This document shows positions 1-64,000 of a DNA stretch of 64,000 bases, in pieces (position 1 is the first letter of the stretch; every line of letters begins with the position of its first letter). This stretch comes from Candidatus Omnitrophota bacterium (GTDB taxonomy: Bacteria > Omnitrophota > Gorgyraeia > 2-01-FULL-45-10). The notes beneath the pieces were generated by a model. The model searched no databases. It saw only the letters and a program-made list of their open reading frames with translations, and was not told the origin of the DNA. The DNA lies in contig JAQVUX010000003.1 in NCBI GenBank assembly GCA_028699255.1, positions 82,654-146,653 of the forward strand. The letters run 5' to 3'. The position numbers and the translations under genes were made by a program.

Positions 1-999
1 GTGAAGAAGATACTCTTCAGGGCGGACGCAAAACCATCTATTGGCATCGGGGATCTTGTGTCGCTTATAAATCTTTCAAAGTATTTTGAGCGCGCGGGAT
101 GGCAGGCGCATTTTATCGTAAGAAATAGTAACGCATCTACGGTTCTTATAGAAAAAAACGGCTTATCGAACCACCTGGTGCTGGATAAAGATATTTCCAT
201 TAGAGAAGAAGTGGCCTTGATGAATGAATATATAGCCGCCAATCATATCGACGCTGTTATGCTCGAGATTACCGAGAGAAGCCTGGCCGATTATAGCGGC
301 ATAACGGAAAAAGCCGTCAGGGCTTGCGTGATATTCGATGCGGCAGTTCCCGAATGGGCGGATATTGCCGTAAATTGGGATGTTGACGCCGATAGCGCGC
401 TTGCCGGTAAAAAGTGTCCGTTGGCCAAGTTATTATTCGGTGTTCAGTATGTGGTTATACCTGCGAGCTTTGATTTTAACGAAATAAATAAAAGAATATA
501 CAGGAAAGAACCGGAAACTCTTTTAGTTGCCATGGGCGGCGCGGACGAATTCGATCTTACCAAAAAAGTCATTGTCAGCCTGTGCAGGAACAGGGTGGAT
601 TTAAAACTGCATGTCGTTGTCGGAAGCGGATACCGGTACCGGAGTAGCCTTGAAGACGCCCTATCGGATTATCCGGCCGAATATACGGTAAAGCAGAATG
701 TGAGCGACATGTTCGCCGAGTACATGAATTGCGATGTGGCTGTAGGCGCCGGCGGACTGACGTCATTTGAACTTATTGCGACGCGGACACCTTCTTTACT
801 TGTCGCGGCGTATGAGCATCAGAAGGCAAGATGTGTGTATTTCGACAAGATGAGGTGGGCCACTTATTTAGGATTCCGGGATTTCAACGAAAGCGTTTTT
901 TTAGAAAAACTGGAGAAGCCGGACAGGATTCCACCGAAGGGGACATACAGGACGGACGAAATAAGAAAGGCTGTGGATGAGATACTCGAAAGACATTAG
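1..999 (+). CDS. PseG-like UDP-sugar hydrolase (GT28 C-terminal-domain family, nonulosonic-acid pathway-like)
   Basis: 332 aa ORF from GTG at position 1. N-terminus MKKILFRADAKPSIGIGDL resembles the PseG N-terminus; GGAD and MurG-like C-terminal half. Confidence 0.55.
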   Translation: MKKILFRADAKPSIGIGDLVSLINLSKYFERAGWQAHFIVRNSNASTVLIEKNGLSNHLVLDKDISIREEVALMNEYIAANHIDAVMLEITERSLADYSGITEKAVRACVIFDAAVPEWADIAVNWDVDADSALAGKKCPLAKLLFGVQYVVIPASFDFNEINKRIYRKEPETLLVAMGGADEFDLTKKVIVSLCRNRVDLKLHVVVGSGYRYRSSLEDALSDYPAEYTVKQNVSDMFAEYMNCDVAVGAGGLTSFELIATRTPSLLVAAYEHQKARCVYFDKMRWATYLGFRDFNESVFLEKLEKPDRIPPKGTYRTDEIRKAVDEILERH

Positions 1000-1744
1000 A
1001 TTAAAAATAGGAGACGCCACGCTCTCTTTCAGATATTTGGCATGGGATACGGACTTCTTCGGTAAAAAATCTTTTATCCTGGATTTGGACGGACCATGCT
1101 TAGATATCTCCGATAAAATGGCGGACACTGCCGCCTCTTCGTTAAAAAATTATTTTGTCACGGCAAAGGTCTGCTCGTCTTGCGGTAAAGGTATCGTGAA
1201 TTTTTTGCAGAAGGCGGGTTTTAAATATATAGATACGGAAGTTATCCTTAAATATCAGTCTTTGCGACAGATGTCCGCTAAGGTCGACGAAAAGGTTGGC
1301 AATATCAGGGTTGTGGAGTTAAAAGATAATAAGAACTTGCCATATGAAGAGCTGGGGGCATCATTCACAAAGACCAGATTCCATAACGATGTGAATATTC
1401 CGCCGGATAAGGCGGATCGTTTATGGATAAACTACCTGAGGAATTATAAAGTAACGCCGCTAAGGCATATATTTGCCGTAACCGTAGGCGCCAGGGTGGG
1501 CGGCGTTATTCTTGTTAATGAGAATAAAAATCCGCGAAAAGCGGTACTGTCGTTCGTAGCCGTTCTGAACGATTTTCGCAATACGGGGATAGGCTCGAAG
1601 CTGATAGGATATGTTGCAAAAAAGTTTAAGACTATGGATATTTTTACGGAAACACAGGTTAGCAACAAAGCGGCGCTGAATTTTTATATGAAGAATGGGT
1701 TTTCCAGGATGGAAGGCGTAAAAACAATATTACATAGGTGGTGA
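977..1744 (+). CDS. GNAT-family N-acetyltransferase (PseH/WecD-like sugar N-acetyltransferase)
   Basis: 255 aa. C-terminal GNAT core (NTGIGSKLIGYV..., acetyl-CoA-binding-like motif). Confidence 0.55.
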   Translation: MRYSKDIRLKIGDATLSFRYLAWDTDFFGKKSFILDLDGPCLDISDKMADTAASSLKNYFVTAKVCSSCGKGIVNFLQKAGFKYIDTEVILKYQSLRQMSAKVDEKVGNIRVVELKDNKNLPYEELGASFTKTRFHNDVNIPPDKADRLWINYLRNYKVTPLRHIFAVTVGARVGGVILVNENKNPRKAVLSFVAVLNDFRNTGIGSKLIGYVAKKFKTMDIFTETQVSNKAALNFYMKNGFSRMEGVKTILHRW

Positions 1745-1745
1745 T

Positions 1746-2411
1746 ATGAAACATTTAGTATTGGCGGCTCATCCGGATGATGAGGTATTGGGTTGCGGCG
1801 GTACGATAGCAAAGCGTATCAAAGAAGGTGATGAAGTAACGGTGGCGATTCTGACGGATGGCGCTGTTACGCGCTACAAGAAAGGCATGGCCAAGGTTCT
1901 TAAGGCGAACACGACGGAATGCGCAAAGGCGCTGGGTGTTTCAAGGATCATTTTTAAAAATCTGCCCAATCAGCTTCTCGACGCTATGCCGATAACGAAA
2001 GTGATAAAAGAGATAGAGGGGATAATAAAAGAAACCGCGCCGGATATGGTTTATACGCATGATAAAGGGGATCTCAATCGTGATCATGTTGTTGTTTATG
2101 AAGCAACGCTTGTTGCGGCAAGGCCGTTACCCGGCGGTAAAATAAAGGGGCTCTTCACGTATTTTGTGCCGTCGTCGAGCGAATATAACGATGTTGACGA
2201 AAAAAGCGTTTTTATACCCAACGTATTCGTGGAGATAAACCAGACCATAGATAAGAAGATAAAAGCTTTTACGTATTATAAAAGCGAAGTCAGGCCGTAT
2301 CCTCATCCAAGATCACCCGAGGCTTTGCGGGTATATGCTAAGCGATGGGGAATACAGGCCGGGGTCGAATACGCAGAAGCGTTCCGGTTGATACGGGGGG
2401 TAGAAAGTTAA
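1746..2411 (+). CDS. PIG-L/LmbE family N-acetylsugar deacetylase
   Basis: 221 aa. N-terminal AHPDDE motif typical of PIG-L/LmbE deacetylases. Confidence 0.7.
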   Translation: MKHLVLAAHPDDEVLGCGGTIAKRIKEGDEVTVAILTDGAVTRYKKGMAKVLKANTTECAKALGVSRIIFKNLPNQLLDAMPITKVIKEIEGIIKETAPDMVYTHDKGDLNRDHVVVYEATLVAARPLPGGKIKGLFTYFVPSSSEYNDVDEKSVFIPNVFVEINQTIDKKIKAFTYYKSEVRPYPHPRSPEALRVYAKRWGIQAGVEYAEAFRLIRGVES

Positions 2412-2414
2412 CCT

Positions 2415-3413
2415 ATGCTGGATGGCGTGATGGAAGATTTCATACCAATCGATATTAAAGAGATGCGCCCACCTGGCTTTTTTAAAAAAGTGGTGCAGGA
2501 TAACGCTATCTGCGTGGATAATGTATCGCGCGGAAAAGGGTGGCGTTCGGTTACGAGTTGCCCGCTCTGCGGAAGCGGAGTAAGGCAGATCGTCTTTGGC
2601 CGGCTCGATGTAAATATAGTCAGGTGCGGCGGGTGCGGTTGCGGCTACACGGATAAGTTCCCGATCGACACGGCGGATGTTTACAGCGATAACAGCTATA
2701 TAGGGCTCGCCCGGAGCGGATATCTTGACAATGTCGAATACAGGAAGAAGAGATTTGCCGCAGAGCGTTTAGGACTGATCGAGAAGTATGCCGCTACAGA
2801 GCCGGGATCTTCGCGGCTATTGGATGTCGGATGCGGCACGGGATGGTTCCTTGAGGCGGCAAGAGAGAGGGGATACGATATCGCAGGACAGGAATTAGGT
2901 AAAGGCCTGGCAAAATTCACGTCCGAAAAATTGAATATAAAAGTTTGGGATGTTCCGCTATCGGAAAAACCGGATGTCTCCGGGTTCGATGTTATTACAT
3001 TATTCGATGTGATAGAGCATATACCGGACCCGAAGAACATGGTGCGCAATATCCGTAAGCTTTTAAAGCCGGGCGGTATTGCGATGATATATACCCCGAA
3101 CTTCGATTCGCTGGCATTCCGGTATATGAAGGAAAAATCGAATCTTGTTATGCCGGCGGAGCACCTTTTTTATTTTACGCCTTCTTCCCTGCGGGCTATT
3201 CTGGAAGAGAATAATTTGGAAGTGATATATTTCGCGACAAAGGGTATGGATATACCGGATATCTATGCATATCTTCGCGATGAGGCGAAGGACATCGAGG
3301 CGTCTGAATTTTTATACCGCAATTGCGATATGTTGCAGGCTGTCATAGACAAGGCGGGATGCGCCAATCACATGAGATTCATAGTCAGACGAGGGAGAGA
3401 ACAGCGCATATGA
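2415..3413 (+). CDS. Class I SAM-dependent methyltransferase with N-terminal Cys4 zinc ribbon (paralogue 1 of 3)
   Basis: 332 aa. CPLCGSG...CGGCG zinc ribbon, then LDVGCGTGWF motif I and EHIPDP...LKPGG motif. Confidence 0.7.
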   Translation: MLDGVMEDFIPIDIKEMRPPGFFKKVVQDNAICVDNVSRGKGWRSVTSCPLCGSGVRQIVFGRLDVNIVRCGGCGCGYTDKFPIDTADVYSDNSYIGLARSGYLDNVEYRKKRFAAERLGLIEKYAATEPGSSRLLDVGCGTGWFLEAARERGYDIAGQELGKGLAKFTSEKLNIKVWDVPLSEKPDVSGFDVITLFDVIEHIPDPKNMVRNIRKLLKPGGIAMIYTPNFDSLAFRYMKEKSNLVMPAEHLFYFTPSSLRAILEENNLEVIYFATKGMDIPDIYAYLRDEAKDIEASEFLYRNCDMLQAVIDKAGCANHMRFIVRRGREQRI

Positions 3414-4330
3414 AGATAGTTTTTATCGGTAGTGTTGAGATAGGATTGAAATGCCTCCGGCAGGTTGTGCGGGATAAGTGGAAAGTTGCCGCTGTATTTA
3501 CTTTGGCGAAAAAATATGCGCGCACGACGTCGGGCTATGTGGATTTTTCACCGTTTGCTAAAAAGGCCGGGATCAAAGTATTTAAAATAAAGAACGTGAA
3601 TGATCCGGTCAATGTTGGAAGAATTCGCAAGATAAACCCCGACCTTATTATCATATGCGGGTGCCAAAGCTTAGTGAGCAAAGAGATATTGGATATTCCA
3701 GGGTCGGGGACGGTAGGATTTCACTCGTCGCTTTTACCGAAATACAGGGGCCGTGCGCCGGTAAACTGGGCGATCATAAAAGGGGAGACAAAAACCGGGA
3801 TTACTATGTTTTACTGCTGTCCGGACCCTGACGCGGGCGACATTATCGCGCAGAAGAGTTTTCCTATAATGATCACAGATACCTGCAGGACGGTCTATGG
3901 TAAATCGGCCGGCGCCGCCTGTGAATTATTGCACGGGTATCTTTCAAAGATAAAAGACGGAACGGTAAAGCGGAAAAAGAATATATCAAATAGATATCCT
4001 TTATGGCCCAAAAGAAGGCCGGAGGATGGCCGAATCGACTGGAGTAAGGATTCGCTTGTGATACATAATTGGATCCGCGCGCTGACGCGGCCTTACCCGG
4101 GCGCCTTTACGTATAGCGGAGAGAAAAAATATTTCATATGGCGCTCGCGTTTCTCGAGACAGAAGAGGTGTGGGCCTGGCAGGCCCGGCGAGATAATAAA
4201 GGTAACGGGAAGAAGTGATAACCGGTCGTTCCTCGTTAAAACCGGGAAGGGCGATATATGGATATCGGATGTAATATATGAAAATGGCAGAGCAGTTCAA
4301 GACCTTTCTGTCGGGAGCAAATTTTCGTGA
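3410..4330 (+). CDS. Formyltransferase-family protein (sugar N-formyltransferase, Fmt/ArnA-N-like)
   Basis: Start at ATG 3410 (ATGA overlap with upstream stop). HSSLLPKYRGRAPVNWAII motif of the formyl_transf N-domain plus a C-terminal domain. Confidence 0.7.
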   Translation: MKIVFIGSVEIGLKCLRQVVRDKWKVAAVFTLAKKYARTTSGYVDFSPFAKKAGIKVFKIKNVNDPVNVGRIRKINPDLIIICGCQSLVSKEILDIPGSGTVGFHSSLLPKYRGRAPVNWAIIKGETKTGITMFYCCPDPDAGDIIAQKSFPIMITDTCRTVYGKSAGAACELLHGYLSKIKDGTVKRKKNISNRYPLWPKRRPEDGRIDWSKDSLVIHNWIRALTRPYPGAFTYSGEKKYFIWRSRFSRQKRCGPGRPGEIIKVTGRSDNRSFLVKTGKGDIWISDVIYENGRAVQDLSVGSKFS

Positions 4331-4340
4331 ATAAAGGCGT

Positions 4341-4964
4341 ATGCGTATAAATATAGCGATAATAGATTACGGGATGGGAAACTTAAGATCCGTCGTCAAT
4401 GCGTTCAATGTTCTCGGCCATTCTCCGGTCATTGTAAAAGATCCGGGGGATATTCGTAAAGCCGACCGGATCGTATTGCCGGGAGTAGGCGCATTCGGCG
4501 ATGCCATGCGGAACCTGCGCGATGCCGGATGGGTCGAAGTGATGGAAGAAGAGGTGCTGGGTAAAGAGAAACCCTTTTTAGGCATATGCCTCGGTATGCA
4601 ACTATTGGCGACTTTCGGCACCGAGCATGGCAAATGTTCCGGGTTGAACTGGATCCCGGGTAAAGTGATCCGTCTCGGCGAGGGGAAGCCCGGGCTTCGT
4701 GTCCCCCACATAGGCTGGAACGATGTGAGGGTTATAAAAAAAGAAGGCTTGTATGCCGGCCTTCCGGATCCGCAGTCCTTCTATTTTTTGCATAGTTATG
4801 TTCTTGTGCCGGATGATAAAGACATCGTAAGCGGTATCTGCGACTATGAAGGCGATTTTGTTGCCAGTATAAAATTGAAGAATATCTCGGCGATACAATT
4901 CCATCCGGAAAAAAGCCATAAGGCAGGGCTTAAAGTGCTCATGAATTTTCTGAGCGGAAATTGA
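4341..4964 (+). CDS. hisH: Imidazole glycerol phosphate synthase glutamine-amidotransferase subunit HisH-like (WbuY-like, glycan context)
   Basis: 207 aa. GICLGMQLL catalytic Cys, HIGWN, FHPEKS class-I GATase triad motifs. Confidence 0.8.
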   Translation: MRINIAIIDYGMGNLRSVVNAFNVLGHSPVIVKDPGDIRKADRIVLPGVGAFGDAMRNLRDAGWVEVMEEEVLGKEKPFLGICLGMQLLATFGTEHGKCSGLNWIPGKVIRLGEGKPGLRVPHIGWNDVRVIKKEGLYAGLPDPQSFYFLHSYVLVPDDKDIVSGICDYEGDFVASIKLKNISAIQFHPEKSHKAGLKVLMNFLSGN

Positions 4965-4971
4965 TAAGATT

Positions 4972-5760
4972 ATGTTAAAAAAACGGTTGATACCGGTTCT
5001 TTTATTGCAAAACGGGATGCTTGTTCGCAGTGAGGCTTTTAGTATACATCAGATAATCGGTAATCCGATAATCGAGGTACAGCGATTCAACCAATGGAAC
5101 GTGGATGAACTTATCTATTTGGATATAAGCCGATCGGATGATTACGACCTTCGTCGGGAAGATGGCAAGGTCCGCGGACTTAAAGATCCTCTCGTTATAT
5201 TGGAAGAGGTGAGCAAGACCTGCTTTATGCCTCTTACGTGGGGCGGCAGGATACGTACCATCGATGACATGAGACAACGGTTTTTAAGAGGGGCGGATAA
5301 GATAACTATCAATACCGCCGCGGTCGAGACGCCGGAATTGATTACGCAGGCCGCAAAGATTTTTGGCAGTCAGGCGGTTGTCGTATGTATAGACGCGAAG
5401 CGCTATGAGGGCGGGAGCCCGGAAGTTTTTATCGACGGCGGCCGTACTGCGACCGGGATGAGTCCCGAGGGTTGGGCTAAGAAAGCGGAAGGGTTTGGCG
5501 CCGGGGAGATATTACTCCAGAGTATAGATCGCGATGGCATGGGCAATGGTTATGACCTTGGCATGATACGCTCGGTAAGCGAAGCTGTTTCTATACCGGT
5601 CATAGCGCTGGGCGGAATCGGCGCTTACGGACAGTACGCGGACGGTATAAAAGCCGGAGCTTCCGCGGCCGCGGCGGCAAATATATGGCATTTTAAGGAA
5701 TTGTCCGACATGGGCGGGAAACGGGCCCTGTCGAAGAGCGGCGTAAATATAAGAATGTGA
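4972..5760 (+). CDS. hisF: HisF-like cyclase subunit (WbuZ-like, glycan context)
   Basis: 262 aa TIM-barrel HisF-like sequence (RLIPVLLLQNG...; GG...DRDGMGNGYDL...ALGGIG). Confidence 0.8.
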   Translation: MLKKRLIPVLLLQNGMLVRSEAFSIHQIIGNPIIEVQRFNQWNVDELIYLDISRSDDYDLRREDGKVRGLKDPLVILEEVSKTCFMPLTWGGRIRTIDDMRQRFLRGADKITINTAAVETPELITQAAKIFGSQAVVVCIDAKRYEGGSPEVFIDGGRTATGMSPEGWAKKAEGFGAGEILLQSIDRDGMGNGYDLGMIRSVSEAVSIPVIALGGIGAYGQYADGIKAGASAAAAANIWHFKELSDMGGKRALSKSGVNIRM

Positions 5761-5768
5761 GGTATAGG

Positions 5769-7001
5769 ATGAAGTTCTGTTCCAGGTGTATGTATCCTTC
5801 TATGGCGGCCACTCCGCTGACCTTTGACGACAAAGGGGTATGTTCCGGATGCAGGGTAGCGGGTCAGAAAAAAGTTATCGATTGGAAGGGGCGATTCCAG
5901 ATGTTGAAAAAACTGACGGATGAATACCGAGCCAAAAATAATTACGATATTCTTATCCCCGTAAGCGGCGGAAAAGACAGTTATTACCAGGCGCATATAG
6001 CCAGCAAAGAGCTTGGGCTGAAGGTTCTTTTGGTTACATATCACGGTAATAATTATCTTCCGGAAGGCGAATACAATCTCGCGCGGATGCGGGAACTCTT
6101 CGATTGCGATCACATAGTTGTCAAACCCGGCGTCGATGTATTGATAAAAATGAACCGCATCGGTTTCAAACTGCAGGGGGATATGAACTGGCATAATCAT
6201 TGCGGAATATTTACGGTTCCTATCCAGGAGGCGGTCAGGCATAAAGTACCTCTTATGATGTGGGGGGAACATGGGTTCATGGATATGGGTGGTATGTACT
6301 CTTACAGCGATTTTGTGGAATTTACCGCGAAGACCCGTCTTGAACACGGGTTGCGAGGATATGATTGGCACGATTTTACGGATGAAGGACTGGAGAAGCT
6401 CGGCCGCAGTGAACTCAAGGAAGGTCTAAGACCTAAAGATCTTCTGTGGGCGCAATATCCGCCTGATGAAGAGATAGCTTCCGTGGGAGTGCGCGGCATA
6501 TATTTAAGTAACTATCTCGATTGGGACGGCACGAAGAACGCCGAATTGGTAACGAAGCTATACGGGTGGAGGGCGGCACAACAACCCTTTGAGCGCACTT
6601 ACCGCAGTTTTTCAAATCTCGATGATATGCACGAGAACGGTATCCATGATTATCTGAAGTTCGTGAAATTCGGATATGGCAGGGCCAGCGATCACGCTTC
6701 CAAGGATATACGCGCAGGCGTCATGACGCGCGAAAAAGGAATAGAGATGGTGCGTAAGTACGACCATGTAAAGCCGCGGCGTGACCTGGAGCGGTGGCTT
6801 AAATATGTAAATATGACCGAAGAGGAATTTGACGCCATATGCGATACTTTCCGTGATCCGCGGGCCTGGCGCATAGAAGGCGGCCAATGGGTAAAGGACG
6901 ATATCTGGGGCGGTTCTTCCGCTTACGGGCCGGTTCATCTAAAGTGCCCCCAGAGAGCTAAATTTATGCGAGAGGAAAATTATGGCCGAACAAAAAAGTA
7001 A
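5769..7001 (+). CDS. N-acetyl sugar amidotransferase (WbuX/PseA/LfnA-like, PP-loop ATP-pyrophosphatase)
   Basis: Start ATG 5769 with GAGGT RBS. PP-loop SGGKDS. N-terminal CxxC...CSGC. Sits next to hisH/hisF paralogues. Confidence 0.7.
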   Translation: MKFCSRCMYPSMAATPLTFDDKGVCSGCRVAGQKKVIDWKGRFQMLKKLTDEYRAKNNYDILIPVSGGKDSYYQAHIASKELGLKVLLVTYHGNNYLPEGEYNLARMRELFDCDHIVVKPGVDVLIKMNRIGFKLQGDMNWHNHCGIFTVPIQEAVRHKVPLMMWGEHGFMDMGGMYSYSDFVEFTAKTRLEHGLRGYDWHDFTDEGLEKLGRSELKEGLRPKDLLWAQYPPDEEIASVGVRGIYLSNYLDWDGTKNAELVTKLYGWRAAQQPFERTYRSFSNLDDMHENGIHDYLKFVKFGYGRASDHASKDIRAGVMTREKGIEMVRKYDHVKPRRDLERWLKYVNMTEEEFDAICDTFRDPRAWRIEGGQWVKDDIWGGSSAYGPVHLKCPQRAKFMREENYGRTKK

Positions 7002-7998
7002 TATCATAAGCGAAGAAGATATAAGGCCGGAGTATTTGAAGGCGGACCAGGCAGGATTACTTGCCTCGGACATAAAGATGCTACTGTCGTACAAGAAAAA
7101 GTTTGTGAAGGTCGCGTGCCCTGCCTGCGAAAACGGTTCTTCGCGGAAGATGTTTACGAAGTATGGGCTTCAATATGTTAAGTGCGAAAAATGCGGGACG
7201 GTATATGTGAACCCCAGGCCTACGCCGGAGATACTGGAGAAGTATTACTCGGCTTCCAAGAATTATGAATATTGGAATAATTATATCTTCCCGGCTTCGG
7301 AATCAGCCAGGAGGGAAAAAATATTCAAACCCAGAGTGAAAAAGCTGGTGGAGTTCTGTAAGCGTTACGGCCTACGGCCAAAGACGCTCCTGGAAGTCGG
7401 CGCGGGTTTCGGTACCTTCTGCGAAGAGGCCGCGCGGGTGAAATTTTTCCGCAGGATCATAGCAGTAGAGCCGACGCCCGGCTTGGCCGATACTTGCAGG
7501 AAGAAAGGCATAGAAGTAATAGAGAAGCCGGTGGAGAAGATTAAGCTTAAAGGCCTTTCCGTCGATGTCGTTGCTTCCTTCGAAGTTATCGAACATCTTT
7601 TTTATCCGTCAGGTTTTTTGCGCAGTTGCGCGTCACTGCTTTCGACAGGCGGCCTTATCATTTTAACGTGCCCTAACGTCAAAGGATTCGACGTAGATGT
7701 GCTGGGTAAACTTTCGGCAACATTCGATAATGAGCATCTAAACTACTTTCACCCGGAGTCTCTCTCAAGGCTTCTTGAAAGATCCGGTTTCGATGTTGTG
7801 GATATAGCGACACCCGGCAGGCTCGATGCTGAGCTTGTTAGGAAGGCGGCGCTTGGCGGGAAGATAGATCTATCGGGAAGACCTTTCCTTAAGCGCGTAC
7901 TCCTCGATCGATGGGATGAGGCGGGCCGTTCATTCCAGGATTTCCTGGCGGATAATCTGCTATCTTCGCATATGTGGATAGTAGGACGAAAAAAATGA
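6982..7998 (+). CDS. Class I SAM-dependent methyltransferase with N-terminal Cys4 zinc ribbon (paralogue 2 of 3)
   Basis: 338 aa. CPACENG...CEKCG, LEVGAGFGTF motif I, EVIEHLFYP, LSTGGLIILTCPN. Confidence 0.7.
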   Translation: MAEQKSNIISEEDIRPEYLKADQAGLLASDIKMLLSYKKKFVKVACPACENGSSRKMFTKYGLQYVKCEKCGTVYVNPRPTPEILEKYYSASKNYEYWNNYIFPASESARREKIFKPRVKKLVEFCKRYGLRPKTLLEVGAGFGTFCEEAARVKFFRRIIAVEPTPGLADTCRKKGIEVIEKPVEKIKLKGLSVDVVASFEVIEHLFYPSGFLRSCASLLSTGGLIILTCPNVKGFDVDVLGKLSATFDNEHLNYFHPESLSRLLERSGFDVVDIATPGRLDAELVRKAALGGKIDLSGRPFLKRVLLDRWDEAGRSFQDFLADNLLSSHMWIVGRKK

Positions 7999-8022
7999 CG
8001 CATTTAACCTTCGAGGCATAGC

Positions 8023-9066
8023 ATGAAAGAATTGGTTAAAAGGAAAGATTCGATAGACCACTTAAAACATTTCGGGAAAAAAGATTCAAATCTCTTTATA
8101 CACGATTCCTATATTGAAAGCGGGCATCCCGAAAGGGCGAAAAAGTTTCTCGAATACAGAAAACTTTGGGAAAGCGTGAGCGAGGGCAGTAAGACGCCGG
8201 ACTTCCCGTATTTTGTGACATTCAGTTTCAGCGATTCATGTAATTTGTCATGCGCGCACTGCTACAGAACATTTAATAAGGATAAGACGGAGAGACATTT
8301 ACTGGAATACGACGAAGCCGTACGGCTTATAGATGAATGCAAAAAGATAGGTGTATATTCTATAGGGATAGGCAGTGAAAGCGAAGTATTTGTATATAAG
8401 CGGATAGCGGATGTGATGAAGCGGATATCTGAAAATAAGTTTGAAGACACGTGGGTATATACGAACGGTACGCTTTTGAACGATGAACGCATTGATCTCA
8501 TATTGGATAGTGATGTAACGCGCCTCAGTATATCGGTCGACGCTGTAACCGGCGAGACTTACAGGAAAACCAGGGGCGGAGACTTTAATAAATTGATGTC
8601 GAACATATTCAATTTTCTCGACAAAAGAGAAAAACGTAGAACGAAACTACCGGTTCTCAGGGTGACCGCCGTAAAATATAACCTAACCGAACCCGAGATA
8701 GGCTTATTCGTAGACTTTTGGAGCAAAATAGCGGATGAAGTCGATGTACAGCCGCTTATCGATATAAAAAACATAGACGAATTGCGATATGACAAGATCG
8801 AAAAAATAAACTGCATATATCCCAAGAGGATGCTGTATATCACCTGGAACGGGGATTACAAGCCGTGCTGTTCCGAATTCTGTAAGCACCTGACGATAGG
8901 GAATATCAGGGATATGAGTATACTGGATGCATGGAATTCGGAATATATGCGCGACCTGAGGTTGCAATTGTGCGGGGAAAAACCCCTTAATAAGGCCTGC
9001 CTTAATTGCCTCAGATCCCTGCATAGTACTGAAAAGTATGAACCGTTAACTTTGAAGGAAAAATAG
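8023..9066 (+). CDS. Radical SAM protein with SPASM-like C-terminal Cys cluster
   Basis: 347 aa. CNLSCAHC (CxxxCxxC). C-terminal CCSEFC...CLNC Cys-rich region. Confidence 0.75.
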   Translation: MKELVKRKDSIDHLKHFGKKDSNLFIHDSYIESGHPERAKKFLEYRKLWESVSEGSKTPDFPYFVTFSFSDSCNLSCAHCYRTFNKDKTERHLLEYDEAVRLIDECKKIGVYSIGIGSESEVFVYKRIADVMKRISENKFEDTWVYTNGTLLNDERIDLILDSDVTRLSISVDAVTGETYRKTRGGDFNKLMSNIFNFLDKREKRRTKLPVLRVTAVKYNLTEPEIGLFVDFWSKIADEVDVQPLIDIKNIDELRYDKIEKINCIYPKRMLYITWNGDYKPCCSEFCKHLTIGNIRDMSILDAWNSEYMRDLRLQLCGEKPLNKACLNCLRSLHSTEKYEPLTLKEK

Positions 9067-9069
9067 ATA

Positions 9070-10878
9070 ATGCGCAGGGCCTTGATACTCAATGATACCA
9101 AAGACGCTTTTTACGCGGCGGAAAATATAGATCTTTTATTACGGGACGATACCGTTATTTTTTCCACTCACGTATCCGTGGATGTGTTTCTGAAAGAAAA
9201 GTTCCGGATAGAGTGTATATCCCTGTGTAAGTATATCGCGCCGGAGCAGGCGGCGCGGAATATAAAACTGTCGGATGAAATGGCGAACGAAACGGTGGAT
9301 CTTCTGGACGCGGCTCATTCCGCAGGAATAAATGGAAGATCCGGTTTAAGGGACGTCAGACTTTTCCGGCCGCTATTTTCATATATCATCTATTTCCAGT
9401 TTTTGACTTGTTTTAATCTGCACGACTCGCTTAAAGCGGCTATAGAGAAGAGCGGTATAAGCGAGATACTTTTTTTTAACAAAAAGATAAATGAATACGA
9501 AGAATCCGCTATTACTATAGAGGATGTGTTGAAGACGCTTTCCGGCGTTAAATTAACGGCTATCATGGCCGGCGCGCGGACACAGGCGGTAATCGGCAAT
9601 CCGGATATTTTAAAGTGGCGGAAGGTCATAGACTATCCGTACGTAGTATTTTTGAAGTTGCTCTCGCGCCTCGAAAAGCTTTTACTTAAACTCAGATACT
9701 CTGTGATGTTAAAGGGGAGAAAAACCATAGTATTGATCGAACCGTTATGCGACCTGTCTTTCCTGCGTCGCATGCTGGCGTTGTCACGGTATAATGTCAT
9801 ATACTATGATATCAATTCTCCTTTGCCCGCAGGTTCCGCCGCGGGGCTTGTGCATGATTATAAGATATCTATCGTTCCAAGGGGCTTTGCGGGAACCGAT
9901 TCGGACAAGAGCCGGCGTTATTTCAGAGATATTATAATGAAAAACGCGGAAGAGATGTTCAATAAAGGAGCCGGTAGATACATAGGATGCCTTAAGGAGT
10001 TAGACCGATTGAATAGCATATACGGTATAAAGCTGGGAATATGGGGCATCTCGCCGGTTTTTGGCCCGAGGGGTTTAGTGGCCGAATATCTCCTGAAAAA
10101 TAACAAGCCCGTCATAGGTATGCAACACGGCGGCCTTCTGGGCAATCTTCATAATAGTGACGTCCATATGTCGGACGCGACCAGGTGCACCGATTACATA
10201 TCTTACGGGTTCAATAAAAATGATCTGGCAAAAACTTATCCCGAAAAAAAATTCGACATGGTAACTATTCATGAATTCGGCACGACAAAAACGTTTAAGG
10301 AAAAAAGGCGAGGCAGGCCGGTCATTGATTTACTCATTCCACCGACGATAACGCTGTCTATGCTGGAGGGCGGCATGATCAGGGATATGCCGGACACCAT
10401 TTTAAATAATCAGCTCAAGCTGGTAGAATACCTGGACGGGGTAAAAGGGCGCAATATAGTGGTAAAGCCCATGCCTTTTTCCAATTACGATAATCTGGCG
10501 ATATTGCCGGCTCTTGAAAGAATGAAGAATATCAAATTAATAAATAATCTTTCGTTCGAGGATGCGCTTAATTTTTATGATGTTAAGGCTGTATTGCTGG
10601 AACATGCCACGACGGCACTTTACGAAGCCATCGCCTGCGACGTGGAGATATTTTTAGTGAACCATAATGTTGTAAGGCCCATCGAAGCGGGCGCTTTGGA
10701 CGCGCTTAAGAAGCGGGTGCATTGCGCAGAGAATGCCGAAGATATCATCCCGAAATTGGATCTTTTTTTCAGCGGGAAATTGGAGAAGAAGCGCGACAAT
10801 AGTTTCTACGAGCGCTATGTCTACAAAAAAGATGCGAAAAAAAATATAACGGAGCTGGTAAAAAAGCTGGTGAGCTAA
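9070..10878 (+). CDS. Hypothetical protein (602 aa, possible polysaccharide-modifying / GT-B-like)
   Basis: Long ORF with codon usage matching its neighbours. No motif I can name. Confidence 0.45.
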   Translation: MRRALILNDTKDAFYAAENIDLLLRDDTVIFSTHVSVDVFLKEKFRIECISLCKYIAPEQAARNIKLSDEMANETVDLLDAAHSAGINGRSGLRDVRLFRPLFSYIIYFQFLTCFNLHDSLKAAIEKSGISEILFFNKKINEYEESAITIEDVLKTLSGVKLTAIMAGARTQAVIGNPDILKWRKVIDYPYVVFLKLLSRLEKLLLKLRYSVMLKGRKTIVLIEPLCDLSFLRRMLALSRYNVIYYDINSPLPAGSAAGLVHDYKISIVPRGFAGTDSDKSRRYFRDIIMKNAEEMFNKGAGRYIGCLKELDRLNSIYGIKLGIWGISPVFGPRGLVAEYLLKNNKPVIGMQHGGLLGNLHNSDVHMSDATRCTDYISYGFNKNDLAKTYPEKKFDMVTIHEFGTTKTFKEKRRGRPVIDLLIPPTITLSMLEGGMIRDMPDTILNNQLKLVEYLDGVKGRNIVVKPMPFSNYDNLAILPALERMKNIKLINNLSFEDALNFYDVKAVLLEHATTALYEAIACDVEIFLVNHNVVRPIEAGALDALKKRVHCAENAEDIIPKLDLFFSGKLEKKRDNSFYERYVYKKDAKKNITELVKKLVS

Positions 10879-10884
10879 TAGCGT

Positions 10885-12471
10885 ATGGATACCCAGGACA
10901 TAATACCGGAAAATATCGCCTGCGAGAAACGCTTCCGGGGCGATTCCCTTAAGAAGCGCTGGCTCTATAAATTCTTTGCCAACTTTATAGGGTTCGGCAT
11001 GGGATTTATTACCCAGTCCATCGTGCCTCGGAGCCTGGGCCCGGGCGCATACGGCGATTTCAGCTTCCTGACCAATTTTTTTACGCAGGTAGCGAATTTC
11101 TTCGACATGGGTACGTCGGCGTGTTTTTATACCAAGCTTTCACAGCGCCCCGAGGAGAGGGATTTAGTTTCATTCTATATATATTTTGCCGCTTTTCTCG
11201 TGGTAGGTGTTATGACGTTTGTCGTAGTATCGGTATTGACCGGCGCTTACGCCGGATTTTGGCCGGGGCAGGAGATATTTTACATATATCTGGCCGCGGG
11301 GTTCGGTATATTGAGCTGGGTAGTGCAGGCTATGGCAAGCATGACCGACGCATATGGTATCACGGTCATGGCCGAGAAGGCGAAGATGCTTCAAAAGGTA
11401 TTGACCGTCGCGATAGTTGTCCTGTTATATATTTTCAACCAGATTACCCTGGCCAATTTTTTCTATCTTCAATATGCGGTTTTCTGCTTCCTCATCCTGG
11501 CATTTATATATATAATGAGGCGGGAAGGCTATTTGCTTGGGCAGGGAATAACCATCGCTTTTGATAGAGCAAAGAAATATATAAAAGAATTCTATACTTA
11601 CAGCCATCCTTTATTCTTTTGTTATCTTATAGGGATGGTAGTGAATATATTCGATAGATGGCTCTTGCAGGCTTTCGGCGGAAGTATACAACAGGGCTTT
11701 TTCGGGTTCTCTTTTCAGATAAGCGCGCTGTGTTTTATTTTCGCCGGGGCGCTGACGCCTCTTTTGGTCAGGGAATTCTCGATCTCGCACGCCAAACAGG
11801 ATCTTAAAGAGATGAGCCGTGTCTTTCAGAAATATATGCCCGTGTTATTGTTCTCTACCACTTTCTTGACGTGCTTTATCGCCGCGCAATCGGGGAACAT
11901 AGTCGCGATTATGGGCGGAGATAAATACAGGGATTCGGTCTGGCCGTTATTCATCATGGCATTTTATCCCATTTACCAGGTTTTTGGCCAGGCATGCGGC
12001 TCAGTTTTTTTGGCGATGGGCGAGACCAAATCTTACAGTAATATAAGTATATTATTTATGCTGTTAGGTATCCCGGCGACTTATTTTTTAATAGCCCCCC
12101 GCGCGCTTTATGGGTTGGATGCCGGCGCGACCGGACTGGCTCTAAAGATGATATTGCTTCAAGGTCTGGGGGTCAATGCGCTTTTATACGGTACGGCCAA
12201 GGCTCTCAAGTTCTCATTCAGAAAATATGTATTCGCGCAGGGCACAACCATGGCGGCGCTTTTGACGCTTGCCTTCGCGGCATCATTCGCCGCTGTGCGA
12301 TTTACGGGATTTTTCTGCAATAATTTTGTGAACTTTTTCTCGGCGGGACTGGCTTATACCGCTATGGCCGCCGCGGTGTTGTATTTTTTCCCCGGCATCT
12401 TTGCGCTGAGAAAAAGCGATATCGACAGCGCCATTGAGGCAGGCATGAAGAAATTGGGGAGGGACAGGTAG
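10885..12471 (+). CDS. Wzx-like oligosaccharide flippase (MOP/polysaccharide biosynthesis protein family)
   Basis: 528 aa, about 12-14 predicted hydrophobic helices, typical Wzx-like N-terminus. Confidence 0.6.
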   Translation: MDTQDIIPENIACEKRFRGDSLKKRWLYKFFANFIGFGMGFITQSIVPRSLGPGAYGDFSFLTNFFTQVANFFDMGTSACFYTKLSQRPEERDLVSFYIYFAAFLVVGVMTFVVVSVLTGAYAGFWPGQEIFYIYLAAGFGILSWVVQAMASMTDAYGITVMAEKAKMLQKVLTVAIVVLLYIFNQITLANFFYLQYAVFCFLILAFIYIMRREGYLLGQGITIAFDRAKKYIKEFYTYSHPLFFCYLIGMVVNIFDRWLLQAFGGSIQQGFFGFSFQISALCFIFAGALTPLLVREFSISHAKQDLKEMSRVFQKYMPVLLFSTTFLTCFIAAQSGNIVAIMGGDKYRDSVWPLFIMAFYPIYQVFGQACGSVFLAMGETKSYSNISILFMLLGIPATYFLIAPRALYGLDAGATGLALKMILLQGLGVNALLYGTAKALKFSFRKYVFAQGTTMAALLTLAFAASFAAVRFTGFFCNNFVNFFSAGLAYTAMAAAVLYFFPGIFALRKSDIDSAIEAGMKKLGRDR

Positions 12472-14829
12472 ATGCCGGATATCCTAAAGCGCGAATGGCT
12501 CCCGGTATTATTTATAGCCGCAATAGTACTATTCGGATATAGCGGACTCTTCGCCGGGGCGGACTTTTTTGTGGATGATGACGCGGTGCTTCTTCATGGC
12601 TATTCTCATGGGAACGCCATAGGGAACGGATGGCGGCCGGACAAGGGCTTCGGGATATCATTCTTTTTCGGGGATCCTGGTATGGCGCATGCCTGGTCGG
12701 TATTCTCGATATGGGAAAAAATAATAAAGTTGCCCGCGCTGGCATATAATTCATCCGTTATTCTTCTTCTTATCCTTGCCGCGATATCGCAATATGTTTT
12801 ATTGAAGAGAGTCGCGCCGGGTATGCGCTGGATATCAGCGTTCCTTGCGCCTTTGATAGTATTCGGCCCGCTTCAGCATGAGTTCTTCTTCCAGAGGCAC
12901 TGGATAACGCTTTCTATAGGTACGCCGCTTTTACTTATGCTCATTTATGATTATTTCAAAGACCCGAAGACGGTATATCTTTTACGCGCCGGATTCCTAT
13001 TGTGGTTCGTGTGGTTCTTCGGGAGCTTCGCGCCGTTTTTGGAACTTTTAATAGTCAGCGGTATCTTTGCGGTGACATTCTGGATATACTTTAAAAAGGA
13101 AAGGGCCGGGTTGGTAATAAGAGCCGTGCTACTCTACTTAACGGCGATAACGATGACCGTGTTACTCGGCTTCTGGATATTTTATTCTGTTTTTATAGAA
13201 AAGAACCTTTCCGGATATTTGAGAGAGCCGGTTTATAATGCCGCGGGGGTATTCAGCCCGGCTTCCGCGATGTATTTTCTGATAAATCTATTTCACTGCG
13301 GATGGCTACCCGGCAATATAATACTACCCGGCATGGATTGGTTGCCAAAAGTGAGTTGGGATATGTGTTCCGTGGTATTTCCACTCGTATTGATTGTTTT
13401 TCTTTTTAAGCGCTCATCGGGATTCTGGGAATTTTCCATGAAGTGGCTTATCGTAGTTCTGTTTGCGCACGAATTTTTTATGGGCGCCGTGCCTGCATAT
13501 GCCAATCTTTCGCAATTCATTATAAATGGTTATCCGCTATGTAAGTTTCAGCCGGCGTACCATTGTTTTCAAATAGGACTTCTGGGCATATTTATTTCCG
13601 GGATATCGGCGGGCAATTTCAATATGAAGAGTCTTTTGGGCAAAAGCCTGCGTTCGGCTGTAGCCGCCATCCTGTGTCTTTTTTATGCGGCGCTATTCGT
13701 CTTTGCCGTAATTTCGGTAGTATCGCCGGGTATCCTGCTTGACGGCTTAGCCGGACTGATCCGGGTCTTGCCTTTTGGTAATTTATCCCGCGCCGCCGAC
13801 GGGTTAGTTTCTTATGTGGCGCTGTTTAATCTTAAAAGTGTTCAGCAGGGGATGGGTCTTTGCAGTATTCTGTTCTATCTTTCGAGCGCGCTTCTGATCT
13901 GGATTTTTGCATCGAAGAAATATATGAATAAAATCTCCGCCACTTACAAAAATGGACTGGCTTTACTGCTTCTGGCAAATGCATTGTTATTGTCATGGGC
14001 CATATATCCTTTGCATAAAGGGCCGATGGTTTGGGCCCAGAACGAGATTGCCGAATTTGTGAAATCCTTGAAACCGACCGACCGTTTTTACAGCGCCCTG
14101 GACAAGACGAGCCAAAAGACCAAAAAGACCCTGGAGAGTTTTAAAAAGAATTGGGTGGAAGAGGACGGCGCCCCAAGACGGTATATGCCAGGTTACTGGG
14201 ACGCACCGAAGTTGAGCATATCGTCCGGCAAGTCGTTTTCGCAAAAGCCGGTTGCGGATTTCACCATTCGTATTTTTAATGGCGATGGTCAAACGCGCCT
14301 CGGAAGTTTGCGGGAGCTCGACGCCGGCCCGTTCATAACATCGAAGATGATGAATGACTCGGCGATATCTTATTATTATTCGTTCCGCGAACTGCCGCCG
14401 GCGGATGGTTTGTCATTGGCCGCGAAGGCGCGGCAATTATACATATATAAGAATACCGCCGCGCGCCCCTACTTTTACCTGGAAAATAGAGCGGGCGTGT
14501 CCGATGGCTCCGGTGTTTCGTTGAAAGAATTTTCCTTCGGGAGGATGGTTTTCGATTATTACGGCGAAACCGCGAACATGCTCATAGTCGCGGATGCCTG
14601 GCATCCTTTCTGGAAGGCCAGATCCGGAGAAGCTTTTTATCCGGTGTTCAAGTGTAATGATATATTCAAAGAGGTACTGCTCCCGAAGGGAAAGCATGAA
14701 GTGACGCTATTTTTCGACACCGGCGCATTTATGCCCGGCATATATGTGTCGATCGTTTCCTGGGTATTATTTTTAACGGTCTATTGTGTTTTGTCCGGGC
14801 GCAAAAAAAGAAAAGAGGGTTGGTTATGA
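12472..14829 (+). CDS. Large polytopic membrane protein, YfhO-like / GT-C-like putative glycosyltransferase
   Basis: 785 aa, many TM helices followed by a large soluble C-terminal domain. Immediately upstream of a GtrB-like GT2. Confidence 0.45.
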   Translation: MPDILKREWLPVLFIAAIVLFGYSGLFAGADFFVDDDAVLLHGYSHGNAIGNGWRPDKGFGISFFFGDPGMAHAWSVFSIWEKIIKLPALAYNSSVILLLILAAISQYVLLKRVAPGMRWISAFLAPLIVFGPLQHEFFFQRHWITLSIGTPLLLMLIYDYFKDPKTVYLLRAGFLLWFVWFFGSFAPFLELLIVSGIFAVTFWIYFKKERAGLVIRAVLLYLTAITMTVLLGFWIFYSVFIEKNLSGYLREPVYNAAGVFSPASAMYFLINLFHCGWLPGNIILPGMDWLPKVSWDMCSVVFPLVLIVFLFKRSSGFWEFSMKWLIVVLFAHEFFMGAVPAYANLSQFIINGYPLCKFQPAYHCFQIGLLGIFISGISAGNFNMKSLLGKSLRSAVAAILCLFYAALFVFAVISVVSPGILLDGLAGLIRVLPFGNLSRAADGLVSYVALFNLKSVQQGMGLCSILFYLSSALLIWIFASKKYMNKISATYKNGLALLLLANALLLSWAIYPLHKGPMVWAQNEIAEFVKSLKPTDRFYSALDKTSQKTKKTLESFKKNWVEEDGAPRRYMPGYWDAPKLSISSGKSFSQKPVADFTIRIFNGDGQTRLGSLRELDAGPFITSKMMNDSAISYYYSFRELPPADGLSLAAKARQLYIYKNTAARPYFYLENRAGVSDGSGVSLKEFSFGRMVFDYYGETANMLIVADAWHPFWKARSGEAFYPVFKCNDIFKEVLLPKGKHEVTLFFDTGAFMPGIYVSIVSWVLFLTVYCVLSGRKKRKEGWL

Positions 14830-15788
14830 AATACACCGTATTGGTTCCGGTATATAATGAGTCCAATAGCCTGACAGAATTATGCGACAGGATCGAGACT
14901 GCTTTCAGATCGATCAAAGAGGAGAAAGAGTTCGATATCCTTATAGTCGATGACGGGTCTACAGACTCTTCGCGTGACGTTATCAAATCTCTTTGCGCCG
15001 GCAGGAAATATGTTAAAGCTATCTTTTTACGGAAGAATGTCGGCAAGTCGTTCGCGTTGACCGCGGGGTTTATGAATTCGCATTCGGACTATGTTATTAC
15101 CATAGACGGAGATTTACAGGATAGGCCGGAAGATATACCCGTCCTGATCAATAAGATAAGTGAAGGGTATGATCTCGTCTCCGGCTGGAAGCAAAACAGG
15201 AAAGACGGCATCGTGAGGGTTCTTGGCTCCAGGGTTTTTAATGATGTTGTATCACGTCTCGGCGGGATAAGGTTCCATGATTTTAATTGCGGGTTCAAAA
15301 TATACAGGTCAAATGTTGTAAAGAATATATCGGTTTACGGCCAGCATCACCGTTTTATACCGCTTTTGGCTTATTTTATGGGATTCAAAGTTGCCGAGGT
15401 TCCGATATCGCATGATAAGAGAAGATTTGGCTCTTCCAAATATCCTGCTTTTCGTTACCATGGACTGTTCGATATCCTATCGATCCTGTTCACATACAAA
15501 TACAGGTTCAGTCCTTTGTATTTTTTTGGCGCGATAGGTATAATGTTGATTGCCCCCGGAGCATTGCTTGCCGCATATCTATTGTGCAGGCATCTTATGT
15601 TCGTATTTGGTTTCGGAACCCAGTATATGCTGTTCAACAGGCCGCTTCTTATGGCTTCGTTTACGGTTTGTATACTGGGGCTGAACGTATTCCTCACAGG
15701 GTTTGTATGTGATTTTATTCTCCAGCACTCCGGTTCAAAAGGAGTTACCGGATATGTGGAGAGTCTTATAGATGAGAAAGAATGTTAA
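14826..15788 (+). CDS. GT2 polyprenol-phosphate sugar synthase (GtrB/CsbB/ArnC-like)
   Basis: Start ATG 14826 (ATGA overlap). LVPVYNE...DDGSTD...IDGDLQD motifs and two C-terminal TM helices. Confidence 0.75.
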   Translation: MKYTVLVPVYNESNSLTELCDRIETAFRSIKEEKEFDILIVDDGSTDSSRDVIKSLCAGRKYVKAIFLRKNVGKSFALTAGFMNSHSDYVITIDGDLQDRPEDIPVLINKISEGYDLVSGWKQNRKDGIVRVLGSRVFNDVVSRLGGIRFHDFNCGFKIYRSNVVKNISVYGQHHRFIPLLAYFMGFKVAEVPISHDKRRFGSSKYPAFRYHGLFDILSILFTYKYRFSPLYFFGAIGIMLIAPGALLAAYLLCRHLMFVFGFGTQYMLFNRPLLMASFTVCILGLNVFLTGFVCDFILQHSGSKGVTGYVESLIDEKEC

Positions 15789-15809
15789 GAGGATAAGGAC
15801 GCGATACAG

Positions 15810-16844
15810 ATGCAAAAAATAAAGTACGGCTTAAAGCTTCTCGGGAACATCTTGGCGATAAAGCTGGGTATGCCGCGGCCAATCATAGCGGTTTGGGAGA
15901 CGACCTACCGGTGCAATATGCGATGCGCATTTTGCAATGAAAAGAATATGGCCGCCAAAGAGATGGATACGCCGGAGGCCATCCGGATGATAGAAGAGCT
16001 TGCGGAGATTGGGACGAACATCATACTACTCACCGGCGGCGAGCCGACGCTTCGCAACGACATAGATGCCATAATGGACGCCGTAAAGAAGAGCGGTATG
16101 ACGTCTATATTTACAACGAACGGATTGAACGCGAAGAATAGGATATCCGCTATCCTGAAGGCAGACATGATACGCCTGAGCGTTGACGGATACGGGGATG
16201 TCCATGACGCCATCCGTGGCACACCGGGCGCTTTTGAAAGCGTGCGGGAGTTAGTGCCGATTCTCGTGAAAGCGGGCAAGCCGCCGATGATCGTGTGCGT
16301 TGCTACGCGCGCGGCGGATAGGGAGAATTTGAAGAAGCTCTTTGCGCAGGCCAGGGAGTGGGGCGTGCAGGTGGATCTGTCGATGGTTACTTATTCCATG
16401 AGGACGAAGATAACATCAGAAGACGCAAAAGAGGTTAGTAGTATCCAGCAAGATAGTCGACTGGGTGAGGCAGACTTTCTCGATACGCTCGACGAATTTA
16501 AAGAAATGTTTCCGGACGTCCTGGCTAACCCTGGTTTTTACCGCCGTCTGATCACGGATGGCGGGCTCGGCACAAGATGCAGGGCGTTGGATGTCTCGCT
16601 GAATATACGGCCCGACGGCACGGTTTCTATCCCGTGCGACGCTTTTACTCTTTTTAAGCTCGAAGGAGATAAGCACGACGTTTGGCGACGTATGCGGGGC
16701 CTGAAAGACGTGCGGGAGAAGTTGGGTAAGTATGAATTTTGTAACGCCTGCTATAAGAGATGTATAGCTTTTCCATCGATGCTGTTGAGTATTAAAAATC
16801 TATTAGACCTGGTAAAAGCATATTTGCCGACGGTTCGGAGGTAA
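15810..16844 (+). CDS. Radical SAM protein
   Basis: 344 aa. CNMRCAFC (CxxxCxxC); GGEPTL. Confidence 0.7.
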   Translation: MQKIKYGLKLLGNILAIKLGMPRPIIAVWETTYRCNMRCAFCNEKNMAAKEMDTPEAIRMIEELAEIGTNIILLTGGEPTLRNDIDAIMDAVKKSGMTSIFTTNGLNAKNRISAILKADMIRLSVDGYGDVHDAIRGTPGAFESVRELVPILVKAGKPPMIVCVATRAADRENLKKLFAQAREWGVQVDLSMVTYSMRTKITSEDAKEVSSIQQDSRLGEADFLDTLDEFKEMFPDVLANPGFYRRLITDGGLGTRCRALDVSLNIRPDGTVSIPCDAFTLFKLEGDKHDVWRRMRGLKDVREKLGKYEFCNACYKRCIAFPSMLLSIKNLLDLVKAYLPTVRR

Positions 16845-16854
16845 GGGGGAGGTC

Positions 16855-18519
16855 ATGAACGATTTTGAATATCAGCTGAACTATATAAAAGAGAACAGTC
16901 GCAGGCTGATCTCCATGCAGGATCGTAATATCGTCTCACCCGCTTACGGCTGTTTCCATTATGCTTACTGGCGGGATAAGGTGACCGACTTTGCGGATGC
17001 CCGTTATCAGGAGGCGGGCGCCGCGCTTGGTCTTCTGACACATCCGGCTATATATGACAGCTCCATGCCGTCGAAGAAGGATCTCTACGCTTCTTTTTCC
17101 GCCGCTGTCGTTTTCTGGGCAAAGATTCAGCATGGCGATGGCAGTTTCGACGAATGGTACAAGAATGAGCGCGGTTTTGCCGCGACGGAATTCAGCCTCA
17201 TCGCTTTCGGCTTAGCGCTGTATCTTCTCGGAGACTCGGTTGAGGATGCGGATAGATCCAGGATATCGGCTGTCATAGTGAAGGCGGCGGATTGGCTGGT
17301 GAAGCGTAACGATGATGTTAAATCTAATCATGAAGCCGCGGCCGCGGCCGCCCTGGCACTCGCATACCGCATTACGGGAAACGAATATTATGGCCGGGCC
17401 GCGCGCGAGAAATGCGCAAAGGTGCTTGGGTCGCAGACGGATGAGGGGTGGTTTAATGAGGTAGCGGGTATGGATCTGGGATATTGCAGTGTCCTGCTCG
17501 ACTATATGATGCTCTACCATGTGCTGATGAGTGACGACTCTGTTATACAGCCCATGAGAAAACTATATTCATTTTTATATAATTTCATTCACCCGGATCT
17601 TACCGTTTCCGCGGAAGCCGGCATATGCTTCAACAATTATCTTGCCAGGTTGGGAACGGTGCTTCTCTCCGAACATTCGCCTGAGGCCGCCGCGATAGCG
17701 CGCTTCTTCGACGGAAGAAGCGCCGGGTTTGAAGGAATAGCCCCATATCTTTCCGATGACCTGCGCCTGTGCAGGTGGGGATATTTGCCCATCGTCACGA
17801 AGATACTGAAAAAAAGGATGGTCGAGGAATCACTTTTTGCGAAAGCGTATAGTAATAAAAAAGACGACAAGACCCCGGGAGGATTTTTTAAAAAGGCGGC
17901 CGTATTTTCTCGTTCTTCTCCGGGCATATATGTGGAATTTATCCCTGCAGGCGGCGGCGCGATAAAAGGTTATTTTAACGGCGAGCTCTCCGGCGTTACC
18001 GGCAGATACGAGGACTCAGGTTATGTTTACGGCCCGATCGGTTCATCGGGAAAATATATTTTTACAGGTGGCTACAAGGCCGATCGCAAATCGGAACTTG
18101 CCGAAGATGGGATGAGCGCGGAAGTGGAATTTGTTCCGGCGAGATTTTTCTTTCCGCCGTACATAGCGCGGCTGGCGCTAAGGATAGCATGCAGTATCCC
18201 GATGTTTTCGTTTTACGCAAGGAAACTTATCGATATGTATCGTAAGATGAAAGGGACGGCGATAAACCAATCCGCGGCGCCGGTGGCGGATGGGAAGGGG
18301 GCTATTCTGCTCAGGCGGTGCCTGCAGACAGAAGAATGGGGTTTTAGGATCACCGACGAGATTATAGCCGGCGATGGGTTTGGCGGAATCGATCGCGCGT
18401 TACTCAGGCCGATATCATACAGTAACGGAGTAAAAGTTGATAATGTGGAATCCTCGTCGGGGACGGCAGGTAATTTTAGCAGAAAGATTTGTTTTATTAA
18501 AGAGGTTCGGCTGGCTTGA
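16855..18519 (+). CDS. Hypothetical protein (554 aa, alpha-helical repeat / alpha-alpha-toroid-like)
   Basis: Long ORF, no recognisable catalytic motif. Could be a polysaccharide lyase/epimerase-like fold. Confidence 0.45.
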   Translation: MNDFEYQLNYIKENSRRLISMQDRNIVSPAYGCFHYAYWRDKVTDFADARYQEAGAALGLLTHPAIYDSSMPSKKDLYASFSAAVVFWAKIQHGDGSFDEWYKNERGFAATEFSLIAFGLALYLLGDSVEDADRSRISAVIVKAADWLVKRNDDVKSNHEAAAAAALALAYRITGNEYYGRAAREKCAKVLGSQTDEGWFNEVAGMDLGYCSVLLDYMMLYHVLMSDDSVIQPMRKLYSFLYNFIHPDLTVSAEAGICFNNYLARLGTVLLSEHSPEAAAIARFFDGRSAGFEGIAPYLSDDLRLCRWGYLPIVTKILKKRMVEESLFAKAYSNKKDDKTPGGFFKKAAVFSRSSPGIYVEFIPAGGGAIKGYFNGELSGVTGRYEDSGYVYGPIGSSGKYIFTGGYKADRKSELAEDGMSAEVEFVPARFFFPPYIARLALRIACSIPMFSFYARKLIDMYRKMKGTAINQSAAPVADGKGAILLRRCLQTEEWGFRITDEIIAGDGFGGIDRALLRPISYSNGVKVDNVESSSGTAGNFSRKICFIKEVRLA

Positions 18520-18552
18520 GTCCGGCCGCATTCAATAGGAGGTGTAATTAGC

Positions 18553-19290
18553 ATGGTAGCGGCGCTCTTACTTGGACGGGAAGGCAGTGTAGGATTCCCC
18601 GGAAAGAACATGTATCCTGTGCTGGGCAAGCCATTGTCGTATTATCCCATGGCCGCGGCCAGAAAGGCCGCAACCGTAGACGAAGTATTTTTATCCACCG
18701 ATTCTAAAGACTTAATGAAGCTGGCCGACAGCCTCGGTATCAAGATCATAAAAAGGCCCGCCGAGTTGTGCACCAACGAGGCCACGGGGCTTGACGCTTT
18801 TCTCCACGGGTACAAAGTGATACGGGATCTTTACGGCTCGGATAGAATAGAGTTCATGATACTCATGTTTTGCAATGCCCCGACGGTGACGCCACAGACG
18901 ATAGACGAAGGCGTGAAAGTCCTTCGCGCAAACCCGCTTTACGACTCGGCCGTTACCGTGTCGCGATATAACATGTGGAGCCCGCTTCGCGCCCGCCGGA
19001 TCGGGGAAGACGGACTGCTACATCCGTTCGTACCTTTCGAGGCGCTCGGCGATCCGTCTACATTCAACTGCAACAGGGATTCGCAGGGAGACGCCTGGTT
19101 CGCGGATGTGGCCGTATCGGTGGTGCGGCCGGGATGCCTCGATAATATTGAAGACGGATTACTTCCGCAGAAGTGGATGGGCCGCAAGATATATCCGTTG
19201 AAACAGTGGGGCGGGCTTGACGTCGATTATGAATGGCAGATACCGCAGGCGGAATACTGGCTGAAGAAAAACGGATACGGAGAAAAGTAA
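18553..19290 (+). CDS. Acylneuraminate cytidylyltransferase-family protein (CMP/CDP-sugar or -alditol synthetase, NeuA/PseF-like)
   Basis: 245 aa. LLGREGSVGFPGKNM... P-loop-like N-terminus typical of the CTP_transf_3 family. Confidence 0.65.
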   Translation: MVAALLLGREGSVGFPGKNMYPVLGKPLSYYPMAAARKAATVDEVFLSTDSKDLMKLADSLGIKIIKRPAELCTNEATGLDAFLHGYKVIRDLYGSDRIEFMILMFCNAPTVTPQTIDEGVKVLRANPLYDSAVTVSRYNMWSPLRARRIGEDGLLHPFVPFEALGDPSTFNCNRDSQGDAWFADVAVSVVRPGCLDNIEDGLLPQKWMGRKIYPLKQWGGLDVDYEWQIPQAEYWLKKNGYGEK

Positions 19291-19292
19291 TT

Positions 19293-20276
19293 ATGGTGCA
19301 GATAAAACCCGACGGTAATTTTAACCCGCTGGGAGGAGTATCGGTTCATAGTGGAAAAACCGACGAGTATAGGGAATACAGGCGATGCTGGTCCGAATAC
19401 CCGTCTAATTTCATTCTGCGGGATTTTCCGATGCATCTGGATATCGAAATAACCAATCGCTGTAATCTCAAGTGTACATTTTGTGACAGGAGGCCGCATG
19501 TCGGCAAGGGCTCTTTCGGCGATATGGATATGGCGCTTTTTAAAAAAATAATCGATGAAGGAGCCGGCCATAAATTGTGGGCCTTGAAACTCAGTTACCG
19601 TGGAGAGCCGTTATTGCACAAGAATGTAGCGGAAATGGTCGGCTACGCGAAGAAGAAAGGCGTCCTGGACGTCTATTTTAATACGAACGGTATGCTCCTT
19701 ACCGAAGAGATAGCTAAAAAACTTATCGATGCCGGGCTTGACCGCATATCAATATCGATGGAAGGTACCGATCCGCTGGCTTATGAGAAGATGCGCGTTA
19801 ACGCGGAATTTGCCGTCGTCCTGAAAAATATCGATACGTTGGCAGGATTGAGAAAAAAGATGAAAGTGGAGCATCCTAAAATACGGATTCAGTCGGTCGA
19901 ATATCCCGGATTTGACCGGGATGAGTACGGACGTTTCTGGCTTTCTCACGGCGACGAAGTTGCTATGCTCGACTATACCGATATGTCCAAAAGGGTTGTC
20001 GGACTTACGGCTGATTGGGCCTGTCCTCAGTTATGGCAGCGCATGACCATAGAATGGAACGGGAATGTGCTACCGTGCAATAACGATGACCCGGGACGCT
20101 TATCTCCGGGTAACGTAAAGGATAGAGCTATATATGATTGCTGGCATGATCCGAAAGTCGACGAAGTGAGGCGACTGCATAGATCCGGTCGATCGCATGA
20201 GGCCGGGGATTGCAACGGTTGTCCATGGAGAACGGCTCAGATAAAGAAGACGCCGCGACGGGATGGTGTATCGTGA
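19293..20276 (+). CDS. Radical SAM protein with SPASM domain
   Basis: Start ATG 19293. CNLKCTFC (CxxxCxxC). C-terminal CNNDD...CWHD...CNGCPW SPASM-like cluster. Confidence 0.75.
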   Translation: MVQIKPDGNFNPLGGVSVHSGKTDEYREYRRCWSEYPSNFILRDFPMHLDIEITNRCNLKCTFCDRRPHVGKGSFGDMDMALFKKIIDEGAGHKLWALKLSYRGEPLLHKNVAEMVGYAKKKGVLDVYFNTNGMLLTEEIAKKLIDAGLDRISISMEGTDPLAYEKMRVNAEFAVVLKNIDTLAGLRKKMKVEHPKIRIQSVEYPGFDRDEYGRFWLSHGDEVAMLDYTDMSKRVVGLTADWACPQLWQRMTIEWNGNVLPCNNDDPGRLSPGNVKDRAIYDCWHDPKVDEVRRLHRSGRSHEAGDCNGCPWRTAQIKKTPRRDGVS

Positions 20277-20290
20277 AAAGTTATGGCTTG

Positions 20291-21265
20291 ATGAGGCCAC
20301 AGGATATATACGAGAAAGTTATTGCGCAGAGAGCGCTCGACGGCGAAGCCTTCTTTGAAAAATACAAAGACAGGTTTATCGACGTAAATTGCCCGGCTTG
20401 CGGCGCCTCCGGAGCATATGTTTTCAGTAAATACGGTTTTCGCCACTTACGATGCGAAAAATGCCTGACCTTATTCTGTTCGCCGCGTCCGTCGGATGAA
20501 CTGATAGCATATTATTACAATAATTATAAAGCGCCGCAGATGTGGACGGAGCTTTTGCTCAAGGCCGACGCCGCCCGGAAGGCTTTGCAATATAAGCCGC
20601 GCGTCGAGCGAATGATACGCGCTATGCGGGAAGCGCCGGCCGCGCGCGGAGGTGTCGCGCTCGATATAGGCGCGGGAAGCGGAGCTTTCTCCTTATGCCT
20701 TAAAAATTCCGGATTTTTTAAGGACGTTATCGCGATGGATTTTTCGGACTCGTGTGTCAAAGCTTGCCTCGAGCAGGGATTGCAGGCGTTAAAAGGCAGT
20801 ATTGGAGATGCCGGTAGTGGTTTTGCCGACGCTATCTTTATAAACGATCTCATCGAGCATCTCTCCGATCCGGCAGTTTTTTTGAAAGAATGCTCAAGGG
20901 TATTAAAGAGAAAAGGTTTTATCTCTATAGCCACGCCGAACGGTGAAGGATTCGATTTTAAAATCATGGATGCCGAAACGAAGAACATAACACCTCCGGA
21001 ACATTTGAATTATTTCAATACGCGCTCTATCGGCGTTCTTTTGGAAAGAGCCGGTTTTTGTGTTCTCTTTGCGGAAACACCCGGCATTCTGGATGTCGAT
21101 ATAATTTCAAAAGCACGCTCCTCGGGTTTTAACATAAAGGATAAGAACAGCTACATCGATTATATACTGGATCAGGATGAGAACGTTCTGAGTAATTTCC
21201 AAAAGTTCATTTCCGATAACAAACTATCCAGTCATATGCTTGTGATGGCCCAAAAGGGAGAATAA
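20291..21265 (+). CDS. Class I SAM-dependent methyltransferase with N-terminal Cys4 zinc ribbon (paralogue 3 of 3)
   Basis: CPACGASG...CEKC, LDIGAGSGAF motif I, IEHLSDP. Start uncertain: ATG 20291 preferred, ATG 20225 is the alternative. Confidence 0.6.
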   Translation: MRPQDIYEKVIAQRALDGEAFFEKYKDRFIDVNCPACGASGAYVFSKYGFRHLRCEKCLTLFCSPRPSDELIAYYYNNYKAPQMWTELLLKADAARKALQYKPRVERMIRAMREAPAARGGVALDIGAGSGAFSLCLKNSGFFKDVIAMDFSDSCVKACLEQGLQALKGSIGDAGSGFADAIFINDLIEHLSDPAVFLKECSRVLKRKGFISIATPNGEGFDFKIMDAETKNITPPEHLNYFNTRSIGVLLERAGFCVLFAETPGILDVDIISKARSSGFNIKDKNSYIDYILDQDENVLSNFQKFISDNKLSSHMLVMAQKGE

Positions 21266-21270
21266 CTTTT

Positions 21271-22344
21271 ATGTCGGATGCGAAAAAACATCTTAAGGAT
21301 ATCTACAGGACGCCGCCGAAGGAAGGTTCGAGGCTACGGTGCCTGCGCCTGGATATGAATGAAAATCCGTCGGGATTACCCGGAAACTTTGTAAAGAAAA
21401 CAGCCGGTAAGATCAACTCAAACGTTTTGTCGTCGTATCCGGAATGCGGCCGGCTGATCAAGAAGATCGCCGAGCGCGAAAATATCCTGCCGGAGAACGT
21501 GTCTCTTTCGAACGGGTCGGACGCGGCAATAAAGCATATATTCGACGCGTATATATCGGAGGGCGACAGGGTATTACTTACGGATCCGACATTTGCTATG
21601 TATTTCGTATATTGTAAAATATTTAAAGCGGATGTGATAAGCGTCCCGTATCTCCCGGACTTTTCCTTCCCGGAAGAAGATTTTTTAAAAGCTCTTTCAA
21701 ACGACGTCAGGATGGCCGTTATAGTGAACCCTAATAATCCGACGGGTAGCGTTATAAGCGACGCCGCGATCCAGAGGATCGTAAAGAAGGCGGCAGAGAA
21801 GAACGCGCTTATCGTGATAGATGAAGCCTATTTCTATTATTATCCCCGCACAGCGATTCGCCTGATAAAGAAGTTCAAAAACCTGATAGTTTTAAGAACG
21901 TTTTCCAAATTGTGCGGTATGGCGAACGCTAGGCTCGGCTATGCCGCCGCTTCCAGAGAGATCGTGGAGAGCTTGAGAAAGGTAACGCCGGGTTTTGATG
22001 TAAACGGCCTCGCTGTATTATTCGCGGCAGAATTACTGGATAGCCCGTCGATAATACGTAAAATGATACACCGGTCCGAAGAGGGCAAGAAATATATTGC
22101 CCGCAAACTATCGGATCATAAAATCGAATATGTATATGGATCCGCAAATTTCATATTGATCAAATGCGGGCGGAGAACAAAAGATATCATAGCGCGGCTT
22201 GCGAAAAAGAATATACTGGTCGGCGGCAATTTTAATCAGGATTTTCTCGCCGATTATATGCGTATCACTACGGGAGAAAAGAGGCTTATGGAAAAGTTCT
22301 GGAAGGCCTTTTTCGCCATATGGCGCAGGGAGGGACGTGTTTAA
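21271..22344 (+). CDS. Class I/II PLP aminotransferase, HisC family
   Basis: 357 aa. LDMNENP hallmark, NPNNPTG, SKLCGMANARLGY (PLP Lys). Confidence 0.75.
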   Translation: MSDAKKHLKDIYRTPPKEGSRLRCLRLDMNENPSGLPGNFVKKTAGKINSNVLSSYPECGRLIKKIAERENILPENVSLSNGSDAAIKHIFDAYISEGDRVLLTDPTFAMYFVYCKIFKADVISVPYLPDFSFPEEDFLKALSNDVRMAVIVNPNNPTGSVISDAAIQRIVKKAAEKNALIVIDEAYFYYYPRTAIRLIKKFKNLIVLRTFSKLCGMANARLGYAAASREIVESLRKVTPGFDVNGLAVLFAAELLDSPSIIRKMIHRSEEGKKYIARKLSDHKIEYVYGSANFILIKCGRRTKDIIARLAKKNILVGGNFNQDFLADYMRITTGEKRLMEKFWKAFFAIWRREGRV

Positions 22345-23258
22345 TGAATGCCAAAGTCGCTATTTTAACTACATCTTTTGGTGAATACGACAAGTCTCCC
22401 GTAGAATTCTGCGAGAGAGCGGGTTATGCGGTTACTTTTAATCCTTACGGCAGAAAACTGAAGCCGGATGAGGTCGTGAGGGTTGCCGGAGAGGCTGTCG
22501 GGATCATCGCGGGTACGGAAACCATATCCGCCGATACGCTTTCAGGGTTGCCGCGGCTTAAAGTTATTTCGCGATGCGGAGTGGGGATGGAGAATGTCGA
22601 TCTCGAGGCCGCCAAGCGGCATGGGATAATAGTATTTAACACTCCGGACGCTCCTACGGAAGCCGTTGCCGAACTTACGATAGGCCTTATCCTTAATCTT
22701 CTTCGCAAAACGAGCCGTATGGACAGAGCCGTTAGGAACGGAGTGTGGGAAAAATCGATGGGCAATCTTTTGAGCGGCAAGCATGTAGGAATAATAGGTT
22801 TTGGCAGGATTGGAAAGAGGGTGGCGGAATTATTAACCGTCTTTGGATGCGAAGTTATTTATTACGATCCTTTTATAAAAGAAAAATCGCCGGGATTTAA
22901 GTCTGTATCGATGGCGGAATTGCTTAAAACCTCGGACATAGTTAGCGTTCATGCTTCGACGAAAGAGACGATATTGAGAGGATCCGAAATATCTTCCATG
23001 AAGAAGGGCGGCTGGCTCATAAATATTTCCCGGGGAGAAGCCGTCGATGAGGATGCGTTATATTCCGCCTTGAAGAGCGGGCATCTTGCAGGAGCGGCAA
23101 TGGATGTTTTTAAAGAGGAACCTTATAAGGGGCCTCTCATAGAATTAAATAATGTTGTTTTGACCCCGCACGTGGGTTCATACGCAAAAGAGTCGCGCAT
23201 ACAGATGGAAAAACAAGCGGTTGAAAATCTACTAAAAGGACTGGGGGGCGCTATATGA
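22344..23258 (+). CDS. D-isomer-specific 2-hydroxyacid dehydrogenase (SerA/PGDH-like, NAD-binding)
   Basis: Start ATG 22344 (TAATG overlap). GIIGFGRIGKRVA Rossmann motif; catalytic R/E/H positions typical. Confidence 0.8.
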   Translation: MNAKVAILTTSFGEYDKSPVEFCERAGYAVTFNPYGRKLKPDEVVRVAGEAVGIIAGTETISADTLSGLPRLKVISRCGVGMENVDLEAAKRHGIIVFNTPDAPTEAVAELTIGLILNLLRKTSRMDRAVRNGVWEKSMGNLLSGKHVGIIGFGRIGKRVAELLTVFGCEVIYYDPFIKEKSPGFKSVSMAELLKTSDIVSVHASTKETILRGSEISSMKKGGWLINISRGEAVDEDALYSALKSGHLAGAAMDVFKEEPYKGPLIELNNVVLTPHVGSYAKESRIQMEKQAVENLLKGLGGAI

Positions 23259-24124
23259 AAGCGATAGTATTCGGGGGTTCCGGATTTTTAGGCAGTCATG
23301 TTGCCGACACCCTGACGGAACAGGGTCATGATGTTACGATATACGATACTGCCCGTTCAAAATATTTGCATGGTTCACAGAAGATGGTTACGGGCGATAT
23401 CATGGACGAGAAGCTTGTTGAGCGTACCGTGCAAGGCGCGGATGTGGTTTATAATTTCGCGGGTATTTCCGATATAGAAGAATCTAGCCATCGCCCTCTG
23501 GACGCGGTAAAGTTTAACATTCTCGGTAATACTATTATCCTGGATAGCTGTTGTAAGGCGAAGGTTAAGCGCTTCGTATTTGCCAGCTCCGTGTATGTGT
23601 ACAGTAAGACCGGTTCTTTCTATCGTAGTACGAAGCAGGCCTGCGAACTTCTCATCGAAAATTATAGCGAAGTTTATGGATTGCAGTTTACTATCCTGCG
23701 GTACGGTTCTCTGTATGGCCCGCGCGCAGGCGAAGATACCTTCATGTACCGTATGCTGAAGCAGGCTCTCACGGAAAAGAAGATAACGCGCGAAGGGGAC
23801 GGAGAGGAGATAAGGGAATACATCCATGTCTACGACGCGGCCCGTTGCAGTGTCGAAATATTATCGGAGGAGTTTGCCGGGCAGTATGTCATTATAACGG
23901 GTAATCAGCAGATGAAAGTGAAAGACCTGCTTTTGATGATAAATGAGATGCTTGGCAATTCGATAGCCATAGAGTATATAGCGCCTAAAAATAATTTTCA
24001 TTATGAAATCACCCCGTACACCTTTACGCCGAAGATAGCGAAGCGGTATATTAGCAAGACATATCTGGATCTGGGCCAGGGCATCCTGAAATCTATGCAG
24101 GGTATCTACGAAGGGTTGAAATGA
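23255..24124 (+). CDS. NAD-dependent epimerase/dehydratase (SDR)
   Basis: 289 aa. GGSGFLGSH, YRSTK (YxxxK). Confidence 0.7.
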   Translation: MKAIVFGGSGFLGSHVADTLTEQGHDVTIYDTARSKYLHGSQKMVTGDIMDEKLVERTVQGADVVYNFAGISDIEESSHRPLDAVKFNILGNTIILDSCCKAKVKRFVFASSVYVYSKTGSFYRSTKQACELLIENYSEVYGLQFTILRYGSLYGPRAGEDTFMYRMLKQALTEKKITREGDGEEIREYIHVYDAARCSVEILSEEFAGQYVIITGNQQMKVKDLLLMINEMLGNSIAIEYIAPKNNFHYEITPYTFTPKIAKRYISKTYLDLGQGILKSMQGIYEGLK

Positions 24125-24792
24125 AAAAGCTTATCGCTCTATCGTATCCCATAGACGACGAGACGCCTCTGTATCCGGGAACTCCGCCCGTGGAGTTTAA
24201 AAAAATAAAAGACCAAGGCTCCGGCGATAGTTGTAACACGTATTACGCCGGAATGTCGAACCATTCCGGAACGCATATAGAGGCCTCCGGCCATTTTTAT
24301 CGGGGCGGCAGGACGATAGCTGATTGCGCTCGTACGGAGTTTTTTTACGAAAAACCGCTGATTGTCGACTGTCCGAAAGATAAAAATGAGATGGTAGAAA
24401 TTAAAGATATGAAATTAAAAATCGGCACATCGGCTCCGGATATTCTGCTGATAAAGACCGGATTTTCACGGCACAGGTCGGATCCTGATACTTATTGCCG
24501 TAAAAACCCGTATCTTTCCACGGAAGCCGCGAGGTGGTTGCGCAGTAATTTTCCCGGGATTAAGACTATAGGAATAGATTGCATCTCGTTCTCGTCCTAT
24601 CTGCACAGAGATATCGGGCGCGAAATACACAAGATATTGCTTTCGTCCGAAGGGGAAGATAAGGGCGGTCTTTTATTACTGGAAGATATATATATACCGG
24701 CGGATGTAAAAAAACTGGACCAGGTAGCCGTGTTTCCCGTTTTCCGAGGAGCGCTTGACGCCTCACCATGCGTCATTATAGGGATACTATGA
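24121..24792 (+). CDS. Cyclase-family protein (kynurenine-formamidase-like metal hydrolase)
   Basis: 223 aa. HSGTHIEASGHF (HxGTHxD...H motif). Confidence 0.55.
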   Translation: MKKLIALSYPIDDETPLYPGTPPVEFKKIKDQGSGDSCNTYYAGMSNHSGTHIEASGHFYRGGRTIADCARTEFFYEKPLIVDCPKDKNEMVEIKDMKLKIGTSAPDILLIKTGFSRHRSDPDTYCRKNPYLSTEAARWLRSNFPGIKTIGIDCISFSSYLHRDIGREIHKILLSSEGEDKGGLLLLEDIYIPADVKKLDQVAVFPVFRGALDASPCVIIGIL

Positions 24793-25433
24793 TCAGAAAC
24801 GTGTTTTTAGATTTCGATGGAGTGGTTGTTGAGTCCGTGGACATAAAGACGCGCGCCTTTGCGAAATTATTTGAAGTGGAAGGCCCCGCCGTTATGAAAA
24901 AAGTAATCGATTACCATGTCAATAATACAGGCGTATCCCGTTATGATAAATTCCGCTATATATACAGCGAGATATTAAAACGCTCTCTGCCGGAAGATGA
25001 GTTCCGGAGGCTTTGCGATTCTTTCGCGCGGCTCGTTCTGGATGCGGTAGTGTCGGTTCCGTATGTAAAAGGGGCAAAAGAATTCCTGAGTAGCTGTGCT
25101 TCGAAATATCGCCTGTTTATTGTATCTGCTACGCCTCAAAAAGAGATAGAGGAAATAGTAAAAAGGCGCGGTATAGCAAAATTCTTCAAAGGCGTATACG
25201 GCGCCCCGAACAGCAAGGCCGATTCGGTTAAAAATATACTCGCGGAAGATGGTACCGATCCCGCGGACTCGGTATATATAGGAGATGCTTTAAGTGATTA
25301 CACCGCGGCCAAATCGAATGGAGTTAAATTCATCGCGCGGATAAACAACAATGAAGAGATATTCGCCGGTATAGATTGCCCGAAGGTGAAGGATCTCGAC
25401 GGGGTCGACCTGAAGATAGGATCGTTGCGATGA
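24789..25433 (+). CDS. HAD-superfamily hydrolase/phosphatase
   Basis: Start ATG 24789 (ATGA overlap). FLDFDGVVV motif I. GDALSD motif IV. Confidence 0.65.
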   Translation: MIRNVFLDFDGVVVESVDIKTRAFAKLFEVEGPAVMKKVIDYHVNNTGVSRYDKFRYIYSEILKRSLPEDEFRRLCDSFARLVLDAVVSVPYVKGAKEFLSSCASKYRLFIVSATPQKEIEEIVKRRGIAKFFKGVYGAPNSKADSVKNILAEDGTDPADSVYIGDALSDYTAAKSNGVKFIARINNNEEIFAGIDCPKVKDLDGVDLKIGSLR

Positions 25434-27391
25434 AACTGCTGGTGATTTTTGACAACTCGATCGATATCGAAAAATTAAGGCTTATCCTGGATACCGTAAG
25501 CACTGAAGGCGTGGCTATTTTTCCCTTAACAGCGGAACAGATCATATCGGACAGGGTCAAAGGCGTACTCGGGGAAAAATTCAATGACATCGAATATATA
25601 GACAGCATAACGGAAACCGAAAAGCAGGTCGGAATAATCAGGGGCGGCATATCGAAATGGTCCGCCGATATAGGTGATGGCAAAGTAGGTGCCCGGACTG
25701 TTAAAGAGCGTCTGATCCTGCCCGGATATGACGTAAGCGCCTGGTGGCTTAGTTTTTTAGCCGAAAAGAGCACATGCAAGACAGACGCCTTTTTTCGGTT
25801 GGCGCAGGCGCGCGCGGTCAAAGTTTTGCTTGCCGGAGGGAAATATAAGGCCTGTATCGAAGCGGTGTCGGATGAAGGTTTGCGAAAGTCCATACTGTTA
25901 ACCGCTATAAAAAATAATGTGTGTCTAAAGACAGTTTCGGCGTATCGCAAAAAGGGCACGACAGTAGCGGTCTACCTTATTAAGAGTTTCCTTTACGGCG
26001 CTCAATTTTTTATGCGCGCCTGCTATGCCCGTCGAGTCCTCGGGCCCTTCGGGAAAAGAGAGCCGGCTCAGAAATCACTTCTTTTTGTTACATACTTTCC
26101 TGCCGTCGAAATAAGCGGAAAAGATAACGGTGTATTCAGGAATAAATATGCGACGGCTCTCCAGGATAAGCTAAAAGAGCTCCGGATCCCGGTGGCCTGG
26201 CTTTTAATGTATTGCCTCGGTCCGGACAGCGGTAGCTTTAATGAGGCGGTCAAGACTGCTGAGAGATTTGCCAAAGGCGGCGATAGACTTTTCATGCTCG
26301 AGGAGTTCCTCGCGTTAAAAGATTTTGTAAAAAGTATTGCGTTATGGCTACGTCAGGTATTTATAGCCGGCTCGCTGATCGGAGATATTGATAAAAAAAT
26401 ACTTTTGGCCGCGCCATTCGGAGAAGAAAGCGAGCCCATTATACGAGAGCTGTGGAACGAATCCTTCTATGGCCCGAAAAGTATCGACGGTATATTGCAT
26501 TTTATCGCCTTTAAAAATATTTTTACAACCGTTCCGAATATCGGTGCCTGTCTTTATTACTGTGAGATGCAGGCGTGGGAAAAGGCGCTAAATGCCGCTA
26601 AAAAATATAACCGTGAGAAGATGGGGACGATAGGGTTTCTGCATACCTCGGTATCGAGGAATGATTTTCAGTATCTTTACGGTAAGGGCGAGCTGGATAT
26701 AGAAAACGGTGTTTCGGCCCTGCCTCAGCCGGATACGCTGGTTTGTAATGGCGAAGCCGCGTATGATTACTTTACGCGTTTAGGATATCGAGACGTAGTC
26801 AAGGCCGAATCGATCCGTTATTTGTATCTCGATAAAATATTGACGTCGGAGATATCTCATCCGGCAGAGGCTCGGCCCATATTGCTGGTGGCAGGATCCC
26901 TGAAAGAATCTGAGTCGACCCCTTTAGTTGTTATCGCCGATGCCGCCGCGGCCGGGAACAAGGATTGGGAAGTATGGTTCAAATGGCATCCCGCCGCTTT
27001 ACCACTGGATAAGATATTCGCAAAGCTGGGCATAGACAGGGCCTCGGCAGGATATTTAATACGCACGGATAATATATCAGATTGTCTTTCGCGGGCTACG
27101 GCGGTTATCGTTCCGACGAGTACAGTTGCCATCGAGGCGCTCGCTTTCGGTTGTGAGGTCATAGTCCCGTACTTTCCGAATTCTATTCAGCTGAATCCGT
27201 TGACGGATTTTGACGGCTACTGTCACAAGGTGAGATCTTCCGCGGAACTTGCGGAAACCTTAAAAAAGATCGCCGGCGGATACCGCCTGCATACGATACG
27301 CGAATACCGGGATTTTATACGAAGGTACTGGTGTCTTGATGAAAAGCTTGGTAGGTGGGAGGACATATTGAAGACAAGGGCTAAAATATGA
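25430..27391 (+). CDS. Hypothetical protein (653 aa, C-terminal GT-B/capsule-biosynthesis-like region)
   Basis: Start ATG 25430 (ATGA overlap). No named motif. Confidence 0.45.
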   Translation: MKLLVIFDNSIDIEKLRLILDTVSTEGVAIFPLTAEQIISDRVKGVLGEKFNDIEYIDSITETEKQVGIIRGGISKWSADIGDGKVGARTVKERLILPGYDVSAWWLSFLAEKSTCKTDAFFRLAQARAVKVLLAGGKYKACIEAVSDEGLRKSILLTAIKNNVCLKTVSAYRKKGTTVAVYLIKSFLYGAQFFMRACYARRVLGPFGKREPAQKSLLFVTYFPAVEISGKDNGVFRNKYATALQDKLKELRIPVAWLLMYCLGPDSGSFNEAVKTAERFAKGGDRLFMLEEFLALKDFVKSIALWLRQVFIAGSLIGDIDKKILLAAPFGEESEPIIRELWNESFYGPKSIDGILHFIAFKNIFTTVPNIGACLYYCEMQAWEKALNAAKKYNREKMGTIGFLHTSVSRNDFQYLYGKGELDIENGVSALPQPDTLVCNGEAAYDYFTRLGYRDVVKAESIRYLYLDKILTSEISHPAEARPILLVAGSLKESESTPLVVIADAAAAGNKDWEVWFKWHPAALPLDKIFAKLGIDRASAGYLIRTDNISDCLSRATAVIVPTSTVAIEALAFGCEVIVPYFPNSIQLNPLTDFDGYCHKVRSSAELAETLKKIAGGYRLHTIREYRDFIRRYWCLDEKLGRWEDILKTRAKI

Positions 27392-28287
27392 ACGTACTTA
27401 TAACGGGAGCGACCGGCCTTCTGGGCAAATCCCTGGTAGAGACGAAGGACGTTTCCGATAAGATAACGGGTGTCTATCTTGGCAAGTACAAGATAAAGGA
27501 TGCCGATGGCGCGACGTACCGTTCTCTGGATATTCAGGACGGGGAGGCCGTTCGTAGCGTTATCCGTAATAATAATATAGACGTGGTTATTCACACGGCA
27601 GGCGCTTCAGACGTAGATTTTTGCCAGACGCATTATGAGTCCGCATATGGTTCTAATGTGGCGGGAACGCGGAATATAATTAACGCGTGCGAAGAAAAAG
27701 GGATAAAGTCGATCTATATATCGACCAACGCGGTTTTCGACGGCAGGCATCCGCCGTATAAAGAAGACGATATTACTAATCCGATAAACAAGTATGGCGA
27801 ATTGAAGCTGGAATGCGAGGCGATCGTAACGGGCCGGATAAAGGACCATATAATCGTCCGGCCGATACTTATGTACGGCTGGAATAATGCCAATGAGAGG
27901 AAGAATCTTGTTACCGCGCTTTTGGAAAAACTTCCGAAAGGCGAGCCGGTAAATATGGTGACAGATATTTACGATAATCCTTTATCGTCGTGTCAATGCG
28001 CGGAATCGGTCTGGGCGCTTATACGGAAAGGCAGTCGCGGCATTTATCATGTTGCCGGCAGGGATATCGTCAATCGCTATGAATACGCCATGGAAATAGC
28101 GGATGTTTTTGGCCTGAACCGTGGCTTGATCAAGGCCGTAGACAGCAGTTTTTTCCCGAATATAGCCCCGCGGCCTAAGAATACCTCCTATAGCACGAAA
28201 AAACTTGAGAAAGAAATTGGTTTTTCCCCTCTGGGATTAAAAGAAGGGCTTGCCCTTATGAAAAATTCTCGGGAAGGGTGCTTATGA
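27388..28287 (+). CDS. dTDP-4-dehydrorhamnose reductase-like (RmlD family SDR)
   Basis: 299 aa. ITGATGLLG, NAVFDG, YGELK (YxxxK). Confidence 0.7.
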   Translation: MNVLITGATGLLGKSLVETKDVSDKITGVYLGKYKIKDADGATYRSLDIQDGEAVRSVIRNNNIDVVIHTAGASDVDFCQTHYESAYGSNVAGTRNIINACEEKGIKSIYISTNAVFDGRHPPYKEDDITNPINKYGELKLECEAIVTGRIKDHIIVRPILMYGWNNANERKNLVTALLEKLPKGEPVNMVTDIYDNPLSSCQCAESVWALIRKGSRGIYHVAGRDIVNRYEYAMEIADVFGLNRGLIKAVDSSFFPNIAPRPKNTSYSTKKLEKEIGFSPLGLKEGLALMKNSREGCL

Positions 28288-29198
28288 AAGACCGTATCGC
28301 GGTAAGCGTGGTTATCACGGCATACAATCACGGAAGATATATCGGCGAAACAATAAAGTCGGTGCTCAATCAGTCATTTCAAGATTTTGAAATAATAGTA
28401 TTAGATGACGGCTCTCCAGACAATACCAGGGAAGTGGTTTTGGGATTTAAAGACAGCAGGATAAAGTATTATTATCAGAAGAACAGCGGATTGCCCGCGT
28501 GCGGCAGGAATGCCGGTATCGTCCTGGCGCAAGGTAGATATATAGCGCTTATGGACGGAGATGATTTCTGGCACCGGGATAAACTGTTAAAGAGCGTTAA
28601 GGTGTTGGATGATATGCCGGATATCGCGCTCGTCTGCCACAATGAGAATATAGTGAATGGCGATAAGGTGGTCAAACAGTCTTCTTATGCGCAACTTCAG
28701 GAAGATATGTACAGCCAGTTGCTCTTCAGCGGAAATTGCCTACACACTTCCGCGGTTATTTTCCGTCGGGAAGTGTTTTTCGGGGATGGTTTTAAATTTT
28801 GCGAGGACAGGGACCTTTACACGGTAGAAGATTATGAATACTGGCTGAGATTATCGCGGGAGTACAAATTTTATTTTATGCCTGAGGTTCTCGGATCTTG
28901 CAGGATAACGGATACGGGCGCTTTTCAGGCCAGCGAAGGAGCGAATGCCGCAAATATGCTTAAGCTCCTTGACCGGGAATTCGCCAAGATGACGGTAAAG
29001 ACGAAGGAGACGGCGGAGAAGATGAAAAAGCGTCGCTCCGCGGTCATGTCCGCGGCGGGAAGGCTTTTTAACCATAAAGGTAATTTCGCCGATAGTAAAA
29101 GATGGTGTTATGAAGCGATGAAAGAATTTCCGTTCAATTATAAAGCATATGCGCTTTTTCTGGCATCCGCTTTTAAGTTTAAAATACAGTATAAATAG
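28284..29198 (+). CDS. GT2 glycosyltransferase
   Basis: Start ATG 28284 (ATGA overlap). VVITAYNHG...DDGSPD...DGDD motifs. Confidence 0.75.
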   Translation: MKDRIAVSVVITAYNHGRYIGETIKSVLNQSFQDFEIIVLDDGSPDNTREVVLGFKDSRIKYYYQKNSGLPACGRNAGIVLAQGRYIALMDGDDFWHRDKLLKSVKVLDDMPDIALVCHNENIVNGDKVVKQSSYAQLQEDMYSQLLFSGNCLHTSAVIFRREVFFGDGFKFCEDRDLYTVEDYEYWLRLSREYKFYFMPEVLGSCRITDTGAFQASEGANAANMLKLLDREFAKMTVKTKETAEKMKKRRSAVMSAAGRLFNHKGNFADSKRWCYEAMKEFPFNYKAYALFLASAFKFKIQYK

Positions 29199-29213
29199 AA
29201 CCGAAAGCATGTA

Positions 29214-30341
29214 ATGAGCCTTACAATACGCGTCATCAAAGATTTTGATGAGCTCCTTCCGCTCGGGGAGGGGTGGGATTCCGTCGTTTCTTCCATGGAA
29301 TACCCGATGCCCTTCATTACCCATTCGTATGTGTATCTGGCGCTAAAATATCTTTGCCGGGATAAAAAACTGCACGTAATAACTGCCTGGGACGGCGAAA
29401 AGCTTATAGGCATATTACCATTATACAGGTCATCATACAGGATGGTAAAGGTGTTCAATTTTTCATGTCTGCAGTCCCTTAATGACTGCTCGAATGTTAT
29501 TTGCAGTTTGCGCGACTTAGATAGGGTTCTCACCGCCGTCAAAAAACACCTTGACGATATATCCGCTACGTGGGAGCTTCTTCTCCTGTACAAGTTTCCG
29601 ACGGCTTACAAGACTGTCGAGGCGCTAACCGTTAAACTTGCTGACAGGAATATGTATGCAATTACAAAAACCACCGATGATTCATACTACATAGATATGA
29701 AAGGGAGTTTCGATGAGTATTTCAGAGGATTGAATAAGAAATTCAGGGACAATAGAAGGAATATGAATAATAAAATGTCCCGCGAAGGCAAAGTGGAGTT
29801 CGAGGTAATAACGAAATATGACGCTGTCTCGCTCGATTCTTTCTTTGCTATCGAAGATACCGGGTGGAAAGGAGAAGGGGCCAATTCTATAAAGCTCAGA
29901 AAGCAGGTTGAATATTACAACGAACTTTCTCGGGCATTATCCGAAAAGAAGCACTTATTACTGGCGGTGCTAAAGGTTGGCGGGGAGCCGATAGCGGCTA
30001 TTTACGGGTTTTTGTTCAATGGTATATTCTATTTATCAAAGATAGCGGTGAACTACGCATACCCGGGACATAAGCAGTTTTCGCCCGGCCAGGCCATCCT
30101 ATACCGTTTGATCAAATATTGTTTCGATGAAAAGCTGAAAAGATTTGATTTTTACGGCCCTTTTTATTCATATGAGGCCCATTGGACCCGGAATATAAAC
30201 GAAAAAAAGACGATATTGGTTTTTAACGGAAGAAGAGCCGCAGTAAAGAGTTGCGTTATTCTTAAGAAGAGCAGTGACCTTTTGAAAGCGATATTTTGCA
30301 AAACCGCTGTGGATCAAAAAGTCCCTCATCCCGCCCGGTAA
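29214..30341 (+). CDS. GNAT/FemAB-like acyltransferase (CelD/BioF2-like Acetyltransf_6 domain)
   Basis: 375 aa. The C-terminal half has a GNAT-like fold signature. Confidence 0.5.
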   Translation: MSLTIRVIKDFDELLPLGEGWDSVVSSMEYPMPFITHSYVYLALKYLCRDKKLHVITAWDGEKLIGILPLYRSSYRMVKVFNFSCLQSLNDCSNVICSLRDLDRVLTAVKKHLDDISATWELLLLYKFPTAYKTVEALTVKLADRNMYAITKTTDDSYYIDMKGSFDEYFRGLNKKFRDNRRNMNNKMSREGKVEFEVITKYDAVSLDSFFAIEDTGWKGEGANSIKLRKQVEYYNELSRALSEKKHLLLAVLKVGGEPIAAIYGFLFNGIFYLSKIAVNYAYPGHKQFSPGQAILYRLIKYCFDEKLKRFDFYGPFYSYEAHWTRNINEKKTILVFNGRRAAVKSCVILKKSSDLLKAIFCKTAVDQKVPHPAR

Positions 30342-30413
30342 AGCCCTATTATATTATATTGATTCTTTGTCCTAATCATAATATAATACTGTTCTTGTTA
30401 ATTTTACCGGGAC
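30342..30413 (+). promoter_or_regulatory. Candidate sigma70 promoter with overlapping dyad (TTGATT-17-TATAAT) plus imperfect inverted repeat
   Basis: -35 TTGATT at 30359-30364, 17-bp spacer, -10 TATAAT at 30382-30387. Inverted repeat TATTATATTATATTGATT (30347-30364) / AATCATAATATAATA (30374-30388). Largest AT-rich gap in the cluster. Confidence 0.45.
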
Positions 30414-31250
30414 ATGAGCTCGATGCATATAAATGGCTTAAAAGATACCGAAAAGACCTATAGCCTTTTGTGGTCCAGAACGGCGGATGAGATACCGTAC
30501 AATGGTTATCATTATGCCGCGATGCAGGCGGTTATTAAAGAGCCTATCGTAAGGGGCCGGACAGGCATAGAGGTGGGCTCGGGCAGTGGCTATGATGTAT
30601 GCGCTATGGCCGAAAAGAACCCTTCAGTTAAGTTTATAACCATAGATATTTGCGACGGCATATATGTAACAGCCAAACGGGTTTCGGGGCTAAAAAATGT
30701 TGTTGCTGTAAAAGCTTCGGCATTGGACATTCCCGCGAAGGATGAGAGCTTTGATTTCGCGTATTCATTCGGCGTACTGCATCACACACCGGCTCCAGGT
30801 AAGGGTCTTTCTGAAATATCGCGGGTACTGAAGAGGGGCGGCCCGGCATTCCTCTATCTGTATGAAGATCACTCCGAGAATATTTTTAAATATATTCCGC
30901 TTAAAATAGTAACGTTTGTAAGACGCCTTACCGTTCTCATACCGAAGAGACTGCTTTATGTCCTTGCATGGCTGGCATCGCCTTTTGTCTATATTATCTT
31001 TACCGTTCCGTCGAAGATACTGGCGAAATTCGCTTCTACAAAACATGTGGCGGGCCAGATGCCGTTCAATTTCGGCGCCGGGCCATTTTCGCTACGGGGA
31101 GATATTTATGATAGATTTGCCGCGCCGATAGAATACAGATTTTCCAGGCAGGGTGTTCGGGATATGTTCGCAAAATGTGGATTTAAAGATATAGAGATTA
31201 CCAGGTTGCGTGATACGGCGGGTTGGGTAGTATGGGGGTATAAAGCGTAA
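30414..31250 (+). CDS. Class I SAM-dependent methyltransferase with C-terminal membrane segment
   Basis: 278 aa. IEVGSGSGYD motif I, VLKRGGPAF. Confidence 0.65.
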   Translation: MSSMHINGLKDTEKTYSLLWSRTADEIPYNGYHYAAMQAVIKEPIVRGRTGIEVGSGSGYDVCAMAEKNPSVKFITIDICDGIYVTAKRVSGLKNVVAVKASALDIPAKDESFDFAYSFGVLHHTPAPGKGLSEISRVLKRGGPAFLYLYEDHSENIFKYIPLKIVTFVRRLTVLIPKRLLYVLAWLASPFVYIIFTVPSKILAKFASTKHVAGQMPFNFGAGPFSLRGDIYDRFAAPIEYRFSRQGVRDMFAKCGFKDIEITRLRDTAGWVVWGYKA

Positions 31251-33091
31251 TGCTTAAGAATGAAAATATTATATGTATTTCTTCTATCGATTGGGATTTC
31301 ATCTGGCAGGGCCATCAGGAGATAATGTCGACATTCGCCGCCAATGGCAACCGAATATTGTTCGTCGAAAATACGGGGGTGAGGCCGCCAACCCTGCAGG
31401 ATTTTCCGAGGCTTATGAAACGGGCGCGCAACTGGATCCATAGTGTAAAGGGTATCAGAAAGGAAGGCGACAATCTTTATATCTATTCTCCGATAGTCCT
31501 TCCGTTCCCATATTCCCGCATAGCCCGTTTTATTAATAGGCATCTTATCATCTCCGCCTTAAAACGATGGATAAAATCGGTAAGTTTTTCAAATCCTATA
31601 ATATGGACATTCCTGCCCACGGGGCTCGTCCTCGATATAATCAAAGCCGTGGATTCTAAGGCGGTAGTTTATTATTGTATAGATAATTTTGAAGCCAGTT
31701 CCCCCCAGGCGGGGCGGATACGGCACACGGAAAATAAACTTCTCGAGAGGGCCGACCTTGTATTCGTGACCTCCCAAAATCTTTACGACAAGTGCGTGCT
31801 TTACAGCGATAACGTCAGGATATTCCCGTATGGCGTGAATTTGGAAGTGTATGAAAAATCTCTGAAAAGCAAAAGCGAGACACCTGTGGATATCGCCGCG
31901 ATCCGTCACCCGATAGTAGGCTATGTAGGGGGTGTGCATAAATGGATAGACTTTGAGCTTATAAAGTTCCTATCCAAAACCAACCCTGATAAAGCTTTCG
32001 TTTTTGTGGGGCCATTGCAGAGGAGCATAGCCGAATTTGAAGGTATCGACAATGTTCATTTTTTAGGACAGAAGAGATATGAGGAACTGCCGCTTTATAT
32101 TTCACAATTCGATGCTTGCGTAATCCCATACACGATATCGGAATATACCAGTAACGTGTATCCGACAAAAATAAACGAGTATCTTTTTCTTGGTAAGCCG
32201 GTAATATCTACCGCTATCCCGGAGGTCGAAGCGTTTAACAGCCGCAATGAAGATGCCGTCCTGATAGGCCGGACAAAAGAAGAGTTTTCGGCCCATATAG
32301 ATAGGGCCGTTTCTCGGCGAAGCGCGGAAGATGCCGTAAAAAAGAGAGTCGAGGTTGCGATAAGGGAAGGGTCCTGGAAAGTCAAGATAGAGAAGATGTC
32401 GGAGCTTATCGAAGAGAAGGTAATCGAGAAGGAGCGTCAGCGTCTTATACATTGGAAGGATAATTTTCTATTGTTGTACAAGAAAAGACTGGCTCCCGTT
32501 ATTATTTTTGGCGCCATAGCGTATCTTCTGCTCTTTCATACGCCTTTTATATGGCTTGTCGCAAAACCGCTTAAGCTGTCATCCCCTATAAAAAATGCAA
32601 ATGCGATAATAGTGCTTGCCGGTGGCGTAGGGGAATCCGGCAAAGCGGGCCAGGGATACGAAGAGCGGGTAAAATACGGGGTGGAGCTTTATAAAAAAGG
32701 ATATGCGCCCGAGCTTATATTCTCATCGGGGAATACGTATGTTTTTAAAGAGGCGGAGGTCATGAAGGCGCTAGCATTATCTCTCGGGATCCCGGAGAGA
32801 GCAATAATCATCGAAGAGTGCGCCTCGGGTAGTTATGAAAATATAAAATTCTCAATGGACCTTATCAGGGGGCTGAACCAGAAGAGCGCTATTATTATAA
32901 GCTCGCCGTACCATATGTTGCGTGTTTCTTTGATCTGCAAAAAGGTGGCCCCGGATATAGAATGCATATACGCGCCCATTCCGACCAGTTACTATTATGG
33001 TGACGAGAAACGTGTAGAATTAAAACATATCCGAGGCATCATTTACGAATATGTCGCTATATTATATTATCGCCTGAAAGGTTATGTGTAA
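31250..33091 (+). CDS. Fusion protein: GT4/TuaH-like glycosyltransferase + TM segment + DUF218 (YdcF/ElyC/SanA-like) domain
   Basis: 613 aa. N-terminus IICISSIDWDFIWQGHQEIM typical of a GT1/4 subfamily. C-terminus IIVLAGGVGE...SSGNTY...ECASGSYENI is the DUF218 signature. Confidence 0.6.
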   Translation: MLKNENIICISSIDWDFIWQGHQEIMSTFAANGNRILFVENTGVRPPTLQDFPRLMKRARNWIHSVKGIRKEGDNLYIYSPIVLPFPYSRIARFINRHLIISALKRWIKSVSFSNPIIWTFLPTGLVLDIIKAVDSKAVVYYCIDNFEASSPQAGRIRHTENKLLERADLVFVTSQNLYDKCVLYSDNVRIFPYGVNLEVYEKSLKSKSETPVDIAAIRHPIVGYVGGVHKWIDFELIKFLSKTNPDKAFVFVGPLQRSIAEFEGIDNVHFLGQKRYEELPLYISQFDACVIPYTISEYTSNVYPTKINEYLFLGKPVISTAIPEVEAFNSRNEDAVLIGRTKEEFSAHIDRAVSRRSAEDAVKKRVEVAIREGSWKVKIEKMSELIEEKVIEKERQRLIHWKDNFLLLYKKRLAPVIIFGAIAYLLLFHTPFIWLVAKPLKLSSPIKNANAIIVLAGGVGESGKAGQGYEERVKYGVELYKKGYAPELIFSSGNTYVFKEAEVMKALALSLGIPERAIIIEECASGSYENIKFSMDLIRGLNQKSAIIISSPYHMLRVSLICKKVAPDIECIYAPIPTSYYYGDEKRVELKHIRGIIYEYVAILYYRLKGYV

Positions 33092-34262
33092 TAGCGTGAA
33101 AAAAATAGTCAGAATAATTGCCAGGCTGAATATAGGCGGGCCGGCCATACATACGATATTATTGAACAGCGGTCTTAATAAAGGCGGCTATAAGGACGTG
33201 CTGGTATCCGGCAGGATAAGCGAATCCGAAGGTAACATGATGTATCTTGCCAGGGATAACAACGTCGAGCCTGTTATAATACCGGATCTTGGCAGGGATA
33301 TATCTTTAATAAAGGATATTAAAGCGTTATTCGGGCTCTATTGTCTAATCCGGCGGGAGAAGCCGGACATAGTGCATACGCATACCGCTAAAGCCGGGAC
33401 TCTCGGCCGAATAGCGGCGGTGTTGGCGGGTGTGCCTGTGAGGATACACACCTTCCATGGCCATGTTTTTAACGGTTACTTCAGCCCTGCGAAAGCTATG
33501 ATATTTATCTGGATAGAAAGGGCGCTGAGCGTTTTTACCGACAAAATTATTGTGGTGAGCGAAAGCGTTAAAGGCGAGATATCGAAAAAGTTGAAGATAG
33601 CGGACAGCGGGAAGTGCGTTGTGATACCGCTGGGACTTGAGCTCGACAAATTTCTCGACGGTGCGAATGTAAAAGGCAGGTTCCGTAAAACGTGGGGGGT
33701 GTCTTCGGATACGCTGTTGGTGGGCATAGTCGGCAGGTTGGTGCCCATAAAGAATCATTCTTTTTTTCTGAAGGTGGCTAAGAAGATCAGGGAGACCGCG
33801 CCGGGGCTGAACGTCAGATTTGTTGTAATAGGTGACGGAGAGCTCAAAAAACCTCTTATTGAAATGGCGGGGAAAATGGGGCTTGGCGACATAATATTTA
33901 CCGGCTGGATCAAAGAACTGCCCGAGGTATACGCAGACCTCGATGTAGTGGCCCTGACGTCTTTGAACGAAGGAACCCCGGTTTCTTTGATAGAAGCTAT
34001 GGCTTCCGCGAAAGCCGTTATCTCGACCGACGTCGGAGGGGTCAAGGACATTGTCAGACCCGGCGAGACGGGTATTCTCGCGAACAATAACGATATAGAC
34101 GGATTTTCCGCGTCACTTTTGAAACTTTTGAAGAATGGGCAGGAAAGGGAAGCGATTGGCCTTCGCGGCAGGGAGTTCGTCCGCGTGAAATATTCGAAGG
34201 AGCGGCTTTTGAAAGATATAAAATCCGTATACGAAGAGTGTCTTAGTAAGAATAGAAAATAG
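33084..34262 (+). CDS. GT4 glycosyltransferase
   Basis: 392 aa. EGTPVSLIEAMASAKAVISTDVGG (EX7E motif). Confidence 0.75.
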   Translation: MCNSVKKIVRIIARLNIGGPAIHTILLNSGLNKGGYKDVLVSGRISESEGNMMYLARDNNVEPVIIPDLGRDISLIKDIKALFGLYCLIRREKPDIVHTHTAKAGTLGRIAAVLAGVPVRIHTFHGHVFNGYFSPAKAMIFIWIERALSVFTDKIIVVSESVKGEISKKLKIADSGKCVVIPLGLELDKFLDGANVKGRFRKTWGVSSDTLLVGIVGRLVPIKNHSFFLKVAKKIRETAPGLNVRFVVIGDGELKKPLIEMAGKMGLGDIIFTGWIKELPEVYADLDVVALTSLNEGTPVSLIEAMASAKAVISTDVGGVKDIVRPGETGILANNNDIDGFSASLLKLLKNGQEREAIGLRGREFVRVKYSKERLLKDIKSVYEECLSKNRK

Positions 34263-34279
34263 AAAGAGAGGAATCGCAA

Positions 34280-35260
34280 ATGAAAAATTTAATTACCGGC
34301 GGCGCGGGTTTTATAGGATCACATCTGGCCGAGGAGTTGCTGAATAGGGGGGAAAAGGTCGTTGTTATCGATAATCTGTCGACCGGCAGTATGAAGAACA
34401 TAGCGCATCTTAAATCGAACCCCAATTTTTCATATCACATTGACACGATAATGAATCATAAACTTATGGCACGGCTTGTGAAGGAGTGCGATTTAATATA
34501 TCACCTGGCCGCGGCCGTCGGAGTAAGGTATATAATCGAGAACCAGCTGGAATCCATAAAGACCAATGTCGGGGGTACCGAGATCGTACTCGGCCTGGCA
34601 AGCGCCGCGAAGAAGAAAGTCATTCTGGCGTCGACTTCCGAGATATACGGCAAGGACAGGCCCGGCAAGCGCATATTTAACGAAAACGATGACAGGGTAT
34701 TGGGCCCTACATCAATATCGAGATGGAGCTACTCCTGCACAAAGGCGCTTGACGAATTCCTGGCGCTGGCATATTGGCGGGAGAAAAAACTTCCTGTGGT
34801 TATCGTCAGATTTTTCAATACATGCGGCCCCAGACAGACCGGCAGATACGGCATGGTCGTGCCGCGTTTTATAAAACAGGCCATTGCCGGAGAGCCGATA
34901 ACCATTTACGGCGACGGGAAGCAGACCAGGTGCTTTACAAACGTATCGGACGCGGTTAAGGCGATAATAGCTCTGTCGAGAAAAGGGAAAGCGGTAGGGG
35001 AGGCGTTCAATATCGGCAATCCTAATAACAAGATAACGATAAACGCCCTGGCGAAGAAGGCTAAAGCTATGACGCATTCACGCTCCACGATAAAACACAT
35101 ATCATACGCAAAAGCCTATGACAGCGGGTTCGAGGACATGAGACACAGGGAGCCGGACATTTCAAAGCTTAAATCCGCGACCGGGTTCAGGCCGTCCGTG
35201 GGCATGGACGATATGCTGACCGGCATCATAGAATATATAAAAAAAGAGAATAAAAAATAA
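34280..35260 (+). CDS. NAD-dependent epimerase/dehydratase, UDP-glucuronate decarboxylase (UXS/ArnA-C)-like
   Basis: 326 aa. GGAGFIGSH, YSCTK (YxxxK), RFFNTCGPRQ. Confidence 0.7.
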   Translation: MKNLITGGAGFIGSHLAEELLNRGEKVVVIDNLSTGSMKNIAHLKSNPNFSYHIDTIMNHKLMARLVKECDLIYHLAAAVGVRYIIENQLESIKTNVGGTEIVLGLASAAKKKVILASTSEIYGKDRPGKRIFNENDDRVLGPTSISRWSYSCTKALDEFLALAYWREKKLPVVIVRFFNTCGPRQTGRYGMVVPRFIKQAIAGEPITIYGDGKQTRCFTNVSDAVKAIIALSRKGKAVGEAFNIGNPNNKITINALAKKAKAMTHSRSTIKHISYAKAYDSGFEDMRHREPDISKLKSATGFRPSVGMDDMLTGIIEYIKKENKK

Positions 35261-35269
35261 GGGTATAAA

Positions 35270-36310
35270 ATGAACATCCCACAGATAATAGAGACGTTTT
35301 TTATAGCGATCTTTGTTTCATATCTGATAATGCCTTTTGTCAGGCAATTGGCTATGAGGCTTAATTATCTCGACCACCCGAAGAATAATAAGGTGCACGC
35401 GCATCCCACGCCTCTTCTCGGAGGCCTGGGTATATTCGCGGCGTTTCTTATTGCCATAGTGACAAAGGAGCAGGTTATGGCGTTTGGCACTATCAAGGCC
35501 ATAATGTTCGGATCGTTTATTCTTTTCATCATCGGGCTTATCGACGACAAGATGGGGATGATGCCTAATTTCAAGCTTTTAGGGCAGTTTGTAGCCGCGA
35601 TGATAGCGGTAAAGGCCGGTTTAAGGGTGGAGTTTATCGATAATTATTATCTGAGTGTCATTATAACTTATTTGTGGATAATCGGTATCACCAACGCATT
35701 TAATTTACTTGATAATATGAACGGACTGTCGGCCGGTATCGCGGCGATAGCGGCAATATTTTTTGGAATAATATCGTATATGAACGGCCAACCGCTTGTA
35801 ACCACTATATCCCTGGCGGTTGCAGGCGCGTCTTTAGGATTCTTAAGATATAATTTCCCCAGAGCGAGTATCTTTATGGGTGACTCAGGAAGCCTGGTTT
35901 TAGGATACATCCTGTCGACTATAGCCATTCTCGGAAGCTGGAAGACATACGCGTGGACGACATCGCTTATGGTACCTATTTTAATCCTGGGCTACCCGAT
36001 ATTCGACACGGCGCTTGTTACAATAATGAGGACGCTGGAAGGGCGCTCTATATTTAAAGGCGGTAAAGATCACTCGTCTCATAGACTGGCATTGCTCGGA
36101 TTTAAGCGTTACAGGACGGTATTGGCGGTATATGGCATATGTATTTTACTTGGTCTGGCCGCGGTCGCGGTAACGAGGGTGCGGTGGATCGCCGGGACCG
36201 GTATAGGATTGGCGGCATTTGCGGCCATGCTGGCTTTCGGATTGCGGTTAAGCTTCGTCGATACCAAGCAATTTGGGCGGAAGAAAGGGGCCAATGATTC
36301 GCACGGATAA
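35270..36310 (+). CDS. Polyprenol-phosphate HexNAc-1-phosphate transferase (WecA/TagO/MraY family, initiating GT)
   Basis: 346 aa polytopic. LIDDKMGM and NAFNLLDNMNGL motifs. Confidence 0.8.
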   Translation: MNIPQIIETFFIAIFVSYLIMPFVRQLAMRLNYLDHPKNNKVHAHPTPLLGGLGIFAAFLIAIVTKEQVMAFGTIKAIMFGSFILFIIGLIDDKMGMMPNFKLLGQFVAAMIAVKAGLRVEFIDNYYLSVIITYLWIIGITNAFNLLDNMNGLSAGIAAIAAIFFGIISYMNGQPLVTTISLAVAGASLGFLRYNFPRASIFMGDSGSLVLGYILSTIAILGSWKTYAWTTSLMVPILILGYPIFDTALVTIMRTLEGRSIFKGGKDHSSHRLALLGFKRYRTVLAVYGICILLGLAAVAVTRVRWIAGTGIGLAAFAAMLAFGLRLSFVDTKQFGRKKGANDSHG

Positions 36311-37526
36311 GATAGCGTCGGCATGCGATAAGATCTCGGAATGGTCGCTGTACGTTTGCATATTTGCACTGCCTTTTGCGAAATCGATAATAGAGATCAC
36401 GATAGCAACGGCCCTCATTGGTCTTATAGTTAAGAAGGTGCTGATGAAGGAAAGCCTCGTGTTCAGGTGGTCATACGCCGAATCATTTCTCGCGCTTTTT
36501 CTTATAGTATCCGCGGTCTCATTGATGAATACGCAGTATCCCGCGCTTAGCATCAGGGCGTTGTTTTCGAAATCATTAAAATTTGCCGCGCTATTTCTTA
36601 TAGCGAGAGAAATATTGAATACAAGGCAAAGGGTGCGCAGGTTTGTAATGGTTGCCGCGGCATCCTGCGTCCTCATTCTTGTCGACGGGTTTGTGCAATA
36701 TTTTATTACACACCGCGATTTTTTGCATGGATACGTACCCTTTAAATACAGGAACGAGCCCGGCATTTTTATCATCGGTTTTCCCACCGCGTCCTTTCCA
36801 TTCCCTAATGATTTCGCGGCCTGGATAATAATGTTCATATTTCCCGCCGGCGTATATTGTCTTTGTAAAAAAGAGGACCCTCGCGCCGCCATTATGTCGG
36901 CGTTAATATTTTTTGCCCTGCTATATTCTTTAATTCTTACTAAGGCAAGAGGCGCATGGTTGGGATTTTCGGCGGCGCTTCTCCCGATGATATTTTTTAT
37001 AAGATTAAAAAAGGCGCTGATCTTTCTGGCTATAATCGTATTATTTTCGGTCCTCTTCATTAAGAAAGAGCTTATCCCCGACATATTTGCTACCGTGAGC
37101 GTCAACGACAGGGTAGTGATGTGGACGAATGGAATGGAAATATTGCAAAAACATCCTATCATCGGTAACGGCCTTAATACCTTTTTTGTGGAGTATAAAG
37201 AGACCCGTAAGGATAGCGACCGCGGCAAGCGCGGCAGTTACGCTCATAATTGTTATCTGCAGATGGCCGCCGACATAGGGTTGGTCGGACTGGCGGCGTT
37301 CCTGTTGTTTGCCGGCGCGGTTATCGTCAAAGGTTTCAGGTCGCTTTCCAGGATAAGGGATCCGGCGGCTTATGCCATCGTTCTCGGTGTCAACCTCGGC
37401 CTTATCGCGTTTTTATTGCACAGCGCGGTGGATACAAACCTGTATTCTCTCAATCTGGCGGCGCTATTCTGGCTGGCGGCAGGAGTTATGTTCGCGGCGA
37501 TAAATGTGTACGGGGAGAGAGAATGA
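36294..37526 (+). CDS. O-antigen ligase/polymerase family protein (Wzy_C domain)
   Basis: Start ATG 36294. Polytopic. SYAHNCYLQMAADIGLVGL signature of WaaL/Wzy. Confidence 0.65.
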   Translation: MIRTDKIASACDKISEWSLYVCIFALPFAKSIIEITIATALIGLIVKKVLMKESLVFRWSYAESFLALFLIVSAVSLMNTQYPALSIRALFSKSLKFAALFLIAREILNTRQRVRRFVMVAAASCVLILVDGFVQYFITHRDFLHGYVPFKYRNEPGIFIIGFPTASFPFPNDFAAWIIMFIFPAGVYCLCKKEDPRAAIMSALIFFALLYSLILTKARGAWLGFSAALLPMIFFIRLKKALIFLAIIVLFSVLFIKKELIPDIFATVSVNDRVVMWTNGMEILQKHPIIGNGLNTFFVEYKETRKDSDRGKRGSYAHNCYLQMAADIGLVGLAAFLLFAGAVIVKGFRSLSRIRDPAAYAIVLGVNLGLIAFLLHSAVDTNLYSLNLAALFWLAAGVMFAAINVYGERE

Positions 37527-38605
37527 ACAAGAGGATCCTTATCATAAATCCTTTCGGTATAGGCGATGTAATATTTTCTACTCCGCTTATCGAAGCGCTA
37601 CGCAAAAGCTTCCCGGATAGTTTTATCGCGTATATCTGCAATAAAAGAGCCGCGGAACTTTTGAGGACAGATCCTAATTTAAATAAGGTATTCGTGTATG
37701 AAAGAGACGAACATAGAGATGTGTGGGAACGCTCAAAGGCCGAATACTTCAAGGAAATGTTTTCAGCATTGGCGGAGCTCAGGAAGCAGAGGTTTGACGT
37801 GCTCATAGATCTTTCTCTGGCGTATCAATATAACCTTTTCGCCATGATTGCCGGGATAAAAAAAAGAATCGGATTTAACTATAAAGGCAGGGGAAGATTT
37901 CTTACGGACAGGATCGACATAGACGGTTTCAATGAGAAACACGTCGTTGATTATTACCTCGCGGTATTAAAATTTTTAAGTATCGATGCGGCGAAAAATA
38001 AAACATCCGTTAAAATATACGCTTCTCAGCCATCGCTTGAGGCCGCGGACACGGTTTTAAATAATTTAGATATCAAAAAGGAAGACTTTTTAATAGGCAT
38101 GGTGCCGGGATGCGGGGCGAGCTGGGGGGCGGATGCTTCCCGCAGAAGGTGGGATAAAAATAATTTCGCTCTTTTGGCGAACAGGCTTATAGAAAAATAC
38201 AACGCTAAGATTATTTTATTCGGCGATAAAAAAGAGGTCGATATATGCGACAATATTTTAAACGTATCTAAAAATAAAATTATAAATTACTGCGGCAAAA
38301 CTTCACTGCCGGAATTAGCGGGACTCATGTCCAGATGCCGCCTTGTGATAAGCAATGACGGAGGGCCGCTTCATATGGCGGTAGGGCTGGGGGTAAATAC
38401 TGTATCAATATTCGGGCCTGTGGATGAAAAAATTTACGGCCCATATTCCAGCGTAGGAAAACACATAGTCGTATGCAAAAAAGATCTTACCTGCAGGCCG
38501 TGTTATAAAAAATTCAGGTATAAAAAGTGCGAAGACCGTATTTGCCTGGGCGGGATTTCAATAGACGATGTTTTTAACGCGGCGGAGAAGATATTAAAAA
38601 AATGA
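37523..38605 (+). CDS. GT9 heptosyltransferase-family glycosyltransferase
   Basis: Start ATG 37523 (ATGA overlap). RILIINPFGIGDVIFSTPLIEALR; C-terminal DGGPLHMAV. Confidence 0.7.
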   Translation: MNKRILIINPFGIGDVIFSTPLIEALRKSFPDSFIAYICNKRAAELLRTDPNLNKVFVYERDEHRDVWERSKAEYFKEMFSALAELRKQRFDVLIDLSLAYQYNLFAMIAGIKKRIGFNYKGRGRFLTDRIDIDGFNEKHVVDYYLAVLKFLSIDAAKNKTSVKIYASQPSLEAADTVLNNLDIKKEDFLIGMVPGCGASWGADASRRRWDKNNFALLANRLIEKYNAKIILFGDKKEVDICDNILNVSKNKIINYCGKTSLPELAGLMSRCRLVISNDGGPLHMAVGLGVNTVSIFGPVDEKIYGPYSSVGKHIVVCKKDLTCRPCYKKFRYKKCEDRICLGGISIDDVFNAAEKILKK

Positions 38606-39720
38606 AGTGCGACATCATAATACCCGTCTGGAACCAGCCGGAAACGACCAGGGAATGCATTGAAGCGCTTATCGGAAATACGCGCTATCCTTACCGGCTC
38701 ATATTGATAGACAACGGAAGCGCCGCCGAAACGAGGAATTATCTGGAAGACCTGAAAAAGGCGGGAACTCCGGAGGTTCTGCTTATACGAAACGAGGAAA
38801 ATCTCGGATACGTAAAAGCCGTGAACCAGGGCCTGAAGGCCTCATCCGCGCCGTACGTCTGCCTTATGAACAACGATACCGTGCCCGGAGACGGATGGCT
38901 CGAGAGGTTGGTGGAATTTGCCGAGGCGCACAAAGAGATAGGCCTTATGAACCCTTTGTGCGACGGTCACGCGCATAATGTTAAAAGAACCGTTGATGAA
39001 TACGCCCGCGAAGTGGCGGAAAACGCCGGACGGTACATGGAGATGAACCAGTGCTTCGGGTTTTGTACGATTATTAAGCGGGAAGTTATCGATAAAATAG
39101 GTTACCTGGATGAAGTTTTCGGCGTAGGCGGTTACGACGATACCGATTATTCTATGAGAGCCGGCAAAGCCGGTTATTTTTGCGCCTCAGTTCACTCCGC
39201 TTATGTTTACCATAAACAGCACGTTTCATTTAAGGCGTTAGGGGTTAGAGACAGCGCTACCGCGAAGGGCCGGCAGGAGTATTTAAAAAAATGGCCCCGG
39301 CATCTCAGGGTTGGCGCGGCATTTTTTATCTCCGACGGGACAAAAGATCAATATGTCGAAGATATGCTTTCAGGCGTCCTTGCTATGGCGAGAGATTGGT
39401 GCTGGGTGAACCTGTGGATATACGGCGATGAAGCGCGAAATAAGCAGAGAGTGGATTCTGCCGTCCGCAGGATAGATATGCCGCTCCACCAGAATATAAA
39501 GTTTAATTTTATGCCGGACAGGTTTTCAGCCGCGCAGACACTCGTAAGGCTTATCGAGCGCTCATTCGGGACCAAGAGGCGGAAAAAATACGACGCTGTA
39601 TTTGTAAATAATGACGGCATAGGGCGTCTTTTAAAAACTTTCTATCGGATACATACGGCTAAAATAATTCCGGTTAAGCCGGGGATGGCGTATAAGGACG
39701 AAATCGCTTTACTTCGCTGA
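38602..39720 (+). CDS. GT2 glycosyltransferase with ~130-aa C-terminal extension (paralogue 1 of 4)
   Basis: 372 aa. CDIIIPVWNQ...IDNGS...LMNNDT motifs. Confidence 0.7.
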   Translation: MKCDIIIPVWNQPETTRECIEALIGNTRYPYRLILIDNGSAAETRNYLEDLKKAGTPEVLLIRNEENLGYVKAVNQGLKASSAPYVCLMNNDTVPGDGWLERLVEFAEAHKEIGLMNPLCDGHAHNVKRTVDEYAREVAENAGRYMEMNQCFGFCTIIKREVIDKIGYLDEVFGVGGYDDTDYSMRAGKAGYFCASVHSAYVYHKQHVSFKALGVRDSATAKGRQEYLKKWPRHLRVGAAFFISDGTKDQYVEDMLSGVLAMARDWCWVNLWIYGDEARNKQRVDSAVRRIDMPLHQNIKFNFMPDRFSAAQTLVRLIERSFGTKRRKKYDAVFVNNDGIGRLLKTFYRIHTAKIIPVKPGMAYKDEIALLR

Positions 39721-39748
39721 TTCGGGAATTAACAGGAGGGCATTTATA

Positions 39749-40867
39749 GTGGAAAAAGTTCTGGTTACAGGAGGCGCGGGTTTTATAGGCTCTCACCTCG
39801 TAGATGAATTGGTAAGGCGCGGTTATAAGGTAAGGGTGCTGGATATATTCGATGAGCAGGTGCATCTGGGCAGGAAGCCTGACTATCTTAACAAAAAAGC
39901 GGAATATATTACGGGCGATGTCCGTAATCCTAAGGATTTAAAGAAGGCGCTGGACGGTATCGATGCCGTATACCATCTTGCCGCCCAGGTCGGCGTCGGG
40001 CAGTCGATGTACCAGATCGAAAAATACGTAAGCCATAATACCCTCGGCACCGCGATACTGATGGAGTACATCATCACAAACAGGGCGAAACTCGCTGTAC
40101 GCAAGGTGGTGGTCGCCAGTTCGATGAGCATATACGGTGAAGGAACTTACAGATGCCCGTCCTGCGGAGATTTCGAGCCGGTGGAAAGAAGTGAAAAAGA
40201 CTTGAAGAATAGGATATGGGAGTATGCGTGTCCTAAATGCGGCAAGCCTCTGGCGCCGGTGGCTACGACGGAAGAGAAGACCCTGCGCTCGAACTCGATA
40301 TACGCGATATCGAAGAAAGACCAGGAGGAGATAGTCTTAAATCTCGGCAAGGCTTACAAGCTACCGGTTGTCGCTTTGAGATTCTTCAATGTCTACGGAG
40401 CGCGGCAGTCATTGTCCAATCCGTACACTGGTGTATGCGCGATATTCCAGTCGAGAATAAAAAACGACAATCCTGTTTTGATATATGAGGATGGCCTGCA
40501 GACACGCGATTTCATAAGTGTTAAGGATATAGCCGCCGCGAATATCTTTGTAATGAATTCACCGAAGGCCGATTATCAGAATTTCAACGTCGGTAGCGGG
40601 AAGCCCATAAAGATTCGCGATATAGCGGACACCTTAAGCCGGCTTTACGGCAAAGAGCCGAAGATTATCATAAAGAATGAATACAGGATAGGCGACATCC
40701 GCCACTGCTTCGCGGATATATCGAAGATAAAGAAGATAGGCTTTGCCCCGACAGTCAATTTCGACGACGGGATGGCCGAGATGGTCGAGTGGGGCAAAAA
40801 AGCGGAGTCGGTCGACAGGGTTGGCGAAGCGGACGAGTTACTGGCGAAAATGAAATTGAAAATATAA
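39749..40867 (+). CDS. NAD-dependent epimerase/dehydratase with inserted Cys4 zinc-ribbon
   Basis: GTG start 39749 with AGGAGG RBS. TGGAGFIGSH, YAISK, and an insert CPSCG...CPKCG. Confidence 0.7.
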   Translation: MEKVLVTGGAGFIGSHLVDELVRRGYKVRVLDIFDEQVHLGRKPDYLNKKAEYITGDVRNPKDLKKALDGIDAVYHLAAQVGVGQSMYQIEKYVSHNTLGTAILMEYIITNRAKLAVRKVVVASSMSIYGEGTYRCPSCGDFEPVERSEKDLKNRIWEYACPKCGKPLAPVATTEEKTLRSNSIYAISKKDQEEIVLNLGKAYKLPVVALRFFNVYGARQSLSNPYTGVCAIFQSRIKNDNPVLIYEDGLQTRDFISVKDIAAANIFVMNSPKADYQNFNVGSGKPIKIRDIADTLSRLYGKEPKIIIKNEYRIGDIRHCFADISKIKKIGFAPTVNFDDGMAEMVEWGKKAESVDRVGEADELLAKMKLKI

Positions 40868-40878
40868 GAAGGTGCCGG

Positions 40879-41982
40879 GTGAGCGTTAAGCGTTGCGACA
40901 TAATATTACCGACGTGCGGGCAGTCCGGGGCTGTAAAAAATTGTATTCGGAGCCTGGTCAGAACTACCGGGTATCCCTATCGCCTTATAGTTATCGATAA
41001 CGGTAGCCCCGAAGAGATCAAAGGTTATCTTAAGGACATTTCAAGGGCCGGAAAGATCGACATGATCTTAATAGAGCCGGGAGAGAACCTCGGCTGGGTC
41101 AGGTCTATAAACCGGGGCCTTGAATTATCAAAGGACTCCGCATATGTCGCTTTCCAAAATGACGATACCGTATTTACAGACGGCTGGCTCGACGGGATTG
41201 TGAAAATATTCGAGAAAGACCCGAAGGTCGGAGCTGTCAATCCGGAATGGGAAAAGCCCGCGAATGCCGATATAGACGGGTACGCGATGGAGTTGAAAAA
41301 ATACGCCGGACAGGCGATAGATACGGATTGGTGTAGAGGGCATTGTTTTTTAGTTAAACGGGAGGTCCTTAACAGATTGGGCGGGTTAGAGCCTATATAC
41401 ATACCCGGCTATTTCGACGACAGGGATTATTCCCTGAAGATCATAAATGCTGGTTACAGATGCGTCAGGGCAAAGGGTATATTTGTTTATCACCTCAGGA
41501 ATATGACGGCGAGCCGCACAATGAAAGCGTCCGAGATCGCGCTCCTGATGGAGCGGAACGCGAAGGTATTTTATAAGAGATGGGGCCGGCCGTTACGGCT
41601 TATCTTTGCGCTACGGGATTATTCCGGTTCAAACGAGCTGATAAGGCATATGTGCGCGGACCAGAATAAGGTGATATTTATAATCAGGGATAAAAAACCG
41701 GTTTCGTATGAGCATAGTAATATTAAAATACTAAAATTCCCGAGGCTGTTTTTAAACATATCGGCTCTTCTGTATATCGTATCCAATAGAAGCAAAAAAG
41801 AACAGAAGAAGACAGATTTTATATTTACCGATGACAGGAGGCTTTATAATTTTCTGAATATTTTTGCCCGGCTGATACCGGCGAAATTAGTATTCGCTAA
41901 GGACATCGATTCGCTGAAGGAAGAAGTGTTCCGACTGGTAAAAGAGAAAAAGGACAAGGATAGAGATAGTATAATCCTTTAG
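40879..41982 (+). CDS. GT2 glycosyltransferase with C-terminal extension (paralogue 2 of 4)
   Basis: GTG 40879 preceded by AGAAGG. CDIILPTCGQ...IDNGS...QNDDT. Confidence 0.6.
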   Translation: MSVKRCDIILPTCGQSGAVKNCIRSLVRTTGYPYRLIVIDNGSPEEIKGYLKDISRAGKIDMILIEPGENLGWVRSINRGLELSKDSAYVAFQNDDTVFTDGWLDGIVKIFEKDPKVGAVNPEWEKPANADIDGYAMELKKYAGQAIDTDWCRGHCFLVKREVLNRLGGLEPIYIPGYFDDRDYSLKIINAGYRCVRAKGIFVYHLRNMTASRTMKASEIALLMERNAKVFYKRWGRPLRLIFALRDYSGSNELIRHMCADQNKVIFIIRDKKPVSYEHSNIKILKFPRLFLNISALLYIVSNRSKKEQKKTDFIFTDDRRLYNFLNIFARLIPAKLVFAKDIDSLKEEVFRLVKEKKDKDRDSIIL

Positions 41983-41991
41983 GAGTTAATA

Positions 41992-42822
41992 GTGCCGAAG
42001 CAAAGATTGTCCGTAGTTGTATTGACCAAGAACGAAGCGCGCAACATCGAGCGCTGTCTTGAAAGCGTCAGGTGGGCCGACGAGATAATCGTGATCGACG
42101 ACAATTCCTCCGACGCCACCACCCGGATAGCCAAGCGGTATACCGATAACGTGGTGGTGCATTCGCTTGTCGATAACTTTTCCGCTCAAAGGAACCTGGG
42201 TTCGGAAAACGCCTCCGGCGACTGGATACTGCAGATGGACGCGGATGAGCGTGTTACTGACGAGCTCAAGGCGGCGATAATGGGGATACTTGAAAATGGA
42301 ACTCCGTTTTCGGCGTTCAGATTCCGGAGGGTCAATAATTTTTGCGGCAGGTTCCTTGCGTCCGGCGGCGAGGATAAACACCGGCCTCTGCGGCTTTTCA
42401 AAAAAGGGAAAGCGGCATTTTCCGGGGACCGGATACATGAAAAGCTGACAGTAAACGGGCCGATAGGAGACATCGATGCCGCTATGGAGCATTATAATTT
42501 TCCGGATGTGAGCCACTACGTGGAGACTCAGGATTTTTACAGCACCTTGGAGGCGAGGTCGATGTACGAAAAATCGGGTTTGATACCGGAAAAGAAACTT
42601 CGCAGAGAACTTACGATCGAACCGCTTAAGTTATTTTTTAAAATATACATGAAAAAGAAAGGGTATAAAGACGGTATACATGGCCTTGTATTCGCCATGT
42701 TATCGGCCTGGAGACGATTTCTTATATACGCGAAATACTGGGAGATGAACCAGGGATCGTATAAAAATATCGCGTCATTGCGAGGAAGGAGCGAAGCGAC
42801 TGACGAAGCAATCCAAAAATAA
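41992..42822 (+). CDS. GT2 glycosyltransferase, WaaE/KdtX-like (LPS core type), paralogue 1 of 2
   Basis: GTG 41992 with AGGAG RBS. SVVVLTKNEARNIERCLESVRWADEIIVIDDNSSD...DADE. Confidence 0.7.
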   Translation: MPKQRLSVVVLTKNEARNIERCLESVRWADEIIVIDDNSSDATTRIAKRYTDNVVVHSLVDNFSAQRNLGSENASGDWILQMDADERVTDELKAAIMGILENGTPFSAFRFRRVNNFCGRFLASGGEDKHRPLRLFKKGKAAFSGDRIHEKLTVNGPIGDIDAAMEHYNFPDVSHYVETQDFYSTLEARSMYEKSGLIPEKKLRRELTIEPLKLFFKIYMKKKGYKDGIHGLVFAMLSAWRRFLIYAKYWEMNQGSYKNIASLRGRSEATDEAIQK

Positions 42823-42863
42823 GATTGCTTCGTCGGCCTTCGGCCTCCTCGCAATGACGACGA
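42773..42863 (+). repeat. Nested-hairpin repeat element, copy A (outer CGTCATTGCGAGG/CCTCGCAATGACG; inner GACGAAGCAATC/GATTGCTTCGTC)
   Basis: Read directly. Overlaps the last 16 codons and stop of the upstream gene. Ends 14 nt before the carbamoyltransferase start. Confidence 0.6.
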
Positions 42864-42877
42864 TGGAGTAGTAACGT

Positions 42878-44587
42878 ATGAATATACTTGGATTCGGAGG
42901 GCCGTTTTTCCTGCATGATCCGGCCGCGGCTATTGTGATCGACGGAAAAGTTGTCGCCGCCGCGGAAGAGGAGCGGTTCATAAGACAAAAGCACGCGGTG
43001 GGAAAACCTTGCCTGCGGTCGATAGAGTTTTGCCTTAATGAGGCCGGCATATCGGCAAAAGAGATAGACGCCGTAGCGTTCCCGTGGTCGTTTACGGCCT
43101 TTAACGCCGGGAAGTGGCCGTATGCGCTCAAGACGCTTCTTTCGGAGCCGTCGCGCGCGTATAAGGCCATAGCAAAGGCTCCGAAACTTTGCGCCGGAAC
43201 AAAAAAGAATGTCCGTGATACATTGCGCCATTTCGGTATCGAGCTTCCGCCCGAGAAGATATTTTTCGTCGAACATCACATAGCCCACGCCGCCAGCGCC
43301 TATCTATTATCCGGCTTCGAAGAAGCGGCCATAATGTCGATAGACGGATCGGGTGAGTTTACCTCGACATTATTCGCTGAAGGCAAAGACGGGAAGATAA
43401 AGAAGATAAAAGAGATATTCCTGCCGGATTCCTTAGGCAGGTTCTACTCGACCATGACGGCTTATCTCGGATTCGATCCCAACGACGGCGAATACAAGCT
43501 TATGGGCATGGCGCCGTACGGCGATCCTTCGAAGGCCGACCTCTCGGGCATTATTTTCAGCGACGGTAAAAGTTTTCACACGAATCCGGAATACGTCTGG
43601 CCGATAAGTTCGCGCAGGTATTGCAAAGACGCTATGATACCGAAGAAACTTGTGGCCAGGTTCGGCCCGCCCAGGACCGGGGACGAATTGCGCGAGCCGT
43701 ATATACATATAGCCGCCGCGACTCAGAAGATATTCGAGGATATAGTTATAACTTTAATGCACCACCACCTGGGTGACACATTGCGGAGAACGGGTAATCT
43801 CGCGTTTGCCGGAGGATGCGCGCTGAACGTATCGCTGAACCGAAAGCTCGTTACTGATCCGCTTGTTCGGAATATTTTCGTACAGCCGGCTTCACATGAC
43901 GCGGGCACACCTCTGGGCGCGGCTGTCTTTGCCGCCGCGGCTCTTGGCGACAAGATAGCGCCGATGAAGGATGTTTATCTGGGGCCCGGTTATTCGAGCG
44001 CGGAGATCGAATCCGCGTTGAAGCGTCCGGAGATATCCTGCAAGGCCTGCGCCGACATAGAGGAAAGCGTGGCTTCTCTTCTGGCCGAAGGCATGGTCGT
44101 CGGATGGTTCCAGGGCAGGATGGAGTTCGGTCCGCGCGCCCTAGGTAACAGGTCGATTCTCGGTAATCCGATGATACCGGGTACCAGCGACCGCATAAAT
44201 GAGATGGTGAAGTTCAGGGAGAAGTGGCGCCCGTTCTGCCCGTCCATATTGAGGGAACATTCCGCGGAGGTGATCGGCAGAGACATGGACGCGCCGTTCA
44301 TGACGCTGAGTTTTCACGCCGCGAAAGAGTGGAAGACGCGTATCCCGGAGGTTGTGCACGTCGACGGCACCATGAGACCGCAGACGGTGAGCCACAGCGA
44401 TAATCCAAGATTTTATAAATTGATAAAACTGTTTTTTAAAAAGACAGGTGTTCCGGTTTTGATAAACACGTCCCTGAACAGAAGGGGCGAACCTATGGTG
44501 GCCAGCCCGGAGGACGCGATAAATATGTATCTCGGTTCCGGGCTGGACCATTTGGCCATAGGAAATTATCTGGTTACAAGGAAATAG
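42878..44587 (+). CDS. Carbamoyltransferase (NodU/CmcH/TobZ family)
   Basis: 569 aa. ILGFGGPFFLHDPAAAIV N-terminus and a HypF/YrdC-like C-terminal half. Confidence 0.8.
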   Translation: MNILGFGGPFFLHDPAAAIVIDGKVVAAAEEERFIRQKHAVGKPCLRSIEFCLNEAGISAKEIDAVAFPWSFTAFNAGKWPYALKTLLSEPSRAYKAIAKAPKLCAGTKKNVRDTLRHFGIELPPEKIFFVEHHIAHAASAYLLSGFEEAAIMSIDGSGEFTSTLFAEGKDGKIKKIKEIFLPDSLGRFYSTMTAYLGFDPNDGEYKLMGMAPYGDPSKADLSGIIFSDGKSFHTNPEYVWPISSRRYCKDAMIPKKLVARFGPPRTGDELREPYIHIAAATQKIFEDIVITLMHHHLGDTLRRTGNLAFAGGCALNVSLNRKLVTDPLVRNIFVQPASHDAGTPLGAAVFAAAALGDKIAPMKDVYLGPGYSSAEIESALKRPEISCKACADIEESVASLLAEGMVVGWFQGRMEFGPRALGNRSILGNPMIPGTSDRINEMVKFREKWRPFCPSILREHSAEVIGRDMDAPFMTLSFHAAKEWKTRIPEVVHVDGTMRPQTVSHSDNPRFYKLIKLFFKKTGVPVLINTSLNRRGEPMVASPEDAINMYLGSGLDHLAIGNYLVTRK

Positions 44588-44590
44588 AGA

Positions 44591-44675
44591 TTATTCTTCG
44601 AGCGAGACGGAATTTTTATCTTCTCGACAAGCTCGAAGAATAAAAATTCCGGCGAGTCGAGAAGCACCTTCTCGC
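44591..44675 (+). promoter_or_regulatory. Interleaved perfect inverted repeats (13, 12, 9 and 6 bp) in the 5' leader of the downstream GT2 gene
   Basis: a 44591-44603 / a' 44631-44643; c 44608-44619 / c' 44640-44651; d 44620-44628 / d' 44656-44664; GAGAAG-CAC-CTTCTC at 44659-44673. RBS GAGGAG follows. Confidence 0.5.
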
Positions 44676-44691
44676 GATGAAGAGGAGATTC

Positions 44692-45708
44692 ATGAACTGC
44701 GATATCATTATACCGATTTGGAACCAGCATGCGCTTACGAAAGATTGCATAGAGTCTGTTTTTAAAAATACCAGAGGCACCGATTACAGGCTGATCCTGG
44801 TGGACAATGCCAGCGATGAAGCGACAAGGGTTTACCTGGAAGGGCTTGGCAAGGCCTGGCCGGCCGAAGTGACCGTGATCAGGAATGAAACTAACCTCGG
44901 ATTTGTAAAAGCGGTGAATAAAGGGATAGCCGTCTCGTCCGCGCCTTACATCTGCCTGCTCAATAACGATACGCTCGTTGCTAAAAATTGGCTTAAAGAG
45001 ATGATGGCAATTGCGGAGTCGGCGGAAGACATCGGCATAGTCAACCCGTCGAGTAATAACCTTGGGCAGAAGAGCGCGCAGGGCGAGCCGCTCGAATCTT
45101 ACGCCGCGCGCATTGCTAAAGACGCGGGGCAATACATAGAGCTGGGCGCCGGCATCGGTTTCTGCATGCTCATAAAACGCAAGGTGATCGAGCGTATAGG
45201 TTCTTTTGACGAAATATACGGTATGGGAAACTTCGAGGATACGGATTTTTCGAGACGGGCGGTACAGGCGGGATACAAGTGCGTGAGGGCGTGCGGGGCC
45301 TACGTCTATCACAGGGAAAATACGTCGTTCGGCAAGGTCAAAACTTTCGATGAGGATTTCAAGCGCAATCGCGAAATATTCGAATTCCGGTGGGGAAAAC
45401 CCAAAAGGCTGGCGTACATCCTCGACAAAGTGGATACCAACCTTCTGAAAAAGATGAACGGCGAGGCGATGGCGTTGGCGCGCGGCGGCAACCGGATATG
45501 GTATTTCATGAAAGAATCGATAGTTGTTCCGAAGCATTCGAACATAATAATAAAATATCTCCCGGAAGGCTGGTTTTATCCCCGGGTCATTTTCGATATT
45601 TTAAAAAAGAAAAAGAAATTCACCGAAATAATTTTAGGGAACGAGAAGGCCGGAAGGGTGCTTTCGTCGTTGAGTTTTATTCACAAAGCGAAGATAAGCT
45701 ATTACTAA
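44692..45708 (+). CDS. GT2 glycosyltransferase with C-terminal extension (paralogue 3 of 4)
   Basis: ATG 44692 after a GAGGAG RBS. CDIIIPIWNQ...VDNAS...LLNNDT. Confidence 0.7.
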   Translation: MNCDIIIPIWNQHALTKDCIESVFKNTRGTDYRLILVDNASDEATRVYLEGLGKAWPAEVTVIRNETNLGFVKAVNKGIAVSSAPYICLLNNDTLVAKNWLKEMMAIAESAEDIGIVNPSSNNLGQKSAQGEPLESYAARIAKDAGQYIELGAGIGFCMLIKRKVIERIGSFDEIYGMGNFEDTDFSRRAVQAGYKCVRACGAYVYHRENTSFGKVKTFDEDFKRNREIFEFRWGKPKRLAYILDKVDTNLLKKMNGEAMALARGGNRIWYFMKESIVVPKHSNIIIKYLPEGWFYPRVIFDILKKKKKFTEIILGNEKAGRVLSSLSFIHKAKISYY

Positions 45709-45713
45709 CTAAC

Positions 45714-45804
45714 CGTCATTGCGAGCCCCGAAAGGGCGAAGCAATCTAAAACGAGATTGCTTCGTCGCCTTACGTTCAGCAATTGGCTCCTCGCAACGAC
45801 GAGC
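45714..45804 (+). repeat. Nested-hairpin repeat element, copy B
   Basis: Same outer arms (CGTCATTGCGAG / CTCGCAACGACG) and inner arms (GCGAAGCAATC / GATTGCTTCG) as copy A. GCCC-CGAAA-GGGC tetraloop hairpin. Fully intergenic, 12 nt before the next start. Confidence 0.6.
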
Positions 45805-45815
45805 AAAGGACTATC

Positions 45816-46589
45816 ATGAGTATGGAAAAGATACCGGTTTCAGTAGTCGTTATAGCGAAGAACGAGGAAAGCAACATAGCGCCTTGCCTCAAGAGTGTTG
45901 CCTGGGCTGATGAGATTGTGGTGCTCGACGATAATAGTACCGACAAAACGGTGGAGATCGCGAAACAGTATACGGATAAAGTTTCGTCCAGAAAGATGGA
46001 TATCGAGGGCCGCCACAGGAATTACGCCTATTCTTTGGCGAAAAATAAATGGGTGCTCAGCTTGGACGCCGACGAGCGCGTAAGCCCGGAACTTGAGGCT
46101 GAATTAAGGGGCCTATTCAAATCCGAAATGAAAGACAAAGCTTATTCAATGCCGATAAAGAATTTTATCGGCGCGCGCTGGATAAGATACGGCGGCTGGT
46201 ATCCGGCTCCGAAGGTGCGGCTCTTCGACAAGGAGCATTTCAAATACGAAGAAGCGGAGGTGCACCCCCGCGTTTTTATAGATGGCTCCTGCGGCAGGCT
46301 TACGAAGGACATAATTCATTATTCCTACAAAGATTATCACGAATTCTTCCAGAGCCTGAATAACCAGACTACCCTCGAGGCGCGCAAATGGTTCAAGGAG
46401 AAACGTAAGATCAATTTCCTGAAGATGTGGCGCAAGGCTTTAAGCAGATTCCTGAAGGCCTACGTTCAGAAGAAAGGCTATAAAGACGGCCTGCTCGGTT
46501 TTACCGTTTCGTATTCCGGCGGGCTTTATCAGTTCTTGAGTTATATAAAGTATAAAGAGATGCTTGAGAATGCAGACAAAAAGATGTGA
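45816..46589 (+). CDS. GT2 glycosyltransferase, WaaE/KdtX-like, paralogue 2 of 2
   Basis: ATG 45816 with AAAGGA RBS. VSVVVIAKNEESNIAPCLKSVAWADEIVVLDDNSTD...DADE. Confidence 0.7.
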   Translation: MSMEKIPVSVVVIAKNEESNIAPCLKSVAWADEIVVLDDNSTDKTVEIAKQYTDKVSSRKMDIEGRHRNYAYSLAKNKWVLSLDADERVSPELEAELRGLFKSEMKDKAYSMPIKNFIGARWIRYGGWYPAPKVRLFDKEHFKYEEAEVHPRVFIDGSCGRLTKDIIHYSYKDYHEFFQSLNNQTTLEARKWFKEKRKINFLKMWRKALSRFLKAYVQKKGYKDGLLGFTVSYSGGLYQFLSYIKYKEMLENADKKM

Positions 46590-47628
46590 CATAATAATAC
46601 CGGTCTGGAATGCCTCCGGCGTAACAGCCGAGTGCGTGGAATCGATAATCGAACATACGCGTTATCCGTACCGGCTTATCATCATAGATAACGGCAGTGA
46701 CGAAGAGACGGCCGGATATCTGCGCGCTCTCAAAAACAGGGCCGGGCTTGATGTGGAATTGATAAGGAACGACACGAACCTCGGTTTCGTAAAGGCGGCG
46801 AACCAGGGCCTGCGTTCGTCGTCCGCGCCGTATCTGTGCCTTATGAATAACGATACCGTCGCTACGAGCGGCTGGCTCGATGAAATGATCAGTGTGGCCG
46901 GATCCAGGCCGGATATCGGCATCGTGAATCCGTCGAGCAATACCTTTGGGCAGGAGCCGGGCGCTTCCGGCGCCTCCGGCGCTGTTCAGGAGCTTTACGC
47001 GGCGCGCGGTTTTTGCATGCTTATAAAGAGCGAAGTGATAAAAAGAATAGGATTCTTCGACGAGATATTCAATATCGGTTATTTTGAAGAGACCGATTTT
47101 TCTTTCAGGGCCCAGGCCGCCGGATTCCGGGTCGTTCGCGCTAAAGGGGCGTACGTCCACCATAAAGAAAACGTCAGCTTCAGGAAGTTTAAAAATAACG
47201 ACAGGATGTTTGCCGAGAACGAAAAGATATTTTTTAGCCGCTGGCCCAGGCCGGTTAGGGTGGGTTACTTTATACGGGGCGAAAACGTTCCGGAAAAAGT
47301 GAACCGGATAGCGGAAGATTTAGCCGGCAAAGGACATCAGGTATATCTTTTTTTAAAGAGAACCGCCGATTGGCCGGCGAGGCCGGACCATATCAATATA
47401 AGAAGGGTGGATGTCGACCCTGCGTTCTTCGGTCTTGGTTCGATAGCGGCAGTTTTTAAAAGACGCAAAAAGAAAAAGATAGAGGTTATAGTTACGGACA
47501 ATGGGCCGCTCGCTAAGATATTCCTGGGCTTGAAAAGGTTACACGGGTCGGTGGTTGCGGTCAGTCCGGATGCGGGTGAACTTTTTGAAATGGTTGGAGC
47601 GATCGCGAAGGGAGGGCGTAGTGAATAA
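46570..47628 (+). CDS. GT2 glycosyltransferase with C-terminal extension (paralogue 4 of 4)
   Basis: ATG 46570. CDIIIPVWNA...IDNGS...LMNNDT. Confidence 0.7.
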   Translation: MQTKRCDIIIPVWNASGVTAECVESIIEHTRYPYRLIIIDNGSDEETAGYLRALKNRAGLDVELIRNDTNLGFVKAANQGLRSSSAPYLCLMNNDTVATSGWLDEMISVAGSRPDIGIVNPSSNTFGQEPGASGASGAVQELYAARGFCMLIKSEVIKRIGFFDEIFNIGYFEETDFSFRAQAAGFRVVRAKGAYVHHKENVSFRKFKNNDRMFAENEKIFFSRWPRPVRVGYFIRGENVPEKVNRIAEDLAGKGHQVYLFLKRTADWPARPDHINIRRVDVDPAFFGLGSIAAVFKRRKKKKIEVIVTDNGPLAKIFLGLKRLHGSVVAVSPDAGELFEMVGAIAKGGRSE

Positions 47629-48319
47629 CGAGGAATTATCGGTCGTAATGCCCGTGTATAATGAGAAAGACTTTGTTTTGAAGATCATAGGCAAAGTGCT
47701 TAAACTCGACATAGTCAAAGAACTTATAATAGTCGATGACTGCTCGAAAGACGGAACGCGCGAACTTCTTAAGAGCGCAAATTTCGATCCCAGAGTAAGG
47801 ATATATTACCACGATAAAAACTCGGGCAAAGGCGCCGCGCTACGCACCGGGTTCGGCTATACCACGAAAGATATCGTTGTGATACAGGACGCCGATCTCG
47901 AGTACGATCCTGAAGAATTTAAAGAGATGATAAAGCCGATCGCTTTAGGCGCCGCTGATGTGGTATACGGCTCGAGGCTATCAGGCGGCAGGCCGCAGAG
48001 GGTTTACATGTTCTGGCACAGGGTGGGTAATGATTTCCTATCGTTCGTAACCAATTTTATGTATAATTCCACGCTTACCGATATGGAGACCTGTTACAAG
48101 ATGTTCCGGAAGAGCGTGATAGATAAAATAAAGATACGGTCAAACGATTTTTCCGTAGAGCCGGAAATAACCGCGAAGATATTGAAAGATAAATCCTTGA
48201 GAGTCTATGAAGTACCGATAGCTTATTACGGCAGAACGTATGCCGAAGGGAAGAAGATATCGTGGAAGCACGGTTTTGGCGCGCTCTGGACGCTGTTAAA
48301 ATTCAGGTTCACGGATTGA
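47621..48319 (+). CDS. GT2 polyprenol-phosphate sugar synthase, DPM1/ArnC-like (soluble)
   Basis: GTG 47621 with GGAGGG RBS. LSVVMPVYNE...VDDCSKDGT...QDADLEYDP. Confidence 0.7.
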   Translation: MNNEELSVVMPVYNEKDFVLKIIGKVLKLDIVKELIIVDDCSKDGTRELLKSANFDPRVRIYYHDKNSGKGAALRTGFGYTTKDIVVIQDADLEYDPEEFKEMIKPIALGAADVVYGSRLSGGRPQRVYMFWHRVGNDFLSFVTNFMYNSTLTDMETCYKMFRKSVIDKIKIRSNDFSVEPEITAKILKDKSLRVYEVPIAYYGRTYAEGKKISWKHGFGALWTLLKFRFTD

Positions 48320-48723
48320 TGAAGATAAAAAGAAAAACGATATTCCTGGTGTTTTTTCTGGCCTGGGTTGTCCTGTGGGTCAATTTTACCGCGAGAGACC
48401 TCACGAAGAAGAAGTATTTTAAGGAGTACAGGACTCTGCTATCGCGTGACGCCGCCGGCAGGGCATCTTATGCGTATGATGACCGTCTCTATGAATTTTT
48501 GAAGTTTTGCGACAGCGCGTTACCGGAGGGCGCAAGTTATGATCTCGGCGGAGTCGAAGGCCTTACGATAGAATGGCGCCGCACAATATATTATCTCTAC
48601 CCGCACCTTAACGAGAAGGATGCCGATTATATACTTGTCTTCGATAACCCGGGATATACGCGGCAGGGGTATGCTGTTTTTAAAGAGCTTGATAAATCGA
48701 GGTTCATTCTTAAGAGGATATGA
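48319..48723 (+). CDS. Small single-pass membrane protein (hypothetical)
   Basis: ATG 48319 (TGATG overlap). One N-terminal TM helix. Position between the DPM1-like GT2 and the GT-C proteins suggests an accessory subunit. Confidence 0.4.
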   Translation: MKIKRKTIFLVFFLAWVVLWVNFTARDLTKKKYFKEYRTLLSRDAAGRASYAYDDRLYEFLKFCDSALPEGASYDLGGVEGLTIEWRRTIYYLYPHLNEKDADYILVFDNPGYTRQGYAVFKELDKSRFILKRI

Positions 48724-50126
48724 TGGCAGAACATATTTTACAGATTATCGGTTTTGTATTGGCGACATCATTCGCGGGATTTAATATTATAGCCGCGTAT
48801 GATAAAGACAGGGTGTTCGGGTCTCTCGAAACGGCGGCTTTTTCGTATCTCTTCGGCCTTGGCGCCATATCGCTGGAGATTTTTTTCTTCGGCATGATAG
48901 GCGTGAAATTCACGACAGTAAATATAATCATGCCATGGCTTCTTTTCGCGGCTATCAATATGCCGCGCCTGAAAGAATGGTTTTTTAAGACCCGCGCGCG
49001 CAGTAATATTTTTCATAAATTCAGCCGATTTGAAACCATCATCGCTTTTCTGTTGGCCGCGATCATTTGCTATATCTTCTTTATAGCATCATTACGGCCT
49101 ATCGAATCATACGATGCGGTAGCTATATGGTCGCTGAAGGCAAAGGTCATATATTTTACAGGCTCGATCACGCCCGATTTTTTTACAATGATAGAGGCAA
49201 AATTTCATGGGGCTCATTCCGACTATCCGCTTCTTCTGCCTATAGCGCAAGCCTGGTTCTATACTTTTATAAATACATTCAATGATTATTTGGTTAAAAT
49301 GATGTTCCCGATAAATTTTACGGCCTTCCTTATAATATTCTATGTTTTCCTGAATAAAGTCATATCAAACCGGCTCTTCGCGCTTATCTTTACCTTACTA
49401 CTCTCCTCGCCCGGGCTTTTTGCAAATTATGCGACGAACGGTTATGCGGATATGCAGATGGCTATTTATGGCTCGATCACATTCTTAGCGCTCTATCTAT
49501 GGATAAAAGGTATGGGATGGGCATATTTCTGGACGGCGTTCTTCTCCTGCATATTCGCGATGTGGACCAAAAATGAAGGATTGATAACATTCTTTGGATT
49601 TATCCTGATACTGGTTATGCGCGCCTGCCATGAGACGAGGGATCGGAAGTTTTCACTCGCTACATACTCAAGACAGATATCCGCAGTGTTGATCCTGGCG
49701 GTATTATTTATATCCTGGGCATTGTTTAAAATATATATGAATGTCGGTAATGACGTGGTTAACGCGCAGGTGCTTATGAAATACGACCCGTCAACTATCT
49801 TTACGCGCCTGCTCGCGATTTTATATGAATACCAGAGGCAGATATTCGGAGTGAAATATTGGAACCTGTCCTGGATAGCGTTTCTATTATTAGCCGTTTC
49901 CGGATACAGGAAACTTTTTTCCGAGGAGAATAGGTATATAATCGTTCCTATATTTTTTATATTGTTTTCATATGCGGTTGTATTTTTTATAACGCCGCAA
50001 GGTATCACATGGCATTTACGTACGAGCCTGAACCGGCTGTTGATTCACGTATTGCCGCTGGCGTTGTTCTATGTCGCGATGCGCGTAAACGGGATATGCT
50101 CAAATGAGCTCACTAATAATAAATAA
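48720..50126 (+). CDS. Polytopic membrane protein (possible GT-C family / accessory)
   Basis: 468 aa, more than 10 hydrophobic helices, no clear motif. Confidence 0.45.
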   Translation: MMAEHILQIIGFVLATSFAGFNIIAAYDKDRVFGSLETAAFSYLFGLGAISLEIFFFGMIGVKFTTVNIIMPWLLFAAINMPRLKEWFFKTRARSNIFHKFSRFETIIAFLLAAIICYIFFIASLRPIESYDAVAIWSLKAKVIYFTGSITPDFFTMIEAKFHGAHSDYPLLLPIAQAWFYTFINTFNDYLVKMMFPINFTAFLIIFYVFLNKVISNRLFALIFTLLLSSPGLFANYATNGYADMQMAIYGSITFLALYLWIKGMGWAYFWTAFFSCIFAMWTKNEGLITFFGFILILVMRACHETRDRKFSLATYSRQISAVLILAVLFISWALFKIYMNVGNDVVNAQVLMKYDPSTIFTRLLAILYEYQRQIFGVKYWNLSWIAFLLLAVSGYRKLFSEENRYIIVPIFFILFSYAVVFFITPQGITWHLRTSLNRLLIHVLPLALFYVAMRVNGICSNELTNNK

Positions 50127-51843
50127 GAAAAATATAGCCATAACTTTATTCCTGGCCTCGCTGGCGTACTTTCTATTCTTTTGCAGGTTCGGCATCCTCT
50201 TCCAGGACGAGGGCTATTTTAATATCCGGTGCATAAGGATGCTCTCCGGAGAGTTACTGTATAAAGATTTTTTCCTGCATACACCGCCCATCGCTTATTT
50301 CCTGCAGGCGCTGATATTCAAAATATTCGGTAACGCGCTTATCGTAGGCAGGATAAGCACCGCCGTATTGGGAGCTTTTATAACGCTTCTTATATTTCTC
50401 GTTTCATCCAGGATATCATCGGTTATTTTTTCGATAATACCGTCACTGTTATTTATATTCTGGGGCGTGTCTCACATACCGTATCCTTCCTTTAACTGGA
50501 CGGGGTTGCTTCTGGGGCTTTCGGTGGTGCTACTCTTTACCAGGTCAATAGAGACGGGGAGTAAGCCGTGTATAATATTCTCGGGTTTTCTATCGAGCTT
50601 CCTGTTTTTTACAAAACAGAACCTTGGCGTCGCCGCGTTCGCGGCTATATGCGGATTTTTTATCTTAGAGAAGATGCTTAATCCTAAAGAAAAGATATTT
50701 CCGGGCGCGGCCTATTTTGCCGCGGGCGCGTTTATCGGCGTATTCCCGGTTATCAATCATGCTTATACGACAGGTATTTTGCCGGGCATGATCTATTATG
50801 TTTTTGGTTATGGTTATAAGTCCGGGATGATGAGGGCGGATTTTTTCCCATTTCCTCATATAGTTCCCGCGTCGTTTCTTATCGGCGGGTTCTATGCTTT
50901 GATAGGTTTTTTCGCGTATCGGTTGATTGTAAAAAAGAAAGCGGTTTACGGGATAACCCTGGCGTTCATAGCCGCGTTGGTGGCCGCGGCTTATCATGTT
51001 TTTAAAGGCTCATCCGGATGGTATTATGCGCTGGACCATATCAAGGAGGGGGCTTTTAACGGTTTTTTTAACCTGCCCGCCCTTTCGATAATATTGATTT
51101 TTGTCATGTCGGGTTATTTGATATTCCGGAAGCCCCGCGCATTGAACGCCAGGGAAAAAATGGCGCTCTTCCTGGCGATATTCGCGCTTATTTATATATG
51201 GGCGGGGTTGTTTGCGGCGAGAGACTATGTGCACCTGATACCTACGATGCCCATAGCGTACGTTCTTTACGGATACCTGCTCGAAAGATCGGCGAAATTT
51301 CTGTTTAAAAACATAAATAAAACATTTACGGCCATATATTGTTTTGCCCTGCCGGCGATTTTTCTCTGTGGCGTGGGGTTGACGGCTAATCTTATGAATG
51401 AGACATTCAGATTCTCATCGTCTCCGCTTATCGGCATGACCGCTCGCGTAGAGGCGCCTGACGCTGAGCATATACTGGCTACTCCGGATGAAAGTAAAGT
51501 GGTCTCGGATGTAGCGCGCTCTATCCGGGATAATACAGGGAAGAACGACAGTATATTTTGCCTTCATGCTTGCGAGACCTTTTATATCCTCTCCGAAAGG
51601 AGATGCGCTTCGTTTTATACATTCTTCATACCGAACGCGTTTGGCAAATCCGATCAGGCCAGGGTTATCTCGGATCTCGACGCGGGGAACACGAAGCTTG
51701 TCCTGGCGCAAAAGGACCTGATGGGTGTTTCTCACGGCGGCGGCATATCGGATGAAATAGAGAAATATGTGCGGGAAAAATATTATATAAAGGATACGAT
51801 AGGAAATTATTATATTTTTATAAGAAAGCCCGGCGCGATATGA
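50104..51843 (+). CDS. ArnT/PMT-like GT-C glycosyltransferase (GT39/GT83 family)
   Basis: 579 aa polytopic. DE motif in the first periplasmic loop (FQDEGYF). C-terminal soluble domain. Confidence 0.6.
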   Translation: MSSLIINKKNIAITLFLASLAYFLFFCRFGILFQDEGYFNIRCIRMLSGELLYKDFFLHTPPIAYFLQALIFKIFGNALIVGRISTAVLGAFITLLIFLVSSRISSVIFSIIPSLLFIFWGVSHIPYPSFNWTGLLLGLSVVLLFTRSIETGSKPCIIFSGFLSSFLFFTKQNLGVAAFAAICGFFILEKMLNPKEKIFPGAAYFAAGAFIGVFPVINHAYTTGILPGMIYYVFGYGYKSGMMRADFFPFPHIVPASFLIGGFYALIGFFAYRLIVKKKAVYGITLAFIAALVAAAYHVFKGSSGWYYALDHIKEGAFNGFFNLPALSIILIFVMSGYLIFRKPRALNAREKMALFLAIFALIYIWAGLFAARDYVHLIPTMPIAYVLYGYLLERSAKFLFKNINKTFTAIYCFALPAIFLCGVGLTANLMNETFRFSSSPLIGMTARVEAPDAEHILATPDESKVVSDVARSIRDNTGKNDSIFCLHACETFYILSERRCASFYTFFIPNAFGKSDQARVISDLDAGNTKLVLAQKDLMGVSHGGGISDEIEKYVREKYYIKDTIGNYYIFIRKPGAI

Positions 51844-52406
51844 AAAAGACGGTATTTATAGACAGGGACGGTGTAATAAATAAGGATCCGGCCGGCTGGA
51901 CGACGTATAGCTACGTTACCGCGTGGGAAGACTTTCATTTTTTGCCAGGCGCCCTGGATGCGCTTAAATCCCTTACTGTGGCGGGATACGATATAATCGT
52001 TATCTCGAATCAGGGCGGCATAAGTAAAAAATATTTCTCGTCGGCCGCGCTGGACGGGATAACCTCGAAAATGCTGGATGAGATAACCAGGGCAGGCGGC
52101 AGGATAAAGAAAGTCTATTATTGTCCGCATCAGGATAGCGATAATTGCGCCTGCCGTAAACCTAAGACCGGCATGTTCGAGCGCGCCGAACGTGAGCTCG
52201 GAGTAAAGGCCAGAGGCGCTTACTTTATCGGCGACGGCAGGACGGACGTCGCGGCGGGGGAGGCGATGGGCATGAAGACGGTGCTCGTATTGAGCGGCAA
52301 GACATCGGGTGACGATATCGCGGGATGGGAAACGAAACCGGATATAGTGGTCAAAGATCTACTGGAAGCGGTAAAGTATATAATGAAAGAAGGAGATGTG
52401 TCGTGA
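51840..52406 (+). CDS. gmhB: D,D-heptose 1,7-bisphosphate phosphatase GmhB (HAD IIIA)
   Basis: 188 aa. FIDRDGVIN, CxC...C zinc motif (CPHQDSDNCACRKP), GDGRTD. Confidence 0.75.
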   Translation: MKKTVFIDRDGVINKDPAGWTTYSYVTAWEDFHFLPGALDALKSLTVAGYDIIVISNQGGISKKYFSSAALDGITSKMLDEITRAGGRIKKVYYCPHQDSDNCACRKPKTGMFERAERELGVKARGAYFIGDGRTDVAAGEAMGMKTVLVLSGKTSGDDIAGWETKPDIVVKDLLEAVKYIMKEGDVS

Positions 52407-53443
52407 GGATTCTTATAACAGGCGGGGCCGGGATGGTGGGGAGCCATGCGGCGGAGTTATACTCGAAGGATAGCGCCAACCAGGTGACCGTCCTCGATAA
52501 TCTTATGCGTTCGGAGCTATTCGAATACGACAAGAAGAGCGTTGAATACAACTGGAATTACCTGAAAAAATACAGCAATATAAAACGCATAAAAGGCGAT
52601 GTGAGAAACGAGCGGGACGTAATTTCGGCTATCGGCAAAGGCGTGGATCTTTGTATACACACCGCCGGACAGCCGGGGGTCGGGTTATCCGTGAAAGAAC
52701 CGATGGAGGATTTCAGCATCAACGCCTATGGGACGCTGAATGTGCTGGAGTGCCTGCGGCAGAAATCTAAGAATGCGTGCGTCGTATATTGCTCCACCAA
52801 TAAAGTTTTTGGCGAAAATGTCGATCGCATAAAACTTGCCGAGAAAGAAAAGCGTTATGTATTCGACGGGAGCTTAGGGGTAGCCGAGGATATGCCGATA
52901 GATCTTACCGGTCATACGCCTTACGGGGCGAGCAAATATACCGGCGACATATATGTGCAGGAGTACGCGCATATTTACGGAATGAAGACGGCGGTATTCA
53001 GGATGAGCTGTATATACGGTATCAGACAATTCGGTTTTGAGGACCAGGGGTGGATAGCCCATTTCATAATATCCAATCTGCTGAAGAGGCCTGTAACGAT
53101 ATTCGGTAACGGTAAACAGGTCAGGGATATACTTTACGTCGAGGATCTCGTCGCGGCGTATGACAATTTTTTTAAAAGCGATAAACGCCACGGCGTATAT
53201 AATATAGGCGGCGGCGCGGAGAACACGACCTCGCTTCTGGAACTCATAGAAGCGATAGAGAAAGAAACCGGCATCAAGACAGTCTATAGTTTCAGCGATT
53301 GGCGGCCGTCGGACCAGAAGGTTTATATATCCGATATCACGAAAGTGTCGAAAGAGCTGAACTGGAAGCCTAAGATAGCGCCTGCTTACGGAATTAAAAT
53401 GCTGGTAAACTGGGTAAGAGATAATATGGAGATATTTAAATAA
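52403..53443 (+). CDS. NAD-dependent epimerase/dehydratase (CDP-paratose-2-epimerase-like SDR)
   Basis: GTG 52403 with AAGGAG RBS. TGGAGMVGSH, YGASK. Confidence 0.7.
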   Translation: MRILITGGAGMVGSHAAELYSKDSANQVTVLDNLMRSELFEYDKKSVEYNWNYLKKYSNIKRIKGDVRNERDVISAIGKGVDLCIHTAGQPGVGLSVKEPMEDFSINAYGTLNVLECLRQKSKNACVVYCSTNKVFGENVDRIKLAEKEKRYVFDGSLGVAEDMPIDLTGHTPYGASKYTGDIYVQEYAHIYGMKTAVFRMSCIYGIRQFGFEDQGWIAHFIISNLLKRPVTIFGNGKQVRDILYVEDLVAAYDNFFKSDKRHGVYNIGGGAENTTSLLELIEAIEKETGIKTVYSFSDWRPSDQKVYISDITKVSKELNWKPKIAPAYGIKMLVNWVRDNMEIFK

Positions 53444-53461
53444 CCAAGAGCGGGAGGGGCG

Positions 53462-54586
53462 ATGAAAAAAGTGCTGATACTTTACGCTACAGCCGGTATA
53501 GGCCATAAGAAGGCGGCCATTGCCGTTAAGGCGGCTTTCGATGAATTGAAGCTCGACGGCGTAGAGGTGAAATTAGAGGACGCGCTTGACCATACCAACG
53601 CTTTTTTCAAGTGGTCGTATCTCGAGTCGTACCTTTTAATGGTAAACAAACTGCCTCTTTTCTGGGGGCTCATGTATTATCTCACCGATAATTTCTATGT
53701 AAATCTTTTAGTCGCCAAAGTGCGCCGTATCAATAACTGGTTTAATTCGCGGCAATTCGCCGCATATATTAAAAAGGAAGACCCCGACGTAATAATCTCG
53801 ACGCATTTCTTCGCGTGTGAAGTGCTGTCGAATATGAAGAAGCGCGCCCAGATACGTTCCAGGCTTATTACGGTCGTTACAGATTATCGCCTGCATTCCT
53901 GGTGGGTGGCGGATCATACCGATATGTATGTAGTCGCCGGGCAGGATACGCGCGATGACCTTTTAAAATGGTTCGTTCCGCCTGAAAAGATAAAAGTTCT
54001 CGGGATACCGGTAGAGCCGGTATTTTCCAAACCGGTAGATCGCGCGCGGATCTTGCGCGAGGCGGGATTAAAAGAAGGCGTGTTTACGATATTAGTTATC
54101 GGCGGAGGGTTTGGCGTAGGCCCGATCGAGGATATAATAAAGGCGATCGGTAATATCCAGCCTTTACAGATCGTAACGGTTTGCGGCCACAATAAAGAGC
54201 TGGTCGGGAAACTGGAAGCATTGAAGGCAACGATGAAGGCGAATATAAAAGTGTGCGGATATGTAAATAACGTGTACGAATATATGGGCATAGCCGACCT
54301 TCTGATATCGAAGTCGGGCGGTATAACGGTTTCCGAAAGTCTGGCGCGGGAGCTTCCCATAATTGTTATATCACCGATAATGGGGCAGGAGACCAGGAAC
54401 AGCGGATACATTATAAAGCACGGCGCGGCCGTGAAGATAGCAAAGGCTTCGGAATTAAAAGAAGTGGTCGAGTACCTTATCGCGCATCCGGACAGGGTCG
54501 CGGCCATGAAAGAGGCGATACGGGGCATAAAGAAGCCCGCGGCTTGCTTTGATATAGCTAAGGCGGCGATAGATATATGCGGATAA
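53462..54586 (+). CDS. MGDG-synthase/UgtP-like diacylglycerol glycosyltransferase (GT28)
   Basis: 374 aa. N-terminal MGDG_synth-like region (ILYATAGIGHKKAA). C-terminal Glyco_tran_28_C-like region (SKSGGITVSESLA). Confidence 0.65.
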   Translation: MKKVLILYATAGIGHKKAAIAVKAAFDELKLDGVEVKLEDALDHTNAFFKWSYLESYLLMVNKLPLFWGLMYYLTDNFYVNLLVAKVRRINNWFNSRQFAAYIKKEDPDVIISTHFFACEVLSNMKKRAQIRSRLITVVTDYRLHSWWVADHTDMYVVAGQDTRDDLLKWFVPPEKIKVLGIPVEPVFSKPVDRARILREAGLKEGVFTILVIGGGFGVGPIEDIIKAIGNIQPLQIVTVCGHNKELVGKLEALKATMKANIKVCGYVNNVYEYMGIADLLISKSGGITVSESLARELPIIVISPIMGQETRNSGYIIKHGAAVKIAKASELKEVVEYLIAHPDRVAAMKEAIRGIKKPAACFDIAKAAIDICG

Positions 54587-55227
54587 ATGACACCGGCGAT
54601 ATAATAGCGTCGATCAAGTCTTATCTGGAACTGGAGCGCGAATCCGGGATAGAGGAGTGCTGTGCGCCCTCCTCCGGAGCTTTGAAAGGGCTGAACGAGC
54701 TTAAAAAAGAGGTATTAGCTTGCCGCGAGTGCGGACTGCATCGCACCAGAATCAATGTCGTGTTCGGTTCCGGCGATCCTACAGCGCGGCTTATGTTCGT
54801 AGGCGAGGCGCCGGGCGCCGAAGAAGACAAGCAGGGGTTGCCTTTTGTAGGACGAGCCGGACAGCTTTTGACAAAAATAATCGAGTCAATGGGCTTAAAG
54901 CGCGAGGATGTGTACATCGCGAATATATTGAAGTGCCGGCCTCCGCAAAACCGTCCGCCGCTTCCGGAGGAGATAGCCGCCTGTCGAAACAATGTAAAGC
55001 GCCAGGTGGAGATAATAAATCCACGCGTTATATGTACGCTCGGAAAATTCGCGAGCCAGACTCTTCTTGAGACGGAGACGCCCATATCGGCCCTGAGGGG
55101 CGCCTTCCGGGAGTATAACGGTATAAAAGTAATGCCGACGTACCACCCCGCCTATCTTTTAAGAAATCCGGACGATAAAAAACTCGTCTGGCAGGATATG
55201 AAGAAGATATTGAAAGAGTTGCGTTAA
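54577..55227 (+). CDS. Uracil-DNA glycosylase, family 4 (Fe-S UDG)
   Basis: 216 aa. CRECGLH...; GEAPGAEEDKQGLPFVGRAGQLL hallmark of family-4 UDG. Confidence 0.8.
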   Translation: MRINDTGDIIASIKSYLELERESGIEECCAPSSGALKGLNELKKEVLACRECGLHRTRINVVFGSGDPTARLMFVGEAPGAEEDKQGLPFVGRAGQLLTKIIESMGLKREDVYIANILKCRPPQNRPPLPEEIAACRNNVKRQVEIINPRVICTLGKFASQTLLETETPISALRGAFREYNGIKVMPTYHPAYLLRNPDDKKLVWQDMKKILKELR

Positions 55228-55235
55228 AAGGAAAT

Positions 55236-57239
55236 ATGCCGAAATTTGCCGAGATCGCAGTAGCCCTTCCCGTAGACCGCACGTTCCACTACGCCATACC
55301 TGAAGCATTGTCGAACGACATAGCTGTAGGAAAACGCGTCTTCGTGCCTTTTCAGAATCGCGCGACAGTCGGTTATTGTGTCGGGTTATGCGATGTCGCG
55401 GATGTTAAGGACGTGAAGGCGATAATTTCCATTATCGATAAAGAGCCTCTATTGAGCGAGGAGATGCTCAAACTTACCCGATGGGTAAAGGAGAACTATT
55501 TCTGCTCATGGGGCGAAGCTATCGCGGCCGTTATACCCGCCGGGATAAAGAAGGGTAAGGAATCGATCGGCTCGAGGATAAAAGAAGCGCCCTTGTCTCC
55601 ATCGGAGGAATACGCCCCTTCGAGGCCGCACAGCCTGATGGAAGAGCAGTCGCACGCGTTAAAGTCTGTGATAGAAGCGATCGATAAACATGAGCACAGG
55701 GTCTTCCTCCTGCATGGTATAACGGCGAGCGGCAAGACCGAAGTATATTTACAGGCGATCGAGCACGTGCTTGGCGAGGGGCGGCAGACGATAGTGCTCG
55801 TTCCGGAAATATCGCTTACTCCTCAGACGATCGAGCGTTTTTCCTCGAGGTTCGGCGGCCACGTCGCCGTCATCCATTCGCGTCTCACGGCCGCGAAGAA
55901 GTTCCTGGAGTGGAAGAGGATAAAGGACGGCAAGGCAAATATCGTCGTGGGTGCGCGTTCCGCGGTATTCGCGCCATTCCGCAACCTGGGACTTATCATA
56001 ATAGACGAAGAGCACGAGACTTCCTATAAGCAGGACGATGTGCCGCGTTACCACGCGCGCGATGTCGCCGTGGAACGCGCCCGCATAAATAACTGCCCGC
56101 TTATACTGGGTAGCGCCACCCCGTCCCTGGAATCGTTTTACAAGGCGAAGGCCGGCGAATACAGGCTCGTCCGGCTCACAAAGAGGATCGACGAGCGGTT
56201 ACTGCCGAAGACGAAGATAGTCGATATGAGAATGGAACTTGCCGCGCGCCGGAGAATAATGATATTTTCCAAAGTCCTGCTCGACGCAATTGCCAATATG
56301 CTTTCGGCCGGTAAGCAGGCGATAATATTTTTAAACAGGCGCGGATTTTCGACATATATAAACTGCAAGAAATGCGGGTTCGTGGTTAAATGCAAACGAT
56401 GCGACACGGTAATGGTGTATCATTACGAGACGAAGAAGCTCATATGCCATTATTGCAATTATACGATTAATCCCCCGGATATCTGCCCCAGCTGTAAATC
56501 CGATTACATAAAATATCTGGGGCTCGGTACCGAGAAGGTGGAGAGCGAGATAAGCCGCAGTTTCCCGCACGCGAAGATAGCGAGAATGGATTCGGATACC
56601 ACCACCAAACGCGGTTCGCACGACAGGATACTCGGTGATTTCAAAGCGGGGAAGATAAACCTGCTCGTCGGCACGCAGATGATCGCCAAAGGGCTCGACT
56701 TCCCGGATGTGACTTTAGTAGGTGTCGTTTCGGCGGATGTGAGCCTGAATATCCCGGATTTCAGGGCGAGCGAGCGGACGTTTAACCTGCTTACGCAGGT
56801 CGGCGGCAGGGCGGGCCGCGGAGAAGACGGCGGGGAAGTCGTGATACAGACGTATACGCCGGAGCACTACGCTATAATCGCGGCGGCGAAGCATGATTAT
56901 CAGAAGTTTTACGATGAAGAGATCATTGAGCGTAAAGAGCTGATGTTCCCGCCGTTCATAAGCCTTACAAAGGTTACCGTCCGGGCGAGGAATGACGCGC
57001 TGGCGGCAAAGTCGGCTGAGGAATTGAAGAACGTGATAGCTACGGCCGGCCCTGAGATGCTTATCTCCGGCCCGTCACCGGCGCCGATAACCAGACTGCG
57101 TGGATACTACAGGTACAATATCATATTGAAGCACAAAGAGCGGCTCGTGATGTGCGCGCTCCTCAAAAAAGCGCTCACCGGTTTCCGTCGGCCGCACGGT
57201 GTCCTCATCGCCGTTGACGTCGACCCGGTGTCGATGTAG
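55236..57239 (+). CDS. priA: Primosomal protein N' (replication-restart helicase PriA)
   Basis: 667 aa. Walker A GITASGKTEV, DEEH, Cys-rich zinc module CKKCGF...CKRCD...CHYC...CPSC. C-terminal helicase domain. Confidence 0.9.
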   Translation: MPKFAEIAVALPVDRTFHYAIPEALSNDIAVGKRVFVPFQNRATVGYCVGLCDVADVKDVKAIISIIDKEPLLSEEMLKLTRWVKENYFCSWGEAIAAVIPAGIKKGKESIGSRIKEAPLSPSEEYAPSRPHSLMEEQSHALKSVIEAIDKHEHRVFLLHGITASGKTEVYLQAIEHVLGEGRQTIVLVPEISLTPQTIERFSSRFGGHVAVIHSRLTAAKKFLEWKRIKDGKANIVVGARSAVFAPFRNLGLIIIDEEHETSYKQDDVPRYHARDVAVERARINNCPLILGSATPSLESFYKAKAGEYRLVRLTKRIDERLLPKTKIVDMRMELAARRRIMIFSKVLLDAIANMLSAGKQAIIFLNRRGFSTYINCKKCGFVVKCKRCDTVMVYHYETKKLICHYCNYTINPPDICPSCKSDYIKYLGLGTEKVESEISRSFPHAKIARMDSDTTTKRGSHDRILGDFKAGKINLLVGTQMIAKGLDFPDVTLVGVVSADVSLNIPDFRASERTFNLLTQVGGRAGRGEDGGEVVIQTYTPEHYAIIAAAKHDYQKFYDEEIIERKELMFPPFISLTKVTVRARNDALAAKSAEELKNVIATAGPEMLISGPSPAPITRLRGYYRYNIILKHKERLVMCALLKKALTGFRRPHGVLIAVDVDPVSM

Positions 57240-57244
57240 AATGA

Positions 57245-57440
57245 GGAGGAAAATTTTTCGCTGTAGCGGCAGAATGTGCTGTATCGAGTGGTTTGTTCGG
57301 GACGCGCAATTTTTGGCCATGCAAAAAGTGCGCTCCGTAAAAGTTCTCGTACGCTGCCTCGAACTTTTAAGGCCCTCACAAACCACATCGCCACATCACA
57401 TTTCTGATTGAGCGAAAAATTTTATTGAAGGGCGGGCAGG
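57245..57440 (+). repeat. Tandem structured repeat unit 1 (~196 nt) in the priA-fmt spacer
   Basis: Starts GGAGGAAAATTTTTCG. Hairpin 57304-57333 with loop GCCATG. Conserved CTCGTACGCTGCCTCG. Ends GGGCGGGCAGG. Confidence 0.6.
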
Positions 57441-57449
57441 TAAGGATGG

Positions 57450-57650
57450 GGAGGAAAATTTTTCGTTCCCGGGAGGCATTCCCTCTCGGGGTTGGTATTC
57501 CGCAGGGACGCGAAATTTGTCAGCCATGTGAAAATTTCGCTCGAAAAAAATTGCTCGTACGCTGCCTCGCAATTTTTACGCCCTGCTCCATACCAACCCC
57601 TCGGGGCCCCTTCGACGGGAATCGAAAAATTTCCTGATGGGGCGGGCAGG
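57450..57650 (+). repeat. Tandem structured repeat unit 2 (~201 nt)
   Basis: Same 5' (GGAGGAAAATTTTTCG) and 3' (GGGCGGGCAGG) ends. Hairpin 57510-57540 has the same GCCATG loop but a different, still complementary, stem. Conserved CTCGTACGCTGCCTCG. Confidence 0.6.
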
Positions 57651-57836
57651 GGGCGTTATTGCAACGCGGGCGGAATAACCTCGCAGGTTGGCCAGGTGTT
57701 AGCGTTCAGATAACCTGCGAGGTTGGACGATTAGCGAGAGTAAATTAGCACCAGCGTCCTATTTCCACCCCGGGGTGGAAACATAGACACCTGTGGGAAT
57801 GAAATAGATAAGGTATAATCGTAGAATGCCCGGATA

Positions 57837-57999
57837 GGTGAGGGGACTACGCTTACGCGGCGACGTAAAAATCGCGAGCGGGCATGGTTCCCGAGCCAGG
57901 GTTAGCAGATATGCGAGGGAGAGCGAGCGATTTTTCTCGAGCGACATTTTTCACGCTGGGAAAAATGGAGCGGTCGGCGCGAAGCGTAGTCCCCTCACC
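57837..57999 (+). repeat. 163-bp element bounded by 27-bp imperfect terminal inverted repeats (MITE-like or long stem)
   Basis: 5' arm GGTGAGGGGACTACGCTTACGCGGCGAC (57837-57864). 3' arm GTCGGCGCGAAGCGTAGTCCCCTCACC (57973-57999). 18 bp perfect, then a 1-nt bulge and one mismatch. Interior has A5/T5 hairpins. Confidence 0.55.
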
Positions 58000-58031
58000 C
58001 AGGAGTTGGAAAGAAGAAAGCGGAGCTACGA

Positions 58032-58973
58032 ATGAACATCATATTTTTCGGCACATCAGAGTTCGCGATACCGGCGCTTCGGGCGCTCGTGGCATCCAGT
58101 CATAAGGTACTGGCCGTCGTAACACAACCCGACCGGCCGCGCGGACGGAATCTCAAGGTATCGCCATCGCCCATGAAGGCGTTGGCCGCGGCGAACGATC
58201 TGCCCGTGTTTCAACCCGTCAATGCCTCATCTACGGAGGCAGTTGACTATCTGAGGAAGCTCGGCGCGGATCTCTTCGTCGTCATATCATTCGGCCAGAT
58301 ACTGCGGCAGGACATACTCGCGATCCCCAGGCTGTATGCCGTCAATGTGCACGGTTCGCTTTTGCCCGCGTATCGCGGCGCTTCACCTACCAATCACGCG
58401 ATAATAAACGGCGATAAGACGAGCGGCGTTACGATTATCCGTATGAACGATAAGATGGACGAAGGCGATATAATATTGAAGCGCAAAACGCCGATCGGTT
58501 CGGAAGACACAAATATAACTCTGCACGAAAGGCTCTCGGAAATAGGCGCCTCCGTCCTCATGGAATTAGTCGACGCCCTCGCGAGCGGAAAGGCGGTCGC
58601 TTTTGAAAAACAGGACGACGCTACGGCTACATATGCGCCGAAACTGAAGAAAGAGGACGGCGCCATCGACTGGAATGAACCGGCCGCGAAGATTCATAAC
58701 AAGATCCGCGGCCTTCTGCCGTGGCCCGGCGCGTACACCTATTATAACGGAAAGATACTGAAAGTCCTGAAAGCCGCGCCTGTTTCTTCGGGTGCGGAGG
58801 CCGCAAAACCGGGCGAGGTCGTGAATATCTCCGACGATGCGGGTGTCGTTGTCCGTACGGGCTCAGGGGATATCGTCATGCAATATCTACAGCTCGAGGG
58901 TAAGAAGGATATGACCTCCACCGCATTCGTGCGCGGCCACAGGATCGCCCGCGGGTATACATTCGGTAAATAA
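58032..58973 (+). CDS. fmt: Methionyl-tRNA formyltransferase
   Basis: 313 aa. IIFFGTSEFA, HGSLLPAYRGASP(T)NHAIING motif. C-terminal domain. Confidence 0.85.
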   Translation: MNIIFFGTSEFAIPALRALVASSHKVLAVVTQPDRPRGRNLKVSPSPMKALAAANDLPVFQPVNASSTEAVDYLRKLGADLFVVISFGQILRQDILAIPRLYAVNVHGSLLPAYRGASPTNHAIINGDKTSGVTIIRMNDKMDEGDIILKRKTPIGSEDTNITLHERLSEIGASVLMELVDALASGKAVAFEKQDDATATYAPKLKKEDGAIDWNEPAAKIHNKIRGLLPWPGAYTYYNGKILKVLKAAPVSSGAEAAKPGEVVNISDDAGVVVRTGSGDIVMQYLQLEGKKDMTSTAFVRGHRIARGYTFGK

Positions 58974-59011
58974 TAAATCCATATAAAGAACCGGGTTTTT
59001 TAAAAGGAATA

Positions 59012-59899
59012 ATGGAAAAAGTTAAAGTATCTGTTATTGTTCCGACTTATAACAGGGCCGGTGCATTACCCCGGGCTATGAAAAGTGTGATTGAACAAAA
59101 TCGTAATGATATCGAAATTATTATAATTGACGATAATTCTTCGGATAATACGCCGGATGTCATAAGAAATATGCCGGACAAAAGAATAAAATATATAGGC
59201 CGCTCCGAGAATGGAGGGGTTTCCGCCGCGCGTAATGACGGTATCAGGATCGCGAAAGGCGAATATATCGCTTTCCTGGATTCCGACGATATCTGGGCTC
59301 CCGGCAAGCTCGAAGCGCAATTAAAAATCCTTGATGAAAATAAAAATATAGGAATGGTATGCACCAATGCCAATATAATTACCGGCGGAGATAGCAGATT
59401 ATTTATTTCCGGGCATGATGTCTCGCATGTTGTGTATGGAGCCAGAGAAAGGACCTCCGATAAGTTTCCCGGGGCGGTTATGGTAGCGCCTCCGAGCAGT
59501 TGGATGCTCAGGGCGGGCACGGTCAGTGAAATTGGATTTTTTGATGAAAGCATGAAGGTGTGGGAAGATTGCGACTACTTTGTGAGGATCGCGCAAAAAA
59601 CGGACGCATATTTCCTGAATATGCCGTTAATCGATAAATATACGGGGGATAGCGGCCAGCTTAGTCGCGACACCCTTATCTGGCATGAAGGCAAAAAACT
59701 ATTTTACACGAAACATTTTCCGTCGATGAGTAAGGATAAACAATATCTTTTCCAATTTTATAAAGGCATGGGTAAAGATTGTTTGATATTGAAGAGATGG
59801 AACGACGCCACGGGTTGGTTTACGAAAGCGTTGCGGATAAAACCCGTCGACCTGAATTTGTACTGGAAAATTATCAGAGCGCGTGCCCGCCAAAACTAA
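59012..59899 (+). CDS. GT2 glycosyltransferase
   Basis: 295 aa. VSVIVPTYNRA...DDNSSD...DSDD motifs. Confidence 0.75.
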   Translation: MEKVKVSVIVPTYNRAGALPRAMKSVIEQNRNDIEIIIIDDNSSDNTPDVIRNMPDKRIKYIGRSENGGVSAARNDGIRIAKGEYIAFLDSDDIWAPGKLEAQLKILDENKNIGMVCTNANIITGGDSRLFISGHDVSHVVYGARERTSDKFPGAVMVAPPSSWMLRAGTVSEIGFFDESMKVWEDCDYFVRIAQKTDAYFLNMPLIDKYTGDSGQLSRDTLIWHEGKKLFYTKHFPSMSKDKQYLFQFYKGMGKDCLILKRWNDATGWFTKALRIKPVDLNLYWKIIRARARQN

Positions 59900-60040
59900 A
59901 AACAGAGTAAAATTCTGTAAATAATTTTTCCTCTGTGTTATAATCCAGAATATCCTACTTCGCTGTAGCAGTCAGGCCGTATGAAGCTTCGTAGAGATTC
60001 CTGCGAAGTTTCACGAGAATAACTGGAGAAACGAAGCAGA

Positions 60041-61342
60041 ATGCCGAAGAAGATAGCGCCAAAAGAACTTATACAGCAGGATTTTCACAACCTCAAGACC
60101 CAGGAGCGGCTCTATACCATCCCGCGTATCGAGGATCTGGTCTTCATGCAGTCGATAGAGGGCAGGGCTCACAATGGAGCCGGTATATTCAATAAACGCT
60201 CCTATGTCAACACTACCATGGAAGACATCGTAAGCGCCCTCGGGCGTTCGGCCAGAGTGGTGAAAGCCAAGCGGCAGGAACTGATCGACGAGATAGTCGA
60301 GTACGTCGACAGCGTCTTTGCCGACGATCCGCGCGAGCGGCTCGTTACAAAGAATGGCAGGCCTCTTCTCGGTATTCCGCAGTTTAAAGAGCGCACAGTA
60401 AATTATCACGACATACTGAAAGGGTTGTACCTGGGCGGGTTGAGGGATGACCCCGAGATAAGGAAGAAGACCCAGGGGCTTTACAGCATAACAATCGGTT
60501 ACGGCAAATGCTACCTCGTGAATACTAAGATAATGGAAGAAATGGGTTTGGACGGCGAACAGCTGGCCCACCAGGAGAACGAGGACAGGATAAACTATTT
60601 TAAATCTTGCGGCTTGATCGTCGAAGACGAAAAACCCAAACCGAGCGTCGCGAAACACATTAAGTACCTCTACATAAGGCATCATGTGGGCCCCGGCCAA
60701 TCCGATGACGGCGCTATAGTCGCCAGCGGGTTGCTTTATAATGTCGATGTCGCGCTGGGTGTATTCTTATCCGACGCTATCGATACGCTCGATAAGTATG
60801 TAAGCGTGTACAGGGATCAGGACAAGGAACTCGCCCTTTATATAAAAGAGAAGTACCCGTTCCTTGAGCTCGACGAGAAGGACGTCTACGAGCTCGCCTA
60901 TCTCGCCGCAATACCGGCCGACAGGGTGGACGAGATACCGGATAGCTCGATGCGCTATCTTCTCGCTATCGATCAGGATGCGGGGCAATCGACGCTCGAG
61001 ACTCACCTTAATTTCATAGAAGGCAAACCATTCGTTCCGATCGCGATAAGTTACAAGAGGATACTGATCTCGAAGTTATACGATTTTATAAAAGAAAAGC
61101 TCAAGAGTATCAATAAAGAGGTTGTATTCAAAATCCCCGAGGCCGTATCGATGGAACTCGACTCCTCGGTGACAAAGGTAATGCAGAGGAAGTTCATAAC
61201 GGTGAGCCCGCAGACCTCGCTTAAGAGCGCTTTGCAGAAGGTGGAAGCGAGGAAGGGCGAAATTATAATAGTGAAAGACGAGAACGGCAATATCCTCGGG
61301 GTAGTGAACCCGAGCGATTTCCTTATATTCCTGAAGCAATAA
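60041..61342 (+). CDS. Hypothetical protein with C-terminal CBS domain
   Basis: 433 aa. The last ~60 aa (VMQRKFITVSPQTSL...GEIIIVKDENGNILGVVNPSDF) resemble a CBS domain. The N-terminal 370 aa were not recognised. Confidence 0.5.
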   Translation: MPKKIAPKELIQQDFHNLKTQERLYTIPRIEDLVFMQSIEGRAHNGAGIFNKRSYVNTTMEDIVSALGRSARVVKAKRQELIDEIVEYVDSVFADDPRERLVTKNGRPLLGIPQFKERTVNYHDILKGLYLGGLRDDPEIRKKTQGLYSITIGYGKCYLVNTKIMEEMGLDGEQLAHQENEDRINYFKSCGLIVEDEKPKPSVAKHIKYLYIRHHVGPGQSDDGAIVASGLLYNVDVALGVFLSDAIDTLDKYVSVYRDQDKELALYIKEKYPFLELDEKDVYELAYLAAIPADRVDEIPDSSMRYLLAIDQDAGQSTLETHLNFIEGKPFVPIAISYKRILISKLYDFIKEKLKSINKEVVFKIPEAVSMELDSSVTKVMQRKFITVSPQTSLKSALQKVEARKGEIIIVKDENGNILGVVNPSDFLIFLKQ

Positions 61343-61356
61343 CCAGCGAATTAAAT

Positions 61357-62397
61357 ATGCCTGAACTAAGACGCGATCCGGTAGTTGGAAGATGGGTTAT
61401 AATTTCGACCGAAAGGGCCAAAAGGCCGGACCATTTCGCTATGGGCAACGCGGTCGAGAAAGAGGCTTTGGCGCCTGGCGAGAAGTGCCCGTTTTGCGAA
61501 GGCAATGAATCACTTACGCCTCCGGAGATATATGCTTCGAGAAAGCACGGCACCCGGGCTAATGGCCCGGGTTGGGACATACGGGTGGTGCCCAGCATAT
61601 CGCCTCTTTTGCAGATAGAAGGTAATCTCGACCGACACGGCCACGGCATGTACGACCTTATAAACGCGCGCGGGGCGCACGAGATAGTCGTCGAGTCGCC
61701 GAATCATGTTACGGAGGCGGAGCTTTCCAAAGAGCAGGTGGTCAAAAGCTATAACGTTATTCTCGACCGGATACAGGATCTCGAGAAAGATAAAGAGATA
61801 AAATACGTCCTCATCTTCAAAAATTACGGCGCGGCGGCCGGCGGCGGGCACATCCAGCACGCCAGGACTCAGATAATAGGTACGCCGGTAAATCTCAAGA
61901 GGGTCAAAGAAGAGCTCGCCGGCAGTAAAGCTTATTACGATTACAAAGACAGGTGCATCTTCTGTGATATGCTGAAGCAGGAGCTGTCTTCGGGCGAACG
62001 CGTAATGGCCGAGTCGAAACATTTTGTCGCATTGGCCGCATTCGCCGCGCGATTTCCCTTCGAGACATGGATAATGCCGAAAGAACATTCGTGCGATTTT
62101 TACAAAGTGGACAGGGCCAGGATAGCCGACTTCGCGGAACTTATGATATTGCTTTTTGCGAAGATGCGCAAAGTTATAGGCGATTTTCCGTTTAATTTTG
62201 TACTGCATACGGCTCCGTTCAGGCGCAATGTCACCTCCCGCGGTTACTGGGAGACGATCGAGTCGGATTATCACTGGCATTTTGAGATACTACCTATACT
62301 CACCAGAGTCGCGGGTTTTGAGTGGGGCAGTGGTTTTTATATAAATCCTCTTCCGCCTGAAGACGCGTGCAAAGCGGTAAAAGAGGCAAAGGTTTAA
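61357..62397 (+). CDS. Galactose-1-phosphate uridylyltransferase-like protein (HIT-like GalT family), paralogue with non-canonical active-site motif
   Basis: 346 aa. CPFCEGNES zinc motif, FKNYGAAAGGG. Has HIQHARTQ where canonical HPH(G/S)Q is expected. Confidence 0.7.
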   Translation: MPELRRDPVVGRWVIISTERAKRPDHFAMGNAVEKEALAPGEKCPFCEGNESLTPPEIYASRKHGTRANGPGWDIRVVPSISPLLQIEGNLDRHGHGMYDLINARGAHEIVVESPNHVTEAELSKEQVVKSYNVILDRIQDLEKDKEIKYVLIFKNYGAAAGGGHIQHARTQIIGTPVNLKRVKEELAGSKAYYDYKDRCIFCDMLKQELSSGERVMAESKHFVALAAFAARFPFETWIMPKEHSCDFYKVDRARIADFAELMILLFAKMRKVIGDFPFNFVLHTAPFRRNVTSRGYWETIESDYHWHFEILPILTRVAGFEWGSGFYINPLPPEDACKAVKEAKV

Positions 62398-62401
62398 CGG
62401 A

Positions 62402-63409
62402 ATGAACGAGCTAAGGCGGGATCCGATAACGGCGAGATGGATAATAGTTCCGATGGATAAGCCCGCGGAAGTCGCCAGTCTTATTACGGAACAGCCGCCA
62501 AAGATCAACAAGAACAGCTGTCCTTTCTGCTACGGCGGCGAGACGCTGACTCCGCCGGAGATCGTGGCGCATAGGGAAGTCGGCGGGCCGAATACTCCTA
62601 ATTGGACCGTCAGGGTCGTGCCGAACAAGTTCCCGGCGCTCCGCATAGAGGGCGACTTGAACCGCGAAGGCATCGGCGTATTCGACCTCATGAATGGCGT
62701 CGGGGCGCACGAGGTCATAGTGGATACGCCCGACCATTTCAGGGACATGGCGGACTTAACGCACGCGGAAGCGGAAGAGGTCGTGTGGGCTTACCGGGCG
62801 AGGTCTCTGGACCTGCGCAGGGATAAACGGTTCAAATATATACTTATATTCAAAAATTACGGCAAATCCGCCGGCGCGTCGCTCGAGCATCCTCACAGCC
62901 AGCTTATCGCGCTTCCCATTGTGCCCAAAAGGGTGCATGAGGAGATGGAAGGCGCGGCCAAATATTACGATTACAAGGACAGATGCGTATTTTGCGACAT
63001 AGTGCGGGAAGAGCTGGAAGAAAAAGACAGGATAGTGTATAATGACGAATTGTTCGTAGCGTTTTGTCCTTACGTTTCGCGGTTTCCCTACGAGATATGG
63101 GTATTGCCGAAGAAACACATGTCCGATTTCGTAAATATCGACAGGGACTATGTCGCGTCTTTCGCCAGGGCTATGAGGGATTCCCTGGCCAGGATAAAAG
63201 GGTTGTTGAAAGATCCCTCGTATAATTTTATAATACATACTTCGCCGATAAACGGTCATGAGAGAGCTGATTACCACTGGCACGTCGAGATAATGCCCAA
63301 GCTTTCCAAAGTCGCCGGTTTCGAATGGGGGAGCGGCTTTTATGTTAATCCGGTACTGCCGCATACCGCCGCGAAGGATCTGATGAGCGTTGTAATTCCG
63401 GATAAATAA
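62402..63409 (+). CDS. galT: Galactose-1-phosphate uridylyltransferase (GalT family, canonical HPHSQ)
   Basis: 335 aa. CPFCYGGE, FKNYGKSAGASLEHPHSQ. Confidence 0.75.
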   Translation: MNELRRDPITARWIIVPMDKPAEVASLITEQPPKINKNSCPFCYGGETLTPPEIVAHREVGGPNTPNWTVRVVPNKFPALRIEGDLNREGIGVFDLMNGVGAHEVIVDTPDHFRDMADLTHAEAEEVVWAYRARSLDLRRDKRFKYILIFKNYGKSAGASLEHPHSQLIALPIVPKRVHEEMEGAAKYYDYKDRCVFCDIVREELEEKDRIVYNDELFVAFCPYVSRFPYEIWVLPKKHMSDFVNIDRDYVASFARAMRDSLARIKGLLKDPSYNFIIHTSPINGHERADYHWHVEIMPKLSKVAGFEWGSGFYVNPVLPHTAAKDLMSVVIPDK

Positions 63410-63415
63410 AGTATG

Positions 63416-63454
63416 GCCCCGCCGGGGTGAGAATACGGGCGGGGCGATTTGTAT
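63416..63454 (+). terminator. Candidate intrinsic terminator after galT
   Basis: GCCCCGCC (63416-63423) / GGCGGGGC (63438-63445) 8-bp GC stem followed by GATTTGTAT. Confidence 0.35.
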
Positions 63455-63461
63455 AAGGTGA

Positions 63462-64000
<539 letters not shown>

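Follow-up and report, generated by a model that had tools for sequence, protein, structure and literature searches.

Three modules with Twitch-type radical-SAM enzymes in a surface-glycan locus of Candidatus Omnitrophica

The locus and its three modules

The window analysed here is a stretch of 64,000 nucleotides, and its positions 1-27.4 kb are the front part of an LPS O-antigen-type surface-glycan locus in a Candidatus Omnitrophica MAG. The locus lies on a single strand and occupies ~55 kb within the window and ~8 kb upstream of it. The initial annotation of the region as a glycan locus is borne out by genes for a flippase, glycosyltransferases, an O-antigen-ligase-like protein, a heptosyltransferase and a WecA-like protein. 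The six genes that it singled out are all in place, i.e. three radical-SAM genes (8023, 15810 and 19293; RS1, RS2 and RS3) and three methyltransferase genes (2415, with a probable start at 2430 based on the gene call in L158, 6982 and 20291; MT1, MT2 and MT3). The methyltransferase and radical-SAM genes are directly adjacent in both pairs (6982/8023 and 19293/20291), separated by 24 and 14 nt, respectively, and the two large unassigned proteins are also present (U1, 9070-10878; U2, 16855-18519). However, these genes do not constitute one interleaved pathway as had been proposed. Instead, the region can be divided into three modules (A, B and C) that recur independently of one another in other genomes and contain one Twitch-type radical-SAM enzyme apiece. 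In every related locus examined for the RS1, RS2 and RS3 families, the neighbours are glycan genes.

Module A is a nonulosonic-acid/acetamidino cassette that ends in the order WbuX–MT2–RS1–LIC12162-type transferase. The genes in this part of the window, and the flippase gene behind them, are:

1..999, + strand: PseG-like nucleotide-sugar hydrolase, module A (NCBIfam PseG, 117 bits vs cut-off 153.6)
977..1744, + strand: GNAT N-acetyltransferase in the PseH position, module A (Pfam Acetyltransf_1, E 1e-11; conserved in L002)
1746..2411, + strand: PIG-L family de-N-acetylase, module A (Pfam PIG-L, E 4e-29)
2430..3413 (ORF opens at 2415), + strand: MT1, Cys4-ribbon class-I SAM methyltransferase (Methyltransf_23, E 3e-29)
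3410..4330, + strand: sugar N-formyltransferase, module A (Formyl_trans_N, Formyl_trans_C; ArnA-like, 212-215 bits)
4341-4964 and 4972-5760, + strand: HisH-like and HisF-like ammonia-delivering pair, module A (Pfam GATase, His_biosynth)
5769..7001, + strand: WbuX-type N-acetyl-sugar amidotransferase (acetamidino formation), module A (TIGR03573)
6982..7998, + strand: MT2, Cys4-ribbon methyltransferase paired with RS1 (Pfam Methyltransf_23)
8023..9066, + strand: RS1, Twitch-type radical-SAM enzyme of a rare family (Pfam Radical_SAM 61.8 bits, SPASM 50.6 bits)
9070..10878, + strand: U1, LIC12162-family putative nonulosonic-acid transferase (faint TIGR04331 match)
10885..12471, + strand: Wzx-type flippase (Pfam Polysacc_synt; kept after U1 in L001 and L091)

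A NeuB gene lies immediately upstream of the window, before the gene for the PseG-like protein, which has a 49%-identical homologue within the corresponding L002 cassette. The WbuX-type protein matches TIGR03573 with 322.8 bits, exceeding the cut-off of 203.2. Orthologues of MT2 (58-73% identity) are found immediately before RS1 in L001 and L090, and homologues of U1, which carry a weak PF27859 match, always follow RS1 (L001, L091 and, as a fusion, L002). A member of the LIC12162 family adjoins neuABC in Herbaspirillum (PMC6679464). A fourth Twitch radical-SAM enzyme is encoded ~7 kb upstream of the window, between a cytidylyltransferase gene and one for a PseC-like DegT aminotransferase.

Module B comprises GT2, RS2 and an ulvan-lyase-like protein, which travel together. 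In L088, homologues of GT2 (42% identity) and U2 (49% identity) accompany an RS2 homologue. The genes here are:

12472..14829, + strand: U3, 785-aa membrane protein with ~11 hydrophobic segments by hydropathy scan (no match in Pfam and NCBIfam profile searches)
14826..15788, + strand: GT2 glycosyltransferase, module B (Glycos_transf_2, E 5e-27)
15810..16844, + strand: RS2, radical-SAM enzyme with a Twitch-like C-terminus, rare family (Pfam Radical_SAM 73.6 bits)
16855..18519, + strand: U2, ulvan-lyase-N-like protein, module B (PF25840 on an identical product; no match in a PDB sequence search)

Module C combines a NeuA-like cytidylyltransferase and RS3 with dehydrogenases, a phosphatase and a TIGR04326-type protein:

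18553..19290, + strand: NeuA/PseF-like cytidylyltransferase, module C (CTP_transf_3)
19293..20276, + strand: RS3, BtrN-like Twitch radical-SAM enzyme of a widespread family (Pfam Radical_SAM 79.8 bits, SPASM 41.1 bits)
20291..21265, + strand: MT3, Cys4-ribbon methyltransferase, module C accessory (Pfam Methyltransf_23)
21271..22344, + strand: HisC-like class I/II aminotransferase, module C (Aminotran_1_2; hisC model 245.7 bits vs cut-off 276.6)
22344..25433, + strand: PGDH-like 2-hydroxyacid dehydrogenase, extended SDR, cyclase-family hydrolase and HAD phosphatase, the module C core (Pfam, NCBIfam)
25430..27391, + strand: U4, TIGR04326 (LIC13510)-type surface carbohydrate biosynthesis protein, putative transferase, module C (NCBIfam)

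The RS3 ORF opens at 19233, and the family alignment favours the start at 19293. Module C is kept across 42 loci from Planctomycetota, Omnitrophota, Desulfobacterota, Lachnospiraceae, CPR phyla and Methanomicrobiales. The cytidylyltransferase, whose top PDB matches are CMP-Neu5Ac synthetases (E 8e-15), is present in 40 of these loci with a median identity of 62%; the PGDH-like protein is found in 23-27, the extended SDR in 31-32, the cyclase-family hydrolase in 17-19 and the HAD phosphatase in 22-26. U4, which matches TIGR04326 over its full length (219.8 bits, cut-off 250), is homologous to a 580-660-aa protein in 24 of them. Within three genes of RS3, nine loci have only an aminotransferase, 18 have only FabG and none has both (hypergeometric estimate ~5e-4, uncorrected for shared ancestry).

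The radical-SAM enzymes and the methyltransferases

RS1, RS2 and RS3 contain the cluster motifs C73xxxC77xxC80, C35xxxC39xxC42 and C57xxxC61xxC64, respectively. RS1 and RS3 had been described as having SPASM-like C-terminal Cys clusters; such clusters exist, but they are of the one-cluster Twitch type rather than the 7-Cys SPASM type because the invariant C-terminal Cys number only four in each family. In RS1, the family alignment identifies C73/77/80 and C264/282/326/329 as invariant. RS2 has no SPASM match in the Pfam search, and its invariant C-terminal set is C257, C276, C311, C314 and C318. A Twitch domain holds one cluster, which in BtrN has four Cys ligands, and BtrN carries out a two-electron alcohol oxidation (PMC9012708).

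Among solved structures, BtrN is nearest in sequence to RS1 and RS3, at an identity of only ~20%. The match of RS3 covers both domains (E 2e-15), with Cys244/262/307/310 aligning with the auxiliary-cluster positions Cys169/188/232/235 of BtrN and a GNVLPC motif common to both proteins, while RS1 matches BtrN in the Twitch domain (E 3e-7). The AF2 models of RS1 and RS3 (pLDDT 88.6 and 86.5) match BtrN in Foldseek with TMt of 0.74 for RS1 and 0.73-0.74 over the two enzymes; BlsE, which with BtrN is a top match of RS3, and DesII likewise rank high. Because BlsE, SuiB, MoaA, SkfB and DesII have similar Foldseek E-values, the fold cannot fix the chemistry. The top PDB sequence match of RS2 is SkfB (E 2e-13). 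The RS1 and RS2 families are rare (~18 and 14 close homologues, respectively), and the RS3 family has >1,100 homologues. The notion that radical-SAM enzymes are uncommon in polysaccharide clusters holds for well-studied glycan loci only; in uncultivated anaerobes, RS3-type modules are frequent, often with B12 radical-SAM genes.

The three methyltransferases have a Methyltransf_23 core (E 1e-15 to 3e-29) after an N-terminal ribbon (C49xxC52...C71xxC74 in MT1, C46xxC49...C68xxC71 in MT2 and C34xxC37...C55xxC58 in MT3). They are paralogous, as had been suggested (MT2-MT3, 33% identity, E 2e-56; MT1-MT2, 31%, E 7e-21). The proposed relation to TylC3-like enzymes stands in part. A Pfam search with MT1, MT2 and MT3 gave no match to PF08421 or PF08484. 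In TcaB9, a sugar 3-C-methyltransferase, a C-terminal domain binds the sugar, and this domain is missing from the three proteins. By contrast, the ribbon-methyltransferase profile aligns with TcaB9 residues 13-251, ribbon included (E 4e-21), and the Tyr/His/Glu-His positions of TcaB9, which we take to be catalytic, are shared (Y89 and H205 in 20/21 sequences, E251 in the three window proteins and H252 in 21/21). The conserved His positions are partly present in generic Methyltransf_23 proteins, e.g. 3cc8.

A model for radical sugar modification and its alternatives

Based on these data, we suggest a model, to which we give roughly even chances, in which radical hydrogen abstraction generates a keto sugar in nonulosonic-type modules that is then aminated or reduced, methylated and transferred. 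In this model, each radical-SAM enzyme would act on an acidic sugar linked to a nucleotide (CMP or UDP), abstracting a hydrogen from one of the sugar carbons, and a keto intermediate would arise with neither O2 nor NAD, much as in the BtrN reaction on an aminocyclitol. For module C, we envisage that the HisC-like enzyme transaminates the ketone and that MT3 methylates the product; where other genomes encode a FabG-type reductase instead of the aminotransferase, the net result would be epimerisation or deoxygenation. The mutual exclusivity of aminotransferase and FabG beside RS3 fits such a radical-made keto sugar. Within the window, neither an aminotransferase nor a reductase gene adjoins RS1 or RS2. 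The ribbon methyltransferases may act beside the new ketone (C-methylation) or on the new amine or the amidine, and the LIC12162 and TIGR04326 family proteins would transfer the products. The usual substrates of HisC-class (class I/II) aminotransferases are 2-oxo acids or oxo-phosphates rather than keto sugars, and the HisC-like enzyme could work with the PGDH-like/HAD portion of module C instead.

Two other sugar chemistries compete with oxidation. Radical diol-dehydratases or deaminases of the AprD4 and DesII type would eliminate an OH group to give a deoxy-keto sugar that a neighbouring reductase or aminotransferase completes, with net deoxygenation or amino-deoxy formation. DesII is among the top fold matches of RS1 and RS3, a FabG or aldo-keto-reductase neighbour resembles the dehydratase-reductase pair AprD4/AprD3, and a PseB-type 4,6-dehydratase was absent from module A and from the upstream cassette with the fourth Twitch enzyme, although Pse/Leg-type nonulosonic acids are deoxy sugars. 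However, the sequence match to DesII is marginal (E 0.01), and BtrN is far nearer to RS3; we consider this reading unlikely. It would keep the logic of a keto intermediate and differ in the first step alone. Similarly improbable in our view are epimerases, for which NeoN (neomycin) and EpeE (peptide) are radical-SAM precedents and in which a hydrogen would be abstracted and one returned by a Cys thiol from the opposite face with no keto step. Nonulosonic acids vary chiefly in stereochemistry, EpeE structures are among the fold matches of RS1, and, besides the cluster ligands, a fifth Cys is largely conserved in each family (RS1 C283, 18/19; RS2 C318, 17/17; RS3 C283, 17/20). In RS3, however, this residue is Ser or Tyr in the other 3/20 sequences, the best sequence match is BtrN rather than NeoN or EpeE, and an epimerase needs no downstream partner, yet one of two mutually exclusive partners follows RS3.

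That the enzymes are ordinary cofactor or peptide (RiPP) maturases merely located in a glycan locus is very improbable. Tungsten-cofactor, heme d1, MoaA and sactipeptide maturases head the NCBIfam matches, the RiPP maturase SuiB is the top Foldseek match of RS1, and L088 also holds a PqqD and radical-SAM pair. However, the best cofactor/peptide-maturase scores are 79-117 bits against cut-offs of 300-850, all 3-10 times under the curated values (for RS2, PTO1314 with 103.6 vs 306 bits), and Pfam searches show no PqqD/RRE domain. The HMM results thus place none of the three in an ordinary cofactor-maturation family, the outcome that the initial annotation had named as its refutation. Moreover, only 2-24 nt separate the three genes from their neighbours, leaving no room for a precursor peptide, and the neighbours in the related loci are glycan genes throughout. 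A less remote but still rather unlikely case is that the pairing with methyltransferases is coincidental and that these are ordinary O-/N-methyltransferases, e.g. N-methylating the acetamidino group, as in N-methylacetimidoyl-legionaminic acid. MT2 directly follows WbuX, ribbon-type methyltransferases occur in only 16/42 RS3 loci at variable positions, and RS3 modules hold many other methyltransferase kinds (TylF-like, CmcI-like, FkbM and B12 radical-SAM); the one beside RS1 in L091 is of another type, and that in L002 is four genes off. Against coincidence, a methyltransferase is beside RS1 in 4/5 loci, one methyltransferase/radical-SAM fusion protein adjoins an aldo-keto reductase gene, fusion proteins being singletons, and the likeness to TcaB9 extends to both ribbon and active-site positions.

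Relation to known systems

Full-text literature searches found no description of the RS1, RS2 and RS3 families, in line with the initial suggestion of an undescribed pathway, except that three modules take the place of one. The three modules, in each of which the central enzyme is an oxygen-independent radical enzyme similar to the sugar-oxidising BtrN, point to an unstudied, widespread decoration of sialic-acid-like sugars. The closest solved relatives include BtrN, BlsE and DesII, all of which are carbohydrate radical-SAM enzymes.

The radical-SAM enzymes and their C-terminal Cys clusters

The six genes singled out in the initial annotation, three for radical-SAM enzymes and three for Cys4-ribbon methyltransferases, are all real. 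Together with four large proteins, they lie in one plus-strand gene run that extends to about 54.6 kb of the window and is followed by priA.

RS1, 8023-9066, plus strand: radical-SAM enzyme
RS2, 15810-16844, plus strand: radical-SAM enzyme
RS3, 19293-20276, plus strand: radical-SAM enzyme
MT1, 2415/2430-3413, plus strand: ribbon methyltransferase
MT2, 6982-7998, plus strand: ribbon methyltransferase
MT3, 20291-21265, plus strand: ribbon methyltransferase
U1, 9070-10878; U2, 16855-18519; U3, 12472-14829; U4, 25430-27391, plus strand: large proteins

Across about 57 kb (window 1-57239), every called gene is on the plus strand and the GC skew is uniformly positive, and no tRNA or obvious mobile element was found in the examined part of this interval.

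RS1, RS2 and RS3 all contain the CxxxCxxC motif, the Cys residues of which are invariant in the three family alignments, and all match the Radical_SAM family PF04055 in Pfam (62-80 bits; cut-off 29.5). Consistently, the AF2 models of RS1 and RS3 match radical-SAM folds. RS2 is 100% identical to an NCBI-named protein of a Candidatus Omnitrophica MAG. RS1 and RS3 are by sequence distant paralogues (24% identity, E 1e-28) and have in common an N-terminal extension of 45-60 residues with a conserved EYRxxW...(D)FP motif (window 8023-8200 and 19293-19430), which is absent from the sugar enzyme BtrN and from a fourth radical-SAM enzyme encoded upstream of the window. This extension could be a nucleotide-sugar binding element.

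The initial annotation described the C-terminal Cys clusters of RS1 and RS3 as SPASM-like, and this is borne out in part. Pfam SPASM (PF13186) matches RS1 and RS3, while there is no such match in RS2. A full SPASM domain, with two auxiliary clusters, has the seven-Cys motif CX9-15GX4C...CX2CX5CX3C...C; the CX2CX5CX3C element is absent from RS1 and RS3, and only four C-terminal Cys residues are invariant in either family (C264, C282, C326 and C329 in RS1; C244, C262, C307 and C310 in RS3, counted from the Met at 19293), which rules out this domain. The additional RS1 residues C287 and C317 of the initial annotation are not conserved in the family alignment. In the RS2 family, C257, C276, C311, C314 and C318 are invariant at the C-terminus. 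The Twitch domain is a shortened form of SPASM that binds a single auxiliary cluster through three to four Cys ligands (PMC9012708), and, judged by their Cys positions, RS1, RS2 and RS3 are all predicted to have such a domain.

HMM searches did not place these enzymes in an ordinary cofactor-maturation family, the outcome that the initial annotation had set against a role in glycan synthesis. They pass no NCBIfam model, and the best-named maturases reach 79-117 bits against cut-offs of 231-650; these scores rule out the cofactor maturases (TIGR04317 W-cofactor, MoaA, NirJ/AhbD, PqqE and mycofactocin). A RiPP maturase is ruled out as well because an RRE and a precursor-peptide ORF are lacking and the context is that of glycan synthesis everywhere: RS1, RS2 and RS3 have no Pfam match to a PqqD/RRE domain, the gaps flanking their genes measure 2-24 nt, and the N-terminal extensions amount to no more than one or two helices in the AF2 models. 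Finally, Pfam finds no B12-binding domain (PF02310) in RS1, RS2 or RS3, ruling out B12-dependent radical-SAM methylases; PF02310 genes were found solely as neighbours of homologues in other loci.

Three modules within one glycan locus

The initial annotation proposed that the block at 6982-21265 could encode a single sugar-modification pathway. This proposal is rejected: the neighbourhoods of RS1, RS2 and RS3 recur separately in other genomes, and RS2, U1, U2 and U3 have no homologue in any of 42 RS3 loci, from which we conclude that the modules are independent. RS1 belongs to module A, a nonulosonic-acid/acetamidino cassette that begins upstream of the window on the same contig (L158).

Upstream (L158), in order: regulator-like ORF, cytidylyltransferase, fourth Twitch radical-SAM, PseC-like DegT, NDP-sugar-dehydrogenase-like, AsnB, methyltransferase, NeuB
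Fourth Twitch radical-SAM region: L158:1252-3937, about 7.8-5.1 kb upstream of window position 1
Window, in order: PseG-like, GNAT, PIG-L, MT1, formyltransferase, HisH/HisF, WbuX, MT2, RS1, U1, flippase

The fourth Twitch gene is flanked by those for a KdsB/NeuA-like cytidylyltransferase and the PseC-like DegT aminotransferase; its BtrN-sized product (286 aa; C19/23/26 and C203/221/264/267) is 28% identical to RS3. WbuX is the only cassette protein that exceeds its NCBIfam equivalog cut-off. The matches to PseG (117 bits; cut-off 153.6), PseC (343; 423.5), PseI (216; 340), NeuB (285; 400) and PseF (66; 206) all fall below theirs, and the cassette, its upstream part included, has no PseB/LegB-type dehydratase. 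The six equivalogs of pseudaminic acid synthesis (PseB, C, H, G, I, F) are therefore not all present, and gene content assigns the cassette to nonulosonic-acid synthesis in general without defining the type.

Close homologues of RS1 are rare (about 18 among 5.8 billion proteins, with only two true orthologues in JGI metagenomes), and a wider clade at 30-40% identity comprises 163 clusters at E <= 1e-30 in an exhaustive search; at E <= 1e-10, the clusters related to RS1 number 3,978. Wherever downstream sequence exists, the gene after RS1 encodes a LIC12162-family protein, and WbuX and a methyltransferase usually come before RS1. U1, the downstream protein in the window, scores only 15 bits against TIGR04331 (LIC12162; cut-off 225), its homologues carry PF27859 weakly, and neither U1 nor U2 has a useful PDB sequence match. 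In Herbaspirillum, sialic acid transfer has been proposed as the function of a LIC12162 transferase encoded next to neuABC (PMC6679464).

Module B consists of a GT2 gene at 14826, RS2 and U2, which carries PF25840 (Ulvan_lyase_N). RS2 has 14 close homologues. Outside the window (L086-L088), an AsnB-like amidotransferase invariably precedes these, with membrane proteins of the GT-C_AftD and DUF2079 types close by, while in the present locus AsnB is found upstream in module A only and not beside RS2. In L088, the RS2 homologue is accompanied by proteins homologous to U2 and to the GT2 (49% and 42% identity, respectively); the same locus also holds a PqqD and radical-SAM pair.

Module C, the cytidylyltransferase-RS3 cassette, is by far more widespread. 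The RS3 family has more than 1,100 matches at about 60% identity across phyla, and scanning 185,579 species genomes, where the best match was 70% identical, gave us 42 loci, the ORFs of which we clustered.

Gene families in 42 RS3 loci (number of loci)
Cytidylyltransferase, median 62% identity: 40
Extended SDR: 31-32
FabG-type SDR: 26
PGDH-like dehydrogenase: 23-27
TIGR04326-type 580-660-aa protein (U4 family): 24
HAD phosphatase: 22-26
B12 radical-SAM: 18
Cyclase-family hydrolase: 17-19
Ribbon methyltransferase: 16
HisC-like aminotransferase: 11-15

The carriers include Planctomycetota, Omnitrophota, Desulfobacterota, Elusimicrobiota, CPR phyla, Lachnospiraceae, Ruminococcus and Methanomicrobiales, and among them are apparently cultured Lachnospiraceae isolates (records without a MAG label) and Salidesulfovibrio brasiliensis JCM 12178. 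The homologue in Lachnospiraceae isolates (contigs MGBC000131 and MGBC000137; L023 and L024) shares 53-54% identity with RS3. CMP-Neu5Ac synthetases are the closest relatives of the cytidylyltransferase. U4 (25430-27391) matches TIGR04326, the LIC13510 surface carbohydrate biosynthesis family of NCBIfam, over its full length at 219.8 bits (cut-off 250), and is likely a transferase for the module C product. The B12-binding radical-SAM genes, present in one to three copies per locus in 18 of the 42 loci (L007-L047) and lacking from module C of the window, likely encode C-methylases; together with the TylF-, CmcI- and FkbM-type methyltransferases that also occur in RS3 loci, they suggest heavily methylated products.

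Further genes of the glycan locus are as follows.

42878-44587, plus strand: NodU/CmcH-type carbamoyltransferase
31250-33091, plus strand: 613-aa fusion of a GT1-family glycosyltransferase and a C-terminal DUF218 domain
35270-38605 and 48720-51843, plus strand: WecA-like GT4, O-antigen-ligase-like (Wzy_C) and heptosyltransferase genes

The carbamoyltransferase lies inside the glycan locus and suggests an O-carbamoylated sugar, and the WecA-like GT4, Wzy_C and heptosyltransferase genes argue that the locus is of the LPS type. After these genes come two more large membrane proteins, one of which is PMT_2-like.

The ribbon methyltransferases

MT1, MT2 and MT3 are paralogues (MT2 and MT3 are 33% identical, E 2e-56) in which CxxC...CxxC precedes a Methyltransf_23 core. 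The initial annotation suggested comparing them with TylC3-like C-methyltransferases. As in the TcaB9/KijD1/TylC3-type NDP-sugar 3-C-methyltransferases, an N-terminal Cys4 ribbon is joined to a class-I SAM domain. The Cys4 is present in 21 of 21 ribbon methyltransferases and aligns with that of TcaB9; when a profile of these 21 sequences was run against the PDB, TcaB9, KijD1 and mycarose 3-C-methyltransferase were the only matches aligned through the zinc ribbon (profile 36-266 to TcaB9 13-251, E 4e-21). Moreover, the family residues Y89, H205, E251 and H252 align with Y78, H183, E226 and H227 of the TcaB9 chain, which we take to be Tyr76, His181, Glu224 and His225 in the numbering of the TcaB9 paper and presumably the active-site residues. 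However, the window enzymes (about 330 aa versus 416 aa) end about 60-70 residues past the SAM domain and lack the C-terminal domain of TcaB9 (about 165 residues), Pfam finds neither PF08421 nor PF08484 (Methyltransf_14) in them, and generic methyltransferases score equally on the core in the PDB profile search. For these reasons we do not claim membership of the TylC3 family, and the TcaB9-like ribbon and putative active site serve as a lead only.

Coupling of methylation to the radical step is argued for by the methyltransferase gene that adjoins RS1 in four of five RS1 loci and by two fusion proteins: P0280 (L159:2786-4450), in which a class-I methyltransferase is fused to an RS1-like radical-SAM/Twitch enzyme and which neighbours an aldo-keto reductase and a B12 radical-SAM gene, and P0397, in which a weak Maf/MptE-like domain is fused to an RS1-like enzyme. 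Because both are singletons, each on a single contig, the fusions count as weak support. In RS3 modules the ribbon methyltransferases are accessory rather than core, and therefore an independent role, such as N-methylation of the WbuX-derived acetamidino group, remains likely.

A proposed radical route to keto sugars and its relation to known systems

Among all PDB sequences searched with phmmer, BtrN is the best match of RS3 (E 2e-15, both domains) and of RS1 (E 3e-7, Twitch domain only). The RS3 residues Cys244/262/307/310 align with the four auxiliary-cluster ligands of BtrN, and the two proteins have a GNVLPC motif in common. The AF2 models (pLDDT 86.5 for RS3 and 88.6 for RS1) match the BtrN fold with a TMt of 0.73-0.74 in Foldseek, which also returned BlsE, MoaA, SkfB, SuiB, DesII and EpeE at similar E-values. 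The predicted fold thus places RS1 and RS3 in the SPASM/Twitch subgroup near its sugar-acting members and does not fix the reaction.

The strongest clue to the reaction comes from the genes next to RS3. Within three genes of it, in counts uncorrected for shared ancestry, nine loci have only an aminotransferase, 18 only a FabG-type reductase, none both and nine neither. Because alternative ketone-consuming enzymes thus adjoin a BtrN-like enzyme, this exclusivity fits a keto sugar made by radical chemistry. RS3 would either dehydrogenate its substrate as BtrN does or dehydrate a diol as AprD4/DesII, and the keto sugar would then be aminated, as in the arrangement of the window, or reduced, as in the FabG loci; here, the substrates, products and order of steps are those that we infer. 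The upstream order of cytidylyltransferase, Twitch enzyme and DegT would, by analogy, repeat the BtrN/BtrS logic. A real rival to the keto-sugar reading is epimerisation by means of a Cys thiol: each of the three RS families has a fifth, mostly conserved Cys, but in RS3 this residue is lost in three of 20 sequences.

Extended further, the keto-sugar reading could mean that radical chemistry underlies both the assembly and the diversification of sialic-acid-like sugars in anaerobic bacteria and archaea, with C-methylated or aminated novel products, a proposal that we consider rather unlikely. In such a route, Twitch enzymes would stand in for NAD-dependent PseB/WbpB-type dehydrogenases or dehydratases, and keto-nonulosonic (or related CMP-activated) acids would be C-methylated by the truncated TcaB9-like ribbon methyltransferases or aminated, giving branched-chain or extra-amino nonulosonic acids chemically not yet seen. 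If true, the cytidylyltransferase-RS3 cassette would define CMP-activated sugars of a new family.

Nonulosonic acids (sialic, pseudaminic and legionaminic acid) shape the recognition of bacterial surfaces and flagella by hosts and phages, and, to our knowledge, their known biosynthesis uses only NAD-dependent and PLP-dependent enzymes. A radical-SAM step would bring new chemistry to this field and could help to explain nonulosonic-acid variants of unknown biosynthesis. In the full-text literature, we found no paper combining "radical SAM" with "nonulosonic", and nothing relevant for radical SAM with pseudaminic or legionaminic acid, O-antigen or capsule. What appears to be new here, as judged from gene content, is the recruitment of Twitch radical-SAM sugar enzymes into CMP-sugar/nonulosonic-acid cassettes; a conserved radical-SAM gene linked to that of a CMP-sugar synthetase occurs in more than 1,000 sequences, whose carriers range from gut Lachnospiraceae to methanogens. 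This would be the first physiological role for a large uncharacterised Twitch clade and for the truncated TcaB9-like methyltransferase branch. The RS3 cassette is widespread, tightly conserved and unstudied, and because it is found in apparently cultured organisms, the hypothesis is directly testable.

Several known systems resemble parts of the locus. With the Pse/Leg/Neu pathways that include acetamidino formation by PseA/WbuX, module A has in common NeuB, a PseC-like DegT, a PseG-like hydrolase, GNAT, cytidylyltransferases and WbuX with HisH/HisF, and the presence of LIC12162- and TIGR04326-family proteins resembles what is seen in loci of Leptospira and Herbaspirillum. BlsE (cytosylglucuronate decarboxylase) and DesII (TDP-sugar deaminase/dehydrogenase) are likewise radical-SAM enzymes, with substrates that are sugars linked to a nucleoside or nucleotide, and are top or near-top Foldseek matches (BlsE also by sequence, E 7e-8); however, identities are low (12-18%), the pathways differ, and nothing in the present data points to decarboxylation or deamination.

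The closest parallel is BtrN (PDB 4M7S/4M7T), the 2-deoxy-scyllo-inosamine dehydrogenase of the butirosin pathway. BtrN is the type Twitch enzyme, with a single four-Cys auxiliary cluster, and carries out a two-electron oxidation in which the secondary alcohol of its aminocyclitol substrate becomes a ketone (PMC9012708). Like BtrN, the RS enzymes combine a radical-SAM core with a predicted one-cluster Twitch domain, and RS3 has an aminotransferase after it, similar to BtrS after BtrN; the substrate is likely of the carbohydrate type. However, RS1 and RS3 are only about 20% identical to BtrN, the partner aminotransferase of RS3 is HisC-like and not of the DegT type, and the context is CMP-/UDP-sugar glycan synthesis and not that of aminocyclitol antibiotics. 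Orthology to BtrN (as a DOIA dehydrogenase) is therefore rejected, the low identity being accompanied by nonulosonic-acid/glycan genes instead of 2-deoxystreptamine genes. Thus, the radical enzymes are predicted to work most like BtrN, yet they are not its orthologues.

Follow-up and report, generated by a model that had tools for sequence, protein, structure and literature searches.

Two copies of a non-coding element of about 90 bp, lying in a glycosyltransferase operon of Candidatus Omnitrophota, are very probably ORF-less inverted pairs of REP-type units (REPIN/BIME-like), which belong to the superfamily of CGTC-tagged REPs and Ssn-related motifs (SRM) and are linked to the nuclease Ssn. 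Both copies are insertions into gene junctions that formerly measured 0-15 nt, and their unit is a member of a huge, dispersed, pan-bacterial family, not specific to the window, by which we mean the whole 64-kb stretch of DNA analysed. A preliminary description had called the copies a REP/MITE-like or cis-regulatory RNA element. Its REP part stands, since they are non-coding inverted pairs of REP type, found between genes and belonging to a large dispersed family; the strict MITE label does not, and the RNA function is not supported, for reasons given below, and a match to known repeat families, the CGTC-tagged REPs and Ssn-related motifs, has in effect been found.

Each copy consists of two inverted units of about 35-48 nt. 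The window holds four units in all, forming two doublets, and none besides:

42773-42859, no strand: doublet A, two inverted units with a common 9-nt spacer; missing in the syntenic relative L442
42773-42814, plus strand: unit A-left, C-GTC-ATTGC-GAG-[GAAGGAGCGAAGCGACTGAC]-GAA-GCAAT-C-C
42814-42822, no strand: central spacer of doublet A, CAAAAATAA; full-length elements hold the ssn ORF at that position
42822-42859, minus strand (read on minus): unit A-right, C-GTC-ATTGC-GAG-GA[GGCC-GAA-GGCC]GAC-GAA-GCAAT-C-T
42773-42822, plus strand: C-terminal tail of the GT2 gene 41992-42822 supplied by the element, ASLRGRSEATDEAIQK and the stop codon
45714-45801, no strand: doublet B, two inverted units separated by 8 nt, inserted after the stop codon (45708) of one GT2 gene and before the RBS/ATG (45816) of another
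45714-45747, plus strand: unit B-left, C-GTC-ATTGC-GA-[GCCC-CGAAA-GGGC]-GAA-GCAAT-C-T
45747-45754, no strand: central spacer of doublet B, TAAAACGA
45754-45801, minus strand: unit B-right, C-GTC-GTTGC-GAG-GA[GCC..GGC]GAC-GAA-GCAAT-C-T

The core GAAGCAATC-N(4-14)-GATTGCTTC matches exactly twice in 64 kb and never in 100 shuffles, and the outer arms GTCATTGCGAG / CTCGCAA(T/C)GAC are found nowhere in the window except in these copies, which bears out the two places and the shared arms first reported. The location also holds, with a slightly shorter extent than described, 42773-42859 and 45714-45801, because ACGA/GAGC is flank. In an alignment the two copies are 80% identical, their arms being conserved and their inserts unrelated, and the doublets have perfect 12-bp terminal inverted repeats. 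Unit A-left has 0 mismatches to both boxes of the family and a GCGAAGC mini-hairpin within its insert; the apical stem of A-right pairs GGCC at 42835-42838 with GGCC at 42842-42845 across a 3-nt loop; the apical hairpin of B-left occupies 45725-45737, and B-right is slightly decayed by one substitution (A to G) at the first stem base. All four units keep the C-GTC head and GCAAT-C, with the C directly 3' of the palindrome. The small tetraloop hairpins noticed earlier at different positions are real; each is the apical hairpin of one unit, independent of those in the others. Both doublets sit in a long glycosyltransferase cluster with every large ORF on one strand (Pfam assigns only GT2 to the gene first called WaaE-like), and either copy ends 14-18 nt before the next ATG of this co-directional array, directly upstream of a gene start as had been claimed.

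The insertion status follows from comparison with the syntenic Omnitrophota relative L442, whose GT2 proteins are 74-75% identical to those of the window: at site A it has a 0-nt junction with an overlapping ATGA, at site B a gap of 15 nt, and at neither a doublet. Insertion of copy A replaced the final codons of the GT2 gene before it. In homologues the GT2 protein stops at about ..YK(xx), where the window protein goes on with ASLRGRSEATDEAIQK to its end, so that the copy does supply the final 16 codons together with the stop codon, as the preliminary description had it. A closer relative, L446 (97% identical), carries copy A with 5 substitutions in 87 positions, a rate about equal to that of the third codon positions nearby (6.5-7.3%); one of these changes destroys a GTC head. 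Copy A therefore looks neutral and not maintained. The interior of copy A is also the break point of a short-read assembly.

The consensus of the wider family reads Y-GTC, ATTGC, GA(G), a variable apical hairpin, (GAC)GAA, GCAAT, C-Y; that is, a stem of 5 bp, then the internal loop GA(G)/(GAC)GAA, and an insert 5-34 nt long. Among 574 units, 327 distinct inserts lie between the boxes GTCATTGCGA(G) and GAAGCAATC. Within a doublet the left insert is unrelated to the right one, and inserts tend to form hairpins of their own: 35% of them have an end-anchored stem of 3 bp or more, versus 7% in shuffles (maximum 11%), and the apical loops are for the most part GNA triloops. C or T precedes GTC in 96% of units and follows ..AATC in 95-96%; the 3' C itself belongs to box 2, for which, depending on the scan, an exact match was required or at most one mismatch allowed. 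Stems are nearly invariant across phyla and do not covary freely, which points to recognition of the sequence by a protein. Rare compensatory variants that keep the pairing do occur (ACTGC/GCAGT, ATTAC/GTAAT, GTTGC/GCAAC). The fold of both window copies is significant as DNA (copy A -36.1, z -10.1; copy B -24.6, z -4.5). Every unit can form ATTGC/GCAAT and the apical hairpin. Folded alone with standard DNA parameters, B-left adopts the predicted P1 stem and apical hairpin (-7.0 kcal/mol, z -2.4) and is the only significant one among the window units; the single units of copy A are not significant, and so their hairpin (5-bp stem and internal loop) rests on evidence at the level of the family. 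Solo units number 201 against 260 units in doublets, and show no preferred orientation with respect to the genes beside them (37 versus 33); doublets fall in 45 co-directional, 16 convergent and 3 divergent gaps. Flank matches of 1-8 nt stay at chance level in the 116 doublets searched for target-site duplications, copies A and B have none, none of the loci examined yielded a transposase between the arms, and no recurrent neighbour gene apart from phage genes was found in 240 loci.

Exact-pattern scans returned at least 120 stretches in viral contigs and at least 120 in species genomes. Among the genome matches listed the unit is present in more than 15 phylum-level groups, isolates included: Alpha-, Gamma- and Deltaproteobacteria, Bacteroidota, Cyanobacteria, Chloroflexi, Planctomycetes, Nitrospirae, Gemmatimonadetes, Ignavibacteria, Acidobacteria, Spirochaetes, KSB1, Patescibacteria and Firmicutes. 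Omnitrophota account for at least 12 of the 80 genome matches listed. The isolates are Pedobacter, Flavihumibacter, Nostoc, Rivularia and Sphingosinicella, with isolate replicons of Novosphingobium and Methylosinus, and the unit also occurs in phage-like contigs.

We show that the unit is physically associated with a small nuclease gene. When 80 metagenome loci were chosen by similarity to the small GIY-YIG protein alone, 67 had a unit within 200 nt of the GIY-YIG ORF (shuffled loci gave 0), 49 had units on both sides, and in 40 a left unit stood upstream and a right unit downstream. Eight of nine example loci hold a complete element of 358-393 bp, and in six of these eight the ssn ORF is intact (86-99 aa); the unit-ssn-unit module was seen also in records of Zixibacteria, Nitrospirota, Dehalococcoidia-type bacteria and Mastigocoleus. 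GIY-YIG (PF01541, E 4.6e-15) is the sole Pfam domain of the associated protein, which is 45% identical over 91% of its length to the N. gonorrhoeae SsnA orthologue (E 5e-18), and that N. gonorrhoeae ssn gene is itself surrounded by CGTCATTCCCGC..GCGGGAATCC (NTS) repeats. Conversely, a profile of the GIY-YIG protein matches ORFs flanked by canonical NTS units (E 1e-25 to 7e-27). Since in those 40 loci the ORF lies between a left and a right unit, the window copies are read as the ORF-less form of the unit-nuclease-unit module. The full-length element consists of a unit, the ssn gene (coding for a GIY-YIG nuclease of about 95 aa with a single domain) and an inverted unit, about 360-390 bp together; in the window copies 8-9 nt take the place of the gene. 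No ssn gene was found in the 64-kb window and no named Omnitrophota ssn is among the matches listed; the genome to which the window belongs presumably encodes a cognate nuclease.

SsnA, the characterised nuclease of the family, acts on ssDNA only and in one orientation, cutting 3 nt upstream of the repeat; the 5' GTC is critical for cutting and the 3' C for binding, loop identity is dispensable and loop extensions are tolerated (PMC11893778). This tolerance matches the variable apical hairpin of our unit. By homology with the Neisseria NTS/SsnA pair, it would be logical to suggest the following. In single-stranded DNA the unit would form a hairpin from ATTGC/GCAAT and the apical stem, which Ssn may bind sequence-specifically; cutting would depend on the 5' GTC, and binding on the C that follows the palindrome on its 3' side. 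The enzyme would then nick the strand a few nt 5' of the unit and would be inactive on dsDNA and RNA. A doublet would thus offer one cleavable unit per strand, with both predicted cuts just outside it. The unit variant of the window would probably be cleaved in the same way.

A rival proposal concerns the function of the doublets and not their identity, and is compatible with the reading as Ssn-linked REP-type pairs. According to it the doublets are host-domesticated ssDNA restriction marks on a surface-glycan cluster, where Ssn would cut incoming ssDNA that carries them and recombination would be lowered or reshaped; the same has been put forward for the NTS repeats found by surface-protein genes of Neisseria. 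SsnA makes transformation by NTS-containing DNA about 5-fold lower, and the NTS repeats are concentrated near genes for surface and host-interaction functions (PMC11893778), with which the place of the window copies within a long one-strand glycosyltransferase cluster agrees. Two doublets in 64 kb are few for such a role, however, and copy A, with its near-synonymous rate of change and a GTC head lost in the 97% identical relative, looks neutral, so that we consider domestication unlikely, if worth keeping in mind.

It is still less probable that the element works as a cis-acting RNA, that is, as an mRNA hairpin serving as terminator, attenuator, processing site, 3'-end stabiliser or translation control of the downstream gene. 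The predicted RNA hairpins are indeed very stable against shuffles (copy A -58.1 kcal/mol, z -11.8; copy B -38.5 kcal/mol, z -4.7), both copies are followed at 14-18 nt by a start codon within a co-directional array, and doublets favour co-directional and convergent over divergent gaps, as is reported for REPs (PMC3733652). Against a role in RNA, Rfam gave no match at the gathering threshold in the whole window and only chance-level ones for 42500-46100 (E 0.63 and 4.9), neither copy has a T tract or a terminator-like site, the RBS is not sequestered as judged from sequence, the solo units are unbiased in orientation and the stems near-invariant across phyla. The syntenic relatives express the same operon with no such elements, and divergence is near-neutral. 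The GNA triloops and a nuclease whose characterised member, SsnA, does not bind RNA (PMC11893778) oppose this function too. Any RNA effect of the hairpins is more likely a by-product.

The architecture of the doublets, two inverted REPs with no target-site duplication and positions 3' of genes, recalls a classical REPIN mobilised by a RAYT (TnpA-REP, an HUH/Y1 transposase). REPINs and BIMEs with RAYT (GTAG REPs) are alike also in their long hairpins and non-autonomy, and in having an enzyme gene flanked by units and recognition of hairpins in ssDNA. The enzymes differ: Ssn is a hydrolytic GIY-YIG nuclease, whereas RAYT is a transposase with a covalent intermediate. We disfavour this reading, which seems very improbable, because the head is YGTC and not GT[AG]G (GTAG in REPINs) and the gene found between the units is a GIY-YIG one; in the 240 loci, moreover, no recurrent neighbour except phage genes was found, the subclasses of RAYT are reported to go with GT[AG]G REPs (PMC6006769), and CGTC REPs are reported never to flank RAYT genes (PMC3733652). 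Least credible of all is a classical MITE, an internally deleted DDE transposon with terminal inverted repeats, which the size of about 90 bp, the perfect 12-bp inverted repeats and the dispersed non-coding nature would suit, but which is disfavoured by the missing target-site duplications (116 doublets at chance level), the many half-units standing alone (201 against 260 in doublets) and the lack of a transposase between the arms in the loci examined, the associated gene being a GIY-YIG nuclease.

Among known systems the Ssn-related motifs (prototype Neisseria NTS, CGTCATTCCCGCGMAVGCGGGAATCYRG; Chenal et al. 2025, PMC11893778) come with the same (C/T)GTC head, the ATT...AAT stem and the C after the palindrome, with inverted units on both sides of a gene for a GIY-YIG protein of about 95 aa with a single domain, and with a homologous protein and tolerated loop variation. 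In the window unit, however, the stem is interrupted after 5 bp, the GA(G)/(GAC)GAA loop is conserved and the hairpin of 5-34 nt hypervariable; its near-identical sequence over more than 15 phylum-level groups and phage-like contigs is also unlike the prototype. The published pattern HGTCWYN(0-2)YYVSBRHN(0-5)WNVSBRGN(0-2)RNCYNB matches neither unit class nor the window elements; it does match the canonical NTS control, and is a search heuristic of its authors, not a biological definition.

The CGTC-tagged REPs (Di Nocera, De Gregorio & Rocco 2013, PMC3733652) share the CGTC/TGTC head, the AT start of the stem and the C-rich tail, occur as inverted dimers, heads pointing outward, in gaps that separate co-directional or convergent genes, and include intragenic in-frame cases. 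CGTC-3, GTCATTGCCGGGCTTGACCCGGCAATCCA (back-translated from the peptide VIAGLDPAIH), has GTCATTGC...GCAATCC in common with the window unit. These families have an uninterrupted stem of 8-9 bp and a 4-5 nt loop, unlike our unit, no associated enzyme is reported for them, and the peptides of the window unit (VIASEAKQS, SLRGAKRRSN, LRFARND) are not in their table of intragenic cases. The window unit may partly overlap with CGTC-2, since N. aromaticivorans is in the list given there and carries a window-type unit. Neisseria dRS3 and Rickettsia RPE-6 / RPE-4, which PMC3733652 places in the same CGTC superfamily, can be read through in frame inside genes like copy A; they differ in the stem (ATTCCCGC.. 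versus ATTGC-GAG..) and are lineage-restricted, whereas the window unit is pan-bacterial.

We may suggest that the nuclease was the spreader of the doublets. To our knowledge, a hydrolytic GIY-YIG nuclease has no ability for strand transfer, which leaves the copying of doublets to new sites unexplained, and the ssn gene may be a passenger homing into doublets and not their mobiliser. Elements of this kind are already known from 2013 and 2025; what is new is the interrupted-stem variant, which the published SRM pattern had missed.

According to our analysis, the two palindromic copies in the glycosyltransferase region of the window are two inverted pairs of one small repeat unit, and their positions in the preliminary description were borne out, with exact extents as follows.

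Extents of the two copies in the window
42773-42859: copy A, an inverted pair of units (A-left and A-right)
45714-45801: copy B, an inverted pair of units (B-left and B-right)

The inner core, GAAGCAATC-N(4-14)-GATTGCTTC, is present at two places in the window and absent from all 100 shuffled versions of it, the outer arms are confined within the window to copies A and B, and a relaxed scan of the 64 kb returned exactly four half-units, which make up the two inverted pairs. In the alignment the arms are common to both pairs and the sequence between the arms is not shared; whether taken as RNA or as DNA, both copies fold far better than their shuffled counterparts. The tetraloop hairpins reported earlier at different positions in the two copies are real; they are the hairpins at the apex of units A-right and B-left. 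Copy A does provide the final 16 codons, with the stop codon, of the preceding gene, a GT2 gene at 41992-42822, and each copy, described before as lying directly upstream of a gene start, leaves 14-18 nt between its end and the next start codon. Of the ORFs of 200 aa or more in the window (1-64000), nearly all are on the + strand, separated by tiny gaps or overlapping; many of them are GT2 paralogues, and the closest named homologues come from Candidatus Omnitrophota.

As read from several hundred relatives, the functional unit is the half and not the whole element, and it is found both solo (n=201) and in inverted pairs with the GTC heads outward (n=260 units).

Parts of the unit, in order
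pyrimidine, then GTC
ATTGC, then GA(G)
variable insert, with an optional GAC
GAA, then GCAAT
C, then pyrimidine

A pyrimidine precedes GTC in 96% of units and follows ..AATC in 95-96%. ATTGC and GCAAT are able to pair and are near-invariant in sequence, the few double changes that preserve pairing being ACTGC/GCAGT, ATTAC/GTAAT and GTTGC/GCAAC. The inserts, on the other hand, are of 327 distinct kinds among 574 units and range from 2 to 34 nt, with no relation between the left-unit and right-unit inserts of one pair; a stem of at least 3 bp anchored at the insert ends is present in 35% of them, against 7% after shuffling, and GNA triloops are the most frequent loops. The commonest insert is GCGAAGC, and d(GCGNAGC) is the classic example of an extra-stable mini-hairpin in DNA; its frequency is a hint, though not proof, that folding at the DNA level matters.

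Copies A and B are both insertions. The named homologues closest to the flanking GT2 protein belong without exception to Candidatus Omnitrophota, and in a syntenic relative of this group (locus L442), with the same gene order as the window and GT2 proteins 74-75% identical, the stop and start codons overlap (ATGA) at the site of copy A and a gap of only 15 nt is found at the site of copy B. In a second relative (L446), 97% identical, copy A differs by 5 substitutions in 87 nt (5.7%), one of which abolishes the GTC head of the right unit, while third codon positions of the neighbouring genes show 6.5-7.3% substitution; small as these numbers are, they suggest that copy A drifts roughly neutrally. 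A short-read assembly from another sample is interrupted midway through copy A; in the Logan assembly of SRR22315503 a 13.9-kb contig (L001) starts at window position 42831, in the inner arm of copy A, and these repeats systematically fragment short-read assemblies. A different palindrome occupies the gap of about 100 nt that separates the carbamoyltransferase stop from the following GT2 start (window 44588-44690), where three interleaved inverted repeats (13 nt at 100%, 12 nt at 100% and 18 nt at 78% complementarity) follow the order a-b-c-a'-b'-c', so that their hairpins are mutually exclusive; no other site in the window shows this arrangement, which bears no relation to the Ssn-type unit. 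The counterpart gap in L442 (6516-6520) is only 5 nt long, and a strain encoding an identical GT2 protein (L443) carries at the same junction, at 6520-6613, a different 94-nt insertion, which ends in 11-nt inverted repeats (CCAGCACCTTC...GAAGGTGCTGG), is bordered at each end by ATGA and looks like a MITE with its target-site duplication. This junction is therefore known in three states: empty, with the L443 MITE, and with the window palindrome.

Exact-pattern scans found the unit in at least 120 stretches of viral contigs and the short-spacer pair in at least 120 stretches when one genome per species was searched. The genome matches listed include Alpha-, Gamma- and Deltaproteobacteria, Bacteroidota, Cyanobacteria, Chloroflexi, Planctomycetes, Omnitrophota, Nitrospirae, Gemmatimonadetes, Ignavibacteria, Calditrichaeota, Acidobacteria, Spirochaetes, KSB1, Patescibacteria and Firmicutes, with the cultured isolates Pedobacter, Flavihumibacter, Nostoc, Rivularia and Sphingosinicella among them. 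In annotated Novosphingobium and Methylosinus replicons the unit is always intergenic and never annotated. Gene gaps that hold pairs are co-directional in 45 cases, convergent in 16 and divergent in 3, solo units show no preference relative to the orientation of flanking genes (37 vs 33), and no target-site duplication was found at pairs. On four phage-like viral contigs (L004, L007, L016, L037) solo units lie directly upstream of the RBS and ATG of structural genes, with six units in the same orientation on L016 and five on L037. Arrays also occur: four units in tandem with a 33-nt period in locus L047 (2695-2818), arrays of about 106-nt period on both sides of the ssn gene in L251, and 13 units of the Neisseria NTS type in L339.

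The REP-like reading of the preliminary description was correct, and the kind of repeat can be named. CGTC-tagged REPs have a CGTC or TGTC head, a stem starting with AT and a short tail, occur mostly as inverted dimers in five phyla, and have 'apparently no dedicated transposase' (Di Nocera et al. 2013, PMC3733652). Their CGTC-1 family is the Neisseria dRS3 repeat, and the CGTC-3 unit, back-translated from the peptide VIAGLDPAIH as GTCATTGCCGGGCTTGACCCGGCAATCCA (PMC3733652), shares GTCATTGC...GCAATCC with our ATTGC-GAG unit; the stems of the 2013 families are of 8-9 bp, whereas that of the ATTGC-GAG unit is interrupted after 5 bp. Since N. aromaticivorans is in the 2013 list and carries the ATTGC-GAG unit, a partial overlap with CGTC-2 might exist; the unit is absent from the supplements of that paper (PMC3733652), and a full-text literature search with its DNA or RNA strings returned no relevant paper. 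Repeats of this sort flank the gene for Ssn, a single-domain GIY-YIG nuclease, and the architecture of repeat, gene and repeat has been likened to an insertion sequence (Chenal et al. 2025, PMC11893778). Ssn binds the NTS/SRM repeat solely as single-stranded DNA in one orientation and cuts it 3 nt upstream, cutting depending on the three bases before the palindrome and binding on the C after it; loop identity is dispensable and loop extensions are tolerated, dsDNA and RNA are not acted on, and in N. meningitidis Ssn lowers transformation by repeat-bearing DNA (PMC11893778). The critical bases of Chenal et al., namely GTC, ATT...AAT and the 3' C, are all kept in the ATTGC-GAG unit, which varies exactly at the positions tolerant in their NTS/SRM, and the published degenerate SRM pattern matches an NTS control and does not match our unit. 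The window element is a new sequence variant within the CGTC REP / SRM-Ssn kind and not a new kind.

The physical link to ssn was seen in one genome locus of Flavihumibacter soli (L148), where a small GIY-YIG gene is embedded among units, and was then counted in 80 metagenome loci fetched by protein similarity alone with an alignment of 33 relatives of the protein (A2). Within 200 nt of the GIY-YIG ORF at least one unit was present in 67 of the 80 loci, units on both sides in 49, and a left unit upstream together with a right unit downstream in 40; shuffled loci had none, and more than 500 nt from the gene the unit density is 0.16 per kb. A complete element of 358-393 bp, laid out as unit, 16-40 nt, ORF, 0-25 nt and inverted unit, was found in 8 of 9 example loci examined, with an intact ORF of 86-99 aa in six of the eight and a disrupted one in two; the window copies thus have the same structure with the gene replaced by 8-9 nt. 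The module is also present in Zixibacteria, Nitrospirota, Dehalococcoidia-type and Mastigocoleus records, whose Ssn-type proteins are 62-70% identical to one another's relatives. The A2 profile recognised ORFs flanked by canonical NTS units (E 1e-25 to 7e-27), and a protein flanked by the ATTGC-GAG unit shares 45% identity (E 5e-18) with the product of the N. gonorrhoeae gene among CGTCATTCCCGC..GCGGGAATCC repeats. This link emerged only with the protein as the starting point: all-against-all clustering of ORFs up to 600 nt from units in 240 loci gave no enriched family, the genes enclosed by a left and a right unit far apart in viral loci were ordinary phage genes only, and a single GIY-YIG protein as query found no related loci in viral contigs. 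PDB and NCBIfam returned no named Ssn entry, the sole match being a weak one to UPF0213 (1zg2), and two protein searches gave no named Omnitrophota ssn among the matches listed. Many ssn proteins are known only from contigs of 0.5-1.5 kb. On Planktothrix agardhii plasmid p1 (L449, 18447-19513) ssn has a defence-island setting, with a type IIL MmeI restriction-modification gene on one side and DISARM drmA on the other, and its flanking units are of a sister variant, TGTCATTCTGAG..GAAGAATCT, with the same GAG/GAA internal loop and a compensatory stem change (ATTCT/AGAAT). On N. aromaticivorans plasmid pNL2 the gene (L450, 304886-305952) is flanked by identical inverted units of another CGTC type (CGTCGCCCCGTGCTTGACACGGGGCTTGG), and a ATTGCGAG-type doublet lies elsewhere on the plasmid (L447, 1501-1585), so two unit types coexist on pNL2, where only one ssn was seen.

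The identity of the element, its anatomy, its insertion status, its distribution and its physical link to ssn genes are established in this analysis. By homology we infer that a cognate Ssn cuts this variant, binding and cutting of single-stranded DNA only, in one orientation, being known for homologues, and that this Omnitrophota genome encodes such an enzyme. The nuclease would also spread the ORF-less pairs, which is the weakest step; a hydrolytic nuclease alone cannot join DNA, and the ssn gene could equally be a homing passenger invading pre-existing pairs. We may tentatively suggest, as a possibility we ourselves hold to be rather doubtful, that unit-ssn-unit is an autonomous mobile element, that ORF-less doublets are its non-autonomous copies produced by the GIY-YIG nuclease through a single-stranded DNA route, and that the ATTGC-GAG...GAA-GCAAT variant is the most promiscuous lineage. 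The DNA unit is near-identical across Zixibacteria, Nitrospirota, Chloroflexi, Cyanobacteria, Bacteroidota and Proteobacteria, where the proteins are 60-70% identical, and it is present in phage-like contigs as well. Mobility of the proposed autonomous element would be REPIN-like and free of target-site duplication, with a hydrolytic nuclease and not a HUH/Y1 transposase as its driver and, if true, would answer the question open since 2013 of what mobilises CGTC REPs.

A cis-regulatory RNA, also considered in the preliminary description, is not supported as the primary function: Rfam gave no match (the whole window at gathering threshold, 42500-46100 permissively), terminator features are absent at the copies, solo units lack orientation bias, the stems are near-invariant, relatives do without the inserts, and the drift of copy A is near-neutral. 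A passive effect of the -58 kcal/mol hairpin on the operon transcript is possible. A K-turn in the GA/GAA internal loop was rejected for its register misfit and the optional GAC bulge, and readings as an integron attC site, a CRISPR repeat or a tRNA-like structure were set aside on sequence grounds; the window contains no tRNA gene.

As regards the window, the outcome amounts mainly to housekeeping: the palindromes are repeat insertions of a selfish type, and through one of them a glycosyltransferase ends in 16 residues encoded by the repeat in place of its own C-terminus. The VIASEAKQS, SLRGAKRRSN and LRFARND tails, a very common source of metagenomic 'hypothetical peptides', come from one pan-bacterial REP variant. 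The useful results are that a very common metagenomic repeat is tied to the recently described Ssn single-strand nucleases and is missed by the published pattern, and that the apex of the ATTGC-GAG variant tolerates arbitrary hairpin insertions, which is relevant to Ssn/SRM pairs as programmable ssDNA-cutting tools, to genome annotation and to repeat masking.

Follow-up and report, generated by a model that had tools for sequence, protein, structure and literature searches.

We found that the 104-nt spacer (44588-44691) between the stop codon of a carbamoyltransferase gene and the start of a GT2 glycosyltransferase gene, in a 64-kb window of Candidatus Omnitrophota DNA (the window being the whole stretch analysed), contains an insert, here called E2. 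With a probability of about 0.6, E2 is a young lineage-specific insertion of ~98 nt, consisting of a 92-nt palindromic core and a 6-bp duplicated GAGATT, which is MITE/REP-like or a remnant and acts as a passive, constitutive intercistronic hairpin. From the sequence we infer a mobile-element origin.

The carbamoyltransferase and GT2 genes that the earlier note had named as the flanks were confirmed by Pfam, and Logan contig L001 yielded an identical carbamoyltransferase protein. Surface-glycan synthesis genes make up a large cluster here, in which Pfam places an epimerase, seven GT2 genes and the carbamoyltransferase; ORFs and Pfam matches over 39.7-50.1 kb were glycan enzymes throughout, and no recombinase gene adjoins E2. 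The window is very compact, with the long ORFs all on one strand and spacers of mostly 0-30 nt. A 72-nt spacer at 30341-30414, among just five spacers >50 nt in the 64 kb, holds an AT-only 11-bp hairpin (TATTATATTAT / ATAATATAATA). A 793-nt non-coding gap was observed at 57239-58032 in the otherwise gap-free genome; it contains two tandem units of ~207 nt (57238-57445 and 57443-57650), dense in inverted repeats, and a perfect inverted repeat of 18 bp (57837-57854 / 57982-57999). Rfam returned no match for this gap, which may represent either a structured ncRNA or a cluster of repeats.

In the ORF list GT2 was given an in-frame ATG at 44677 (ATGAAGAGGAGATTC; 44677-44691), which would prepend MKRRF to the protein. 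The real GT2 start is the ATG at 44692, since every orthologue begins MNCDI and the upstream ATG sits within the insert. The GAGGAG ribosome-binding site lies 4 nt upstream of the ATG at 44692.

The three perfect inverted repeats of 13, 12 and 9 bp described in the earlier note were recovered in exactly the same places, interleaved in the order a-c-d-a'-c'-d' (Table 1). They are real and far beyond chance. When the 104 nt were shuffled 5000 times with dinucleotides preserved, no shuffle gave three perfect repeats of ≥9 bp, 15 gave any perfect repeat of ≥12 bp and 29 gave two of ≥9 bp. Of 3195 real windows across the 64 kb, each 104 nt long, only E2 and an AT-rich hairpin near 30.3 kb contain three. 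E2 is not an assembly artefact, since it is present in three independent assemblies: the sequence is identical in L001 and L172, and the L171 version comes from a 97%-identical strain. The geometry differs in part from the earlier description, which had set a:a' against c:c' and d:d' together. The overlap of a' and c' does make a:a' and c:c' mutually exclusive, while a:a' has no overlap with d:d', and these two would jointly make an H-type pseudoknot. The proposed pseudoknot topology of c:c' and d:d' holds in that the two cross; they do so with a 0-nt linker and therefore cannot both be fully formed. The small hairpin, described as GAGAAG-CAC-CTTCTC, is present with a stem of 7 bp rather than 6. 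Two origins for this arrangement were tried and rejected: for a 25-nt tandem repeat, TRF found nothing and the direct-repeat likeness was confined to TTAT and a pyrimidine run; inversion and nested-insertion models for the a-c-d-a'-c'-d' order, worked by hand, gave no simpler ancestor.

Table 1. Features of the carbamoyltransferase-GT2 junction, substitutions in strain L171 and the same junction in relatives (window positions unless a contig is named).
Feature	Position	Strand	Remark
Carbamoyltransferase gene	42878-44587	+	Pfam Carbam_trans_N + Carbam_trans_C; stop TAG 44585-44587
GT2 glycosyltransferase gene	44692-45708	+	Pfam
E2 core, 92 nt	44593-44684	+	missing from orthologous junctions
Left direct repeat GAGATT	44587-44592	.	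candidate target-site duplication
Right direct repeat GAGATT	44685-44690	.	contributes to GAGGAG ribosome-binding site
Arm a	44591-44603	+	TTATTCTTCGAGC; perfect 13-bp partner of a'; paired with Shine-Dalgarno side instead in MFE fold
Arm c	44608-44619	+	CGGAATTTTTAT; 12 bp, 100% complementary to c'
Arm d	44620-44628	+	CTTCTCGAC; 9 bp, 100% complementary to d'; paired with d' in MFE fold
Arm a'	44631-44643	+	GCTCGAAGAATAA; 100% complementary to a
Arm c'	44640-44651	+	ATAAAAATTCCG; 4-nt overlap with a' (ATAA)
Arm d'	44656-44664	+	GTCGAGAAG; doubles as 5' arm of small hairpin
Small hairpin CGAGAAG-CAC-CTTCTCG	44658-44674	+	7 bp, loop CAC; arms 44658-44664 / 44668-44674
Terminal stem, 5' strand	44589-44610	+	MFE columns 2-23; begins 2 nt past stop codon
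Terminal stem, 3' strand	44667-44690	+	MFE columns 80-103; holds most of Shine-Dalgarno sequence
Shine-Dalgarno region	44679-44687	+	GAAGAGGAG; first six bases paired in free RNA (predicted)
E1	42773-42860	.	previous gene junction; inverted doublet of ATTGCGAG-hairpin-CGAAGCAAT repeat
E3	45713-45802	.	next gene junction; inverted doublet, same family as E1
L171 G>A	44589		outermost terminal-stem pair (with 44690)
L171 A>T	44612		arm c; breaks c:c' pair 25-60
L171 A>T	44639		arm a'; breaks a:a' pair 8-52
L171 C>T	44665		small-hairpin loop
L171 T>C	44690		outermost terminal-stem pair (with 44589)
Junction, L092			spacer 4 nt; no insert
Junction, L095, L096			spacer 5 nt; no insert
Junction, L083-85, L086-88, L169, L170, P0007 contig			spacer 6 nt; no insert
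Junction, L091			spacer 12 nt; no insert
Junction, L142			spacer 17 nt; no insert
Junction, L093/L094	L093 1841-1901 = L094 2440-2500		spacer 61 nt; perfect 16-bp hairpin
Junction, L089	L089 388-462		spacer 75 nt; GC-rich palindrome
Junction, L136	L136 2388-2493		spacer 106 nt; ~36-bp hairpin
Junction, window	44588-44691		spacer 104 nt; E2

Orthologous loci were collected by exact-protein look-ups and one metagenome scan, and the distance from stop to start was measured in each. GT2 orthologues are many in Omnitrophota (60-77% identity). Ten other lineages share the syntenic operon, and in them 4-17 nt, most commonly 6, lie between the carbamoyltransferase stop and the start of GT2. When the window was aligned with five empty junctions, the coding flanks matched well around a single clean 98-column gap. 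The 104-nt leader is therefore the product of a 98-nt insertion, and the interleaved pairing, whose conservation in orthologues the earlier note had proposed to examine, is absent from these ten lineages together with the leader. E2 was inserted into an ancestrally tight junction, originally of ~6 nt and presumably translationally coupled. It was present only in the window, L001, L172 and L171, which are strains ≥97% identical to the window, and is thus restricted to one species-level clade. A GTDB genome scan with the carbamoyltransferase was uninformative on the leader, the best among the matches listed being 55-58% identical and non-syntenic.

The inserts of L089, L093/L094 and L136 are unrelated to E2 and to one another; unrelated hairpin-forming inserts have entered the carbamoyltransferase-GT2 junction on at least four independent occasions. 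A second copy of the L093 hairpin (92%) lies in L135 at 4480-4505, so this hairpin belongs to another dispersed family. In L089, L093/L094 and L136 the inserted hairpin comes after the stop codon and does not include the ribosome-binding site.

The edges of E2 are those of a possible transposition footprint. An edge direct repeat of ≥6 nt was obtained in 291 of 20000 shuffles (p ~0.015), and removal of the core together with one GAGATT leaves TAG-AGATTC-ATG, a 6-nt spacer of the length found in orthologues (compare the empty sites TAG-GAGAAT-ATG of L169 and TAG-GATATT-ATG of L087). The direct repeat rests on one lineage, since it is degraded to AAAATT / GAGATC in L171. The element ends (ATTCTTCGAGCGAGA / TCTCGCGATGAAGAG) make an imperfect terminal inverted repeat (44594-44610 versus 44667-44684), with 13 of 17 aligned positions identical and one small indel, and this repeat forms the terminal stem of the predicted RNA fold. 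It is composed of low-complexity purine/pyrimidine runs, which would pair with any Shine-Dalgarno sequence too.

The leader-bearing relatives L171 and L172 were found by protein cluster look-ups and provide, with the window, only two distinct E2 sequences. L172 is 99.8% identical to the window overall, with an identical E2. L171 is 97.0% identical over 4.5 kb, and there the stop TAG is changed to TAA (44587 G>A) and the spacer carries five substitutions. The breaks in a:a' and c:c' amount to one pair each, with no compensatory change; the three internal changes all fall at positions unpaired in the MFE fold, and the pairs of d:d', the small hairpin and the terminal-stem core are unchanged, only the outermost stem pair being altered. 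In these two sequences a:a' and c:c' are not conserved while the MFE fold is spared, which is suggestive and not decisive. Divergence from L171 was 5/104 (4.8%) in E2, against 37/301 (12.3%) at synonymous sites and 15/184 (8.2%) at four-fold sites, and the Poisson probability of five or fewer changes in E2 was ~0.01 at the synonymous rate and ~0.15 at the four-fold rate. This low divergence could reflect constraint. It is not specific evidence of E2 function, since the neighbouring selfish-type repeat E3 diverges similarly little (3.7% plus one indel).

The MFE fold of the leader (-37.7 kcal/mol) is one long hairpin composed of the terminal stem, d:d' and a small stem at the apex. For the 92-nt core the fold reaches -36.3 kcal/mol (z = -4.6), a stability not equalled in any of 200 shuffles. 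In the ensemble, d:d' and the terminal stem each had a probability of 0.99, and a:a' and c:c' had ≤0.005; when forced, a:a' with the small hairpin gave -33.1 kcal/mol and c:c' with the terminal stem gave -33.3 kcal/mol. The Shine-Dalgarno bases 44679-44684 had unpaired probabilities of 0.00-0.12, so the Shine-Dalgarno sequence is predicted to be sequestered in the MFE fold, with no indication of regulation. Blocking the first 12-18 nt of the spacer in silico raised the mean accessibility of the nine Shine-Dalgarno bases from 0.26-0.28 to 0.48-0.90, and when 15 nt were blocked in the presence of the natural flanks, the MFE fold changed to c:c' plus the small hairpin. In a scan of the leader (terminators on both strands) no terminator-like or promoter-like site was detected, and E2 contains no leader peptide or aptamer-like conserved core. 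A stop-codon readthrough or frameshift signal was rejected, because the in-frame extension stops after 30 codons at TGA (44678-44680), the stop varies between strains (TAG versus TAA) and orthologues are without the spacer.

These folding predictions suggest a coupling mechanism for GT2 translation. E2 would be co-transcribed with the operon and would fold constitutively into one long hairpin, whose base would juxtapose the carbamoyltransferase stop and the GT2 start and bury the GT2 Shine-Dalgarno sequence. A ribosome at the stop (44585-44587) would cover the next ~12-15 nt, which are the 5' strand of the terminal stem, and would thereby free the Shine-Dalgarno sequence, so that GT2 translation would be kept dependent on ribosomes completing the upstream gene. 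The coupling once given by the ancestral 6-nt spacing would thus be preserved, and this may be one reason why a self-folding insert was tolerated. Under such coupling E2 would involve neither ligand sensing nor transcription attenuation. REP hairpins near stop codons affect mRNA stability and translation (PMC12306157), and MITE transcripts form stable stem-loops, the flanking repeats of MITEs decaying over time (PMC10969869). Two effects described for REP and MITE hairpins, a barrier to exonucleases and, near a stop codon, interference with termination (PMC12306157, PMC10969869), would apply to E2 too.

No second copy of E2 was found in the 64-kb window, in 1.15 Mb of related loci or, with blastn, in plasmids. 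Since E2 is a single copy among the sequences searched, multi-copy status, a defining feature of MITEs, is unproven for it. The exact 21-mer of the a'c' junction had zero matches in viral contigs and JGI metagenome contigs; the JGI part of this result is weak and is not proof of absence, because the scan missed the JGI contig L172 (3300037067, Ga0378408_0367290), which was retrieved by protein look-up and contains the 21-mer. E2 had no Rfam match at the gathering threshold in a search of the whole window, three more local Rfam scans, run at E <= 10, gave chance-level matches only, and a literature search with the E2 repeat sequence returned only primers and unrelated papers.

Palindromes also occupy the gene junctions on either side, so that with E1, E2 and E3 three consecutive junctions in this genome are filled. 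E1 and E3 belong to one family with units of the form ATTGCGAG-[hypervariable GC hairpin]-CGAAGCAAT (full ends GTCATTGCGAG...CTCGCAATGAC), often arranged as inverted doublets (REPIN-like). In orthologues the genes at the E1 and E3 junctions overlap or the junction measures 27 nt. The family is dispersed, with 41 nhmmer matches in ~1.15 Mb of fetched loci, and is also present in L124, L128, L135, L111, L130, L131, L123, L134, L144 and L159. Its base-stem motifs ATTGCGA ... GAAGCAAT are the same in every one of 18 units, and the tip hairpin shows covariation; no Rfam entry and no literature match by sequence were found for it. The GT2 gene at 41992-42822 takes its final 14 codons and its stop from E1, half-units of the family directly precede the ATG of distant GT2 orthologues, and one Logan contig starts within E1.

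E2 itself was considered as a diverged member of the E1/E3 family and rejected. The base-stem motifs are missing from E2, the family HMM with filters off gave no match at E <= 1000, and the best local alignment of E1 with E2 was equalled by 129 of 1000 shuffles. The likeness of the E2 3' end (CTCGCGATGAAGA) to the family end (CTCGCAATGACGA) is a 13-mer with 2 mismatches, of which 1.8 such matches are expected by chance.

An MFE fold that leaves a:a' and c:c' unused does not account for their being perfect. These unused repeats, the composition of the a'c' 21-mer and the 12.5-nt spacing of the three dyad centres fit either a template-switch origin with microhomology jumps or selected ribosome-dependent conformers. 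The former, in which E2 was made in place by template switching or fold-back copying with microhomology jumps and is a functionless passenger tolerated through its self-folding, is unlikely. The a'c' 21-mer exactly matches the reverse complement of c fused to a at TTAT, a motif that opens arm a at its 5' end and closes arm c at its 3' end, and the a'/c' overlap thus resembles a microhomology junction. Recent copying would also suit three perfect repeats of which two are unused by the stable fold, the lack of another E2 copy in the sequences searched, and the rise of unrelated hairpins at the same junction in other lineages. Several independent switches would however be required, and no donor for any E2 arm was found in the 64-kb window; moreover, a 6-bp flanking direct repeat with terminal inverted repeats is more typical of transposition, and both adjoining junctions are colonised by a clearly dispersed multi-copy family.

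Selection of the repeats themselves is improbable. E2 would then be a ribosome-actuated three-state RNA device, derived from a recent insertion and re-creating translational coupling, with the repeats as its selected states. According to such a model, the terminal stem and d:d' would conceal the Shine-Dalgarno sequence in free mRNA, a terminating ribosome covering arm a would cause refolding to c:c' plus the small hairpin with the Shine-Dalgarno sequence open, and a:a' would be a co-transcriptional open intermediate.

A regulated RNA switch, in which a signal selects between a:a' (Shine-Dalgarno open) and the terminal stem (closed), with c:c' as a third state, is very unlikely. It would account for competing folds within 4.6 kcal/mol of each other, for an arm a with two predicted alternative partners, a' and the Shine-Dalgarno region, for the predicted earlier formation of a:a' as the RNA is made (the first 63 nt of the leader fold at -21.6 kcal/mol), and for the lower divergence of E2 than of synonymous sites. 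The leader is nevertheless missing from every orthologous junction beyond one species-level clade, a:a' and c:c' are both broken without compensation in L171, and a single fold dominates the equilibrium ensemble. The attenuator or riboswitch-like expression platform suggested in the earlier note falls on these same observations, among them the lack of conserved pairing in orthologues that the note had itself named as a refutation, together with the absence from the leader of terminator-like and promoter-like sites, a leader peptide, an aptamer-like core and an Rfam family (E <= 10).

The alternative suggestion of that note, a recombination-site remnant, comes near the favoured reading as far as an insertion footprint is meant, and is disfavoured as a DNA-level recombinase site. 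Surface-polysaccharide operons are often phase-variable in other bacteria. A binding or crossover site for a recombinase, invertase or regulator (a phase-variation switch or an integron attC-like site) is nonetheless highly implausible here: in its favour are the large surface-glycan cluster, rich in GT2 genes, six occurrences of the motif YTTCTYCGAS in both orientations and the even spacing of the dyad centres of the three repeats (12.5 nt apart, from the coordinates), but the inter-repeat segments of 20-27 bp are too short for an invertible promoter and contain no promoter-like site, the three repeat pairs differ in sequence so that no single recombinase core is repeated, no attC-type cores (RYYYAAC ... 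GTTRRRY) were found in 44560-44700, the orientation is the same in all four assemblies, and the adjoining genes include no recombinase.

The favoured reading, a young MITE/REP-like insertion, can be set beside known systems. Like the MITEs represented by the Correia elements of Neisseria and the QMITEs of Coxiella (PMC10969869, PMC2649163, PMC2229807), E2 is ~100 nt long and non-coding, has inverted repeats at its ends and is bounded by a short direct repeat, a candidate target-site duplication; MITEs are likewise intergenic and co-transcribed, form a stable stem-loop able to alter adjacent gene expression and have empty sites in relatives. Unlike MITEs, E2 has one known copy, its terminal repeats are short and imperfect (13/17), its interior perfect repeats are interleaved and not nested, and no parent IS element or transposase was identified; its flanking repeat is 6 bp, against the TA of Correia elements. 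With REP/BIME and REPIN sequences (PMC12306157, PMC3184786) E2 shares a palindrome directly 3' of a stop codon within an operon, where mRNA structure is expected to affect stability and translation, and both junctions flanking E2 carry REPIN-like doublets. REPs differ from E2 in being ~35-nt units that follow a family consensus and number tens to hundreds. E2 has no significant sequence similarity to the local family, and no RAYT gene was seen in the window.

Long-range mRNA structure couples translation in the coat-replicase region of RNA phage MS2 and in the infC-rpmI-rplT operon of E. coli. As in those systems, the downstream Shine-Dalgarno sequence at E2 is predicted to be paired with sequence inside the ribosome footprint of the upstream stop; in contrast to them, the structure came by insertion into a junction presumably already coupled by 6-nt spacing. 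Riboswitch and attenuator platforms resemble E2 in having mutually exclusive helices, one of them hiding the ribosome-binding site, whereas E2 has no aptamer, terminator, leader peptide, covariation or Rfam match and no conservation beyond one species. Unlike integron attC, E2 has no core sites, and its flanking genes are a conserved syntenic pair rather than cassettes.

In conclusion, a false riboswitch/attenuator lead was removed, and the case shows that an insertion confined to one species can look like a switch. The perfect matching of the E2 repeats and their interleaved order may preserve the signature of the birth of a palindrome. If the three-state device were true, the repeated capture of unrelated hairpins at this junction would reflect selection for structured spacers. 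The evolutionary interest lies in one coupled junction of an Omnitrophota glycan operon that has been colonised at least four times, in a genome where three consecutive junctions are so occupied. If the coupling model is true, E2 would be a natural case of a self-folding insertion tolerated or co-opted in a coupled operon of an uncultivated phylum.

Follow-up and report, generated by a model that had tools for sequence, protein, structure and literature searches.

Background

REP elements and BIMEs of Enterobacteria, together with the REPIN doublets, are intergenic palindromic repeats that lie at gene ends and between cistrons in both orientations and form mosaic clusters with short motifs; a REP proper is a palindrome of 20-40 nt with a characteristic 5' tetranucleotide, present in hundreds of copies and associated with a RAYT gene. 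Co-transcribed REP-type hairpins stabilize the upstream mRNA. Bacterial MITEs, such as Correia of Neisseria, ERIC, RUP and BOX, are elements of 100-250 nt with terminal inverted repeats that are dispersed in intergenic regions near gene boundaries, come in subfamilies and modular variants, are present or absent at orthologous sites, have a target-site duplication flanking the copies, and share their termini with a parent transposon or transposase. The attC sites of integrons (e.g. the VCRs of Vibrio) are imperfect palindromes located right after the stop codon of a co-directional ORF; their sequence is free as long as the pairing is kept, and they work as a folded single strand. Bidirectional intrinsic terminators, finally, combine an A-tract, a G+C-rich hairpin and a T-tract of five or more residues directly behind a stop codon.

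Here we analyze the spacer between priA and fmt in a 64-kb window (the whole stretch of DNA examined) of a Candidatus Omnitrophota genome, which holds members of a repeat family that shares traits with each of these systems and departs from each of them. As in the REP/BIME clusters, the copies form intergenic mosaics with shorter motifs, in this case, a 24-nt palindrome, other hairpin modules and subfamily C. Unlike REPs, the Omnitrophota element is five to eight times longer, contains a three-way junction with conserved loops, has different termini without the GTAG-type 5' tetranucleotide, occurs in tens rather than hundreds of copies per genome, keeps an exact register with stop codons, and has no RAYT gene in its flanks, where one was looked for. 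With MITEs, it shares the terminal inverted repeats, the small size, the dispersed copies and the presence/absence at orthologous sites, but it comes without clear target-site duplications, near-identical copies or a parent insertion sequence with the same termini (none was found among 584 flanking ORFs), and the strong pairing constraint on its interior and its conserved loops are not features of ordinary MITEs. By analogy with attC, which it resembles in its position and in the freedom of its sequence under maintained pairing, the element might act as a folded single strand; it differs, however, in its greater length, its three-way junction, its termini, AAAATTTTTCG instead of RYYYAAC/GTTRRRY core sites, the lack of an integrase and of a cassette array, and its core housekeeping neighbors (priA, fmt, leuA, GAPDH and similar). 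With terminators, the element shares the layout of A-tract, hairpin and T-tract (AAAA-...-TTTTAC) behind the stop codon. True terminators occupy the same slot in relatives but, in contrast to these, the element has an A-U-rich stem base followed by only four U, and its hairpin spans ~170 nt and includes a junction. Nor does it belong to one gene in a fixed orientation with its own promoter and terminator, as expected of a locus-specific cis-regulatory RNA or sRNA.

Repeat units in the priA-fmt spacer

The window is compact, with 52 genes, all on the plus strand, and the spacer between priA and fmt, at 792 nt, is its sole large ORF-free stretch. All other apparent gaps contain a long plus-strand ORF, and the largest true gap is 141 nt; the sequence-only reading had put all other gaps below 110 nt and singled out this one, of 790 bp. 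That reading described two tandem units of ~200 nt with shared boxes and GCCATG-loop hairpins. All the boxes and hairpin stems that it quoted are present and both units are real, but a third, inverted copy had gone unnoticed (Table 1). Chance origin of the units is excluded by the covariance model scores (164 and 142 bits) together with the folding z-scores, which are -3.2 for unit 1 and -3.3 for unit 2; for the stretch 57650-58031, which contains unit 3, the z-scores are -4.9 on the plus strand and -6.8 on the minus strand.

Table 1. Features of the priA-fmt spacer and the adjacent genes (window coordinates)
Feature	Position	Strand	Evidence and details
priA	55236..57239	+	Pfam PriA_3primeBD, DEAD, PriA_C, Zn_ribbon_PriA
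Promoter-like TTGACG-17-TAGAAT	57214..57242	+	10/12 matches; overlaps last priA codons and stop
Shared 5' box GGAGGAAAATTTTTCG	57245 and 57450		
Unit 1, subfamily A	57248..57426	+	covariance model 164 bits, E=1.5e-38; fold; inverted repeats I8, I16
Unit 1 termini (outer stem)	57250-57262 with 57411-57423	+	AAAATTTTTCGCT paired with AGCGAAAAATTTT
Unit 1 arms		+	GAATGTGCTGTATCGAGTGG / CCACATCGCCACATCACATT
Unit 1 hairpin 1	57304-57333	+	loop GCCATG
Unit 1 hairpin 2	57339-57368	+	loop TCGTACGCTGCCTC
Internal box CTCGTACGCTGCCTCG	57346 and 57554		loop of the second hairpin
Purine-rich tail and spacer	57427..57452	+	shared 3' box GGGCGGGCAGG at 57430-57440, then GGGGAGG
Unit 2, subfamily B	57453..57635	+	covariance model 142 bits, E=6.3e-33; fold; inverted repeats I4, I10
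Unit 2 outer stem	57456-57470 with 57618-57632	+	
Unit 2 arms		+	GGCATTCCCTCTCGGGGTTGGTA / TACCAACCCCTCGGGGCCCC
Unit 2 hairpin 1	57510-57540	+	loop GCCATG
Unit 2 hairpin 2	57546-57577	+	
Second copy of tail box GGGCGGGCAGG	57640..57650	+	
Separate hairpin module	57677..57724	.	13-nt perfect arms AACCTCGCAGGTT / AACCTGCGAGGTT; inverted repeat I11
24-nt perfect palindrome ATTTCCACCCCGGGGTGGAAA	57759..57782	.	inverted repeat I21
Unit 3, degenerate inverted family member	57837..57999	-	covariance model; inverted repeats I1, I2, I7; fold; blastn
Unit 3, covariance model match	57843-57993	-	33 bits, E=1.7e-5
Unit 3 outer arms	57837-57854 and 57982-57999		18 nt, perfect
fmt	58032..58973	+	Pfam Formyl_trans_N, Formyl_trans_C

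Unit 1 starts 8 nt downstream of the priA stop codon, TAG. The promoter-like site at the end of priA, if real, would place a transcript start at about the first base of unit 1. The same pattern is found in relatives L056, L058 and L060, but the evidence for a promoter is weak because the site overlaps the conserved VDVDP coding sequence and is absent from L062 and L063. A terminator scan of the spacer matched only an internal stem of unit 2, and none of the units ends in a terminator-like site on its 3' side. The outer stem, U5CG/CGA5, followed by TTTT, amounts to a weak A-U stem with four U, so that the element termini are not a canonical terminator. Overall, the promoter and terminator scans showed no enrichment and no conserved promoter or terminator flanking the units. 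Protein coding was considered and rejected: an ORF start, M(R/G)RKIFR, is present in both units 1 and 2 but the frames differ across hairpin 1, and other copies of the family contain in-frame stops or begin with the upstream stop codon.

Unit 3 is similar in blastn searches to the cores of copies from three relatives (L054, L085 and L118). Its interior consists of two A/T-stemmed hairpins, and the canonical termini are absent. It is degenerate and occupies the position in which relatives L061 and L063 carry inverted subfamily-C copies. The two remaining modules of the spacer recur elsewhere as well: a hairpin resembling the one at 57677-57724 is also present in the priA-fmt spacer of L089, and the 24-nt palindrome is a second, short dispersed repeat that often adjoins the long elements and was detected in seven other loci, including L129, where it occurs twice (the others are L074, L051, L123, L002, L060 and L075).

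Anatomy and subfamilies of the repeat family

A complete unit is an imperfect palindrome of ~180 nt, with the ends TAAAATTTTTCG/CGAAAAATTTTA, that folds as a long stem topped by a three-way junction, from which two A/T-stemmed hairpins project, so that each of units 1 and 2, with its outer stem and long arms, is as a whole a single hairpin. Across the family, full elements span 175-235 nt. The termini, (T)AAAATTTTTCG ... CGAAAAATTTT(A), are separated from the arms by a semi-variable segment, considered as a possible guide-like loop and found to be either semi-conserved (TRYAGCAGY) or partly paired; the arms are long and imperfect, and are of type A (GAATGTGCTGTGTCRAKTGG...) or type B (GGAATTCCCTYTCGGGRTTGTGCC...). 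The stem includes a conserved 2x2 pyrimidine mismatch, TC/TC, and the core, in the alignment of matches, follows the plan GGG-AC-hairpin 1-TCGRT-hairpin 2-AACG-CCC. Each element contains six AAAATTT-type tracts located at the bases of all three helices.

The termini TAAAATTTTTCG and CGAAAAATTTTA are common to subfamilies A, B and C. Subfamily C (~235 nt) retains the termini and the plan of A and B but has a different interior, and its copies are usually inverted and placed right after a copy of A or B. In the distant variants L061 and L062, the termini, arms and junction topology are kept, and the inner hairpins are swapped; tandem, tail-to-tail, stacked-arm and composite forms were observed in five loci (L006, L039, L002b, L017 and L030). 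Five copies in one MAG have a common 28-nt extra hairpin that is missing in the orthologous copy of another species, which points to spread or gene conversion within one genome. Units 1 and 2 of the window belong to subfamilies A and B, and therefore their stems differ yet stay complementary; the difference is that between the subfamilies rather than divergence in place.

Distribution of the family

Homologues of Fmt confirm that the window comes from Omnitrophota. One genome of each species was searched with an exact-loop pattern, GCCATG-N15-45-TCGTACGCTGCCTC, which yielded ~30 matches with a span of 45-46 nt, all in Candidatus Omnitrophota MAGs and up to 13 per MAG; the remaining matches had other spacings, came from other taxa, and were found in numbers close to our own estimate of the chance rate. 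A looser pattern matched 71 metagenome loci. Using a covariance model (R1) and nhmmer, we collected 105 distinct copies, of which 74 are full length, in about 90 Omnitrophota loci; on large contigs, the density is about one search-pattern match per 100 kb. The copies lie between unrelated housekeeping genes in both orientations. A scan of viral contigs and a plasmid search produced no family match. As far as the searches show, the family is confined to Omnitrophota.

The window had no match in Rfam at the gathering score, and a permissive search with 57100-58150 gave only chance-level matches (E of 1 or more); elements from 14 related loci had no Rfam match either, and scans for tRNA and tmRNA were negative, in line with the lack of such signatures pointed out previously. 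Literature searches turned up no relevant description of such repeats or of Omnitrophota non-coding DNA. Thus, the repeat family is previously undescribed, being missing from Rfam and from the literature searched, and its kind, that of REP/BIME or MITE, is a known one: the sequence-only reading had listed a match to a known REP or MITE as an outcome that would speak against it, and what emerged is a new family that behaves like an element of this type. Similarly, the search of other genomes with a covariance model recovered homologous copies with covariation, as that reading would have it, but in the pattern of a dispersed repeat rather than of a locus-specific RNA.

Several contigs stop inside family copies. 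In three samples, there are contigs that start just 70-130 nt before fmt; for L001 and L055, this point maps inside unit 3.

Covariation of the paired arms

Pair statistics were computed for 37 family members and 44 pairs (1617 cells), alongside an RNAalifold analysis. The cells are paired in 95.9% of the cases, and 28 of the 44 pairs show compensatory double changes (199 cells), values that none of 500 shuffles reached; sliding the partners by one to three columns reduces the pairing to 37-47% (about 45% for one column). The compensatory stem changes originally spotted in just two units are, thus, genuine. The half-sites are free to vary in sequence provided that they remain complementary, and several variants are found together in a single genome. 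Pairing is clearly maintained beyond the effects of phylogeny and column composition, as expected of a structured single-strand element, either RNA or single-stranded DNA.

The nature of the pairs is unusual. G.U wobbles account for only 7 of the 1617 cells (0.4%) on the sense strand; for the opposite strand, the share is about 1.7%. Such scarcity is atypical of RNA families and unusual for a selected RNA. Because wobble pairs are almost absent, covariation alone does not point to RNA. This near-absence is compatible with pairing in single-stranded DNA or with arm-to-arm correction; correction of quasi-palindromes between their arms via template switching would give a Watson-Crick-only pattern. 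A.C mismatches, which correspond to G.U on the other strand, occupy about 28 cells versus 5 to 7 for G.U; this excess and the TC/TC mismatch (GA/GA on the other strand) are only suggestive as indicators of the strand. The complement of the sense strand folds better by 7.5 kcal/mol, and does so in 36 of the 37 copies, but the difference reflects mostly base composition because shuffled sequences reproduce 5.4 kcal/mol of it in the same direction, and no firm conclusion on the complement as the folding strand was drawn. Copies in either orientation keep the TC/TC mismatch and the loops.

Genomic context: the stop-codon slot

The copies are always intergenic, and all neighbors examined are housekeeping genes, including priA, fmt, leuA, hypF, a pilT-like ATPase, xer, an lpxL fusion, kdtA, GAPDH and tRNA synthetase genes. 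Among the 62 full-length copies with an identifiable 5' neighbor, 48 (77% sense) are located directly behind a co-directional stop codon, with a median offset of -4, and the distance from the stop is at most 15 nt in 41 of these 48; the other 14 copies face a gene start instead. By our count, the terminus provides the stop codon with its own TAA in 27 of the 48, and the stop precedes the element by 2-14 nt in another 12. Toward the 3' neighbor, the gap is wider (median 200 nt) and often holds further elements. Some copies are tightly wedged, in the arrangement [TAA]-element-[ribosome-binding site-ATG], and in these the ribosome-binding site of the next gene takes the position of the purine-rich tail, which suggests that the tail, including the GGGCGGGCAGG box, is or was a ribosome-binding region.

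The notion of AAAATTTT as a general junction motif or natural target was rejected given that it occurs only 4 times in the 64-kb window; the related terminus motif is found almost only at the two elements. Some empty sites read TAAAAAATTT. Orientation relative to the local GC skew is split 24 to 11, and opposite orientations coexist within one locus, which does not fit a strict replication-strand pattern of the IS200/IS605 kind.

Orthologous junctions and dynamics

The spacer between priA and fmt measures 225-790 nt in all 10 relatives examined, and in 8 of these it contains a detectable family member, with varying orientation, number and subfamily; L062 carries only a variant that shares the termini, and L089 has other hairpin modules and no family member. 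At the 3' end of the GAPDH gene, compared between L089 (filled) and L055, L058 and L056, the element of L089 has as its counterpart in L055 and L058 a canonical A-tract/GC-stem/TTTTTAC terminator followed by a TTGACA-N17-TATCAT promoter. The junction behind a gene for a 189-aa protein is empty in L129 (94% protein identity), contains subfamily B in L014 and L071, and subfamily A in L107; at yet another junction, L134 has an A copy and L131 a C copy.

Within a genome, no pair of copies exceeds about 90% identity, and there is no sign of recent bursts. Flanking direct repeats of at least 7 nt are found at 12% of the copies compared with 4% in mismatched-flank controls, but only about three copies (in L095, L015 and L072) present a convincing case for target-site duplication, which is marginal at best. 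Orthologous copies are conserved at least as well as the adjacent coding DNA, or better (98% versus 83%, and 84% versus 72%), which could reflect either host-level purifying selection instead of selfish persistence, or hot spots at which copies were recently inserted again. The 584 ORFs flanking the copies include no transposase, RAYT gene or other candidate for mobilization, and clustering of these ORFs in search of a partner protein gave only orthologous housekeeping genes. In two independent genomic contexts, a copy is immediately preceded on its 5' side by a gene for a Xer-like recombinase; both paralogues of one MAG are among these cases.

Probable origin and possible roles of the repeats

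The explanation that we favor, with a probability of about 0.55, is that the priA-fmt gap is a mosaic cluster of interspersed palindromic repeats, non-autonomous and selfish in origin, that accumulate behind stop codons and form co-transcribed 3'-terminal or intercistronic hairpins. Under this scenario, the elements belong, or once belonged, to the non-autonomous mobile DNA of the REP/BIME or MITE type and would settle directly behind a stop codon, at sites that hold an ordinary intrinsic terminator in relatives. Older copies would then gain new neighbors, either tandem or inverted, and the 790-bp spacer appears to be one such accumulation. The pairing under selection would be that between the two arms of one strand. 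Given that most copies lie behind a gene in the sense orientation, these would be co-transcribed with it and may affect the host: as in the case of REP in E. coli, a very stable hairpin at the 3' end of a transcript or between cistrons would separate and stabilize the cistrons. The earlier identification of a structured, covarying repeat stands, supported by covariation across the family, whereas the dedicated tandem sRNA or riboregulator proposed on that basis does not agree with 105 dispersed copies in both orientations.

The main rival, clearly less probable but with several observations on its side, is that the fold matters solely in single-stranded DNA, on which a recombinase or HUH nuclease from another locus of the genome would act, with no gain for the host. 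Integron attC sites, the attP hairpin of CTX-phi and REP with RAYT are precedents for such folded substrates. The pairing restricted to Watson-Crick pairs on both strands would fit, as would the A/T-rich loop-proximal parts of the stems, the termini common to all subfamilies with different interiors, the occurrence of different subfamilies at the same junction in different genomes, which suggests hot spots, the layout of hairpin 1 (12-nt arms around a 6-nt center), which is that of a tyrosine recombinase core site, and the two contexts with an adjacent Xer-like gene. However, the copies lack a linked recombinase or nuclease of their own, the neighboring Xer genes resemble the ordinary housekeeping pair, and the copies are old, as judged by their limited identity within a genome. 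Furthermore, a constraint at the transcript level would account at least equally well for the orientation bias (48 to 14) and for the exact register with stop codons, and the mismatch and loops are retained regardless of orientation.

Compared with the mosaic of selfish repeats, it appears unlikely that the family represents a new kind of site-specific module that either recognizes the exact position of translation stop codons or is selected for lying there. Such a module could take two forms. It could be a transposase-less element that is inserted as a folded single strand by the Xer-like tyrosine recombinase of the host, by analogy with the insertion at attC or of CTX-phi but, in contrast to these, dispersed among core genes. 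Alternatively, it could work at the RNA level: a ribosome terminating at the stop codon would open the outer stem, and the long hairpin could keep the upstream stop codon and the downstream ribosome-binding site spatially adjacent; translational coupling would then survive an insertion of 180 nt.

Two further readings fit the data less well. It is quite improbable that the element functions as double-stranded DNA or an extruded cruciform, that is, as a binding or topological site for gyrase, IHF/HU-like or junction-binding proteins at gene ends, a role similar to the one proposed for E. coli BIMEs: both orientations occur, A/T tracts mark the helix bases, palindromes are nested in palindromes, wobble pairs are lacking, and the copies are at the 3' ends of genes, but half-sites that vary freely with complementarity kept are what is expected from hairpin pairing rather than recognition of a fixed duplex, and the 77% sense bias is unexpected for a symmetric DNA site. 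Least probable are tandem sRNA genes or a cis riboregulator specific to priA-fmt, such as a structured fmt leader: although most relatives examined keep a long spacer with such elements at this junction, the promoter-like site would start transcription at unit 1 and covariation is strong, this reading, in its locus-specific form, is already contradicted by the dispersed distribution, the same element being found behind dozens of unrelated genes, and further by the variation in orientation, number and subfamily between relatives (with L089 having no element at all), the lack of a conserved flanking promoter or terminator, and the absence of an Rfam match.

Implications

Three traits set the family of selfish-origin repeats proposed here apart: the three-way junction with invariant loops, the termini that supply the stop codon, and the occupation of the terminator slot. 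The uncultured phylum Omnitrophota has compact genomes, the non-coding DNA of which seems not to have been described. A well-defined, strongly covarying motif of ~180 nt with a calibrated model can be used in the annotation of these genomes; the family explains the recurrent assembly breaks, and its model prevents individual copies from being reported as novel sRNAs. Because of the stop-codon register, the replacement of terminators at orthologous sites and the three-way junction with invariant loops, the family is a good system for studying how palindromic repeats reach their sites, how streamlined genomes tolerate them, and whether such repeats take over terminator or mRNA-stabilizing roles.

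Short repeats and hairpin modules

The perfect palindrome ATTTCCACCCCGGGGTGGAAA (24 nt) occurs not only in the window but also in the related Omnitrophota loci L129 (twice), L074, L051, L123, L002, L060 and L075; it is a dispersed short repeat in its own right. In most cases, only a few tens of nucleotides separate the palindrome from a copy of the long element, the ~180-nt hairpin-forming repeat of these bacteria, and the two form mosaics resembling BIMEs, the mosaic clusters of REP repeats. In several loci, a conserved hairpin module, CACCGCCGMGG ... CCKCGGCGGTG, is located 3' of stop codons, and AACCTCGCAGGTT is a related module.

A second structured module, unrelated to the long element and without a match in Rfam, recurs 5' of fmt and kdtA; in it, a GACAGGACCC box comes after a long hairpin with the arms GGGATGGGGGTGYCGCCGC ... 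CAATYCTGGCGGMC. Immediately 5' of start codons, there is a recurrent box, GGCAGGACCCG(T/A)AAAAATTT(T)AGGAG-N5-ATG, which amounts to a solo half resembling the terminus, the conserved end sequence of the long element, adjoining the ribosome-binding site.

Coordinates of features in the window and in related loci (L numbers; positions counted within each locus)
Feature	Locus	Position	Remark
24-nt palindrome	window	57759-57782	
CACCGCCGMGG module	L058	5370-5430	
	L089	8680-8735	
	L064	downstream of 8557	
AACCTCGCAGGTT module	window	57677-57724	
	L089		
fmt/kdtA-upstream module	L058	5790-5985	
	L054	5435-5620	minus strand
	L060	3690-3990	partial
Start-codon box	L056	5968-6003	
	L054	~5405-5450	minus strand
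	L058	5955-6003	
Sigma-70-like site	window	57214-57242	
	L056, L058, L060		same position
Xer-like recombinase gene	L002	1626-2513	
	L039	1773-2660	
	L020	3994-4875	
	L054	6597-7469	
6S RNA	L024	538-699	Rfam, 73.6 bits
tRNA	L051	1060-1131	

Genomic context

All 52 predicted genes in the window (1-64000) are on the plus strand, and in many adjacent pairs the stop codon of one gene overlaps the start codon of the next. The GC skew stays positive along the whole window (0.07-0.20), which contains no tRNA. At the end of priA, a sigma-70-like site, TTGACG-N17-TA(G/A)AAT, overlaps the conserved VDVDP codons, with the priA stop codon forming part of the -10 box; at the same position, the site is missing in L062 and L063. 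If real, it would be a promoter of fmt within the 3' end of priA.

In two independent genomic contexts, the element is located directly 3' of a gene for a Xer-like tyrosine recombinase (~290 aa), including both Xer-like paralogues of one MAG. In L020, two inverted copies flank an HNH-endonuclease gene on either side. The 6S RNA and tRNA genes of the related loci show no relation to the long element.

Three contigs, L001, L055 and L059, which come from three samples, start 70-130 nt 5' of fmt, and the starts of L001 and L055 map within unit 3, the degenerate inverted copy of the repeat in the priA-fmt spacer (57837-57999, minus strand). Many metagenome contigs likewise end within copies; thus, these repeats fragment the assemblies of the Omnitrophota genomes that carry them.
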